This document shows positions 1 to 64,000 of a DNA stretch of 64,000 bases, one piece after another (the stretch's first letter is position 1; every line of letters begins with the position of its first letter). The DNA is from Octopus sinensis (lineage: Eukaryota). The DNA is taken from the NCBI RefSeq assembly GCF_006345805.1, contig NC_042998.1, forward strand, positions 28,210,001-28,274,000. Reading direction: 5' to 3'. The translations under genes were made by a program, and so were the position numbers. The notes beneath the pieces were generated by a model, which ran no database searches, had not been told where the DNA came from, and saw only the letters and a list, made by a program, of their open reading frames with translations.

Positions 1-760
1 TAATTTCATACTTAATATTGTTAAGAGTATCTCGGTTGCAGGGTGCCGAAAAAGAAATTCCATACGATATTTAAACAAATTAGACCAATTAAGCATTCAT
101 TTAATATTTTATACTCACAAATAAAAAAAAATGTTATCTATAAACCATGGCTATAATTATCGCATCGCAATTTCTATTTAAAATTCATCATGGAAAATTA
201 TATTAACAAACGAACACTGAAATTTAAATACATTATTCTCATAAATATGGTGTAGAGGGAATTGAAGTTTATCAATAATTACTCTAGAAATACTTTTAAT
301 GCTTAATTTGAAATATTCCTGTATTTATCATTATATTTTATCGATCGTGACAAATGAACCAAAATTGCATTTAAGCAACTAATTTCAGTTTAATATAATA
401 TCATTATTGATGATAAATCACGAATACGTTCCTCGACCTTCAAACTTGCAAATTATTTTGTAACCTGCGATGGAGTTGCTGAAACTGGGATACAAAACAT
501 CTTCGTTGAAACTTGAGAAGTGTTCGAATTGAATATTGAATTTTATATATTAGCACAAGATAACATTTATGGGTACGTTATAATCTATCACATCAACATC
601 AATACTGAATTGACTTTATTTATCGATTTTATTTATTGAACCTGAGAGGATGAAAGTTAACTTATGGGAATTTTAAGTAAAAACTTAAGGAAATGAACTT
701 GAATGAATTTTTCCAATGCTGTAAATCATGCCACCAACCTAACGTCCTCAGTAATATATA

Positions 761-886
<126 letters not shown>

Positions 887-1050
887 ACAAAGTTGAGTTG
901 TGGGGTATCGCACGAGTGGAATTATATACGAAAGAAGGTTTGAAAATGCAATTTAAAAGATGTTTATTTACTTAACCGGTTTCACCCTTTGGAAACAGAT
1001 TGTCAAAAGTAACATAGAATATTATGAATTCAAAAATGTTTTTTTACATA

Positions 1051-1336
1051 ATTGCCACATTACATGTATATATATACATTCTTTGGTAACAGGGACATGT
1101 TAAGGACATAAAGAAGTACAACAGTGTGATGAGAATATTTGAAAAAATGGGCAGAAAAGAATAAAACAAATATATTATTGGAAGTTTGGTTGCGTTAATT
1201 ATTGGTTGTTGCAAATTGCCACATTACATGTATATATACAGTCTTTGGTAACAAGGACATGTTAAGGACATAAGAAAGTACAACAGTATGATGAGAATAT
1301 TTGAAAAAATGGGCAGAAAAGATTAAAATAAATATA
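1051..1336 (+). repeat. Two direct copies of a ~125 bp unit, period 164
   Basis: attgccacattacatgtata...gggcagaaaaga at 1051 and 1215. Confidence 0.9.
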
Positions 1337-1386
1337 TGTCCGTTTTAGCAGAAATGTTGAATTCAACATTCCTGCTAAAACGGACA
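1337..1386. repeat. 50 bp near-perfect palindrome without spacer
   Basis: tgtccgttttagcagaaatgttgaa / ttcaacattcctgctaaaacggaca, one mismatch. Confidence 0.9.
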
Positions 1387-2289
1387 GGTCAGTAAACAAG
1401 CTCGCCTTGAATTCATAATATTCTGTACTGACCCTAAGATGTATAATATATTTATTATCATGAATAATCCATCGTATTTTAAAGTATGTTGAAACAAGAA
1501 GCAGATTACGCCACTGTTAAGATTGCTGTGTGCATTTTGATTTCGCAATTAATTCTTGAAGTTTCATCGACAGAGTAGAGCTTCCGTCTGTAGTTTGTTT
1601 GCTTCTGCGTCTCTAGAAATGCCTAAAGAGACGGAAATGTTTCTAACACCTAAGATTTCATCACAGGCACCAGATACCGGTGTATGGATTACAGCACAGC
1701 AGTCTTTAAATTGGACTCGCGTGGCATTCCCGTCCGTCCTACTCAGGATAATATGTGTTAGACATAACTTTCGAAGTTGTTACTCAGAAGAGAAAGATGA
1801 GGCTTTTTCTACTCTTGTGCGCATCTCAGGTGTGTTTGTCTGACCATATTGCCTTGTTGATTCAGTGATGTCCGACAACATGCAGGTGACAATGTACACG
1901 TATGAAATCAGAGATCTCAGATGAAGCGAATATTCTTCAAAGGTTCTTATGTTTTAAGCACTGGATCAAATGCTAAAACGCACAAGAATAACACAGAAAA
2001 CAGACTGAGGACATAATTCCAAAAATGTCGTTATATGATCTGATCAGTGAGAAATGATTCTGTACAGGTAATCGATGAAACCTATGAAAGTAAGGCTGAA
2101 ATCGGTTTTACATTGAACACCCACAATATATGGTCGCTGGTTGTTCTTGCAGAGGTCTTCATATAAATATAAATTGACCACTGCCAACTACTTTGCGAGA
2201 TCATGATTCAACTCCTTCAGTCTGCATTCAGTGTCGTTATGAGCTTAAATGATTAATGCTTTCGTCATCGTCCGACTGCGCAGCAATGT

Positions 2290-2369
2290 GGGGAAGTGTC
2301 TTTTACTATAGTCTTGGGTCGACCTATGCCTTCTGAGTCGATTTGATATGCAGAAACTAGAAGAAACTC

Positions 2370-2440
<71 letters not shown>

Positions 2441-2592
2441 GTATATTTGTGTGTGTCTGATTTTGTTTTCCTCTCCATCGATTGACAATCAATGCCGGTG
2501 TATTTATGTCACCGTATCTTAGCAGATCGGCAAAAGAGACGGATAGAATAAGTATTAGGCTTACAAAGAAAAACTCCTGGGGTCGATTCATT
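2290..2592 (+). mobile_element. SINE family S2 (tRNA-derived, internal TA/TG microsatellite), diverged and 5'-truncated
   Basis: Colinear with copies at 15002 and 25325. Confidence 0.75.
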
Positions 2593-2759
2593 CTACCCCT
2601 TTTTTGATGACAATATAATGCTTTCTCTCCAAGAATTTGAACTGCAGTTTTTACCTCTGTAGAAATGTAATGCTCTATGACTCACGTGGGTGGACAGGGA
2701 GAATAATAGATCTCATTCGTATTTTTGGATTCGCTAGTACTGGGTGTCTGGCATGGTTT

Positions 2760-3045
2760 GTCCGATGTTACAGATATCGGACGGGTATGTTTGATTCTTA
2801 GTATTTTCAAATCTAAATCAGAAGAAATCTCTGAGCTGATGAAGGAAAAGTGGCGTTTTACCCACAAATCCAGAAACAGACTGTCCTCGGGTATCGTATA
2901 TGGATGTGATCTTTCATTGTTTTTCCCTTATACCTATGTAAGTTATTTTCTGAGTATGCATTGTCTGGAGACTTTTATTTGCAGTTGAAGAAATAGCCAA
3001 ATTTTTGGCTGCTATTTCTGAAAAGTTCGGTGTGTGGTAAAGTGA

Positions 3046-3050
<5 letters not shown>
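2760..3050 (+). mobile_element. Family A non-coding element, diverged single copy ending at (TA)n
   Basis: gggtatg...ttttcaaatc...ctgagctgatga and ggctgctatttct blocks match the 560 bp monomer at 41401-42590. Confidence 0.75.
2830..2891 (+). ncRNA. Type I hammerhead ribozyme motif (family A)
   Basis: tctgag-CTGATGA-a gga..gtgg/ccac..tcc a-GAAA-cagactg-TC-ctcggg; GUC site. Confidence 0.75.
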
Positions 3051-3111
<61 letters not shown>

Positions 3112-3134
3112 TATATATACATACATATATATAT

Positions 3135-3597
3135 AGGGAATATAATTCCAAAAGTTGCAGGGGAAAACTCAATTTTACAATTTTAAATCAAATTTCACAA
3201 TATATAATATATGTATATAATTTAGAGAAAAACCTCTATTAAACAATTCAATAAAGAAAGATGTTATTCACACCATATAGAAAACATATACTATAAGCAA
3301 AACCTTATTTTAAAAATCAATAAAGTACAATAAATAGTAAATATTAGTAAAAAGACTACGCACATTTCATGGCAATATTTTCTAATAGATATTAATAATA
3401 AAATCAATTCGATTCACAATTAAATCGAACTAAAATTCTATTTCGATTTAACTGTGAATCGAATTGATTTTATTATTTATTGTACTTTATTGATTTTTAA
3501 AATAAGTTTTCTTTTATAGTATATGTTTTCTATATGGTGTGAATAACATCTTTCGTTATTGAATCGTTTAATAGTGGTTTTCTCTAAATTATATACA

Positions 3598-3598
<1 letters not shown>
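3135..3598. mobile_element. Family D fold-back element with one-sided tail between (TA)n/(TACA)n tracts
   Basis: Outer arms 3211-3335 and 3474-3598, inner arms about 3395-3478, tail 3135-3210; related to 63361-63624. Confidence 0.8.
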
Positions 3599-3660
<62 letters not shown>

Positions 3661-4631
3661 GCTTACGTTCTGCTGATATTTACAGCTAATGGAATTATTC
3701 TTCCAAATCAAAAGTTAAATAAATCCTTGGGTCCTGGTATATGAAGGTAAATGTTACGCAGTATTTAACAACTTCATCGCTGTGAGTGAAAAATCGATCG
3801 GATACATATTGGATTTCACTTTTATGCGTTCATGTTTTATCTTCCAAGTTGATAAAGGAAATCCCAGAAATATATTGATACGTGTTCTATCAATATTATC
3901 GCTTCCAAACATTACAAACATTGCGATACTGCTGTTGCAGAATATATCTGATTCGCCATTAGATTGTTAAAATACTATGTCAGAATTACATCAATATTAA
4001 ACGAAACAGACAATATAGTAAGAAATATCATGCTTGTAAATCTATTGCCGATAAAGATCAACAATACATATTTTCATTCAATTAGAGAAGATGTCGATCA
4101 TTTTCTGATGTATGTTTGTATATAATAGCATATATTTTTGTCTTGAGTCATCAATGCCAAATTTATATCTACTATCACTGCTTTGTATCTGCAAACGACT
4201 TGAATGCATGTATTGTAATTTAGAAGTGTTCCAATCACTAGAATTAGTTATGTCATAGTGATTTTAGAAAACAAGGGGCTTTGAATTTCTATTGTGAAAT
4301 AAAGCATACACCCATGGATCTTCTGGCGTATGTACTGAGCAAATACAATACAAGCTGATATAAAAAAAAACATCCGATATTTTTTTCACAATTAGTACAA
4401 CGGTACGTATACCATCACTACCATACTCCCATCCATAAATTTAGCCAAAATAACATGGTATAGTCCAACATCTATAATGTATTGCACCAAGAAGTGATTT
4501 TGAATATTAAAACAAACAAAACTGGCATTCTGTCAGTTATGGTGACGGTTCCAGTTGATGCGGTCAGTGGAACAACTTTCTCATCAAATCAGCATTCAAG
4601 ATGCTGATGATTTCACAAGCATGCGCCGTAC

Positions 4632-4848
4632 AAGGCGGCGAGCCGGCAGAAACGTTAGCACGCCGGGCGAAATGCGTAGCCGTATTTCGTCTGCCGTTAC
4701 GTTCTGAGTTCAAATTCCGTTCAGCCTTTCGGGGTCGATAAATTAAGTACCTGTTACGCACTGGGGTCTATGTAATCGACTTAATTCGTTTGTGTGTCCT
4801 TGTTTGTCCCCTCTGTGTTTAGCCTCTTGTGGGTAGTAAAGAAATAGG
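4632..4848 (+). mobile_element. SINE family S1 (tRNA-derived head; cctttcggggtcgataaattaagtacc core resembling the Meta domain)
   Basis: Matches copies at 16428, 31690, 51441 and 61935. Confidence 0.8.
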
Positions 4849-5387
4849 TATGCGTAACGTTAATGTAGTTCTCAGGGAGGTTCGGCGTGGTACAGCGCGT
4901 AACAAGGCTGGGCCCATGAAATAGAAGTACCGCTCATTTTTGCTAGTTGAGTAGACAGAAACAAAATGAAATAAAATATCTTAATCAAGGACGCAACGCT
5001 CTGCCGAGAATCGCAATATTAAATCACAGGATATAAAATAAGGATATTAAAAAGAAGGGATGATCTGCACTGGAGATAATGGTAAGATATTAATCTTAAT
5101 GGCTAAGACAGACTATTACAAGCGTAACAAAAATGGTGAACAAGAATACTCTTAAATGTGATACGTAGATAGATACGCGTCGAATTTTCTTTTATGACAT
5201 TTTTATCGTTTGCAACTTTATGTTACATTACTTCTTTTGTCTATATTTTATATTATGTAAAATGTTTCGATAACTCGATAATTAAAATATTTCTTGGTGT
5301 TTATTATAGATAAAAAAGTATTAGCATTTCTCCAAGTCCGCCAAAACACAATTGTTTTTTTATTATTTTTGCGTGTGTAGTGTTTAA

Positions 5388-5787
5388 TCTCTCTGTATAT
5401 AAAGCTGAAGTTGTCTCTGTATGGCAGGTTTGGTAGCCTTCAACTAACACTATCTCCTCCGAGACCCTGCGGCGCAAGTTGACCATAATTGAGAGTATGA
5501 TATAAGAAGGCTTGTTCTTCATTCCATAGCAGAAAAAATTCAAATCGGACCATGTTAACACCAAGAATTATTTTCATCAAAAAGGTGCTTTTTTTCTATG
5601 GAAATCCCCATTTTTTTTTACGATTTTTCGACTGCTGTGTCGCCATTTTTCTGTGTATTTCAACCAGAAAAATGTTCACTTAAATAGAATAACAAGCTAC
5701 ATAATGCAAAGTTTTACTTTTCAAAAATTCCAATTCTAAAGGGTCGAAAAGAAAACAAGCCCGAGCAACGCTGGGCTATACTGCTAG
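5388..5787 (+). mobile_element. Non-autonomous Helitron
   Basis: A|TC start, subterminal hairpin cccgagcaacgctggg, CTAG|T end; three copies in the window. Confidence 0.85.
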
Positions 5788-6970
5788 TAATTGTTATAAA
5801 TAACTGCCTACCATAACTTTATTGCGCTGTTTAAAACATAATACTATGTAGAATTCTATAGATTCGTGTTTTGCAATTCCTCCAAATTTACAACCATTTA
5901 TTGGCAACTGTTTTATTGGCGACTGTTATTACATTATTCAACATATCGGTGATTAACAATTTATGTCGAAAAGATAACCGACAATGTTTTCCATTAACAA
6001 TAATAAAACATACTTGATTCAATTATTAATAATCGCAAGTGTTCGGTTGTTTTACGTTATTGATAATTAACGTCACTATTTCAGAAGATAGCGTTATCTT
6101 CAGGTCGATAATTTAAAAGACTCTGTATGTACTGAGAAGTTTAACAAATCTCTCTTTCTTGCAGTAACACTTCGATGTTCATGCTTTTACTTTGCAGTGA
6201 TGCTATAATATACTATGGCTGCTGTTATTAATGTAGTAACTGAAACCATCGCTTCTCATCTGAACGACAAACGTGGGAAAATATTGTTCATCTTTTAAGC
6301 CACCACCAAAATGATAACTATATTCGCTGAATACCTCTTAAGGGATAATTATTTTGACTAATATCCTCGCGCATTCATAATATAATTAATGATAATCTAT
6401 TTTCAATTTTATAGCAAGTCTTATCTTAATTTTAATTGCATGGAATTATTCTAGATATTTTCCAAAAATATATAAATAAAATAGAAAATAGAAAATCGAA
6501 CAATTTCTGATAAGATCAAATACGTGATGAAAATTGTAAATATAAGTCGGTGAATAATATTATGTTTGAGCGATAAAAAATGTAAAAAACACTTTATTCT
6601 TATTTCGGAAAATCATTGGAATAATAATATTCTGGTTCGATTTAAAATGCTATCGATGAATAAACTTCTAAATACACAGAATTGACTAATTTCTGGAGGA
6701 GAAAGAGAAAATTTACTTAGTTACTGAGTAACTTTCGGAATTCTGATTCCATCGTCGTTGGTAACATACAATCTTGGTGTAAAAAATCACGAGATTCAAA
6801 AAGAAAACTTCAGCAATACTACCATGAGTGAAAATGGTACAAGAAGAGAAAGGCTTCAGTTAGAAGTCATGTCTCTACCTTCAAAATCTGACTCAAATAA
6901 AATCAGCCAAAAGAACTCAGGGATACACATCTTATATATATATATATATAATATATATATATATATATAC

Positions 6971-7037
<67 letters not shown>

Positions 7038-7184
7038 AAGAGCAATAAAGATTCAAGTTAATTTAAATGAATTTACTTGAATATGGTACCTAACTTAGAT
7101 GCACCAAAAAAAACCATACTGATTTAACAATACAGTAATGTGGGGTGATTACAAGCGAGAAAGAAGCAACAAGAATGGATAGGT

Positions 7185-7275
7185 TTTTAGTACGATCGTT
7201 TCATACAAGGACAGGTTTTATTAAAAGTTGCAAAGATTACAGCATATAAACGAGTCCCGTACTCATCAGCTAAAA
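7185..7275 (-). ncRNA. Type I hammerhead ribozyme motif (family B, left arm)
   Basis: Mirror image of 7464-7554. Confidence 0.8.
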
Positions 7276-7463
7276 TACATGTGAGTTCTCTAGACATCCT
7301 AGTGTTTGAGGCTATACTCATTTTTTAAAATTCTGTGATAAGACTGTACATCATCTTTAAAGAACTTTAATGAACTTTAGAAATCTGTTTATGTTAATTA
7401 ATTATCTACATTACTTCATGAGTATAGCCTCAAACACTAGGATGTCTAGAGAACTCACATGTA

Positions 7464-7554
7464 TTTTAGCTGATGAGTACGGGACTCGTTTATATGCTGT
7501 AATCTTTGCAACTTTTAATAAAACCTGTCCTTGTATGAAACGATCGTACTAAAA
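7464..7554 (+). ncRNA. Type I hammerhead ribozyme motif with extended helix II (family B, right arm)
   Basis: ttttag-CTGATGA-gtac...gtat-GAAA-cgatcg-TA-ctaaaa. Confidence 0.8.
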
Positions 7555-7584
7555 ACCTATCCATTCTTGTTGCTTCTTTCTCGC

Positions 7585-7618
<34 letters not shown>

Positions 7619-7903
7619 TACGATGTTATAAGCTATGAATGAGAGACAGCACAAGCTGCAGAAACTAAGTTCACATGGATTGAGAAATGGTTGAAAAACA
7701 AATATGAAAAGAGAAAAAAATTCATAAATAAATAAATTAGAGCATAATCCACCACATAATACAAGTGTTCTCGCTATTTAAGCCATAATCTAATCCTTCA
7801 TTAAAACAAATTACGAGCTCAGTTTACTGAGGTGCTTTAATAAGAAACATGAAACGATATTAATTGTAAACCTGGTTTAACACCTAATAATTAACACGTC
7901 CTT

Positions 7904-8296
7904 CCTAAACTGGACGTGCTGTTTAGATCGCCTTAAACTGCTGTTAAGACTCCAAAGTCCAGAACTACAGTCTTACGTTGACGACACTTGCTAATTAAGC
8001 ACCGACTATAGATAATTGATCGTCTGCACCGGTCATTTCACTGTTCTACAGATCATCGGCGGCAAGCAATTCCGCACCGAATGCCACCACGAAAATCAGT
8101 CGAACTGATACAATATAATATTGATCGGCATCAAAAGGTTAAATCAGGTGATATGGTAGTGCCATCCATCGGTGCAAACGACCATTTCGTCTGCCGATAT
8201 AGCTGGCGCTTAATTAGCACCTGTCGTCAACATGATAGAATATGTCTGGATGTTAACAGCAGTTTCAGGCGATCTAAGCAACACAACCAATTTAGG
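7904..8296. mobile_element. Old MITE-like diverged fold-back, about 390 bp
   Basis: Nested inverted blocks cctaaactgg/ccaatttagg, tagatcgccttaaactgctgttaa/ttaacagcagtttcaggcgatcta and gttgacgaca..ctaattaagc/gcttaattag..tgtcgtcaac. Confidence 0.7.
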
Positions 8297-8303
8297 TATG
8301 GTG

Positions 8304-8304
<1 letters not shown>

Positions 8305-8371
<67 letters not shown>

Positions 8372-8426
8372 CATTATTATTATTATCATTATTATTATTA
8401 TTATTATCATCGTTATTATTATTATC
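8305..8426. repeat. (ATT)n/(ATC) microsatellite
   Basis: Direct run. Confidence 0.97.
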
Positions 8427-9045
8427 ATTCGTTACAAAGACCACTTCTTCCAGTGAAAGCTAATTTACTTTAATATTAAAAGCTGAGACGAGAATAAACG
8501 CTTCATGCAAAGAGTTATAAAACAAGTATAGTATTTGTAGCGCTGTAAAGAAGTAGACTGGTGTTTATTAAAGCACACACAAACACGCACACATGTATAT
8601 ATGTATACACTTGAAGTTAAATATATATATATGAAAAATATGTTGTCTATTGACTATTTTATGCATGCTAGCCACTGGTAGAAAAATCTCTAATTTCTAT
8701 ACCCTATATAAATTTTCTAAATACTATCCTAGTAATTTTGAAGAAAATCAGCACATGAATTTCTTATTTGCTGCCGACTATAACTGCGCTTGCGCGGTGG
8801 ATTTGAATGATTATAATGTATAAAGATGAGACATGTGCTCTCTATTTGTCAAGGACGGGTAGAATTCCTGAGATCCACGGACGAGTTCCCTCTAGCGGTC
8901 CATGTCCCTTATCATCGCTGCTGTTTCCCTGCTTTCCTGAGCGTCAAATAATACTTTAATTGTTCCACGTCCTCGCGTTGCTGTGTTTTTTTTTCTGTGT
9001 TTTCTTGTTTGGATTAACTATATATATATATATATATATATATAA

Positions 9046-9230
9046 TAGATCGCTAGCCACTACACATTCTTTATTTTCTCTCATTGTTTCTTTCTGTGTT
9101 CCTTTCTGTGGAAGAGCGAAGGCTCGAAATGTTAAAGACTTTTTCCCTTCCCGAGCGTTATACTAATACATCTATTTGTTGTCTACATCACCTGTCTTCG
9201 TCTTTTGTTTTTTTTTTGTGAATTCTCCCT
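9046..9230 (+). mobile_element. Family C ~185 bp element in (TA)n with minimal HHR-like motif
   Basis: Copies at 33422, 34559, 53841 and 55511; inverted 3' fragment at 9332-9385. Confidence 0.8.
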
Positions 9231-10303
9231 ATAAATATATATATATGTATGTATGTATATGTATATATATGCAAATCTCTCTCTCTCTCCCTTTCTAACT
9301 CTTCTCTATGTATATATATAATATATATATAAGGAGAGTTTACGAAAAAAACAAAAGACGAAGACAGGTGATGTACAAAACAAACATACACACACACATA
9401 TACACCCCCACACATATTTAGACTATCACTCGGTCTATGTCATTGTATTTTAACATCTGTACAAATCGGCAATGTCCTTCATATTGTTATTCAGACGCTG
9501 AGCAACTTGCCTTTTTCTCTCTTACTTTACATCGTAATCCATTTCACGTTTCGACTGTTTTCCTCGGTCCTACCACATAGAATTGTTATTCGATTTAACG
9601 AAGTGCAAGCTTCAGTAAATCACAAATCTTTTTTTTTTTTCCGTTTCACTAAATGTTTGCCGACACAGAACACCACGAGTTTCCTCTGACTCCGGTTGCC
9701 ATGTGTATGCCACGCATTACGAATACCATAACTCAACTTTGAAACGAGACTACGAGCAAGACGAAAACTAACACAATAATGACCGTTAATGACCATGGCA
9801 CACTCACACAAATTTACAGCGCTAATTAGCTGTTATCGAAGCGTCTGAGAAAATTAATGCTGCATACAGGTGAGGAATACAAGCTTGGTGCAGCTATTGC
9901 TGCAGGGGAATCATTCAGTATTCAAGAAAGAAGAAAGGTAATAATAAATGGAAGAACAGTAAAAATAAAACAATACCCCCAAACTGCAACGCTGCAACTA
10001 TTACGGAATAACTGGAAATTATAATGAAAATAACGGTTTCAAATAGTGGCAGGAGGCCAGTAATTTTGAAGGAAGGTTCAAGTCGATAACATCGATCCCA
10101 GTGTTCACCTGTGTTTATTTTATTGGTTCCAGAAAGGTGAAAGGCTCGGTCGATCCCCGTGGTATTTGATCTCGGAATCGTAAATTAGGAAGAAATGCTA
10201 CTAAGAATGTTTTCCGGCGCGGTAACGATCCAGCCAGCTCGCTGCCTTGACGACGACGACGACAACAACAACAACAACAACAGCTGCAGCAGCAGCAGCA
10301 GCA

Positions 10304-10781
10304 GAGGCGCAATGGCCCAGTGGTTAGGGCAGCGGACTTGCGGTCGTGAGAACGCGGTTTCGATTCCCAGACCGGGCATTGTGAGAGTTTATTGAGCAAA
10401 AGCACCTAAGCTCCACGAGGCTCCGGCGGGGTGGGTGAGTGTTGAACCCCGCTGTACCCTTTCACCACAACTTGCTCTCACTCTTTCTTCCTGTTTCTGC
10501 CACAAAGCAGAGGAACCATGGTGTAACCCACTATCGTGTGGTAAACTTTCTGACCCTAGTCTAGATTGCGAATCCTCTGTACCCCAGGATGGTTCAACTC
10601 TCCACCTGTTAAAAGCCACCGTTTACGGAATGAGGATAACAACATAGCTTTCACGCCCGTGCATCCGCCAGTCTATCGCGTGTGATGGGTGGATCTTCAA
10701 GTTGCCACACGCATTCTTAGTAGCTTAGAGTAGGCTCGAATTAGAGATTATTCTTTGTGGCTAATAGCCTGGGTCCTGATT
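10304..10781 (+). mobile_element. SINE family S3 with a tail ending in (GAA)n
   Basis: A box tggcccagtgg, B box ggtttcgattcc; body shared with 26118, 36279, 46997 and 56009. Confidence 0.8.
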
Positions 10782-10985
10782 GGAAGAAGAAGAAGAAGAA
10801 GAAGAAGAAGAAGAAGAAGAAGAAGAAGAAGAAGAAGGAGGAGGGGAAGAAGAAGGAGGAGGAGGAGGGGAAGAAGAAGAAGGAGGAGGAGGGGAAGAAG
10901 AAGAAGGAGGAGGAGGAGGGGAAGAAGAAGGAGGAGGAGGAGGAGGGGAAGAAGAAGGAGAAGAAGAAGAAGAAGGGGAAGAAGA
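10782..10985. repeat. Pure-purine (GAA)n/(GGA)n tract
   Basis: Direct run, about 200 bp containing only A and G. Confidence 0.97.
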
Positions 10986-13031
10986 CAACAACAGTAACAT
11001 TTTCTTTATTACCTGCAAACGTCCGAATAGATTACAGGCTAAATGATAAAACGGCTGAACGGTGTTTTAGAAAAGGCGTGTGCGTTGGGCAAAGAAGGTA
11101 CAGAAAAGATGATACAAGGCTTGTATCCTTTCCTATGACTCACCGTTTGATCATGGATTAGAGCACAAATTTATAAACAACTGATTCACGTATGACCTCT
11201 GCTCGTCTTGGTGCCACCTTTTTAATGTTGAGCATTCAGTGCCAAGTACCACAGGCATTGCATTTCTCTATTTGCCCGTGCATCTGTTACAGTTTCCCTT
11301 TATTGGTACACGAATGGTGCTTGGTGATACGGCTCAGAGATTGAGACATGGTAGATCAGTTCTGTTTCTATGTGCTCCAGAATATTTTTTTCAGTCAAGA
11401 GAATGGAATCGTTGTAGATATTTTATCCATACATCTGAGACTGTACTTTGCCTACACTAAAAATTCAATACTGCAGACATTTTAGCAAAATCGTTGCTTC
11501 CATGCTAATATTTTTCTCTTATTTATAGTTTCATAATTATTATTTCTCTCTTTACCTTCTCCGTGTGGGTATGTGTGTGGAGAATGCGTAACACTTGTTT
11601 TAACTTTTATTTCTCTTACACTAATTTGCATCTTGAGATACAATCTGTTTCTTTCATCATCATATTTCTCTGCTTGTATTTTGTTTTGAAGTGGTTTTCA
11701 CTTTTTAAAAAATTCGTTTTTGACTTTTTGAAGTCTCTGTTTACGTTCTGGAGGAATTTTCCAGCACTACTCCCTTCGTTGTTATTAGCATTTCCAGATC
11801 CTTTCAGAGTGGAAGAAGTGGTGGCTATTTGAAAACAAGAAATTCAAATGAAATTCTGTCTGTAAGACAATTCTTTCATCTGTTTCAGTTACTGGAAATA
11901 ATGTATCGACTTTCTAAATTTGTTGTTTGTAAATGTTCCAAGAAGAAAATCTTTCATTCTATAAGACACATAGGAATAATTTAAATATATTTGCATAACT
12001 AAGAAAGACGTTGCACAGCAAAGCAATAATAAGTACAATAATAATAGCAATAACACAAATGTACATATTTAACAAAACAACAACAATAAAAACCCTTTCT
12101 TTATTGCCCACAAATGTCAATGCATGCAATAAAAACTGGATCTGTAGTGTTCTGGACTTCGGCGAATGATCCAAAAATTCCAGCATTAACCGTAGAAGCA
12201 TTTAGTGAAGCAGAATGCGTTAAGTTCAAAATATCTCGTATTTTGGAAGAATTAACCGTATTGTCTCTGCTGCTAGTTTTATCCAAGAAAGAATACATCT
12301 ATAGGAATTATGTGTCTTTGAGGCTTTCATACTGTAGACATTATGCCAGTATCATGAAACACTAACAAAAGCGGTGCCTTATAAACATATGCCAGGAAGG
12401 GCGCAAAGAACAACAAAGTGCGACAATATTCATGATTATAGCAATAACTCAGAAAGAAGAGAGAAGAGGTTGAGAGAGAGAGAGAGAGAGAGAGTGTGTG
12501 TGTATGTGTGTGTGTGTGTGTGTGCGTGTGAGAAGGGAGACAGAGAAAGGGTTTGGGCAGGATAGACGTTAAGGTTCATCGACCAGATATTGTTGTCATG
12601 GACAACTAAGAATGGAAATGCCTTCTAATTGAAGCATCATTCCCAAAAAGCTTTGATATATCTCTCACAGAAACGGAAAAAAATATCAATATATGCAGAT
12701 GTATGAAGGCGATAACACAATATGGAGCGTGAAACCAGAATTATTGTCTATAATGATCGAACAACACGCACAGAAATACATATGTAAAAGCAAAAGATTT
12801 TATATATGTGCACCACACAGGAAATGACACTACTAAACAGAATGCATATATTATGTAGAACACTCGCAATAGAATAGAGAAGACTTTACCAAAAGTAAAG
12901 CACAGCACATAACCGAGTCTCATAGAACTGTATGTAACAGGGCAACTGTCGGGGCAAACATTGAGGGAAAATGGACTGATGTGAAAAAAAGTCTAATTTG
13001 GTGACACAGGACAAAAAATATAAACTATATA

Positions 13032-13193
13032 GGCATAGGTGTGACTATGTGGTAAGTAGTTTGCATACGAACCACATGGTTCCGGGTTCAGTCCCATTGC
13101 GTGGCACTTTGGGTAAGTGTATTCTACTAAAGCCTCGGGTCAACCAAAGCCTTGTGAGTGGATTTGGTAGACAGAAACTGAAAGAAGCCCGTC

Positions 13194-13249
<56 letters not shown>

Positions 13250-13290
13250 GTGTATGTATGTGTGTATATGTTTGTGTGTCTGTGTTTGGG
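13032..13290 (+). mobile_element. SINE S2, 5' half
   Basis: Head ggtaagtagtttgc...ggttcagtccc followed by (TA)n. Confidence 0.8.
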
Positions 13291-13532
13291 TGAGTGGCTC
13301 GAAATCATGAAAATTTGGGTTGATTATCTTCAAACATACATAAATACATACATACATAGATATGCGAATGTGTATGTGTGTATGTGTGTGTGTGTGCGCG
13401 TGCGTGTGTGTATGTGTATGTGTGTGCCCGCACGCGTGCGCGTGTGTACAGCAATGGATTCGAGATTTTGGTTATGTTACGAGTTGATTTCTTAATTTCA
13501 CCGGCGTATAAACACCTATAATTGGTGAAATA

Positions 13533-13743
13533 CAGGGTGCGGCAGAAATACCGCCCACATTTTAAACTTTCACCTATGTGTTGCTAATGAACTTATGCAA
13601 GTGCCAATGTTATCTTCATTTAGCTAATGAACAAACTCTGTTACCCTTTGTTTAAACAACAGTAGGATCAATTTTTCATAAATATTGTTTCTTTTTCCTT
13701 TTGTCGCCCTTCCAAATGTGGAACGTATTTCTGCCGCACCTGG
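13533..13743. mobile_element. Tc1/mariner-type MITE, 211 bp
   Basis: TIR cagggtgcggcagaaatac / gtatttctgccgcacctgg, TA on both sides. Confidence 0.8.
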
Positions 13744-14049
13744 TATTTCTCAAATTCTATGCAATATTTTCTATAAGTATTTCATTTTCTTTGCTTTCAA
13801 GGAGATGAAGAGAACCCTACATTATAGTATTCCCTGTCAGATGTGGGAGACATTATTCCACGTAGCCATCGCGGTACTTGTCTGCTTTTTTCCTTTTATC
13901 GATTCTGTAAAGATGAATGGTAAAGTCGACCTCGATGGCGTCTAAACACATGAAGTAAAGTGACAAAACAAAAGCCGCAAGGCGTTTGATCTTGATGCTG
14001 TAAATTTGTGTCGATCCATCCACATCTCTCAGTATCAACGATGATCTTG

Positions 14050-14102
14050 CTGCCGCCGCCGCCACTACTACTGCTGCTACTGCTACTACTACTACTACTA
14101 TA

Positions 14103-14149
<47 letters not shown>

Positions 14150-14156
14150 ACTACTA

Positions 14157-14227
<71 letters not shown>

Positions 14228-14333
14228 GCTGCTACTACTACTACTACTACATATAATAATAATAATAACAACAGAAATAATAAAAATGATAGTAATAATA
14301 ATATTAATAATGGTGATAATATTAATAATAATG

Positions 14334-14367
<34 letters not shown>

Positions 14368-14482
14368 TAATAATAATGATGATGATGATGATAATAACAT
14401 GAAGAAGAAAGAGGAAGAGAAGAAGGAGAAGAAGAAGAAGAAGAAGAAGAAGACAAGAAGAAGAAAGTGGAAGAAGAAGGAA
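14050..14482. repeat. Compound trinucleotide tract (CTA/CTG, ATA, GAT, GAA)
   Basis: Direct runs. Confidence 0.95.
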
Positions 14483-15001
14483 GTTTAACTGAAGGAATAT
14501 ATTAGAAAATTAAAAAGACCAGATGTAATGTAGTCTTCTATGTGAAGCCCATCGTCGCATGTATGTGGTCGCATTTACAGAATATATGACGAAAGAAGAA
14601 AGCATGATAAATGGGATTGTTAACCTTACGCACAAAAATAAGTTAGAAGGGAAGTGATGTTAGGAAATTTAGATTTATTACAAGTTCACTTCTGATATTG
14701 GAACTACAGATAATGTTCACATATTATGAAATATATTCTGCTAGAAATGGCAAACCCAGAACACGAGGGAAGAGACCACGTTGAAGATATAAATTTCAGC
14801 AAAGTGAATCTATCTTTACAGTTTGGGTTTTATTGAGACTACGTTGACTGAACAGGCATTTGGTTAAATGTATTTCAGCTGTGAACTCAGCAACTTTTCA
14901 GGGTTGCATCTAGGTTCAATTTATAAAATCAGATTGATGTTAACACTTCTGATGAGAATTCAATAAGATTCAAATATCAATTAAAGTTGATCATATTTTT
15001 A

Positions 15002-15390
15002 GGCGCAAGAGTGGCTCTGTGATAAGTAACTTGCTTACCAACCACATGGTCTGGGTTCAGTCCCACTGCGTGGCACCTTGGGCATGTGTCATCTAACTAT
15101 AGCCTCGGGCCGACCAAAGCCTTGTGAGTGGATTTGGTTGACGGAAACTGAAAGGAGCTCGTCGTATATATGTATACATACGTATGGATATGTGTGTATA
15201 TGTTTGCATGTCTGTGTTTGTCCCCCCAACGTCGCTGGTATGTTTACGTCCCCGTAACTTAGCTCTTCGGTAAAAAGAGAACGATAGAATAAGTACTAGG
15301 CTTACATAGAATAAGTCCTGGGTTCGATTTGCTCGACTAAAGGCGCTGCTCCAGCATGACCTCGGTCAAGTGACTGAAACAAGTAAAAGA
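15002..15390 (+). mobile_element. SINE S2, full length
   Basis: tRNA-like head, ccttgggca core, gactgaaacaagtaaaaga tail. Confidence 0.85.
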
Positions 15391-16427
15391 TTTTCTTTAT
15401 GTGCAATCTGAGGAAGATCTGGCTGCTATATTTTGGCCACCAGCAGATATGTAGAGGCTCCTTTGTTAAGGACAGGTTATATCGTACAGTGCAGAAGAAA
15501 TTACGTAACGTTTGCAGAATTCCTTTGCCACCCGATAGTTGTAAAGTTCATAGAATCTACACTTTGGCTTTGAAGTAAAATTGTTGTAATACAGAGATAT
15601 ATTATTACCAACTGTAGTGGCTACATAAAGGCATAATTTAGCAAACATACTTCTTCAAATGAAAACAAACAAACAATAATAATCTATACTAAAAAGTATT
15701 AGAGTATTTTGTACTAGGAAAAGACGGAAAATATTATATTAAGATTAAGTCTTTGTTCCTCTTCGCTGCTTTTGCTTCCCTCCGATTTGTGTCTAGAAGT
15801 GCTATAAAACGTCAAGCATGAAGAAAAGTTCAATGAAATTCGAAGCCATAAAATGCCCGAAATTAAACAATGGTAACCAAATTATATTTATTCATAGACA
15901 AAACAAATTTGAAACTTTAAAAAGTAAGTTATGTGCATATTTGAAGAAAACAAAAAAAAAAAAAATTAATGTAAATGTTCACAATGAATGGCCATATACC
16001 GCAGGGTTTTAGAACTTATTTTCCAGTGAATAAGGATAATAGAGGTGAACGACAAAAAACAATGAGTTTTACAGTTAAGTGCAAATGGAATCTTAATATA
16101 GAATGGAGACTACAATTCAATGTAGTTAAAGGGGCTGATATACAATGTTAATATAAAACGTACAGTATTTTTCAGTACAAACGATAACAAAACATAAATC
16201 TATCAAGCTTTATAGTGAACCTGACCTGAAATGTGTATTATATCCTGCAGCCCAAATCGAAATCCATAAAAGAAAAACATAGTAACAGGAATTAATGGCT
16301 GAATACAAAGTCACCAAACGTGTTTATTTTTGTTGTTCTGTTTTCTTTTTTTTTTTTTTGTAAGCTGAAAAATGTAAACAGGCCCGAGAGGTTTAGTAAA
16401 AAATATATATATATATATAACTGTTTC

Positions 16428-17182
16428 AAGGCGGCTAGTTGGCAGAAACGTTAGTACGCCGGGCGAAATGCGTAGCCGTATTTCGTCTGCCGTTTCGTTC
16501 TGAGTTCAAATTCCGCCGACGGCGACTTTGCCTTTTATCCTTTCGGGGTCGATAAATTAAGTACCAGTGATGCACTGGAGTCGATATAATCGACTTAATC
16601 CGTTTGTCTGTCCTTGTTTGTCCCCTCTATGTTTAGCCCCTTGTGGGTAGTAAAGAAATAGGTATTTCATCTGTCTTTACGTTTCAAGGCGGCGAGCTGG
16701 CAGAAACATTAGCACGCCGGGCGAAATGCGTAGCCGTATTTCGTCTGCCGTTACGCTCTGAGTTCAAATTCCGCCGAGGTCGACTTTGCCTTTCATCCTT
16801 TCGGGGTTGATAAATTAAGTACCAGTTACGCACTGGGGTCGATGTAATCGACTTAATCCGTTTGTCTGTCCTTGTTTGTCCCCTCTATGTTTAGCCCCTT
16901 GTGGGTAGTAAAGAAGTAAAGAAATAGGTATTTCATCTGTCTTTACGTTTCAAGGCGGCGAGCTGGCAGAAACATTAGCACGCCGGGCGAAATGCGTAGC
17001 CGTATTTCGTCTGCCGTTACGCTCTGAGTTCAAATTCCGCCGAGGTCGACTTTGCCTTTCATCCTTTCGGGGTTGATAAATTAAGTACCAGTTACGCACT
17101 GGGGTCGATGTAATCGACTTAATCCGTTTGTCTGTCCTTGTTTGTCCCCTCTATGTTTAGCCCCTTGTGGGTAGTAAAGAAA
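16428..17182 (+). mobile_element. Head-to-tail trimer of SINE S1 with long flanking direct repeat
   Basis: Units start at 16428, 16686 and 16952; tagtaaa(a/g)aaa(ta)n-actgtttc on both sides. Confidence 0.9.
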
Positions 17183-18098
17183 TATATATATATATATAAC
17201 TGTTTCTAGGAGAAACCATTATAAAGAATACGTTGGCAACAATGTCCAGTCTATTTTAGAAGAATTACGTATATAGCTACATGATGTAAAAGGCTGAAGG
17301 ATAATTGTTATAAATATGTCGCAACTCTTGGATACCACTTGCATTGTTTTGAAGATATACATGCACACATAAACATATCGTTTAATATTAATGCGCGTTA
17401 TATATCTCAATATTTACTGAGATTATGCGGTTAAATGAAAATGTCTGCAGTTACAACAATAAAGCCTTAAGCACACATACCTGAAGCAAAACATGTATCC
17501 AGTTATTAAGAATCCAGTATGATCCATTACAATGCAAAGTCGTCCACACAGAATGTGTATTAATGTTAATATGCTCTTATAATACGACGAGATTATGCGG
17601 TTAAATGGAAATGTCAGTGATTATAGCAACAGGGCTTTAAGCAAATACATCGTTCGGTTAAACCCTAGCATTGAGCGAATTATAATTCCTCAAAAGTTAC
17701 TCTGGTTTCATTATATACACGCATGGTTGTGCTTGGTTGTTTGTTATCGAGCTACCTTTTCTTTACATATATTCTAATATTTGTTTTTGTTTTTTTTTTT
17801 CTAGAATTAATGTATTGTTTATCCAAAAATATTGCCTGTTCGATTCGGAATGCCTATATTTACTACAAGCTTAGGATCGAAAATAAGATGGAATTGCTAA
17901 GTCTCTTAGTATCCTGGGTAGTTTTGTAGCTGAGCAGAACTTTTTTTAGTCGTAGATCTTTAGAACGCAGTTAAAGCAAATATAGTTTACAAGCAATTCG
18001 AAGTCACTTTTTGCCATTACAAAATCAACAACGTTAAGGCCTATTCCATGCTGCTGCAGCTGATGAGGACGATAATGAAGGTCACTGTAGAAGCAAAT

Positions 18099-18146
<48 letters not shown>

Positions 18147-18347
18147 ACAACAACAACAGCAATAATAATATGTTTTACTATAGGCACACGGCCCGAAATT
18201 TGGTTGAGGGGAGGGGCTAATCGATTACATCGACCTCAGTACACCGCTGATATTTATTTCCCCAAAAGGATGAAAGACAAAGTTGACCTCGGCCGAATGC
18301 CACTAAGCATTTTGCCGGCGTGCTAAGTATTCCGCCAGTTCGACGCC

Positions 18348-18403
<56 letters not shown>

Positions 18404-18427
18404 TATAATAATAATAATAATATAATA

Positions 18428-18490
<63 letters not shown>

Positions 18491-18492
<2 letters not shown>

Positions 18493-18725
18493 TTCAGGGA
18501 CCTTTAGAGCGGGATGGGTTACTCGATCTGAAGAAAATTCTAACTGGCTCCACCTGCAAGGTCATGTGCTGTTTATCTTGATATGAAATCACCATGTCGC
18601 GCACATATGGTTGTGATGCATGTGCCTGGTGTACCCTTATCAGACGGGTAGTCATGATGGGTATACTGGGCTTCGTATATTTTACCCCAGTGTCACTTCG
18701 ATGGCATGCTCTGCTCGCTCACTCA
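18491..18725 (-). mobile_element. Interspersed repeat embedded in (TAA)n, possibly the 5' region of an R4/Dong-type LINE or a dependent SINE
   Basis: Reverse complement of 51677-51865; (AAT)n on both sides; family assignment is inference. Confidence 0.6.
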
Positions 18726-18750
18726 ATAATAATAATAATAATAATAATAA

Positions 18751-19135
18751 TCTATATATATAAAGCTGAAGTTGTCTGTGTGTGGCATGTTTGGTAACCT
18801 TCAACTAACACTATCTCCTCTGAGACCCTGCGGCGCAAGTTGACCAAAATTGAGAGTATTGATAGAAAAAGGCTTGCTCTTCCTTCCGTAGAAGAAAAAA
18901 TTCAAATCGGACCTGGTTAACACCAAAAATTATTTACACGAACAAGGTGCTTTTTTTCTATGAAAATCCCTACTTTTTACGATATTTTGACTGCTGTGTC
19001 GCCATTTTTCACTGTATTTCAACCAGAAAAATGTTCACTTAAAGAGAATATCAAGCTACATAAATGTTTACTTTTCAAAAATTCTAATTCTAAAGGGTTG
19101 AAACAAACCCGAGCAACGCTGGACGATACTACTAG
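18751..19135 (+). mobile_element. Non-autonomous Helitron, copy 2
   Basis: A|TC...cccgagcaacgctgg...CTAG|T. Confidence 0.85.
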
Positions 19136-19194
19136 TAATAATAATTATGATAATGATAATCCTTTCTACTGGAGACACAAGGCCTCAAATTTCT

Positions 19195-19365
19195 GTGTGT
19201 GGGGGGAATAGTCGATTACATGAACCCCAGTTTTTCACTAGTACTTGATCTGTCGACCCCAAATGGCTGAAAGGCAAAATCGACATCAGCGGAATTTGAA
19301 CTTAGAACGTAAGGACTGACGAAATGCCGCTAAGCATTTTTGCCGGCATGCTAACTCTTCTGCCA
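19195..19365 (-). mobile_element. SINE S1-related, diverged
   Basis: Reverse complement of the S1 head and core. Confidence 0.7.
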
Positions 19366-21225
19366 ATTATATTTTCTACTTTAGCGTTTGTTATATAAAA
19401 ATTGTTAAAAGAAGTGGTGTATAAGTAGGGTTTCTTTTTGGCCTTGGAATGGGTCTTTTTTCGTCTTTGCTATTTATACCGATATGAAATGAACAACAAT
19501 TATCCGCAATAAAAAAGTGAGCAGACGCTTAATTTTCACTGTATCTTGTGTTTGTGAAAGTTACCTTTTAGATTTTTCACGTATATTTAGGTTAAGTTTT
19601 GTGCAACGACATTATCTGAAAAGTGTTACTGGAATTGTTTATGTAATATATTCATAAATATAATTAGAAAATCTTAAATATATAAGTGTTAGTCAAGAAA
19701 TATAATTTGAAGCGAAAACTTTATATTTAGTTCGTATATTTATAACTCAAAATGCTTTCTACTTCATTTTTCATTTATGATTTATAAGTGGGACCGTATA
19801 AAAGAATCTCGTTCATTACAATACAAGTACACGAATCCCTGAGAATCACAATTTTGAATGCGTATATTTATTTTGAACACGTCCCAATGCATTAGAACCT
19901 AAACTGTTTTTGCACTGACAATTTGTCTCCAAGGAAAACTTCCTCCCCGTAGAATGTTTTTAAAAAGACATTCTATAAGGAGGAAATTGATCTACGATAT
20001 GAAGCATTGCCGCGAATGCCACCCTCGTTCTGACGTGTAAGAATGTGTTATTTCAGGTTTAAATAACTTTGATTATACAATATGGTTACCATTAAAATAT
20101 AGATTGGATCTAAGCTGGCAATGATGAATGGAGTCGCAGAACCTATCTCTCATTGTTGTTGGTCCTCTGTCAGCTCTTGTAGATTATATCACACAAGGAA
20201 GATGGAAAGACGATATTGCTTGTGCAATAGCTTGATTTTATATTAGAGTTAGCTGAGGTAAGTCATTTTAGCGCTACAGACAAAATCTTTTTACTAGAGT
20301 CGGATACATGATAAGTACAATCTTTGGCGGTATTCTCAATATCAAGTAAATACCTTCAAAATGACAAATCTACATAATCATGTTTGTATGTGCAAGATTT
20401 CATAATATCAGGATTCGAAGTGGTTCCTAATGTTATGTAAAGTGACAATATGTGGAAAAAGAGAGACATATGATTTCTTGTTAGGTAAACCTGCTAGTTT
20501 CAGCATAAAAGGGACTGGCATACTGTTTTCTCGAGCCTTTCCTTTTATCATTACATGTAGGGATAATAGAAATAAAACGCAAAAAAACCTAAACAAATAA
20601 GAATTAAATTTTTTAATTTGCATCTGAAACAACAAGACAAGAGGATTAAATCAGAAGACTCCTTTTAGAAAGTTTTCTTGGGCAGAATATGGGAGTCCAT
20701 TCTGATAATTTATAGTCTTGCATATTTTAGATCTTCGTGCACGAATCTAACCGGTTATATAGAACTACTAGAAACTAATACGAACTACTGTCCATGTTTC
20801 TGGTCAGGAAATTTACCTCATCAGAGGGAGCGATTCCTCTTGTAGTTAGAGCTTCAATTTCTTTTGTACAAAGTCATAGACATAATGCAACCATATTATT
20901 GCCCTTTTTAAAATAATTATTTTCTTATCATTGGATATTCATCACAGACACAAATTCATTAGAGGTCCTCGAGAGTCAATCAGGGTATTTAGAGAAAATA
21001 AAAGTTATATGTCAAATACTTTTTCCATTAAAAGGTAATAACGTTAATTATGTTTATGAATTATAGTGTTTGATATAGTTTAGACAACATATATAAAAGA
21101 AGTTTAAAGAAAACCTTTTACCCTTAATTAGCACATTCTTGACTTTTTAATGATGTATATTTAGATAATCTCACTTTACGCCTAATTAAAACTTAACGAA
21201 TTAATCATAGTAATTTTAAAATATA

Positions 21226-22450
21226 TTACGTCATCCCATAAATAATGCGGTTTTTTTTAACATACTTCTTTTATTTTTCAAAATCAAGATAAAGTTATAT
21301 TTTGATCTAAAATATACACTCCATTATTTTCTACAATGCTCTTCCATCTATGTGGGAGAGTTGTAAGGCCCCTCTTCCAAAATTTACTTGTCCGTGCCGA
21401 AAAACACTCTTCCGGTAGTGCTCTGACCCCGTGTACAGAAGTCATATTTTTTCCATTCAAATGATTTTGAAGACTGCAGAATAAATGATAAATGATAATC
21501 AATGACCTGCGAATATGATGGGTGGGAAACCGTTTCCCATTCAAACTACTCCAGCCTTTGGAATGTCATCCTCGCTGTATGTGGCCGAGCATTATCCTGA
21601 TGGAAGAACGCATTTCGTCTTGAAACCAAAGATGGTTGTTTATCTTCTATCGCTGACTTAAGCCGCTCAAGTTGCTCGCAGTAGATCTTCTTTATTATCG
21701 TTTGGTTTGGGTTTAAAAGTTCAAACTGGACTAAACCTTTCATATCTCACCAAACAGATAACAACACTTTACGTAAGTGAAGACCTTCTTTAGCCTGGGG
21801 TGCAGCTGTTTCTCCTTTCTCCACCCACTATCTTCGGCGCTTGACATTTTTATAGAGAACCCATGTCTCGTCATTAGTCACTATTAGGTCCAAAAAACGT
21901 TCATACTTGAGACGTCACAACAAAGAAGAGCACACATTCAATCTCTGAGCTCGATTAGACTCTGAAAGTTTATGAGGAACCTATTGACCGAATTTGCTGA
22001 TTTTCTGATAGCACAGGAGGTATCGATGGAATTTTGTTACACCAGGGTTTGCAGGACGTCCTCGTGGATCTCTACAGATCTGCCAGGGCGAGTCTCGTCT
22101 TCTAGGCTGTAGTTTTCGGCTCGGATTTTCTGGAACCACCGTTGACACTATCTTACACTTATTGCCCGATCCCCATATACTGCATTAACATTCCTCGCGC
22201 TTTCCGTTGCGTTGTTGCCTTTATTGAACTTATAAAGCAAAATATGCCGAATATACTCCTTTGTCATTCCATTATAGCTTTGAAAATATAACTGTTAAAA
22301 TCTAACCGCACTCTTCAAAGCTTGCACTATGAATAAGTAGAAGATAAAATTACTACCTGCTTTATAGCAAGTTGATGCAGGTAGTTTATCCCGCCCACCT
22401 CCGGCTTTTAGTTCATGCAGTTGAAAGAACCGCATTATCTAATTCCATAA
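21226..22450 (-). mobile_element. Degenerate full-span mariner transposon
   Basis: Imperfect TIRs with ataatgcggtt, TA flanks; MTKEYIRHILLYKFNKG N-terminus and HQDNARPH motif; stops and frameshifts. Confidence 0.9.
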
Positions 22451-22744
22451 TATATGGGAAGGCCCAATATATGCAGATGCATTAAGCACTGCTCAGGTTA
22501 TATTTCAATACGTCCATTTGCAGTGCATCTACCTAATATCTTCCAGTCCATCAATATAATTCAAGACAATATCATTGTTCTCTCTACTTTGAGAATAGTC
22601 TTATTGATTATTATATTTAGTACAGCTTTTAATGGTTCACGACTGAAAAGTGATATCATTCATCGATCTATTTCCATCAGTGAACGCTTCGTTTCAGCGT
22701 ACTTGATGTCTATGATATAGCCAAATAAATGCTATTAACAGTTA

Positions 22745-22986
22745 GTCATATCTAAATCTATGTGTGAGAGTAGTTTAACTACTGAAATAATTAGAATAAA
22801 TTTAACGTTAACCAACATTAGGGGCTACAGCCTATGACGGTTCTGTTAAGCCTATAAGTCTATGATGGTAGGTCATATCTAAATCTATGTGTGAGAGTAG
22901 TTTAACTATTGAAATAATTAGAATAACTTTAATGTTAACCAACAATAGGGGCTACAGCCTATGACGGTTCTGTTAAACCTATAAGC
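22745..22986 (+). repeat. Tandem duplication of ~115 bp, period 127
   Basis: gtcatatctaaatctatgtg...ctataag twice. Confidence 0.9.
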
Positions 22987-23098
22987 TTAACAGGATTTTA
23001 ACAGATGTTTATGGTTTAGTCAACGGTGAAAAGGCGTCACTGAATCTTATTTTAAGCCTTTTAGACAATGATAGTTAGCGTCACGATGTATAATTAAA

Positions 23099-23413
23099 TT
23101 GGGCGACGATTTATATAATTTCTTATCCTCAACAGGCCCTGCCCTATTTAACATTGTCCCGAAAGAGATCAAAGAGGAAAAGGATCCCATCAACTTTAAA
23201 CGGAGTCTGGATAGATTCCTTCAAGGAATACCAGATGAGCCACCCATAATTGGATACAACTCACCCAACAAAAACTCACTACTTGAATGGACCATAAACA
23301 AAACTTGACTTAAAGAGGATTTAGATAATCCTATCAGGTGGTGCTATTAAGTTAGACATTGGCTGGACCAATCTTTGGTCGAAACATATCTAAGTTTTAT
23401 GTAAGTTTTATAC
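23099..23413 (+). mobile_element. 3' end of a CR1/L2-group LINE (5'-truncated)
   Basis: GPALFNIVPKEIK..FKRSLDRFLQGIPDEP..GY..NSLL C-terminal motif; short tandem tail taagtttta. Confidence 0.75.
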
Positions 23414-23809
23414 AAATAATCTGTTCATTAATGTCGAAAAGAACGCGCGTAGAGTGTTGCCTAAACCTACTGTAAGAAAACCATGCTAGAATTTGTGGAA
23501 TAGTAAGGTCACTGAAATTTAATACCGAAGGCCTTCGAATATTGGTTTCAAACTTTGGCACAAGATCAGCTATTTTGGGGAGAGGGTAAAGCAATTATAT
23601 CGACCTCAGTTCTCAGCTGATGCATATTTTATCGACCTTAAAGTATGACAGGCAAAATCGATCTCGGCGGAATATGAACTCGGAACGTAACGCCGGGAGA
23701 AATGCCGCTAACGATTTGCTGCCTTAAGATCTACGGATATTAAATGCCATAAGATCTATGAATACTGAATGCAACATCACACTTACTCGTACATAAGTAT
23801 TTAGATTTT

Positions 23810-24198
23810 CTAACAGTATCGCCCGGCGTTGCTCGGATTTGTTTCGACCCTTTACAATTGGAATTTTTGAAAAGTAAACATGTTGCATTATGTAGCTTGT
23901 TATTATCTTTAAGTGAACATTTTTCTGGTTGAAATACACAGAAAAATGGCGACACAGCAGTAAAAAAATCGTAAAAAATAGGGATCTTCATAGAAAAAAA
24001 GCACCTTTTTGATGTAAAGGATTTTTGGTGTTAACATGGTCCGATTTGAATTTTTTCTTCTACGGAAGGAAGAGCAAGCCTTCTATCATACTCTCAATTT
24101 TTGTCAACTTGCGCCGCAGAGTCTCGGAGGAGATAGTGTTAGTTGAAGGCTATCAAACCTGCCGTACACAGACAACTTCAGCTTTATTTAGAGAAAGA
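23810..24198 (-). mobile_element. Non-autonomous Helitron, copy 3
   Basis: Reverse complement of 5388-5787; terminal CTAG mutated to TTAG. Confidence 0.8.
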
Positions 24199-25324
24199 TT
24201 AGCAGAAGTTCAAACACAAACTGTAAACAAGCGTGGGAACAATTCATTTCCAGAAGAACAAAATGATAAAACACACGCCCTACAGAAACTGACTTTCAGA
24301 GGATTTTTGTTGTGTTTCGAGATGCTTCATTATATTCTGTTCTAATATCATTTTATCGTAACTAGAAAAAATAAAAATTGCTGAATTACAAATATCTGCA
24401 TTTTTAACTGTAATATGAGTAGTTTCTTGTTTACTTAAAAATCTCATAAAAATTACTGTAATTTATTTTCAAATAATAATTATTTTGATGAATGTTGTTT
24501 TGCGTTTTCGTTGTTGTTATTCTTTATTTCGCAGTGATTGAGCGAACGTGTCATATGACCATCTAAGCTCTCTTTTCAGACGTCTAATGTATCCCGTCTT
24601 TATTTCCTGACGCTACTATGTGATATTAAGACAGATTTAACTTCTATTTACAAAATATCAAGCAACTAGGTAGAGGATGTATTTGTTTCTCAGCGATTCT
24701 ATTTCATAAAATTTATCTCAATGATAACAAATTCATTAATTTGCATTTCTTAAAACATATAAAAGCATACTTTGGAATAAAAAATACTCAAGACTGTATG
24801 TAGAACCAACGTGAATAAAAATAATTCCTCTTCAGTATGAATTAAACTAATTTCTTTTGCGAAAGATTGAAAACTTCTAACGTTGTATGAAACATCTCAT
24901 TATTCAAAGCGAAATCATTATTTTGCTAATATCAAAACTAAGAAAAAAGAAAGCAACGAAAATAAAAAAAAATGTTTAAATATTTATGAACAAATTAAAG
25001 GATATTCTATGAAATGGCGTTTCAGTCAGCATGTTGAAATTAATTTCTATATGTATTCAATCTGTTACTTTTATAATTGAATATTCGCAATTTTTAACTA
25101 TTTTTGATAGATAATTTAAAATCAGGTCTGGAAATAATTCTTCAATGTCATTAAATTATTTTGTAAATTTATTTTTATGTAGTAATTCTAAGGCGGAGAT
25201 ATTTTTTCATCACAAATAATTTACAGTTACTCTAAGAGGAAACATAAATCATCCTGGAGTACATTTATCTGTTTAAATCACTTAGTATTTATGGAAATAT
25301 ATGCAAAATGCCTATATAAATATA

Positions 25325-25494
25325 GGCGCAGGAGTGGCTGTGTGGTAAGTAGCTTGCTTACCAACCACATCGTTCCGGGTTCAGTCGCCACCTTGGGTAA
25401 GTGTCTTCTACTATAGTCTCGGGCCGACCAAAGCCTTGTGAGTGAATTTGGTAGACGGAAACTGAAAGAACCCCGGTATATATATATATGTATA

Positions 25495-25561
<67 letters not shown>

Positions 25562-25796
25562 CATGTATATGTGTGTGTATGTTTGTGTGTCTGTGTTTAT
25601 CCCCCCAACATCGCTTGACAACCTATGCTGGTGCATTTGCGTCCCCGTAACCTAGCGGTTTGGCAAAAGGGACCGATAGAATAAGTACTAGGCTTACAAA
25701 GAATAAGTCCTGGGGTCGATTTGCTCGACTAAAGGCGGTGCTCCAGCATGGCCGCAGTCAAATGACTGAAACAAGTAAAAGAGAGAGTAAAGAGTA
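25325..25796 (+). mobile_element. SINE S2, full length with expanded internal (TA)n
   Basis: Colinear with 15002. Confidence 0.88.
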
Positions 25797-25879
25797 TATA
25801 CTGATAGGGATATATTATACATACAGATACGCCATTCCGTGAAGTATTTCATTATAGTATTACATATGTTTGTAACTTT

Positions 25880-27180
25880 TACAATGTATGTTGGTTTCAA
25901 ATTTTGGAAAATACACGAACCCATAAAGGATGTTTGAGCGTTCAAATTAGTGATAGCGAGAAAGATGAGGTGTGGACTATATGCAAGGTTTTCCAGCAAA
26001 TCGTAACTCAATTTTACCATAGTTTCAACGGTGTGGGCGACTGTATATTGGCATGCATTGTCGTGCAACAGTAATTCTTACTTTGACAATAGGCCACGGC
26101 GTTTGCTGTGAATTATTGGTTTCACTTTTTTGGGTTAGCCTCCCACTGTTTGTTCCTTCTCGAGCCATGCCTGGCTCATAAGGGCCGGTTTCCCGGTTTC
26201 CTTGGCGTATAGGTTCCCCACCTGGACGGGACGCCGGTCCGTCGCAGGTGAGCTGCAAGATGCAGGAGGAAAGAGTGAGAGAAAGTTGTGGCGAAAGAGT
26301 CAGCAGGAGTTCACCATTACCTTCTGCCGGAGCCGCGTGGAGCTTAGGTGTTTCGCTCATAAACACACACATCGCTAGGTCTGAGATTCGAACCCGCAAT
26401 CCCTCGACCACGAGTCCGCTGCTCTAACCACTAGGCCATGTGCTTCCACAGCTAACACTGTAGCCTACATTGATGACTTTTGACCCTTTTACTCTAGGTA
26501 ATGTTCCAGAACTACCCCTTTTGTGATCCCAAAACGGGTTAGCGTCACTTTTTTATTCGGAAGGTTGAGTCTTGAATTTTTTTTGCTCTTAATTAGCGAG
26601 TCTGTGTGTTTCCACTCCATATTCTACATTTTGGATTCTGACTCAAAATGATGGGTCAAGGACTCTTCTCACGGGACTTTTCTCTCCAAAATAGCTTTAC
26701 CTTGAGCGTTATTGGTCGAGTAAGCATTGAAAGACGTCCACACGATTGCACTTATGAGTTTAGGAGATTCTCTCGGCAGAAGTGAAGCTTATCGTGGATA
26801 ATTTCGAATGCAAAACCATAACTAATTTGAAGAGAACATGATCACTCTGTGGTTCCCCTGAACCATTTGTCGAGCTTGGAGTTGACGGGCTCCAGGATTG
26901 TCTGCTCACATTTAAATTCTTCCATCCACTCAGACTCACTGATCCTGTATTATATCGAAAGTCTGTGACGAATTTTAGGCCCTGACACACCTTCAGACGA
27001 GAGAAATCGGATCACTGATCTCTCTTCTTCCTTTACTCTGTAACACAAGAAAGGAGACTAGAGTGATCAAAGCGAAACCTCAGTTTAAGCACACGACCAG
27101 TGAAGGTAGTAGGGCAGTGTGGCCTATCTTAAGAAAGTCTTGGAGAAAGAGCAGATGGGTTTTGACTTCCACTTGTAGAT
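25880..27180 (-). mobile_element. Heavily degenerate mariner transposase, interrupted by a SINE
   Basis: EERSVIRFLSSEGVSG; HHFESESK..MEWKH..KKFKTQPS; LLHDNACQYTVAHTVET..LENLAYSPHL. Confidence 0.8.
26118..26447 (-). mobile_element. SINE S3 head with an S4-like tail, nested in mariner
   Basis: S3 head and body; ccggtttcccggtttc..ctggacgggacgcc block shared with S4. Confidence 0.8.
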
Positions 27181-27271
27181 TTAAAACTTGTTCAAGCAAT
27201 AAAACCATTCATGTTGAACAAAAAGTATTATAATGTAGGACTTTTAAAATTCAATCGTGGTTTATCTATCT

Positions 27272-27875
27272 AAACCAACAAACCAACCAAACAATAACAA
27301 CAGTAAACAAAATTTAAAAACTACATTACTGATATACAAACCATCCAACTAACCAGCCGGCCAACCAGTCAGCCATCCAAGTAGCTAACCAACCAACCAA
27401 CCAACCAAACAAACAAACAACGACCGACCGATCAACCAACCAACCAACCAATCGACCAGCCAGCCAACCAACCAACAACCAACCAACCAACCAACCGACC
27501 GACCGACCGATCGACCAGCCAACCAGCCAACCAACCAACCAACCAACCAACAACCAACCAACCAACCAACCATCCAACCGACCAGCCAGCCAGTCAACCA
27601 ACCAACAAACCGACCGACAGACTAACCAACTAACCAACTAACCAACCAACCAACCAACCAGCAAACCGACCGACCGACCGACAGACTAACCAACTAACCA
27701 ACCAACCAACCAATCAACCAAACAATCAACCAGCCAGCCAACCAACCAAACAAACAACCGACCGACCGACCAACCAACCAACCAACCAACCAACCAACCA
27801 ACCAACCAACCAATCAACAGCCGACCGACCAACCAACCAAACAACCGACCGACCAACCAACCAACAACCAGCCAA
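27272..27875. repeat. Degenerate (AACC/GACC/AGCC)n tetranucleotide tract
   Basis: Direct run. Confidence 0.95.
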
Positions 27876-28645
27876 CGACATAATGAGATATTTTATTTTT
27901 TGAACAGCTGAAAGAAATTCACTTTCGAAAACAAATAGACACGATATGTAGGCTGCCACCGTACATAACTTGTAGAGTTCGAAAATGCAAAATATCTTAT
28001 TGATTCTATGTTATTAAAACGTGGCTTGAAGGGAAATATCTTGAAATGTAAAACGTAATTCAATTTTTAACAATGGCAAGAAGAAAAAGAACAGTGAAGA
28101 GAGAATTACAAGCAAGTGTTTGTGTCTAGGAGTCTACTGGGAAGATGTTGTCATGCGGACATTTTATTCTATAAATGTGTAATGTAAACAAATTTCGCCT
28201 CAAATTGGTTTCACTGAATTATCCGTGCCATTGCGTATCTCACAGTTATAAAAATGTTTCGAAAGATGGGGAAAAAACATAACTTATTAACGAATGATTA
28301 TTACTTCTCTCATTAGGTTTATTTCTAAAACGTTGTGATCAATCAAGATCCATTACTAAAGAGAACAATAGTTCTTCATAAAGTCAGGCAACTTCTTGCT
28401 CTCTCAACAAATTACAAATTTTCCACCAGGATGTTCCCTGCGTAGAATATGATGTTACTTACTCGGCCATCTTTGTGATTTAACTACACCTCTTTTACTA
28501 CGATTTCAGGGACGTCTTGTACGAAAAACAGTAATATGTAACATCCTTGGTTTTCTTGCTTGCATTAACGATAAAATTATCTTCAGAAGAATAATCTAAC
28601 TAAACAATTGCAGCGTGGAAGGTATTTAAAAGCCATTTAAAACGT

Positions 28646-28819
28646 CACAAAAACCGTTAGATTCACTTCAATATTTAAATTTAATTTGTCAAAAATATGT
28701 TCGTCGGTTTGAAACCACTGACAAAATTCCGTATTAGTGAAGAGGTCGCGGTCTCAAAGTGACGAAAATATTTTGGCAAATTAAATTTAAATGTTCAAGT
28801 GAATCTAACGGTTTTTGTG
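28646..28819. mobile_element. Fold-back element, arms about 68 bp
   Basis: cacaaaaaccgttagattcactt..aaatttaatttg / caaattaaattt..aagtgaatctaacggtttttgtg. Confidence 0.8.
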
Positions 28820-29453
28820 TCATAATTATGGGTGACAATTTCATATGACACTGCTAGAAAAAACTACCGTTCACATTGTTTAAATTTTTTAGTTTGAATC
28901 AACCCAAGCTTCATGTCTTTTGAGATGTTAACATATATATTACTAGCATTTTCCATAAAGATATTGATGCATTCGGGAAAATTGTATCTGATATTTTTCT
29001 GATTCACTAATTATAGCATTGGCATTTCCAGATTTAATGTGTTTATATTTATAAAATTTATTCCATAAGACACTTTAGGGAAAATGAAGAGATTTTACTG
29101 TGTATATATCATATCTCCAATAATATAGTTTTTCTGTTGAATTTATCAACAACTATTGTTACAAAATATTTAAGGGAGATAGCACTTCACATATTTTCGA
29201 AGTTAATTTACCTTAATATAAACCTGAAATATAGGAACCTTGATATTAACTTTATGCTTACGGGTTTTTTTAATGGGAATACATAATTTAGAAGTGAGGT
29301 AGTATTATTGTCAGAATGTAGTTATATTTTTATAGTTCAGTCAAAAATACACTTTCTGGTTTCCGTTTGTTTTTACATCTTAATATGTTTTACGTTTTCC
29401 TCGCTCTTATCTAAATATTTGTCCCAGAAAATGAAAATACATACATACATACA

Positions 29454-29618
29454 TGTTGTGTAGACGACCCCAGACTATGAAGTAGACTAGCCCAATACGT
29501 AGACATAGAGGGAGAAGTCAGACGTCAGAGTAGTAGGTAGACTAAAAGTCAAGCAGAGTAGAGTAGTCGACAGTAGTAGAATAGCAGTCGGAGGAGTTGA
29601 GTAGAAGGCGACCTAACA
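29454..29618 (+). mobile_element. Short solo-LTR-like element (TGTTG...TAACA)
   Basis: Homologous to the reverse complement of 30294-30435; no clean TSD. Confidence 0.55.
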
Positions 29619-30293
29619 CATGTATACGTACAAATATTCACACATATGCATGTAATTTTATTAGTTTATTATATATTAATCATGTATTAGTTGTGTCCAT
29701 AGCTCCTTTGAAAGTTATGTTGTTGCAGCCATCAAAAATCTGATTCTAGTAAGGAAATAATCACAAAATAAAGTATTGAGGTTTTCAAACGGGGATTTCC
29801 AAGGGCTTTCTCAGTGTTCACTGTTCCTTGTTCACGCAATCCATCAAAACCTTTCACACTGCCCCAGTTTCCCGTCATCTTCTCATTTTTTCGTTATTTC
29901 ATCTTGTCAATATTCTACATTTTCCATAATTTTTCCTTCAGTTTTTCAATTTTTTCATCTTTCATTCTTAGCCTTTGTTTCCCCCATCACTACTTGTTTA
30001 TTTCGCAATTATCACTTTCCTCTACCTGTTCTTTCCTCCTGTCCTCCATTCCTCCTAACTTAGCTTAACTTCTCTTAACATAATATCCCCTCTTTCTCTG
30101 CGACACTCCTTCTCACCATCCTACTAACGGCGTTACTCCGTACTAGCTACAATAATGTCAGCATTTTAGTCCATTTCTAGGTTTCTAAATCGTGAAAGTA
30201 CTATAAACATATTTTTAATACATATTTGCTATGTACCCTTGCATATGTTTGTCTTTCTCTCTCCTGCTCTCTCTCTCTCCCATTCTCTCTCTG

Positions 30294-30435
30294 TGTTATG
30301 TCGCACGTTCAGATGCCTTCTACTACTCAACTCTTACTCTACTCTACACAGCTGTGCTCCTGGCATCTAGTCTTCTCCCTATATATCTACGTATTGGACT
30401 AGCCTACTTCATCGTCTGGGGGCATCCACACAACA
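30294..30435 (-). mobile_element. 142 bp solo-LTR-like element with 5 bp TSD
   Basis: TGTTA...CAACA termini; CTCTG at 30289-30293 and 30436-30440. Confidence 0.7.
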
Positions 30436-30460
30436 CTCTGTCTCGCTCTTGCTGAACTTT

Positions 30461-30581
30461 GCAAATTAAACAAACCACTCCTCTGATGGTCAATGTCCAA
30501 ATTGCTTCTTAACTGAATGTTGGGTTCAATTATAGAACAAAATAGAAACAAACCACCCAAAGAGTGGTTTGTTTAATTTGC
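30461..30581. repeat. 121 bp unit with perfect 20 bp terminal inverted repeats
   Basis: gcaaattaaacaaaccactc / gagtggtttgtttaatttgc. Confidence 0.75.
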
Positions 30582-30727
30582 GAGATTGTACTCTGGATGG
30601 CTCGTCATTAATTGGGCAATATCATATTTAATTTATCAACAACACAGCTTGGATCAAAACAACTGAAATGAATTTACATATTTTAAAACCTTAGCTGTGA
30701 GAGAGAATATTAAAATTGTAAATACAT

Positions 30728-30948
30728 TCTTTTATTCTTTTATTCTTTTACTTGTTTCAGTTATTTGAGTGTGGCCATACTGGAGCACCGCCTTTAGTCG
30801 AGCAAATCGACCCCAGGACTTATTGTTTGTAAGCCTAGTACTTATTCTATCGGTGTCTTTTGCCGAACCGCTAACTTACGGGGACGTATACACACTAGCA
30901 TCGGTTGTCAAGCGATGTTGGGGAGGGGGACAAACGCAGATACACAAA
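30728..30948 (-). mobile_element. SINE S2, 3' half
   Basis: Reverse complement of the S2 tail. Confidence 0.8.
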
Positions 30949-31689
30949 CATATATCTTCTCAAAATCTGCAGATGTCTATAATCTTATGGACAGACTTTA
31001 AACTTGCAATCTATTTGGTCTCTTAAGATATAAATTATGTGAAAAGTTCCACACGTATATTTTAGCATTAAACACAAAAATAACAAGCTATCAATGTAGT
31101 GAACTACAAGAGGTGTATTCTCAACACATGGCAGTGTGAAAGTGAGTTACGGGCAATAACCCTTCAGAAAAATATATAATTCATGCGTTTTTCTGACGTT
31201 TGTGTACAGAATACTTAAATATCAAAGGTCAAAACATGATCTTACCCCGGTTCATTTTCCTGCACCAACAACAACAACATCGGAGGCTTAGGCATTAGAA
31301 AGTCAAATTTAAATCTTTAATGAATCTAATTATTAACGAACATTTTTAACATCATAAGAGCGACAACGATTGTTCGCGATAATACCGACATTGTGGCATT
31401 CAGGGATTCATAAATAGCCGAGAAGAATATCTGAACAGCCAAGTTCGTCATATAGCTTTTTCAAGTGAATACCTATCTGATATACGGCTCTTATATTGCG
31501 TTTACTTAGCAGTTCACAATTATTTAACTATAAGCTACATAAACTACTTCTCGGAAACAGTAAAAGAAGTGATGACATTGTTCTTAAATCAATGGACTCT
31601 AACAGATACGAAAGAATTATCAGTGCGTGTTGCCCAGATATGATGGAGGCATAGCAATATATGTCTTATCAATATTTTCATAAAAAAAA

Positions 31690-32255
31690 GGCGGTGAGCT
31701 GGCAGAATCGTTAGCGCGCCGGGCGAAATGCTTACCGGTATTTCGTCTGTCTTTACGTTCTGAGTTCAAATTCCGCCGAGGTCGACTTCGCCTTTCATCC
31801 TTTCGGGGTCGATAAATTAAGTACCAGTTACGCACTGGGGTCGATATAATCGATTTAATACGTTTGTCTGTCCTTGTTTGTCCTCTCTGTGTTTAGCCGC
31901 TTGTGGGTAGTAAATAAATAGGTATTTCGTCTGCGGTTACGTTCTGAGTTCAAATTCCGCCGAGGTCGACTTTGCCTTTCATCCTTTCGGGGTCGATTAA
32001 ATAATTACCAGTTACGCACTGGGGTCGATATAATCGACTTAATCCGTTTGTCTGTCCTTGTTTATCCTCTCTGTATTTAGACCCTTGTGGGTAGTAAAGA
32101 AATAGGCATTTCGTGGGGTTTTACGTTCTGAGTTCAAATTCAGCTGAGGTCGATTTTGCTTTTCCTCCTTTCGGGGGTCGATAAATTAAGCACCTGTTAC
32201 GTACTGGAGTCGATCTAATCGACTGGCCCCCTCCCTAAAATTTCGGGCCTTGTGT
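31690..32255 (+). mobile_element. SINE S1 with one head and three tandem ~185 bp body units
   Basis: Body restarts at ggtatttcgtc at about 31921 and 32106. Confidence 0.8.
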
Positions 32256-33267
32256 CTAAAGTAGAAAAGGATATTTTCATAAAAATTATCACGGCCTTGG
32301 GGGTGAAAAATATCACAAATTGTATTATTGAGCTATCATAATATAATTACTCTTTCAGATTTAGTATGCATTTCTCTGGGATTAATACTTCTTACGATCT
32401 CACAATTGTTCTCTGTTGAGAGATATTATATCTAAAACTAAAAATCATAAAATTTTCCAGGATCATTTTATCTAGAAATTTATCTAAAAATGATAAATAT
32501 GTAAACAAAGAATAACTACTTTGGGATCAACAAGACCATAATAACAATGCCAAAAGCGCTTGGATTTTTGATATCTCAGTATCATTTGAAATACACATTT
32601 GTATAATTATAAATCTTTACGAATAAGTTCTGTGTGTATGTAAAGAATAAAAACCCGAAGATAACTACTCTATTCATGAAAGAACCATTTATGTTTTTGA
32701 GATGTGAGTATCATTCTAAAATCATCGCTAGATCTTTATGAGTTTGTATGATTTTAATTAAACAAACATCCATGTGTGTGTCTCGAGATGTCAGTTTACA
32801 TTTCTAGCGTTTTCAGTTTTGTTTTTTAAGAAAAATTGTATATTGGATTTTATGATTCTGTTATTACAACATAAATTCCTGCAGCAATACAGCATATGTA
32901 TTCCTAGCATTGATTCCATGTGTCACTCTAGGTTGAATGAAGAGATTTACCTATATTTATCAAAACATCTTCAATATAAAAATATTTTTTCTCGGTTAAA
33001 TTTATTATAAAACATTCTAAGAAAACGCTTAAGAGAAAGATACATTAATATATTTCTGAAGTTAATTAAACGTATATGAAATCAATATATAACACTGTTG
33101 ATATAAACTATATGTTTACAGAGGATTAAATATGAATCTGTTATTTAGAAGTTTGGCTGTATAATACCAAAAACGTATTTATGAGTTTAACAATTCTCGA
33201 TTCAAATGGGATTTCTTCTGTACACATAGTTTTCAATAATGTGCTCCATCTCTCTACATGTATGTAG

Positions 33268-33340
<73 letters not shown>

Positions 33341-33421
33341 ATATATTATATATATATATATATATATAAATACATATTTGTGTGTGTGTGTAGGTATATA
33401 TATATATATATATGCCTACAT

Positions 33422-33603
33422 GATAGATCGGTAGCCACTACACACATTTTTTTCTCTCCTTGTATTTTTCTGTGTCCCTTTCTGTAGAAGAGCGTAGGCT
33501 CGAAACGTAAAAGACTTTTTCAATTCCTAAGCGTTATACCAATACATCTGTTTGTTTTGTACACCCCACCTGTCTTCGTCGTTTGTTTTTTTCGTGATCT
33601 CCC
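33422..33603 (+). mobile_element. Family C element
   Basis: Matches 9046; duplicate at 34559-34740. Confidence 0.85.
33478..33513 (+). ncRNA. Minimal HHR-like motif with non-canonical core (family C)
   Basis: cttt-CTGTAGA-a-gagc gtag gctc-GAAA-cg-TA-aaag; A6 replaced by U. Confidence 0.5.
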
Positions 33604-33638
<35 letters not shown>

Positions 33639-33799
33639 GTTTATATATACGGTACAAGCAATTAAGATTCAAGTGAGTTCTGTTGAATTCACATGAATAT
33701 GGTACTTAACTTGGATGCACCAGAAATCTATATGGTGTTAACCATACGACAAAGTGGGGTGATTATAAATAGGAAAAAAGCAACAAGAATGGATTAATA

Positions 33800-33888
33800 T
33801 TTCGGTACAATTGTTTCGTACGAAGACATCTTTAATAAGGCTACAAAAATTGCAGTAAATATAGGTGACTCGTACTCATCAGCCGAAA
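33800..33888 (-). ncRNA. Type I HHR motif (family B); duplicate at 34951-35039
   Basis: tttcgg-CTGATGA-gtac...gtac-GAAA-caattg-TA-ccgaaa. Confidence 0.82.
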
Positions 33889-34279
33889 AAACATCTGAGA
33901 TCCCCAAACATCAAAGGGGGGTGATGTTACACTCGTGAAACATCATGGAAAGTTCTATAAAATTGAGATTTAGATAACAAATTGATTTCTAAAAGTTCTT
34001 TTAGTATTGCACAGTCATATACCAGGTTTTAAAACATTTTTTCAAAACCTCTTAGTTTTCCAGAAAGTGAAGATGAACTCACACCCTCTCTTTCATCTTT
34101 ACTTTCTGGAAAACTAAGAGGTTTTCAACAAAAATTTTCAAACCTGATATATGACTGTGCAATACTAAAAGAACTTTTAGAAATCAATTTGTTATCTAAA
34201 TCTCAATTTTATAAAACTTTCCATGATGTTTCACGAGTGTAACATCACCCCCTTTGATGTTTGGGGATCTCAGATGTTT

Positions 34280-34368
34280 TTTCGGCTGATGAGTACGAGT
34301 CACCTATATTTACTGCAATTTTTGTAGCCTTATTAAAGATGTCTTCTTACGAAACAATTGTACCGAAA
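34280..34368 (+). ncRNA. Type I HHR motif (family B); duplicate at 35432-35520
   Basis: Same fold with one helix II mismatch (ttac). Confidence 0.78.
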
Positions 34369-34424
34369 TATTGATCCATTCTTGTTGCTTTTTTCCTATA
34401 TTTATATATATATATGTGTGTATA

Positions 34425-34496
<72 letters not shown>

Positions 34497-34737
34497 TCTG
34501 TGTGTGCATATTGTGTGTGTGTGTAGGTATATATATATATATATATATATGCCTACATGATAGATCGGTAGCCACTACACACATTTTTTTCTCTCCTTGT
34601 ATTTTTCTGTGTCCCTTTCTGTAGAAGAGCGTAGGCTCGAAACGTAAAAGACTTTTTCAATTCCTAAGCGTTATACCAATACATCTGTTTGTTTTGTACA
34701 CCCCACCTGTCTTCGTCGTTTGTTTTTTTCGTGATCT

Positions 34738-34789
<52 letters not shown>

Positions 34790-35554
34790 GTTTATATATA
34801 CGGAACAAGCAATTAAGATTCAAGTGAGTTCTGTTGAATTCACATGAATATGGTACTTAACTTGGATGCACCAGAAATCTATATGGTGTTAACCATACGA
34901 CAAAGTGGGGTGATTATAAATAGGAAAAAAGCAACAAGAATGGATTAATATTTCGGTACAATTGTTTCGTACGAAGACATCTTTAATAAGGCTACAAAAA
35001 TTGCAGTAAATATAGGTGACTCGTACTCATCAGCCGAAAAAACATCTGAGATCCCCAAACATCAAAGGGGGGTGATGTTACACTCGTGAAACATCATGGA
35101 AAGTTCTATAAAATTGAGATTTAGATAACAAATTGATTTCTAAAAGTTCTTTTAGTATTGCACAGTCATATACCAGGTTTTAAAAAATTTTTTCAAAACC
35201 TCTTAGTTTTCCAGAAAGTGAAGATGAACTCACACCCTCTCTTTCATCTTTACTTTCTGGAAAACTAAGAGGTTTTCAAAAAAAATTTTCAAACCTGATA
35301 TATGACTGTGCAATACTAAAAGAACTTTTAGAAATCAATTTGTTATCTAAATCTCAATTTTATAAAACTTTCCATGATGTTTCACGAGTGTAACATCACC
35401 CCCTTTGATGTTTGGGGATCTCAGATGTTTTTTTCGGCTGATGAGTACGAGTCACCTATATTTACTGCAATTTTTGTAGCCTTATTAAAGATGTCTTCTT
35501 ACGAAACAATTGTACCGAAATATTGATCCATTCTTGTTGCTTTTTTCCTATATT

Positions 35555-35620
<66 letters not shown>

Positions 35621-36278
35621 GAGTCTGTGTGTGCATATTGTGTGTGTGTAGTCAATACTTAATGCATGTTTGTTGTTGAACGCTAGTAACTGTGACATTT
35701 TGTCTGAGAGAGATCCCTTTGGTGACGTATGGTGTAAAAATAAGTCAGTATACTTCTAAGGTACGTGAAGCGAAACCACCATGAAAGTGAACGAGAACAG
35801 ATATCGGTACTTCGCCGTTTCTGCTGCTCATCGGTGCCGTATACCCACCGCATTTTCGATACGAAATGGAAAGTGCCGTGTAGACATAGTGTAAAATCTA
35901 TTTACTGATGTGAAGTAATGCTGCTCAAGGAGAATAAGATTCAAATTTTGTGTTTGAAGTATGTATGTATATTTGCATATGCATTTGCCTATGAACACCA
36001 CAGAACAAATTGTTTAGCTCAAGGCCTTAGCAACAGATATTACGGAATATATGACAATATACTGTTTCACTCTTAAATAAAGACAAAACTAAGCGGAGAT
36101 CCTTCACAGATCTTTATCGTAGATGATTGTCCACCAACCTATAAATGACTACCCAAACAGAAAATTACCTACATATAGGTAACACTAATATATAAGCATA
36201 AGTCATTATTAGTCCAACTGCTTTGTAAGTGATCTGCTAGCCTGTCTCGTATTTAATTTAATCGTGGGACTCCTACAT

Positions 36279-36588
36279 GAAGTTAACGTGCAAGTGGCAG
36301 AGCACTCCACAGACACGTGTACTCTTAACGTAGTTCTCGGGGAGATTCAACGTGACACAGAGTGTGACAAGGCTGGCCCTTTGAAATACAGCTACAACAG
36401 AGACAAGAAGAAAGAGTGAAAGTTGTGGTGAAAGAGTACAGCAGGGTTCGCCCCCTTCCTTGCCTGAGCCCCGTGGAGCTTTAGGTGTTTTCGATCAATA
36501 AACACTCGCAACGCCCGTTCTGGAAATCAAAACCTCGATTCTACGACCTCGAGTCCGCTGCCCCTAAACACTGGGCCATTGCGCCTCC
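36279..36588 (-). mobile_element. SINE S3
   Basis: Reverse complement of the S3 head, body and tail seen at 56009. Confidence 0.85.
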
Positions 36589-36897
36589 GTTTAATTTAAT
36601 AATATATATTTGTATAACAACGATCATGTCTGAGCAGGCTTGAAACATATATTATATACATAAATCTGCGGTTATCTATCTGAAAGCCCTAAATCAAAAT
36701 AGTGCAGAAGAATATAGGTACGAACGACTTATCTTGAAAAGCTACTATTTAATAGTAACCAGGATATAAGCGTGCAGTTCTGAAGGAGCGGTGCTCATAC
36801 TTGAAACTGTTTTGTGTACGGAAATGAGTAATTATTTCTTTTCTCTTCGGTTGCAATTTCTGTAAATGTGGCTTTCAAATACCCGTAAAATGAGCAA

Positions 36898-37301
36898 CTC
36901 TCTTTACTCTTTTACCCTTTTACTTGTTTCAGTCATTTGACTGCGGCCATGCTGGAGCACCGCCTTTAGTCGAGAAAATCGACCCCGGGACTTATTCTTT
37001 GTAAGCCCAGTACTTATCCTATCGGTCCCTTTTGCCGAACCGCTAAGTGACGGGGACGTAAACACACCAGCATCGGTTGTCAAGCAATGCTAGGGGGACA
37101 AACACAGACACACAAACACACACACATACACATATATATATATACATATATACGACAGGCTTCTTTCAGTTTCCGTCTACCAAATCCACTCACAAGGCAT
37201 TGGTCGGCCCGGGACTATAGCAGAAGACACTTGCCCAAGATGCCACGCAGTGGGACTGAACCCGGAACCATGTGGCGTGTAAGCAAGCTACTTACTGCGC
37301 C
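36898..37301 (-). mobile_element. SINE S2, full length
   Basis: Reverse complement of 25325. Confidence 0.88.
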
Positions 37302-37869
37302 TGTACATGTTTCAAATATGATTAATATTATGTTGTGTGTAGATATATATTATAGATGAAGTATGTAGCACACTGATATAGGTATTATATGCAACTGAGG
37401 AAAACTGCTTGCGTTATATCATGATAAGTTACTGGCATATGTATTAGGATTTAAGTTTGTAGTTCTATAGCCAAAGATTAACGATAAACCTTTTTCTAAT
37501 GAGAAACATTCAAACCCCCAAAACACATTTTAAGGTAATTCCAAGTTTCGGTTCAGTTTACTGAAGAGAACAAAAAAAAAAAAACGCATTACACATCCAC
37601 TGCAAATCACCACAGCAACGGTTTTCAAATAAGTAACTATTGATTTATCTAGCAATGCGCCATGTACATGGTGAGTGCTATCGCACCAAACTCTTGTCCC
37701 TTGAGTCACTCAGTTGCTTCTGATAAATATTAATTTAAAGTGTATATACACTCATCTTTTGAGGTCTAGTTTCCCTGTTTGCATCACAAAACCGACATAT
37801 ATATGTACATGTGTATGTGTTCACATGCATAATCTCTCTCTCACTCACTCACATACACACACACACACA

Positions 37870-37929
<60 letters not shown>

Positions 37930-37936
37930 CTATCTA

Positions 37937-38007
<71 letters not shown>

Positions 38008-38707
38008 AAATATATATAACGAAAGAAAGAGGAAGAGCGAGAGAGCGATATAGTAGTTTTATAGACAGGTGTGTTCATATCATTATCTTCCTCACTCATG
38101 TTTATTCAGACCTAAGCTCTAAACACCACCATTCCATAATCTCTCACTCGTGTAAAGCGCATGATATCTTATCTCTCTCCATTTGTTACAGCGCCTCTCG
38201 AATTTTAATGTTTTTACCTATGTTGTCATGATACAAAAGATAATGGCGTCCGCTTTGATACTGACAAAATTCTCAGACACATCCGCAAAATCTAACCCAT
38301 TTTGCATTATCTACTAACGTTCACCATTAGCCGTGTTTATAATGTAAGACAGCATTTAAAGCGTTATTCACGATCAATTATGGCTAATAGTGTAGCTGAT
38401 GCTCATATTCCAATAACATATTTTTCACAGTTCTGCATTCGTTTTTTTCTCATTAATTATGTTTGCTTGCCGCTGTATCTACTGTTCAGGCAATGTAGTT
38501 TGTTATAATATGATATATTACCTAGTTGATTTCTCTTATTCTTGTATACGATATTGCATTTACATCTACATCTAATCCAATTCTCCTTAATATAATGAGA
38601 ATAGAGTCTAAAAACTATCGGTTACTATAGTTAATTCGAAGGCCTCAGGCTATAAATATTCTATAAATGTATTTCAATATATAAATGACATGTAAACGAT
38701 ATATATG

Positions 38708-38764
<57 letters not shown>

Positions 38765-38874
38765 CATATATATATATATATATTCGTGTTGTCTGCTTGT
38801 GTGCGTATGTGTTTGCGTGTGTGCATTCAATAAATATATATATGGTGTGGTATAGATAGAAAGATAGATAGATA

Positions 38875-39480
38875 TGTTTCTTTATTAGCCACACAGGGCT
38901 GCACACAGATAGAACAAATTACAAGGTAGAGCTTTTCTTTGAAGGTTTAAAAAAAAAAAAGAAAAAAAAGGAAGGGGGAGTTTCGATCAAAAGGGATCGT
39001 AAAAGGAGAGAAAGAGGACAAAAAAAGGGGGTTAAAAAAAGGGGGAGAGGAAGAAAAAAAGAGAAAAAAAAAAAATTGATCAATAGGGATCGTTATCACA
39101 GAAATGTCAATATGAAGTGTAAAGGGAGGACAGGTGAGGTTTACCCGTGGAAAGAAAAGCCTACGGAAAAGACCACGGTACCTCGGTCAATGGAGTCACA
39201 TGTTATATTTCTTTTCTTTTTTTTTTTTGCAAATAAGCAACTCTCTGTTTTTCAATTCTGGGTTCATAGGATCATGCTCAAGGTGGCTTCGTCATTCATA
39301 CGTGCCATTCTTGCTACATTCACCCATCTTTTTTTAAAACATTCGCTAGACAAAACTTGCCTCTCTACTCTCACTTTCCTTTTCAAGTGGTACTTGAAGA
39401 AGTTGATGAGAGATTGACCAGAGAGGAAAGTGTTTGTCTCCAATCCTTTCAGACGCGTCCACCAGATACATTCTTTCGCC
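38875..39480 (-). mobile_element. 5'-truncated Tx1/L1-type LINE 3' end within (GATA)n
   Basis: AKECIWWTR..LINFFKYHLKRKVRVERQVLSSECFKKRW C-terminal motif; AATAAA then (TATC)n; GATA repeats on both flanks. Confidence 0.75.
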
Positions 39481-39755
39481 ATAGATAGATAGATAGATAG
39501 ATAGATATATAGATAGATGGATAGGTAGAGAGATAGACAGATATATATATATAAATATATACAATATGCATTTTTAAAAAATATATTCGTTGCGTTGTAT
39601 AATTTCACAGCTCAGACTGCTTACTTCTGAGGGTTGTGTTTACGCTTTATGTATAAAGGTCTTTCTAAACCTTATTCTATTGTTTCATTGCTAGAAACTT
39701 TCTTTATATTCGTTTATTGGTCCACATCTCTCCTACAATGCTTCAAGCGAACTAC

Positions 39756-39798
<43 letters not shown>

Positions 39799-39819
39799 AT
39801 AGATATAAATACACACACT

Positions 39820-39895
<76 letters not shown>

Positions 39896-39940
39896 GAATA
39901 AATAAATGGAGTTTAACGCAGGTGTAAATAAAATTCTTTT

Positions 39941-40028
39941 ACTTCCGACACATGTTTCAAAGATATCACTGATATTATTCCAAAGGAATAAAATGGTGAA
40001 AACAATGTCATCTTCTCTTCAGGGAAGT
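39941..40028 (-). ncRNA. Type I HHR motif with extended helix II (family E)
   Basis: acttcc-CTGAAGA-g aagat...atctt t-GAAA-catgtg-TC-ggaagt; element ends about 45 nt downstream at (TA)n. Confidence 0.8.
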
Positions 40029-40171
40029 GAAGAAATGAAACTCGTCAATAAGACATTTTAACAGAAAATGATGGATTTTCTGTTAAAAAGTTACTTATCT
40101 ATTTTTTCCGTGTTAATTGTTTACAAGGGAAAAATACACATATCTATTTATATACATATATAAAAAAATTA

Positions 40172-40424
40172 AAAAATAAATACACCCCTTTAAAGCCTAG
40201 CCAGGGTCATGGGCCCGGTTTCCCGGTTTCTATGGCTTATGTGTTTCCCAGCTGGACGGGACGCCAGTCCATCGCAGCGTTACTCATTTTTGCCAGCTGA
40301 GTAGACTGAAGCAACGTGAAATGAAGTGTTTTGCTCAAGAACAACGCATCACCCGGTCCAGGAATCGAAACCACAATCTTGCAATTATGATGCTGACATC
40401 CTAACCACTAAGCCACGCGTCTCT
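40172..40424 (-). mobile_element. SINE family S4
   Basis: tRNA-like head; same as 54033-54287. Confidence 0.85.
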
Positions 40425-40452
40425 ACATATACATATATGCATGTGTATGTAT

Positions 40453-40524
40453 AAAGTTTGTTTTGGCTGCTATTTCTAATGAGTTCAGTATGCGGCAAAG
40501 TAATTTATTTTAAGCCATTTTATA

Positions 40525-40531
<7 letters not shown>
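40453..40531 (+). mobile_element. Family A terminal fragment, inverted relative to 40578 across (TA)n
   Basis: ggctgctatttctaatgagttcagtatgcggcaaagtaatttatttt. Confidence 0.85.
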
Positions 40532-40575
<44 letters not shown>

Positions 40576-40766
40576 ATTATATAAAAGGGCTTAGTAGTAA
40601 AATAAATTACTTTGCCGCATACTGAACTCATTAGAAATAGCAGCAAAAAAAACTTTTTTAAAACTATTTCTAATACTTAAAGAAAACCTCTCTCATATAG
40701 TGTTTGCTCAATTCAACTCACGAAAGTATGGGGGTAGAGACATTAAAAAATCAAATGCAAATTATT

Positions 40767-40819
40767 TGAGAACGTACGTTTCAAGATTAGTCAAACTCGA
40801 CACTTCTATCATCAGCTCA
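40767..40819 (-). ncRNA. Type I HHR motif (family A); second copy at 41326-41378
   Basis: tgag-CTGATGA-t aga..gtc/gac..tct t-GAAA-cgtacg-TT-ctca. Confidence 0.7.
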
Positions 40820-42254
40820 GAACTCCCTGGTTTGGATTTGAAAACACTGAAAGTGGGAGCATACCCTTTCGGCTTCTTATCGCTTCTGAAGATCTGCTCG
40901 AAACTAACAGTGCCAGCAAACTCAAATATGCAAGCGAAGAATTTCTGCTCTCCCCTTTCCACCAGCGTGGGTTAAAATCAGTAAACACTATGCTTTTTTC
41001 GGTAAAATCCGAGGCATTATGTAGAGAGAGATGAATTATAATTTCAACAATTGAGGGTAAAATTAATTAATTAATCAATTTCACCAAGTATTCAGTATGC
41101 AAAGGGACCATTTAAGGCGAATTCAAATTATTACATTATATAAAAGGGCTTAGTAAAATAAATTACTTTGCCGCATACTGAACTCATTAGAAATAGCAGC
41201 CAAAAAAAACTTTTTTAAAACTATTTCTAATACTTAAAGAAAACCTCTCTCATATAGTGTTTGCTCAATTCAACTCACGAAAGTATGGGTGTAGAGACAT
41301 TAAAAAATCAAATGCAAAGGTTATTTGAGAACGTACGTTTCAAGATTAGTCAAACTCGACACTTCTATCATCAGCTCAGAACTCCCTGGTTTGGATTTGC
41401 ATGGTCCCTTTGCATACTGAATACTTGGTGAAATTGATTAATTAATTAATTTTACCCTCAATTGTTGAAATTATAATTCATCTCTCTCTATATAATGCCT
41501 CGGATTTTACCGAAAAAAGCATAGTGTTTACTGATTTTAACCCACGCTGGTGGAAAGGGGAGAGCAGAAATTCTTCGCTTGCATATTTGAGTTTGCTGGC
41601 ACTGTTAGTTTCGAGCAGATCTTCAGAAGCGATAAGAAGCCGAAAGGGTATGCTCCCACTTTCAGTGTTTTCAAATCCAAACCAGGGAGTTCTGAGCTGT
41701 TGATAGAAGTGTCGAGTTTGACTAATCTTGAAACGTACGTTCTCAAATAACCTTTGCATTTGATTTTTTAATGTCTCTACCCCCATACTTTCGTGAGTTG
41801 AATTGAGCAAACACTATATGAGAGAGGTTTTCTTTAAGTATTAGAAATAGTTTTAAAAAAGTTTTTTTTGGCTGCTATTTCTAATGAGTTCAGTATGCGG
41901 CAAAGTAAATTATTTTACTAAGCCCTTTTATATAATGTAATAATTTGAATTCGCCTTAAATGGTCCCTTTGCATACTGAATACTTGGTGAAATTGATTAA
42001 TTAATTAATTTTACCCTCAATTGTTGAAATTATAATTCATCTCTCTCTATATAATGCCTCGGATTTTACCGAAAAAAGCATAGTGTTTACTGATTTTAAC
42101 CCACGCTGGTGGAAAGGGGAGAGCATAAATTCTTTCTTCGCTTGCATATTTGAGTTTGCTGGCACTGTTAGTTTCGAGCAGATCTTCAGAAGCGATAAGA
42201 AGCCGAAAGGGTATGCTCCCACTTTCAGTTTTTCAAATCCAAACCAGGGAGTTC

Positions 42255-42307
42255 TGAGCTGATGATAGAAGTGTCGAGTTTGACTAATCTTGAAACGTAC
42301 GTTCTCA
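42255..42307 (+). ncRNA. Type I HHR motif (family A); copy at 41693-41745 has a CTGTTGA core
   Basis: Same fold as 40767-40819. Confidence 0.7.
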
Positions 42308-42585
42308 AATACCTTTGCATTTGATTTTTTAATGTCTCTACCCCCATACTTTCGTGAGTGAATTGAGCAAACACTATATGAGAGAGGTTTTCTTTAAGTA
42401 TTAGAAATAGTTTTAAAAAAGTTTTTTTTTGCTGCTATTTCTAATGAGTTCAGTATGCGGCAAAGTAATTTATTTTACTAAGCCCTTTTATATAATGTAA
42501 TAATTGAATTCGCCTTAAATGGTCCCTTTGCATACTGAATACTTGGTGAAATTGATTAATTAATTAATTTTACCCTCAATTGTTG

Positions 42586-42625
<40 letters not shown>

Positions 42626-42991
42626 TGTAAATATGCATATATATATGTATACATATATATATATATATATATATATGTACATATATATATATATATGTAC
42701 ATATATATATATAAAAAAATATATATATGTTACATTACTCGATAGTCAAGATAAAACTCTGAGTTTCAGATGCCGAAGTGGAAATCCACAACACCATCTC
42801 TTCGGTTATCTGGCTATTTGAAAACGCTATGAAAAAATACCGTTAAATAAAGGGAAATTACTGTGTTATAACTCTGCTTGCCTGCGTACTTATACATCGC
42901 TCGCATTTTTCGTCATAAAAATTATATAAAAATACATAAAAAATATAAAAATATATAAAATCTTCTTGGGACATAACATAGAAAGCATGTT

Positions 42992-43752
42992 CTATCTGTT
43001 TTCTTTAGGGGACCAAAAACGTAACAGAAATTTAGTCACATCTGGGCATGATCCGAAAAGTTCTGTCCTTGTATTTAGACATGTAGTAGGGTCTAAGCTG
43101 CTTTTCCAGATAAGCCATCTCTCCATGTCGCATAGACCGCACCTTCCGCTGCCGTTGGTATAGGGCTTACATCTGGCCAAAATCTTCCATTGTATGTTAT
43201 AATCGACACCTTTATCTCTTAAAGACCAAATATGATTAGATAATTGTGTCGCTTTTCTTTTGTTCCAGTGCCTAAAGCTCAAAGTGTGGTTATTGAACCT
43301 GGCCTTGAAATTACCCTCTGTAAGGCCCACGTATTTCTTCGTCGAAACGGTGTCTTTAGTGGTTATAGAGTTTACGGTAGCTTCATATATGATGGTCTTG
43401 AACATGCAAGCTCCATTTAGCGGGCACAATTCTTTATTCCTGCATGAACAGCTGTTTTCTTGTTGTGTTTTTTTGCATGTTATGTTTGATTATGTTTTTA
43501 AAATTGGTAGTTGAACTAAAACTAATTTTTAAATTGTGTCTATTGAAGTGTTTCCTATAAGTATGGTTAACTGGAAAATGTCTATCTATCAGTGCTAGGA
43601 AATATTTACCTATATTGAAGGCCACCTCGGGTGAGTAAGGGGGCGTAAACCAGATGACCTTCCTATTTCTATTATTCCTTTTCCTTACTGTTGGGCTAGT
43701 GATAGGTGTATATTTTATTTTTTCCCTAAAACCACTATCTTTTAAAGCCTTA
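42992..43752 (-). pseudogene. PLE ORF C-terminus: RT thumb/linker plus GIY-YIG endonuclease, frameshifted
   Basis: IWFTPPYS..NIGKYFLALIDRHFP; CSCRNKDCPLNGAC; IIYEATV..YVGLTEGNFKARFNNH; CGLC; LNTRTEL..CP. Confidence 0.9.
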
Positions 43753-43794
43753 ATATAAACTGGGGCAACGTTATTGAAAACTGGCTTTAAATAA

Positions 43795-44553
43795 TAAGGC
43801 TTTAAAAGATAGTGCTTTTAGGGAAAAAATAAAATATACACCTATCACTAGCCCAACAGTAAGGAAAAGGAATAATAGAAATAGGAAGGTCATCTGGTTT
43901 ACGCCCCCTTACTCACCCGAGGTGGCCTTCAATATAGGTAAATATTTCCTAGCACTGATAGATAGACATTTTCCAGTTAACCATACTTATAGGAAACTCT
44001 TCAATAGACACAATTTAAAAATTAGCTTTAGTTCAGCTACCAATTTTAAAAACATAATCAAACATAACATACAAAAAAACACAACAAGAAAACAGCTGTT
44101 CATGCAGGAATAAAGATTGTGCCCGCTAAATGGAGCTTGCATGTCCAAGACCATCATATATGAAGCTACCGTAAACTCTATAACCACTAAAGACACCGTT
44201 TCGACGAAGAAATACGTGGGCCTTACAGAGGGTAATTTCAAGGCCAGGTTCAATAACCACACTTTGAGCTTTAGGCACTGGAACAAAAAAAAGCGACACA
44301 ATTATCTAATCATATTTGGTCTTTAAGAGATAAAGGTGTCGAGTATAACATACAATGGAAGATTTTGGCCAGATGTAAGCCCTATACCAACGGCAGCGGA
44401 AGGTGCGGTCTATGCGACATGGAGAGATGGCTTATCTGGAAAAGCAGCTTAGACCCTACTACATGTCTAAATACAAGGACAGAACATTTCGGATCATGCC
44501 CACATGTGACTAAATTTCTGTTACGTTTTTGGTCCCCTAAAGAAAACAGATAG
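43795..44553 (+). pseudogene. PLE ORF C-terminus, second copy with additional frameshift
   Basis: ORFs 43922-44113, 44117-44326 and 44365-44553 mirror the minus-strand copy. Confidence 0.9.
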
Positions 44554-44733
44554 AACATGCTTTCTATGTTATGTCCCAAGAAGATTTTATATATTTTTAT
44601 ATTTTTTATGTATTTTTATATAATTTTTATGACGAAAAATACGAGCGATGTATAAGTCCACAGGCAAGCAGAGTTATAACACAGTAATTTCCCTTTATGT
44701 AACGGTATTTTTTCATAGCGTTTTCAAATAGCC

Positions 44734-44796
44734 AGATAACCGAAGAGATGGTGTTGTGGATTTCCACTTCGGCATCTGAAACTCAGAGTTTTATCT
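44734..44796 (+). ncRNA. HHR-like motif in the PLE 3' UTR (U4C core); mirror at 42749-42811 (-)
   Basis: agataa-CCGAAGA-gatg..gtgg/ccac..catc t-GAAA-ctcagag-TT-ttatct; helix I extends with atag/ctat. Confidence 0.6.
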
Positions 44797-44895
44797 TGAC
44801 TATTGAGTAATGTAACATATTATTGTATAGATAAATTTCCTCTATTTACATAATATTGAGGTCTCTTTCTTTCTTTTGTTATCTTACCGTTTTAT

Positions 44896-44945
<50 letters not shown>

Positions 44946-45872
44946 TTATATGTAATCGACATACTTAAGACTCTCAAGATAAATCGTTTGTACATTCTCC
45001 TTGAAAATTAATATATTATGCATAGTAAGTTAAGCAGGAAGTTGGCTCAAATTTAGACTTGGACACCATCTTCTTTGAATCCATTAATCAGATGCATATT
45101 TCCGTTGCTCTCATATTTTATTTTGCACTCTCTAATGCATTCTTCATCCAAACATTGTATTTCCTTTTAATTACATTCTAGATTTTTATCCTATTTCGAA
45201 TGGTTGTTATAACTAGAGTAAGGAGTGACAAATATCAGTAATCTGCGACATATATCCAATAGGATGTTGGCACAATATTGCCATACCAAGATGAATATGT
45301 GACAGTTATTGAGATCGTTGTAGAACGGTATTCACGGCTGTGGAACCTGAGGGAGTTGCGATGGTCGGTAAATTTGCAAAGCAGTTTAAAGATTCTTTTC
45401 GCGTTTATGTGCATTTGTGTTTAATGAAAAATGCATTATAGTAAAATGTTTTATAACATGGCCCCAGAACAACCAAAATTCTCTGAGCAAAAGTTGATTG
45501 GCTGAAACTGTCTATATTCGTTTGAACCGTTCGTACACTTGCTTGATATACATCCTTAATATCATTATATTACCATCCTTAATATCACCTTGTTTGCTCC
45601 TATGCTGCAAACATTCGGGTCAGGTCAACAATAAAGGAATAACTTCCTCTTTTCTTCTCATTAGTGCTGGAGGAAATGAAAAATATTATGGCCGTTGCTC
45701 TTCCTACTCTAACAAAACCATAGACAATTAAGGAGTTCGATTTAAGTGTTGTTTTCCTTATATATTATTTTTCACATGTTTAAGCAAAATTATACTGTAC
45801 ATACACACCGACACACTCCCACACACTCCCACACGCATTAACGCAAATGCGCGCACACAATTTTATACATTA

Positions 45873-45909
<37 letters not shown>

Positions 45910-46940
45910 CGATAACAATTTGCATCCATTTCTTGCTGCACTTAAGATCTATTCTAGGATGCAACGCATTCGCAATGTTTGCTATATTTTTGTTGAATCT
46001 ATTAATATGGAAGTGCACATACTATAAATTTTCTGGGAAACACAGAGATCCAAATAATTACTCTCATCTTTCATTTCAATACTGCTATAATTCGCATTCC
46101 CCTCGATACACAAACATTGGCAATTTATAATTGTAGATGTTTAAATATATCGATAAAAATTGATGTTTGCAAACTTCACTTAATGTCTATTTTTGTGGAG
46201 TCCACTGGATCGCTCGATACACGCATTTTTCTATATACTATATTTGAAAGCAATCTGAAACGATCGATTATATATTCGCAAAAATCATAAAGCTTTCATA
46301 AATGAATGCCATTAAGTTCTTTCTCAGTAGATTTCCTTGTTCATCCACTTGGCTGTATTTTTATTTCGTTTTCCATGCAAATCTTATTTTTATCGCAGCT
46401 TTCTTGAACCGTTCACATAAAATTTAAATGTCGCTTTACTAGATTCGTTCAGTATTACAATAAAGTTGCTATACAACATGAAAATATAGTTGTGATATAA
46501 GTACATGCACGCACAAGTAACAAGACCGATTTTCATAGTACCTCATACCTCGTCATATTTACTCTTTTGTGGTTGTATAGTTGTACCATATGTTACATAT
46601 ATATTATATCATACCTTGATACTGTGTGGACTAAGATCCCCATTGACAAGCCGCTGGTATTTATGGTAGAATACGCTTTCTGTATGCAAATTAGAGACTC
46701 CTTCATAGAGTAACTGTTGCATTTGTTGACTATATAAACAGTTTGGCTCCTTGATTGTCTGGAGACTGCCAGAATGATTTAGTTGTCTCTGATGAGAACC
46801 CAATAAGGTTCGAAAATCGGTTCATGTTGTTCCTCATTTTTCTTCTTTCAGTCTGCGGAGAAATGGCTAAAATTTGCCGTTTATAGTTATAACATACGTT
46901 ACATAAGTAGCTATATCTATCTATATATATATATATGCAT

Positions 46941-46996
<56 letters not shown>

Positions 46997-46997
<1 letters not shown>

Positions 46998-47270
46998 GAG
47001 GCGCAATGTTAGGGCAGCGGACTCGCGGTTTCGATTCCCAGACCGGGCGTTGTGAGTGTTTATTGAGCGAAAACACCTAAAAGCTCCACGAGGCTCCGGC
47101 AGAGGGTGGTGATCCCTGGTGTACTCTTTCACCACTCTTTCTCCCACTCTTTCTTCTGTTGGCCTGCTCGCTTAGCCAGCGGGGTGGCGTCATTCGAAGG
47201 CTAAAACAATGCGAACGCATTGTGACCAGCGATGTGTAACAACATCTGATGGTCTGGTCGGTCACATGAT

Positions 47271-47278
<8 letters not shown>
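46997..47278 (+). mobile_element. SINE S3 head and body with a distinct tail ending cacgtgat(AT)n
   Basis: Shared head; tail differs from the other S3 copies. Confidence 0.8.
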
Positions 47279-47317
<39 letters not shown>

Positions 47318-48880
47318 CTAGATGTAAAAAACAAGAAGTAGACTTCAAACGTTGCAAAATTATTATATACTAAGGCGTTGTGAAAGAAGAGGTATGGAAA
47401 TTACGGACAGTTTATCCTTTGCCAATACAGTTAAATGTAGAAGAAAACGAAACGATATACAGAAATAAGAGAATGTGTGTATGAGTAAGTCATAACGATG
47501 AATAACGGTGGGACTGAAGTGGGAGAGATTAAATGCATTCGTATAGAGCAGTTAAAGGATCGTGTAAGTTTTAGGGATAATATCCGAAGTGCGCTAAAGG
47601 TATCAAGATTATGAAAGGCTGGGTTGCGAGTGTGAGCGTTTGAATGTTTAAGAGTGTTGAGACCAATTATATGACAGTTGTGTGTTCGTCAGAGTTCGGA
47701 ATATGCGTAAGGAAATGTGATGGAAGTGGATGTAAGAGTAGTGATTGGTTCGTTAATGATATAATAATGTAATCGCGTGTAAATGTGATAATGAGATAAT
47801 AGAATGGTGTGATATTGATATTACTGCGTAATAGTATGGGCATTAAGGCTATTATTAAGTCTATAATAATGAGATTGGAAGTGATGGTGATGCTGGAATA
47901 ATAGAATCATGCGATATCGATATAAAAAAATAGTGTAATGCCATAATACTTAGGATAATTACGGGTAGATATTATTGACCGAACTGGTGGTAGACCTAAT
48001 AAATGGGAAACGAATTACATTGTTTTGGGTTTAACAACATTTGTAGATGCGGGGGTCAGTGATTGTAAAGTGTGTGTGTGAAGTGCATGCGTGGACCTTT
48101 TAAGGTTTCTGCGTGTGAAGCGAACCGGGCCGTGGCAGATAGGATAAGTCTTAGCGGAAAGAAAATTCCTGTTCTGATGTATGGGGAGTAATGTATTGTT
48201 TGTGGTTGTAAACAGTAAAGCAAATGTAGGAGTGACTTGAGAATTGTAACCCCCGCCAAACACCCGCCAAATTAGCCCGAACCACACACGCACACATACA
48301 CACACACGTCCATTTCATATATCTTCTATCAATTTCTGCTCTCTGATTAGACAGACGCCCAATACAATAGCTCTCAGCTACATTTTGTTCTCTAAAGAGG
48401 TAAGTGTCTATTTTTTTCTATAAGCGTATAACAATGACTTATCCCATACTTCCCCATTTAGCTTTTATCTTCACTTTTTTTTAAATTGGATATGTCTGCT
48501 ATTAAGTTGCAGAAATTTGGCAGTACAGTTAAAAATCATTTCTGCTTTACTTCTTATATACAATTTCCCCGTAAATTCTTACAGCTTCATTTTTTGGTGA
48601 TGATTGAAATGCCAAACATTTTCCAACTCATAAAGCAATTCTTAACGTCAACATCTTAGTGTCTCTTCTATTTTTCCTAGCCCCCATACTTACTGAGAAA
48701 ATCGATTAAAACCTTTTCTAATGCAATTCCCCTCTTTGTTCCGCCATTAAAACAACCAGTTGCACACACAGCCGGCATATACCATTTCGCTAGCAACAAG
48801 GGGACTACAAAATGATAGTCAGCCAGCCAAATCTTTCGCTATGCTGTCTCTCTTCTTTCATCTCTTTGTGGGGTTAATTA

Positions 48881-50169
48881 CGAGGGACGTTCAATAAGTA
48901 ATGCCCCTGACCCATTTACATTTGTTTGATCTAGCTGAAATTTTGCATGTGCAATCATTTATATCTCTATTGAGTAAGTGACAACTTACAGCTCTGAACT
49001 AATTGTGGTTTCTGATATACAGGTGTTTGAACTGAGTCAAGTGTGAAATGGAGCCTGTTGAGTGTCGAGCAGTGATCCGGTTTTTGTATTTGAAAGGACG
49101 CACACCACGGGAGACTTTTGATGAAATGAAAGTAACTTATGGTGATGATGCCCCATCATATGACCTTGTAAAACGCTGGCATCGTGAATTCAAACATGGT
49201 CGGAACTCTGTGGAAACAGCTCCCAGATCTGGTCGCCCCGCTTTTGCCATTGATGAGGCATCTGTCCGTCAAGTTGAGGCTGCCATTTTGGAAGATCGAC
49301 GCATAATTGTTCGCCAAATAGCCCATGAGGTCAAGATTAGTACCGGGTCTGTGGAAACTATCATTCATGCCCATTTGCATATGCAAAAGGTGTCTGCCAG
49401 ATGGATTCCCAGGTTGCTCACACCTTTCCAGAAGAAAGACGCGTCGAGTGCTCGAGGATGAATTTGGAGATGTGCCAAGAAGATGAGTCAAATTTTTCAA
49501 AAGACTGATTACAAAGGATGAAACCTGGGTCCATCACGATGATCCAGAGACCAAAGCCCAGTCAATGCAGTGGAAGCACCGTGACTCACCCCCTCCAAAG
49601 AAGGCAAGGGTGCAGCCCTCCGCTGGCAAGGTCATGCTCACAGTCTTCTGGGACCAGGACGGAGTAGTGATGACAGATTTCCTGGCAAAGGGTACCACAA
49701 TTAGAGGAGCCTATTATGCTTCACTTTTGAGGAAATTAAGAGAAGTTATCAAAATCAAGAGGCGGGGCAAGATCAGCAAAGGCATCCTCCTTCTCCAGGA
49801 CAACGCTCCGGTCCACAACTCGCTTGTCGCCAGATCAGAAGCACAGGCGTATGGCTATGAACTCCTCCCCCATCCTCCATACTCTCCTGACCTTGCACCC
49901 TCTGATTTTCACCTCTTCCCAGTCATGAGGTTGTTTTTGAAAGGAAAGCGTTTTTCAGATGATGCAGCCTTGATTTCTGAAGTCACGTTGAGGTTGGAGG
50001 ACCAAGCTGGGTTATTCTACAAAAACGGTCTCAAGAGCCGCATTAAACGATGAGAGAAATGCGTAACTCTGTGTGGTTCCTATGTAGAAAGACTAATAAC
50101 TGTGCCAAGTTTCGTTGCTCTACTGCTATGGGAAGTGGGTCAGAGGCATTACTTATTGAACGCCCCTCG
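48881..50169 (+). mobile_element. Full-length (1289 bp) mariner transposon, DD34D type, ORF disrupted
   Basis: TIR cgagggacgttcaataagtaatgcc / ggcattacttattgaacgcccctcg; TA TSD; WIPRLL, DETWVHH, QDNAPVH and YSPDLAPSD motifs. Confidence 0.97.
49048..50053 (+). pseudogene. Mariner transposase split by frameshifts (ORFs 49048-49461 and 49565-50053)
   Basis: HTH N-terminus MEPVECRAVIRFL; catalytic motifs in the second ORF. Confidence 0.92.
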
Positions 50170-51141
50170 TATCTTCATCTTTAGTTACAGTTTCCCATGT
50201 AAACTACATAATACGCAGAATTGTCGGACTAATACAGTAGTGTGTTTGGAGGAAGATTTGGCTGCTATTTCTATCAGGTCTACCTACCATGTAGAGGTCT
50301 GAACATAATTTTCTTTAACATATTTGCATTTCAAAAATTTAACAAAATTTTCCATAAATCAACTATCGTAAAAAATTTCTACCATGACCTCACATTTTCT
50401 ATGTGTGTGTGTACCCTAAAAGACGTGATTAGACAGAGGTCCAATAAACTAGTTCTCAGAAACAGACTACGTACAATGTCTTTCTTCACAACTCCTGAAG
50501 CTGTTTTCTGACAGGGGGTGGGCGGAGTCAGGAAATCTTCATACAGCTGGGAGATCCAATCTTTTATTAAATTGGATACGTCTGCTATTAAGTTGCAGAA
50601 CTTTGGCAGTACAGTTAAAAACCATTTCTGCTTTACTTCTTATATACAATTTCCCTGTAAATTCTTACGGCTTCATTTTTTGGTGATGATTGAAATGTCA
50701 AACATTTTCTAACTGTTAAAGCAATTCTTTATGTCAACTTTTTAATGCTTCTCTTTTAAAATCATAATACCTAATGTCTAACTGAAAACGATAGAAGATC
50801 TCTTATCATTTAGCTTCATGCTTATTCAGTATTGCCATTTTAAATTAATTTACCGATATTGTCCTTCAAAGCTGCATGCAGTTTTTGAAATGTTTCAATA
50901 TTTTGTTTCTTATTTACCGTTATACATTTCCACCTATAATAACAGATAAAGATTAATACTTCGTTCAAAAACCTTAACGTTTTATTTCAGACACGGGTTC
51001 AAGTTGCAAAAAACTATACTTTTAAAAAAGAATCTCGTGAAGTTTGGCAGTAAAAACCATCTTTACAGATAATGCTTAACCGATAACGATCAATGGTCTT
51101 GTGTCCCATCTTTGCCGTACAGTTTCAAGTCAACCATGATG

Positions 51142-51212
<71 letters not shown>

Positions 51213-51237
51213 TACTACTATATTATTATTATTATTA

Positions 51238-51285
<48 letters not shown>

Positions 51286-51352
51286 CATTATTATTATCAT
51301 TATTAACAACAGATAAAGATGAATACTTCGTTCAAAAACCTTAACGATTTAC

Positions 51353-51436
<84 letters not shown>

Positions 51437-51440
51437 GCGT

Positions 51441-51645
51441 AAGGCGGCAAGCTGGCAGAATCGTTAGCACGCCGGTCAAAATGCTTAGCGGCGTTTCGTC
51501 TGTTGTCACGTTCTGGGTTCAAATTCCGCCGATGTTAACTTTACCTTTCATCGTTTCGGGGTCGCTAAATTAAGTATGAGTCGATAAATTTCTTAATACT
51601 GGGGTCGATGTTACCGACTAGTCTCCTGCCTACAAATTTCAGATC
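51441..51645 (+). mobile_element. SINE S1, diverged
   Basis: aaggcggcaagctggcagaatcgttagcacgcc head. Confidence 0.75.
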
Positions 51646-51676
51646 TTGTTTCTTTAATAGAAATGACTATTATTAA

Positions 51677-52015
51677 TGAGTGAGAGTGGGGTAAAATATA
51701 CGAAGCCAAGTAATCCCATCATGACTACCCATCTGATAAGGGCACACCAGGCACATACATCACAACCATATATGCGCGACATGGTGATTTCATATCAAGA
51801 TAATGGGGGTCAGTTAGAATTTTCTTGAGGTCGAGTAGCACATCCCGCTCAAAAGATCCCCGAGTGAGGTTTGCTTAAGGATGTTGAACGAAACATCCAT
51901 GTTTCCAGGGATGATTTATCGAAACCCAAAAGAATCCCTCACAACACATAGCTATGATGCTCCCCACCCCCCTCTAATTCTGCTCGTGATCAGAGATGCA
52001 CATATCGTCAGCCAC
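51677..52015 (+). mobile_element. Second copy of the TAA-associated repeat at 18491-18725
   Basis: catgactacc..ctgataaggg..ccatatg..cgcgacatggtgatttcatatcaagata shared. Confidence 0.65.
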
Positions 52016-52099
52016 AAAAAGGTGATATCACAAGTGTTTAAGATCAAACAACTGACAAGCAAATATGTGGTATTGAGCAGAATATTTGCTGTAGCCCTA

Positions 52100-52183
52100 T
52101 CATCATTATAATCATCGTCATCATCTTCATCATCATCACCATCACCATCATCATCGTCATCACCATCATCCTCACCATCATCC

Positions 52184-52216
<33 letters not shown>

Positions 52217-52662
52217 CCATCACCACCATCATCACCACCATCATCACCATCATCATCACCATCATCACCATCATCACCATCATCACCACCATCATCATCA
52301 TCATCATCAAAATCATCACCATCATCACCATCATCATCACCATCATCATCATCATCACCATCATCACCATCATCACCATCATCACCACCATCATCACCAT
52401 CATCATCACCATCATCACCATCATCACCATCATCACCACCATCATCATCATCATCACCATCATCAGAACCATGGTATCACTATCACCACCATCATCACCA
52501 CCATCATCACCATTATCATCTCCATCATCACCATCATCACCACCATCACCACCATCATCATCATCACCACCACCATCACCATCACCACCACCATCATCAT
52601 CACCACCACCACCATCATCATCATCACCACCATCATCATCATCATCATCACCAGCACCACCA
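52100..52662. repeat. (CAT/CAC)n tract, followed by (CT)n at 52776-52890
   Basis: Direct runs. Confidence 0.96.
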
Positions 52663-52783
52663 TTGAAACGGTTGATATTACTTTACTGAAGAGAACAAAC
52701 GAAATTGGAGTGACCAATATGTTAGACAATTTTCATGATAAAATGCATTTAATGCACAACACTTCTAACGTACTAAGAGCGAA

Positions 52784-52822
<39 letters not shown>

Positions 52823-52843
52823 TTCTCTCTTTCTCTCTCTCTC

Positions 52844-52883
<40 letters not shown>

Positions 52884-53840
52884 TCTCTCTCGTAGTTATG
52901 CTTGCATGACAACTTACACCTGCTGCTTTTATGAAAGGTATTGCTTCAAATGTGTTATTTTCTCTTTCAAATAAACAGAATCCTAATCGTAGGATTGCAG
53001 CTATTAGCGTTTCTTCATTAATTAAACACAGACTAATATTAACGGAAGGATAAATGTATTTACAAGCTGGGAAGCAACAGGTTGCTAAACAATGGGATTT
53101 CATCGATTTTAACTACATCAAGATATGGAGATAGTGTTGTATCCCATAAATATAGATTTTTTTTCTCTGCACACCTGATCAACAATATCCTTTCATTTGA
53201 ATTAGTATTATACGAACATGAGAGCTTAATATTTCTGAAAGACACTTCTGTGTTAAAAGGTTATCATGAACTAAAGAAAGGCGTGTATTTAGATTTCATT
53301 TCAGTCGCATATGTGACATTGTACATTGACATTTTCAGGCATTTCTATATGTAATTATGCGACCGAACGGACGTTTGTGTTTATTTTCAGTCATAAAGTA
53401 AATATGATTCTGAATTCATGTGGCTGTTAGTAGATAACTTTCTTGTTTTGATAATAAAAAGCAGTTGTGCAAATACAAACTCTTCCAGAGATGGCGAAGT
53501 TCATTATATGTATCGCAAAGCAAACTGGAATTTAAGTAGAATCTACAGCATTATTAGTTGAATGTATTATAGAGTAGTCGATGCTAGAATTCGTAAATCG
53601 ACGAATCAGATGCCTTGTATTGTTTATGTACACTAGTTTAATGTTCTGTGTTCATTAGTATAATTTCATAATCCCGAGGTCAATAGATAAGTACCTTTTG
53701 TACACTAGGTTAAACGTAACTATTGCCTTTCCTAACAAAATGATAGAACTATGTAATGTTAAGTAAATTTATCAGAACCGTTGAGTAATGTGTTTAGATA
53801 TCTTACGATTCATCAGTTCAGGACTGAATCTTTGCTGCTA

Positions 53841-54007
53841 CTCCTTGTTTCTCTCCGTGTTTCTTTTCTGTGTATCTTTCTGTTGAAGAGCGTAGGCTCG
53901 AAACGTAAAAGACTTGTCTTATTTATATTCCTGAGCGCCATACTAATACAATTGTTTGTTTGTACTCCACCTGCCTTCGTCTTTTGTTTATTTTCATAAA
54001 GCTTCCC
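53841..54007 (+). mobile_element. Family C element (HHR-like motif at 53875-53912, CTGTTGA core)
   Basis: tcttt-CTGTTGA-a-gagc gtag gctc-GAAA-cg-TA-aaaga. Confidence 0.75.
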
Positions 54008-54032
54008 GTTATATATATATATATATATAGCA

Positions 54033-54285
54033 TAAAAATAAATGCGCCCTTTTAAAGCCTAGCCACGCTCATGGGCCCGGTTTCCCGGTTTCAATGCCGT
54101 ATGTGTTCCCCACTGGACGGGACGCCAGTCCATCGCAGCGTTACTCATTTTTGCCAGCTGAGTGGACTGGAGCAACGTGAAATGAAGTGTTTTGCTCGAG
54201 AACTCAACGCGTCGCCCGGTCCAGGAATCGAAACCACAATCTTACGATCATGATGCTGACACCCTAACCACTAAGCCACGCAACT

Positions 54286-54287
<2 letters not shown>
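54033..54287 (-). mobile_element. SINE S4
   Basis: Same as 40172-40424. Confidence 0.85.
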
Positions 54288-54352
<65 letters not shown>

Positions 54353-55174
54353 CATATATATATATATAAGCACGCCAAGTTTCAATCGAACATAACCAGT
54401 TCGTAAACTTCATCAATTCATGTGCGATTATATAATCAACCTGATCACCGTCATTCGCATGATCATCGTCATCATCACCAGCGTCGTCATCGTCGTCGTC
54501 ATCGTCATCATCATCATTCTAATCCGTCGTTATCGCCGAAATTAGCACCATTGTTAATATAACCAACATGTTTCTTTCTTTCAGAAAGTGAATATATATA
54601 TGACCTTGTATCTCAAAATAATAAAATGATTTCTGATCTTGATACGCTTTAATAGTTTTCGTAAACCATTCCGTGTAAACATTGCAATTCGTATCATACT
54701 ATTCTCGTTCCGAGATTGTCACTATTTCTTCCATAAACTAATATTCCACCCCCACCGATTATTTTTAATCCAAGCCGTTCTCTACAATTGTCACTCCATT
54801 TTTTCTATCCTTTCTAGTGAAATACTATCTTCTAACGTCGATCGGAATGAAGTTACTTTCTTTGAGCTATACATTAAATATGGAAACAAAGCTATCCATT
54901 TTCGCATGAGAAAAAAAACAAACAAAGTAATATTTAATACTTGAATATTATATACCTATAACCTTTCATATTCTTAGAGATGTACTTTATCACGGTTGTT
55001 CTACTGTCTTAAGGGTAGCGTGTATAGAGATGACTTAGGGAACTTGTTTAACTGTTTAGGATTTAGCAACCGTACAATGTAAATATACGAAAATGGTATG
55101 GTCAGTTATATACTACACTTGAAATAATATGAAGTAGAAAATGTAGATGTGCTAAACGTCTTGAATAACAGACA

Positions 55175-55248
<74 letters not shown>

Positions 55249-55311
55249 ATATATATATATGTGTATATATTTATATATATATATATTTATATATATATAT
55301 ATATATATATA

Positions 55312-55478
55312 TACACGACGAGCTCCTTTCAGTTTCCGTCTACCGAATATACCCTCAAGAATTTGCTTGGCCTGAGGTTATAGTAGAAGACACTTGCCCA
55401 AAGTGCCACTGAGTGGGACTGAATTCGGAACCATGTGGTTGGTAAGCAAGCTACTTATCACGCAGCCACTCCTGCGTC
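55312..55478 (-). mobile_element. SINE S2, 5' half
   Basis: Reverse complement of the S2 head. Confidence 0.8.
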
Positions 55479-55510
55479 TAAAACCAAAAAAATAAATAAT
55501 AAATAAAAAG

Positions 55511-55690
55511 ACCGCTAGCCACTAAACCTTTTTTTTTATTTTCTCTCCCTGTTCATTTCTGTGTTCCTTTCTATCGAAGAGCGTAGACTCGAAACATAAA
55601 ATACTTTCTCACTTCCCGAGCATTATACTAATACATCTGTTTGTTGTTTACACACACGTCTTTGTCTTTTGTTTTGTTTGCAAATTCTCA
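55511..55690 (+). mobile_element. Family C element, diverged
   Basis: gaccgctagccact...gaagagcgtagactcgaaac...aattctc. Confidence 0.75.
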
Positions 55691-55723
55691 CTATACACAT
55701 ACACACACACACAAACACACACA

Positions 55724-55802
<79 letters not shown>

Positions 55803-55808
55803 ATATAT

Positions 55809-55846
<38 letters not shown>

Positions 55847-55859
55847 TATATATATACAC

Positions 55860-55893
<34 letters not shown>

Positions 55894-55900
55894 GTATATG

Positions 55901-55941
<41 letters not shown>

Positions 55942-55967
55942 GTACATATATGTACATATATATATGT

Positions 55968-56001
<34 letters not shown>

Positions 56002-56008
56002 ATATACA

Positions 56009-56326
56009 GGGGCAATGGCCCAGTGGTTAAGGCAGCGGACTCGCGGTCGCACTATCGCGGTTTCGATTGCCAGACCAGGCGTTGTCAGTGATTATTGAGC
56101 GAATCCTTCTGTACTCTTTCATCATAACTTTCTCTCACTGTTTCTGCTCTACCTGTATTCCAAAGGGCCAGCCTTGTCACACTGTGTCACGCTGAATCTC
56201 CTCGAAAACAATGTTAAGGGTAAATGTGTTTGTGGAGTGCTCGGCCACTTGCACGTTAATTTCACGAGTAGGCCATTCCGTTGATGGGATCAACTGGAAC
56301 CCTCGTCGTAACCGACGGAGTGTCAC
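56009..56326 (+). mobile_element. SINE S3
   Basis: Head plus aagggccagccttgtcac...accgacggagtg tail. Confidence 0.8.
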
Positions 56327-56998
56327 GACGACGATATCGTGATTGAAACTACCGCCCTTCAAGGGGCATTTTTGGTAACTGCAGGGACAAAACAGAAGGC
56401 AAAACAACATATCACATATTCTACGATATATACCATGCTCCGTATATTACTTCTGAAAAGGAGATAGAAAAAAAAATCCCTTACTATGCCTACAGGTCGA
56501 GATTACTTCTTTTCACTCTTTATTACAGATATGGTAATTGATGTTTGTTTACCTTCTTGCGGCTACCTAAACACACAGTAGGTCAGAACATCAAAACATT
56601 TGATTTGTAAAAACAACTGAAAATAATGTGTTGTCCATGGTATAGTGATTTCCTGTCTAGCCCAGCAGACATTTATATCCATTGGCACCAGAAAGATAGT
56701 ATAGATCGCGAAAAACTTGAGTAGCAACACAATGACTCACCGCTCTTTATAAACACACAGCGCATACACACATACAGATATATGCACACTCTCATACAAA
56801 TACACATATATGCACATAGATAAACATACGTACATATATATGTTAGATTCGTTAAGCGATAAATTATTGGAACCATTTACTCATGAGAGCACTCGATACT
56901 GGGAATAGACTCAATTTATTATACAAGGGTTTTACTATGACTTACGTTTCCTCCCTGGAGGATATTCAAACAATATCGCCCTCTCTCTTTCCTTTCTT

Positions 56999-57052
<54 letters not shown>

Positions 57053-57144
57053 TATATACATATATGCATATATATATGCATACACGTATACATACATATA
57101 TATATATATAAATATATATATATATACATATGTATATATATATA

Positions 57145-57194
<50 letters not shown>

Positions 57195-57596
57195 CTCCAA
57201 CTTATATATGTATAAACACACACACACGCATATAATTTTTTTGTGTGTATATAAAATTGATTATATGTCTAATTAGACAATTATAAACGAAGAGTGGCTA
57301 TTATTTTCAATCTATTTTAAGCGTGTTGTTGAAATGGGAAAACATTGTTTGAAGAATCATCGCCGTAAAAGGATTTTGTTTTTGGTTTCAGCACTGCTAT
57401 CAATAACTTTGTCTATGAACGTCACTTCAGAAGTAGGCTGGGACTGGAATGATAAAAGTTCCTGTTATGCTATTTCCTTTTAATACTAATGTCGGTATTG
57501 GTCTATGAAAGAGTTTTTCCTGGAGCAATTTAGTAGATTTTTTTTCACCCATTCTGGAAATATTTGTGCTTTGCCATATCAATAGAATTAAACTAG

Positions 57597-57987
57597 GATC
57601 TTTTCGGTTTGAACGGCAGTTTTTAAAAATAATTTTCACGTAACTAAACACTTTTAAACTTCGTCTACTGGTAGAATGTGTTTATAAAACATCTTTTTCT
57701 CTTGGCTTTATTGAGAAAATTCTATAGTTTGTAAGATATTTGTTGTTGTTTTTTCTGCAATTTCAACCAATCAATGACGTCTATTGAGGTGCAAAACATT
57801 CTGTGCCGTATGAATATGTCCCTCGTTTAAGAAACAGATTGGGTTTATTTACATTGGGTTTATTTACATCCCTAACCCTAACCCTAAACCAGATTGAAAT
57901 GCAATAGATCGATACTAGGATCATAATTATGGGTGACAATTTCATATGACACCGCTAGAAAAAACTGCCGTTCAAACCGAAAATATC
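57597..57987. mobile_element. Non-autonomous TIR element with internal (CCCTAA)3
   Basis: ttttcggtttgaacggcagttttt / aaaaactgccgttcaaaccgaaaa; right-end fragment also at 28820-28875. Confidence 0.75.
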
Positions 57988-59362
57988 TTTAAACTAACTT
58001 TAATACTTAAACATACGTATATGAATACGTGTATTGAAATAAATAAATTGCGTATACACATTATTCTAAGTATAATTAGGAATCTATTCTTCTGTTGAAA
58101 TATAATCCTTCTATTAGCGAAATACTAATTCGCTGCAATCATACTTTTCCGAGTTAAAAACGTAAAAATATTTGAAATCTATTTGAAGACAGCACGAATT
58201 ATAAAGGCGTATATCAAACGTGTGTATTATACATTAAGACTAGATATATATGTTTACATGAACCGAAAGTATAAATTCTATTTAGGATATATCGATTCAA
58301 CACAGTCACCATTTAAAACAGAGAAGAATATTATATATGTTGACTTCAAGGAAATATTCATTAGAGATGAAAGGAATGTGAAGTGTGAAACATTAGTAAC
58401 CCAGAAGGGAAAATCACTGTTTAGATGAAAATATAAATTACATTCATATTTATACAACAATAGAGACGAATTCTAAAATACACCTTTCAAACAATGAGAA
58501 ATTACAGTAGTTTCTTCTAGATGTTTTAAACCTAATAGAAGCAATATATTTAAAAATACATATAATTATGTTTTGCTTCCTATTATTACGAAAACTATAC
58601 ACTTTACGACTGGTATTTGAAGGCGTTACTTTGTAGATATTATGAATTATAAAATGTACTAAAAGGAGTCATGAACTCAAGTATTATGATATTTAGATTC
58701 AAAAGAAATTCATGTTTGTTGATTGACTCTGAAGTAGCATGAATAATTCTGAAGTATATTAATACGTTTAGTCATATATATATCGTTATCTTTTGTTTCC
58801 GGACAAGTAAATATTCTCTTAATACATAACTGTTAACTATTCTCCATTTCATATGTACACAATTCTTTAATTGGGATGGAGCAAATTCTTATTGAATTCA
58901 GATCTCAAGTAGTAAGAGCTTCTGCAAATTCTGTTTCTCGCTTTTTATCTTGAAAGTTTACATTAAATTTCAGATGAATCCCGGATAAAACTAAACGAGT
59001 GTAAGTGAAAATAAGCATCAAACTAGCTTTGTTTCCACCGGATGTGTACGTGGCAATATATGTGACTTATGCAATTTAGTCATAAAAAATATCAACAAAC
59101 AAACAAAATGGGAGTTTGGGGAATCAATTACGCAGTGCCGTGTCTTGGGCAAGTTTTTCTCTTACAGCCCCGAACCGACGTGAGTAAATTTTGTAGACGG
59201 AAATTAAATATATTCGTATGTGGATGTCTTTGCGTTCCTGCTGTGTTTGTTTCCTCCCATCGCTTGGCAACAGGTGTTGGCTTCTGTATGTCTGCGTTAC
59301 TTAGTATTACAGCAAACGAGACCTATACATGCCAGAGTTACAATTCCACCTAAAAAGACAAA

Positions 59363-59455
59363 TAGAACTAGAGAGGAGGGGCCTGAGTAAGAAAGTGTTC
59401 GATGAAAGATGGAAGAATGTTGTGAGTAAAAGGACCCTCATGAATGCGAGGTAAG
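59363..59455 (+). mobile_element. Tx1/L1-type C-terminal remnant
   Basis: RQIELERRGLSKKVFDERWKNV resembles RKVRVERQVLSSECFKKRWVNV at about 39300. Confidence 0.5.
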
Positions 59456-60626
59456 CCGGAAAAAAAGAAGGAAAAAAAAACCTAAGGTCAGTGTCGTGGC
59501 GGGGTTCGTGGGGTCCGTAAGCCCGCCCCACTCCATCTGTGAAATTGTTTGTGTAAAAAATGTCCTATCATCCGAATTATATAATCATTTGTAAATTTTT
59601 AATAGACCCCAACGCATATTCATGTAAAATCATTCGTGATGTTCTGTCTTTATATGTATAACCGTATGGTGAATAAAGAAATAAGAGTTACAAAGCGCCA
59701 GACTTGAAAATTAACGCTAGGATCAATTTGTTCGACTAGTATCTTTTAAGGAGGTGCTCCAAAATTGGCCACAGTCCAATGACTAAAGCGAGCGGAAGAT
59801 AAAAGATGATTAATGTAATTTAAGTTTTAAATTGCACGACAAACAACCAGCATTTACAACACCGTGTGTATTTCCGTTCGTGTAATCTTTTGGAAAGAAT
59901 TTGAATTCTGAATATGTTGCAGAGTACATCCCGAAAACAAGACAAAACACGATAGATTCTTTATAAGGTATAAATTTACACCATCTTACGTACATTTTAT
60001 AACCAAAAGCATTTTTATTAGTTACACGCGTAGTTTTCTATTAGTTGCTAAATAAAATATTTACATTTAATTCCCAATGCGTGTAATGTTCTGTTATATT
60101 ATATGTAATAACCCCTTTGGATTATTTAGCACTCAATCGCTCCCTCAGTAAATTTATAATAATAGCAAGCATTCAAAGATTTTCTTAGAATCTTTTTGAA
60201 TAAATTGAGTATTATGTTGACTTAATTTAGCCAAGTAAAAGTCCTTAGTTTATCCTATATATACACATTCGTAAAATTGCATGATAGTGAATTGGAATGC
60301 ACACATAGTTATGTACTGGCAAAAGATCAAATTGAAAAGCTTATTGTAAATTCATAAACACGTGATTGTATAACTTACTATTTGCACTGCATGACTTTTC
60401 CGACCATTTGGTTAATTTCATTATTAGTAACCTACACGCATACAAAAAATTACTGATGTACAGTAACGGGAAATAATATATTTTCTATTCCCGTTCATCC
60501 TATGAAGTACGATAACAAAAAGAAAGGCGATCTCAGTCAAGGACTTCACTCTTATTGTCTTTCTCTAGCAATACCCCGTCAAATATGAAACGACACAAGG
60601 AATAAAATTTTATTGGTTTTGCTGAA

Positions 60627-60939
60627 ACTTCCCGCTTGCGCCGTTTTCTTGACACACTTAGGACGGAATTCTTCAGTTGGACGGCGTCTAAAATAAGTCT
60701 TTCCGTCTGATCCAAAGATGCAGAAGCGGTATTCGTCGCTTCAAAGAACTTTTGACCAGTCTTCGACCGTCCTTTCAATATGGCTATTAGCAAACTTGAT
60801 CCGTTTCCGATTCGTGCCAGAAATTATCAGCTTCTTTGGAGCGTTGCGGCCGAACAGTCCAAATTCTTTTAGGCGGTTTCTAACAGTTTGTGGTGTAAAG
60901 CTGATGTCAGTTCATCAGATAATTGCCTGCAAATGTCCA

Positions 60940-60942
<3 letters not shown>
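60627..60942 (-). pseudogene. Tc1-family transposase fragment
   Basis: TVRNRLKEFGLFGR..KK..W.KVL*SDEYRFCIFGSDGKTYFRRRP. Confidence 0.85.
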
Positions 60943-61029
<87 letters not shown>

Positions 61030-61033
<4 letters not shown>

Positions 61034-61407
61034 TAAGCAATAAGGGTTCAGCAACGAATTGCCTTACCACATACCGAATTTAGAAATAGCAGTCAAAGGG
61101 TTATAGCTATTTCTTCTACTAAAAAGGGAGATCTCAGTAAAAACAGCAATTGGAAGGCTGACACAAACAGTGTCAGCCTTCCAATTGCTGTTTTACTGAG
61201 ATCTCCCTTTTTAGTAGAAGAAATAGCTATAACCCTTGACTGCTATTTCTAAATTCGGTATGTGGTAAGGCAATTCGTTGCTGAACCCTTATTGCTTAGT
61301 ATTACTTAAATTTTCCTCAAATGAGGCTTTTACATGCCGAAGACTACTTGGTGTAATTGATAATTATTCCAAATTAATTAATTTCACCCTTCATTATTAC
61401 GGATAAC
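61030..61407. mobile_element. Family A-related fold-back with one-sided tail
   Basis: Arms 61030-61164 and 61170-61302, 5 nt loop; tail 61303-61407 homologous to 42495-42590. Confidence 0.88.
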
Positions 61408-61825
61408 TATATATATATATATATATAATGAAGAAATAAATTGGATAATTATCTCTTTATAAAAGTTAGAGCCTCGAGAATATAAATTAACTCGCCCCTA
61501 TAAACCTATATCTTCTCGAAACGGCCGTCAAACCTTTCACCTGCTCAAGATTGCTTTTAAAATCAGTTTATACCATCTTTCTCATCTATTTGGATTACCA
61601 CTATACATTCACCATCCGCATATTTTAATATCCTCATTGATTTTAATACAGACAAACAACATCGCAAGTACATTTATGTATTTAAATATTTATAAATTTG
61701 TATATTATCTCTTGTGTATATGAATGCACCTATGTATGCTGTGGAGTATTCTGACGCTTTGAAATATATTGGTTGAATATGAACACTGACATTTTCTCTC
61801 CCTTGGTTATATATATATATATTAT

Positions 61826-61922
<97 letters not shown>

Positions 61923-61934
61923 GACTGATCTTAC

Positions 61935-62130
61935 AGAATACTTAGCACGCCGTACAAAATGCTTAACAGCATTTCGCCTGTCTTTATGTTCTGAGATCAA
62001 ATTCCATCCAAGTTGGCTTTACATTTCATCTTTTCTGGATCGATGAAATAAGTACCATTTGAGCACTGATGTCAATATACTCGACTTAACCCCTCCCCCG
62101 AATTTGCTGGCCTTGTGCCAAAATGTGAAA
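61935..62130 (+). mobile_element. SINE S1-related, diverged
   Basis: ttagcacgccg..aaatgcttaac..gatgaaataagtacc. Confidence 0.65.
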
Positions 62131-62764
62131 CCAATATATGTGTGGTGTGTGTGTGTGTGTCTGTGTGTGAGACGGAGAACGTAATTTTATTTCCTGGTAA
62201 TTTAAGGGACGTTGATTTTGAAAGAAATCATTAGGAAAACAATTTATTGCAGAAATATAAAGCTAAAAACATGCAATATGAATGAGTTTTAAAAAGAATT
62301 CTGTCTAATTTTTTTTAATGCGGCTTAAAGAAAACAAAACATAAAATAGATGTTATAAAAAAGCTTAGAAAATAACGGTGTGTACGGTGATTTTAGTAAA
62401 ATATTCGAAGAATGCAGTTCTTCTCCAAGGAGAAGAAATCGCCACTATTAACCCTTAGAATCATAATGACCATTTATCAGCTTCCATTACCAATACATCC
62501 TGCAATGTGATTCGAAAACAATAGAATTCCCGAAATGCCAATATTCACACCATTTATCTTAATCATCTTCTATTCACAGCCAAGAACAACGTTTGTGTCG
62601 AACATCGGATTCAATATTGTATTTTTTAAACCTTAACTGAATGGTTGCAGTGGAAAACAATAAATTACTGACAGTCTCTTTCGACATATCAGATAAAGCA
62701 TCATTGAGTTTCTAGTTAAGGAATAGAAGTTCTGAGCTCGAACGCAAACTATTACTAATATATA

Positions 62765-62940
62765 TCTTATATAAAATCCGTTCTGTCTGTCTGTCTGTCT
62801 GTGAGTCTTCTCTAATCTTGGGCATCCTCCATCCGATTGCGCTCAAATTTGATATGTAGATACCGACGGTATCTGGACGTGTATAAGTCTTGAAAAAATT
62901 ACAAGAATCGATTCCAGGTGAGAATGCGATCGATAAAGCC
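62765..62940 (+). mobile_element. Possible Helitron/Helentron-like 5' fragment
   Basis: A|TC start, (TCTG)n, ccgattgcgctcaaatttg; no 3' end found. Confidence 0.4.
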
Positions 62941-63320
62941 GTTTTTGTCCTGCTTTTCTTCCGTCAACCTGTACATAACTGCACCTTCCATTTTTTGTTG
63001 TTTTTGTACTGCTTAAAGTCACGTTTCTTTCCAGCCAAGCTTACTGTTTAAACCATCTTTATGTTCTCCCAGTCAACAGCCTTATCATTACTGGTATTTT
63101 AAACTCTTCGGTTGCATATTTGCGTGAATAAAGTCGTCTTTCTTTGGAATAGAAAAGAGTCTATCTTTATTTCTTCTTTTGCTGGTGTCTCAAATATAGG
63201 TTAAATCAGTGTTTCTCAAAGGGGTGGCCTATGGGACGGTCGGACAAGTTGTTTTGAGAAAATTTGGTTTAAATGTTTGACAACTCAGCATCGTCCATTG
63301 GACAGGGGGCGTTTAGCTCG

Positions 63321-63351
<31 letters not shown>

Positions 63352-63360
63352 TATATATAT

Positions 63361-63622
63361 ATTATATTAAATTAGAGATAAAACTACTATTAGGCAAATC
63401 ATACAATGAAAAACTTAAGCCAATACATAAGATTAATTAATTTATATTATTTTGAATATATATCAAAATTATTAAAAAAAGATAATTAGTTTTTCATTGT
63501 ATGATTTGCCTAATAGTGGTTTTATCTCTAATTTAATATAATATAATATTTTACTATAAAATTAGATTCAATCCTAAATCTGATTTTTCCCTGTAAGTTT
63601 AGATTTATTCCCTAATGTTTTG

Positions 63623-63624
<2 letters not shown>
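63361..63624. mobile_element. Family D fold-back with one-sided tail
   Basis: Arms 63361-63415 and 63488-63542; tail related to 3135-3210 (agggaata..cagggaaaa.tca). Confidence 0.8.
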
Positions 63625-63655
<31 letters not shown>

Positions 63656-63778
63656 GGAACGTGGCGCATATTTCATATTAAATAACATTAACGGCTTAAA
63701 CGTTATTAACACATTAGAAGTTATAGTATTAGACTTAAAATCATCGGACTTAAGGTGGAATAAAATATTTGAAATCAT

Positions 63779-64000
63779 TGTTATTATTATTGTTGTTGTT
63801 ATTCTGAAAGACTCTCGGATAGTTCTTAATTACCGGTTATACTTTACTTGAAAGCAGCCAATAACAAATCACCAAAGGTTTCAAAGTGGCAATGGTCTTC
63901 TTAGAATGCGAGCTGTACCCAACAATGCTGTCTTCCAGATCACCTCAAGCCTGACAGCAGATCCAATATTCTTAATATGCTTTTCAAATCCCGTGGAAAC
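63779..64000 (-). mobile_element. 3' end of an R4/Dong-type restriction-like-endonuclease LINE; continues beyond the window
   Basis: KTALLGTARILRR C-terminal motif, stop at 63881-63883, short UTR, then (AAT/AAC)n. Confidence 0.8.

Follow-up and report, generated by a model that had tools for sequence, protein, structure and literature searches.

Fold-back structures at (TA)n microsatellites of Octopus sinensis as probable products of Hydra-clade Penelope-like element integration

Several inverted structures lie between (TA)n microsatellites in one 64,000-nt stretch of the Octopus sinensis genome (contig NC_042998.1, positions 28,210,001 to 28,274,000; the window), to which the counts of structures refer. 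What machinery built them, and are those without coding sequence element families of their own? They are most probably products of the (TA)n-targeting integration machinery of Hydra-clade Penelope-like elements (PLEs), reverse transcriptase (RT) plus GIY-YIG endonuclease (EN), acting on (TA)n microsatellites. Apart from S5, each structure is either a retrozyme-like non-coding element derived from a pLTR or a very short 5′-truncated PLE copy.

Self-BLAST and a repeat search recover all seven inverted structures proposed in a first-pass annotation, labelled S1–S7 here; E and F are two single-arm copies outside those seven. Each consists of inverted copies placed head-to-head and enclosed by (TA)n arrays, with arms of 81–99% identity plus indels. 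All 14 outer ends adjoin (TA)n or TA-rich arrays, as had been claimed; 39 such arrays make up 3.8% of the window. A tail extends exactly one arm in 7/7 structures and measures 71 nt in S1, 119 in S2, 114 in S3, 93 in S4, 81 in S5, 105 in S6 and 74 in S7, compared with the 76–120 nt first reported. At the position where the short arm stops, the long arm has the sequence TATA, ATAT or GTA. A single-end tail, an inverted 5′-truncated copy and a (TA)n bias have been published as hallmarks of PLEs (PMC8557442; PMC11167929), and the corresponding insertion signature of microsatellite, inverted 5′-truncated partner and single tail is present in all seven structures.

The PLE endonuclease that had been assigned to one structure is found in S5 (42725–44897), a head-to-head pair with a central spacer of 34 nt and a tail at 44817–44897. 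Its EN open reading frame (42992–43429, minus strand) is a GIY-YIG remnant that has a frameshift upstream in an A-run and stops 267 nt before the short-arm end. It has 21 homologues, with E down to 4e-60; the Pfam GIY-YIG model gives E = 0.015 on S5, below the cut-off, and the homologue P0002 passes it. In several homologues the EN is preceded by an RT-like GLYRDDG motif, recognised by eye and not by an RT domain model. By tblastn, the S5 arms begin at about residue 109 of the homologue P0001, downstream of the LYRDDG motif, and a PLE-type RT is absent from the S5 reading frame. S5 is a fragment, so its PLE membership rests on the relatives with RT-like motif and EN.

The clade is indicated by the linker CxCX5C, which reads CSCRNKELC in S5 with C119, C121 and C127 invariant in an 8-sequence alignment, and by the lack of any Cys between IIYEATV and KYVGLT. 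Such a linker and no Cys between GIY and YIG mark the Hydra clade (PMC8557442). S5 thus reads as a dead, 5′-truncated and frameshifted Hydra-clade PLE. The window holds no intact PLE, and tblastn with the 21 S5 homologues detects no RT similarity anywhere in it.

A homology search finds no coding similarity in the other arms. As had been proposed, the non-coding structures form three groups without mutual similarity, {S2, S3}, {S4, S6} and {S1, S7}, and the tails are homologous within each group. No HHR-to-tail or 3′ module common to S5 and any non-coding family was found, which leaves their mobilisation by this PLE unsupported. S1 (3136–3598) has its tail on the left arm (3136–3206) and arms of 81% identity with an indel of ~62 nt; S7 (63361–63623) has its tail at 63550–63623 and arms of 82% identity.

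The annotation also saw type-I hammerhead ribozymes (HHRs) or similar folds across the families, and this holds in part. The canonical motif, CUGANGA...GAAA plus three helices (I–III) and a UH cleavage site, occurs in S2, S3 and its duplicate, S4, E and F, the last by descriptor only. S5 has a mutated version; S1, S6 and S7 have no CUGANGA box and no match at E <= 10 to either covariance model described below. A strict HHR descriptor matches 7 times in the window versus 0.02 in shuffles, and a relaxed one 14 times versus 1.05.

The two models, R1 and R2, were built solely from 43 HHRs of foreign Hydra-clade PLE loci. Among the 80 loci sampled, 62 contain an HHR, and 71 of the 72 HHRs lie on the ORF strand; one locus (L002) runs from stop codon to HHR, 45 nt and (TA)n. 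The models recover the S2 and S3 HHRs at E 5e-7 to 5e-4 and those of S4 and E at about 0.01, and the top 10 window matches of R1 and the top 12 of R2 all fall in S2, S3, S4, S5 and E. The F motif is non-significant (R2 E = 0.18, R1 E = 2.4). The model search that had been suggested as a check therefore succeeds with the PLE-derived models and fails with the Rfam Hammerhead models, which give no match at gathering score or E <= 10, even on 0.5–5 kb slices, likely because helix III has 1 bp and helix II is long. For most copies, the HHR is not recovered by minimum free energy folding.

Every HHR found faces its nearest (TA)n, in agreement with the outward orientation claimed at the outset, and the predicted cleavage sites lie 27–290 nt away from it. 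Helix I varies by family with complementarity kept (UUUUAG/CUAAAA, UUUCGG/CCGAAA, ACUUCC/GGAAGU), and the helix III segments are all self-complementary (ACGAUCGU, ACAAUUGU, ACAUGUGU, ACGUACGU, ACAGACUGU, ACUCAGAGU). The S5 motifs (42749–42811, minus; 44734–44796, plus) sit at the expected place, 187 nt past the stop codon, and score 21.6 bits (R2, E = 4.9e-4). They are homologous yet mutated, with the core CCGAAGA (U4 to C) and a 1-nt bulge before GAAA, and appear HHR-derived rather than canonical.

S2 (7036–7584; tail 7036–7154) carries HHRs at 7185–7275 (minus) and 7464–7554 (plus), with E = 8.9e-6 by R1 and 1.9e-4 by R2, and a unique 96-nt spacer (7322–7417) separates its 99%-identical arms. 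S3 (33650–34398; tail 33650–33763) is 75% identical to S2 across tail and HHR and has HHRs at 33800–33888 (minus) and 34280–34368 (plus), with R1 E = 4.8e-7 and 3.1e-6. Its reported duplicate (34801–35549; HHRs 34951–35039, minus, and 35432–35520, plus) arose when a 1.15 kb segment (33271–34471 and 34403–35620) was duplicated in tandem, flanks included. The single-arm copy E (39896–40130, minus) has its 3′ end at the (TA)n of 39756–39895 and an HHR at 39941–40028 (minus; core CUGAAGA; R2 E = 0.012, R1 E = 0.13); at its inner end is a 14-bp mini fold-back (40056–40088).

S4 (40578–42589) consists of two head-to-head tandem arrays of a 559–562-nt non-coding unit without RT or EN similarity. The left arm (40578–41399, minus) holds 1.47 units with HHRs at 40765–40821 and 41324–41380, and the right arm (41401–42589, plus) 2.13 units with HHRs at 41691–41747, where the core is mutated to CUGUUGA, and 42253–42309; the tail is 42497–42589. 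Its four HHR copies, one of them mutated, reach E = 0.011 by R2 and 0.054 by R1 at best. The arm ends fall within the continuous tandem unit, so RT initiation was internal, in agreement with PMC11167929. A family 3′ fragment of ~70 nt (40453–40520, plus) ends at the tail-less short-arm site; the (TA)n of 40521–40583 separates it from the S4 left arm, which it faces.

S6 (61030–61407; arms 61030–61302, 97% identical; tail 61303–61407) shares a homologous tail with S4. It has the stem-loop module and lacks the HHR; each arm is 136 nt, shorter than the ~190 nt from HHR to end in S4. F (2680–3048, plus) is a diverged, single-arm member of the S4 superfamily that ends at the (TA)n of 3049–3135 and is 64% identical to the S4 unit over 393 nt. 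Its type-I HHR (2829–2891, plus; core CTGATGA at 2836) shows a compensatory change in helix II relative to S4 (AGA/UCU to GGA/UCC). F also has a conserved stem-loop, AGAAAUAG...CUAUUUCU, at ~2988–3030.

The anatomy, HHR motifs, PLE protein homology and tandem non-coding S4 unit are directly observed; we infer twin priming as the fold-back origin, mobilisation in trans and circular RNA. The endonuclease would cut a (TA)n tract on both strands, and each exposed 3′ end would prime reverse transcription of an element RNA, giving two 5′-truncated cDNAs with outward 3′ ends joined head-to-head. The template would be multimeric, uncleaved or circular, and priming may use either of two start sites within it. 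The distal start would give the arm with the 71–119 nt tail, and the proximal one, which lies 27–190 nt past the HHR cleavage site, the tail-less arm. The HHRs, putative dimer-type type-I ribozymes with a 1–2 bp helix III and a palindromic loop, would belong to the pLTR module and cut multimeric transcripts to unit-length RNAs (560 nt for S4) able to circularise.

The HHR is intact upstream of the ends in all HHR-bearing copies, which points to uncleaved, multimeric or circular templates; ribozyme processing itself leaves no visible trace in the DNA. The unequal inner endpoints in S4 and S2 fit two separate cDNAs. The centres of S3, S5 and S6 are nearly symmetric, with spacers of 14, 34 and 5 nt; snap-back copying of one cDNA accounts for them more simply than two truncations that occurred independently. 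The closest biochemical model is PAc, the Poseidon PLE of Anolis carolinensis, for which target-primed reverse transcription was studied in vitro (Frangieh et al. 2024, PMC11167929). In that system the tail is delimited by two RT start sites, and cleavage and extension take place on each strand. The start sites show no homology to the target. They also show no strand difference, which leaves the strict one-tail rule without explanation.

The non-coding structures other than S4 could instead be very short copies, 3′UTR or pLTR only, of autonomous PLEs elsewhere in the genome, a reading that we hold possible but rather doubtful. PLE insertions are heavily 5′-truncated (PMC8557442), and in 54 foreign loci an HHR lies within 900 nt past the EN match end, at 79–524 nt, so arms of 90–370 nt could be pure UTR. 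Solitary and opposite-strand HHRs, including pairs 100–700 bp apart in Schistosoma mansoni, have been interpreted as truncated PLEs (Cervera and de la Pena 2014, PMC4209133). However, helix II is ~60 nt in S2, S3 and E versus 10–25 nt in all 72 PLE-borne HHRs sampled, which suggests a lineage apart; S6 and F belong to the superfamily of the demonstrably non-coding tandem S4; and S5 alone has coding similarity. For S1, S2, S3, S6, S7 and E, a short truncated autonomous copy is indistinguishable from a separate non-autonomous family. The annotation's proposal of non-autonomous families therefore stands for S4 alone.

Near-palindromic structures with TA-rich flanks, a resident mariner with 39-bp TIRs (48879–50171) and the lack of HHRs in S1, S6 and S7 might suggest MITEs or foldback DNA transposons inserted at TA by a Tc1/mariner-type transposase. 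This is very improbable given the asymmetric ends with a one-sided tail in every structure, homologous within families, the tandem units and unequal arms of S4, and the HHRs and PLE EN in the same layout. Symmetric TIRs were not found at the outer ends, which are unlike the mariner TIR, and target site duplications cannot be judged inside (TA)n; a true MITE-like palindrome at 28646–28819 has symmetric ends and no (TA)n. It is also scarcely credible that chimeric or hairpin reads collapsed separate copies into artefactual junctions, although tandem and inverted PLE structures are known to disturb assemblies (PMC8557442) and two foreign contigs (L021, L082) end inside such palindromes. The arms differ by 1–19% plus indels, the S2 spacer is unique, S3 was duplicated with its flanks after its formation, and the layout recurs seven times with different sequences.

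PLE-type integration being the preferred reading, the locus resembles Hydra-clade PLEs (Craig et al. 2021, PMC8557442) in its (TA)n insertion, the HHR in non-coding sequence past the ORF, the inverted 5′-truncated partner and the single tail, and S5 in its C-terminal GIY-YIG EN, CxCX5C linker and absence of CCHH inside the core. Unlike them, S5 lacks the entire RT, is truncated downstream of the YRDDG motif and frameshifted, and has the HHR core CCGAAGA. PLE minimal or dimeric HHRs (PMC4209133) share the type-I topology, palindromic helix III, unpaired nucleotide beside helix II, extreme variability of sequence accompanied by compensatory changes, and dual opposite-strand motifs, but have helix II stems of 4–8 bp rather than the ~60 nt of S2, S3 and E. 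MITEs of the Stowaway/Tc1-mariner type are likewise short, non-coding, hairpin-forming and TA-associated, but without one-sided tail, HHRs or tandem units; the structures here have no symmetric TIRs and do not resemble the TIR of the resident mariner.

Non-autonomous PLE derivatives with HHRs are known as animal non-LTR retrozymes (PMC7229834; bioRxiv 10.64898/2026.07.22.740005). As in these (Cervera and de la Pena 2020; Li et al. 2026), the units here are AT-rich and non-coding, with a type-I HHR and a short palindromic helix III; S4 has head-to-tail tandem copies, and PLE mobilisation and pLTR derivation are proposed for both. One axolotl retrozyme HHR shares the U.U mismatch at the helix II base. 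The S4 monomer is 560 nt instead of 150–450 nt, and its short arrays (1.5 and 2.1 units) stand head-to-head and have a PLE tail; no tandem arrangement occurs in S1, S2, S3, S6 or S7, so S4 alone is retrozyme-like in this respect and is the only demonstrably non-autonomous element.

The families had been put forward as possibly undescribed, but tail, inverted copy, (TA)n bias and HHR are all published (PMC8557442; PMC11167929; PMC4209133; PMC7229834; bioRxiv 10.64898/2026.07.22.740005), so this claim fails and the elements are new examples of a described kind. PAc shares two internal RT start sites bounding the tail, an AT-rich target, use of both strands and an HHR upstream of the start sites whose cleavage is unnecessary for insertion (PMC11167929). 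Unlike with PAc, the ends here lie at motifs (TATA-, ATAT- or GTA-like) potentially able to pair with (TA)n, and the inverted pairs use one start site of each kind. The tails of 71–119 nt exceed the 30–40 bp quoted for PLEs in general (PMC8557442). A foreign Hydra-clade PLE obeys the one-tail rule as well: two independent insertions of it (L010, L015) each have a single tail, of ~66–72 nt.

The seven head-to-head inverted fold-backs listed in the first-pass annotation were all recovered by self-BLAST and a repeat search; the pattern is genuine and clearly beyond chance. They are S1 (3136-3598), S2 (7036-7584), S3 (33650-34398), S4 (40578-42589), S5 (42725-44897), S6 (61030-61407) and S7 (63361-63623). 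The two arms are 81% identical in S1, 95% in S3, 98% in S4, 97% in both S5 and S6 and 82% in S7. Those of S2 share 89% overall, and 99% when a 96-nt unique spacer is left aside.

The window is AT-rich (GC 0.30-0.45) and dense in microsatellites and interspersed repeats, with 86 arrays found by TRF. Counting those with 6 or more units, the (TA)n arrays number 39 and sum to 3.8% of the window. TA arrays nevertheless adjoin 14/14 outer ends of S1-S7, which is not chance given such low coverage.

Aligning the outer ends of both arms, structure by structure, defined the tails. The short arm meets (TA)n at an internal site where its partner reads TATA, ATAT or GTA, and the long arm continues past this site for 71-119 nt more before reaching (TA)n. 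The tails occupy 3136-3206 in S1, 7036-7154 in S2, 33650-33763 in S3, 42497-42589 in S4, 44817-44897 in S5, 61303-61407 in S6 and 63550-63623 in S7. Exactly one tail per pair is present in 7/7 structures, for which p <= 0.5^7 = 0.008 if the arms pick start sites independently, a value subject to ascertainment as the structures had been selected by this very layout.

The apparent duplicate of S3 (34801-35549) belongs to a 1.15 kb tandem segmental duplication (33271-34471 and 34403-35620, 97% identity) that carried S3, a 185-nt repeat and (TA)n arrays along, and that probably arose via unequal exchange between TA arrays. A search for further fold-backs turned up only one MITE-like palindrome (28646-28819) and two places, 9175-9384 and 40453-40656, where a pair of short 3' fragments face each other over a TA array. 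The palindrome, with 81% arm identity, symmetric ends (CACAAAAACCGTTAGATTCACTT...) and no (TA)n flank, is a useful contrast case to the seven structures, for which we rejected the MITE reading.

S5 is a remnant of a Hydra-clade Penelope-like element (PLE). Each arm codes about 260 residues up to a stop codon 267 nt ahead of the short-arm end, and both arms have the same frameshift, located in an A-run. The translation has 21 homologues with E down to 4e-60, and in some of them an RT-like GLYRDDG motif, recognized by eye without an RT domain model, lies upstream of the same C-terminal region. The Pfam match to the GIY-YIG endonuclease is weak for S5 itself (E 0.015) and above the cut-off for one homologue (P0002). 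The linker CSCRNKELC conforms to CxCX5C with its cysteines invariant in the alignment, and the GIY-YIG core contains no cysteines inside. The Hydra clade is known for the same linker and cysteine-free core, for (TA)n insertion and for canonical hammerhead ribozymes (HHRs) (PMC8557442).

When all S5 homologues were used in tblastn, S5 was the only match in the window, solely downstream of the RT catalytic motif. Hence, the window holds neither an RT nor an autonomous element. The contigs L001 and L003 of the nearest protein homologues have no DNA in common with the window and so come from another species.

Hammerheads were sought with two descriptors. To score under the strict one, a motif needed CUGANGA, a helix II paired from its very first position, GAAA, helix III as a hairpin, UH and no fewer than 3 bp in helix I. 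This gave 7 matches vs 0.02 in shuffles, one in each arm of S2, of S3 and of the S3 copy, and one in the single-arm element E (39896-40130, minus strand). The relaxed one accepted a single mismatched core position, plus one unpaired base to either side of helix II, and gave 14 matches vs 1.05 in shuffles, adding four copies in S4 (one with the core CUGUUGA), both arms of S5 (CCGAAGA) and the single-arm element F (2680-3048, plus strand). Neither strand of S1, S6 or S7 contains a CUGANGA box.

For an independent measure, we took from metagenome contigs 80 loci encoding relatives of the S5 protein. HHRs occur in 62 of these, with 71/72 motifs on the ORF strand, and in 54 loci the HHR falls within 900 nt past the end of the endonuclease match, at 79-524 nt. 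Covariance models were built from these foreign HHRs alone (R1 from 20 sequences, R2 from 23); in the training alignment A4, 89% of the cells pair vs 68% when shuffled and 25-44% with the partners slid.

With filters off, the best ten R1 matches and the best twelve R2 matches in the window all lie inside flagged elements. The four S3 copies scored E 4.8e-7 to 3.1e-6 with R1 and 4.4e-5 to 5.3e-4 with R2, and S2 scored 8.9e-6 and 1.9e-4, respectively. S5 was matched by R2 (4.9e-4) and not by R1 at E <= 10. The R1 and R2 values were 0.054 and 0.011 for S4, 0.13 and 0.012 for E, and 2.4 and 0.18 for F. Neither model matched S1, S6 or S7. A weak model match beside the MITE-like palindrome (28552-28592, minus strand, E 0.11-0.56) is probably chance.

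The Rfam hammerhead models returned nothing in the whole window or its slices, either at the gathering score or at E <= 10, a miss likely due to helix III having 1 bp and helix II being long. At permissive thresholds, Rfam listed about 140 matches of microRNA type, each lying on a (TA)n array or a PLE fold-back (e.g. 7250-7489 and 40464-40645), and these are spurious. Folding the HHR segments with MFE and cofold methods was informative for helix I and helix II of S3 alone. A pattern scan of metagenomes for the S2/S3 type of HHR had 0 matches.

Helix I keeps its complementarity in every family although its sequence is wholly different from one family to another; the homologous S2 and S3 differ by two compensatory pairs in helix I, and S4 and F by one in helix II. 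The helix III segments (ACGAUCGU, ACAAUUGU, ACAUGUGU, ACGUACGU, ACAGACUGU and ACUCAGAGU) are all self-complementary, which is the dimer-type arrangement of PLE and other metazoan HHRs (PMC4209133). S4 has a U.U pair at the helix II base, common among foreign Hydra-clade HHRs and known before from axolotl retrozymes. In S2, S3 and E, helix II measures about 60 nt, outside the 10-25 nt of all 72 PLE-borne motifs sampled, in a scan that permitted up to about 110 nt. The S5 motif is a real HHR homologue with a U4-to-C change, a substitution expected from established mutagenesis work to impair cleavage strongly.

All the HHRs are oriented towards the nearest (TA)n. For S2, S3, S5 and E, the predicted cleavage site precedes the short-arm end by 27-52 nt, and for F and S4 by 160-190 nt; the S6 arms, being 136 nt, would be too short for an HHR at the S4 distance. 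The foreign locus L002 has the same order as the window elements, namely stop codon, HHR, 45 nt and (TA)n. The earlier description of the system as hammerhead-bearing was overstated: canonical motifs are present in S2, S3, S4 and E and, by descriptor, in F, whereas S1, S6 and S7 have no motif and the S5 core is mutated.

Smith-Waterman scores against shuffles, together with BLAST, sort the non-coding elements into three groups, {S2, S3}, {S4, S6} and {S1, S7}, leaving S5 and E as singletons. S2 and S3 are 75% identical across tail and HHR. The S4 group also takes in F (64% identity with the S4 unit across 393 nt) and a fragment of 70 nt (40453-40520); its members have homologous tails and a common stem-loop (AGAAAUAG...CUAUUUCU) about 50 nt ahead of the short-arm end. 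In the same Smith-Waterman comparison, the 3' module of S5 resembled that of no non-coding family, so their proposed mobilisation by this PLE is unsupported here.

S4 is demonstrably non-autonomous, since its complete unit of 559-562 nt carries an HHR and has no coding similarity. These properties fit the concept of animal non-LTR retrozymes (PMC7229834), with which S4 agrees as an HHR-bearing non-coding tandem unit, and such retrozymes have been argued to derive from the tandem-derived modules (pLTRs) of PLEs (bioRxiv 10.64898/2026.07.22.740005). The other non-coding families may instead be short truncated 3' ends of PLEs. In all copies that carry an HHR, it is retained upstream of the ends, which implies templates that were uncleaved, multimeric or religated; ribozyme processing of these RNAs is plausible, though the DNA itself does not reveal it.

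The published description of PLE insertions matches the seven structures point by point. It comprises extensive 5' truncation, pLTRs made up of partial tandem copies, an inverted copy that is itself 5'-truncated, a tail at just one end, HHRs located within the pLTR and, for the Neptune, Naiad and Hydra clades, targeting of (TA)n (PMC8557442). In vitro, the enzyme of Poseidon PAc from Anolis carolinensis cuts and extends both strands, starts RT at two internal sites with the tail as the interval between them, and inserts without need for HHR cleavage (PMC11167929). S4 directly fits internal initiation because both its arm ends lie within an uninterrupted tandem unit. Likewise, in L010 and L015, two foreign insertions from a single PLE family, a tail-less short inverted arm sits beside a tailed main copy, with a common tail of about 66-72 nt.

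We propose that the fold-backs would arise by twin target-primed reverse transcription, in which a (TA)n tract is cut on both strands and each event combines a distal RT start with a proximal one. The alternative is snap-back copying into a single hairpin cDNA. We rejected it as the general mechanism, as the S4 arms begin at different unit positions and S2 has its 96-nt unique spacer; such unequal inner endpoints favour two cDNAs made separately. In S3, S5 and S6, whose centres are nearly symmetric, snap-back is a possible origin.

A bolder reading, which we consider rather unlikely, is that the two strands use the distal and proximal sites in an obligately complementary manner, one of each per insertion as seen in 7/7 fold-backs here and 2/2 foreign insertions, that pairing of (TA)n ends with UAUA-like motifs guides the priming, and that S2, S3 and E form an undescribed PLE-derived HHR lineage with a helix II of about 60 nt and inverted dimers rather than tandem arrays. 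Such complementary, UAUA-guided starts would differ from the in vitro initiation, reported to be strand-neutral and homology-independent.

The first-pass interpretation was right in kind but went too far on the HHRs, and the novelty it suggested is not borne out, as the layout matches published PLE insertions (PMC8557442, PMC11167929) and HHR-bearing non-autonomous PLE derivatives are already described as retrozymes (PMC7229834). Besides the S5 remnant, the elements are retrozyme-like or truncated PLE derivatives, all of known kinds, and current understanding is unchanged. What stands out is modest: each pair has strictly one tail, the tails are long, and helix II in S2, S3 and E is very long. 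The one-tail rule is a minor in vivo hint at the order of steps in PLE integration. S4 is a retrozyme-like tandem array bearing the full PLE insertion signature, and this structure lends support to the recently advanced view of retrozymes as non-autonomous derivatives of PLEs. For annotation, hairpin-shaped non-coding PLE products are easily mistaken for MITEs or microRNA-like hairpins, and a one-sided tail, a (TA)n flank and an HHR together can serve as a rule.

Several other repeats border TA arrays. A non-coding family of about 185 nt (9045-9229, 33413-33603, 34555-34740, 53848-54026 and 55492-55695, with an inverted 3' fragment at 9330-9384) has (TA)n on both sides in several copies, an AC-rich segment (acaccccacc) and no HHR; two of its 3' ends face across the TA-rich array at 9175-9384. 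It may be another (TA)n-targeting or PLE-mobilised element. Two further families, one at 2373-2588, 25508-25721, 36977-37152, 30805-30917 and 15234-15329 and the other at 13027-13243, 25320-25525, 15011-15180, 55265-55461 and 37126-37295, lie on opposite sides of (TA)n arrays, e.g. around 25477-25570, and may be the two parts of a single element that has a TA array within it, or more TA-targeted insertions. At its inner (5') end, E has a mini fold-back of 14 perfect bp closed by a 5-nt loop (40056-40088), which looks like a snap-back ending cDNA synthesis.

A SINE-like repeat, in which ARAGORN found no tRNA, is in tandem at 16423-17181 and 31737-32224 (266-bp period x2.9; 184-bp period x2.6) and dispersed at 4631-4851, 19210-19366, 51441-51576 and 61934-62089. 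Long simple arrays are (AACC) x136 at 27339-27876, coincident with the strongest GC-skew excursion of the window, (ATC)n of about 560 bp at 52099-52663 and (GAA)n of about 200 bp at 10783-10985. A mariner-family element (48879-50171) has 39-bp TIRs and two ORF pieces (HTH_48 and Transposase_1), hence is interrupted, and is flanked by direct repeats (48476-48667 and 50562-50755) that are 91% identical.
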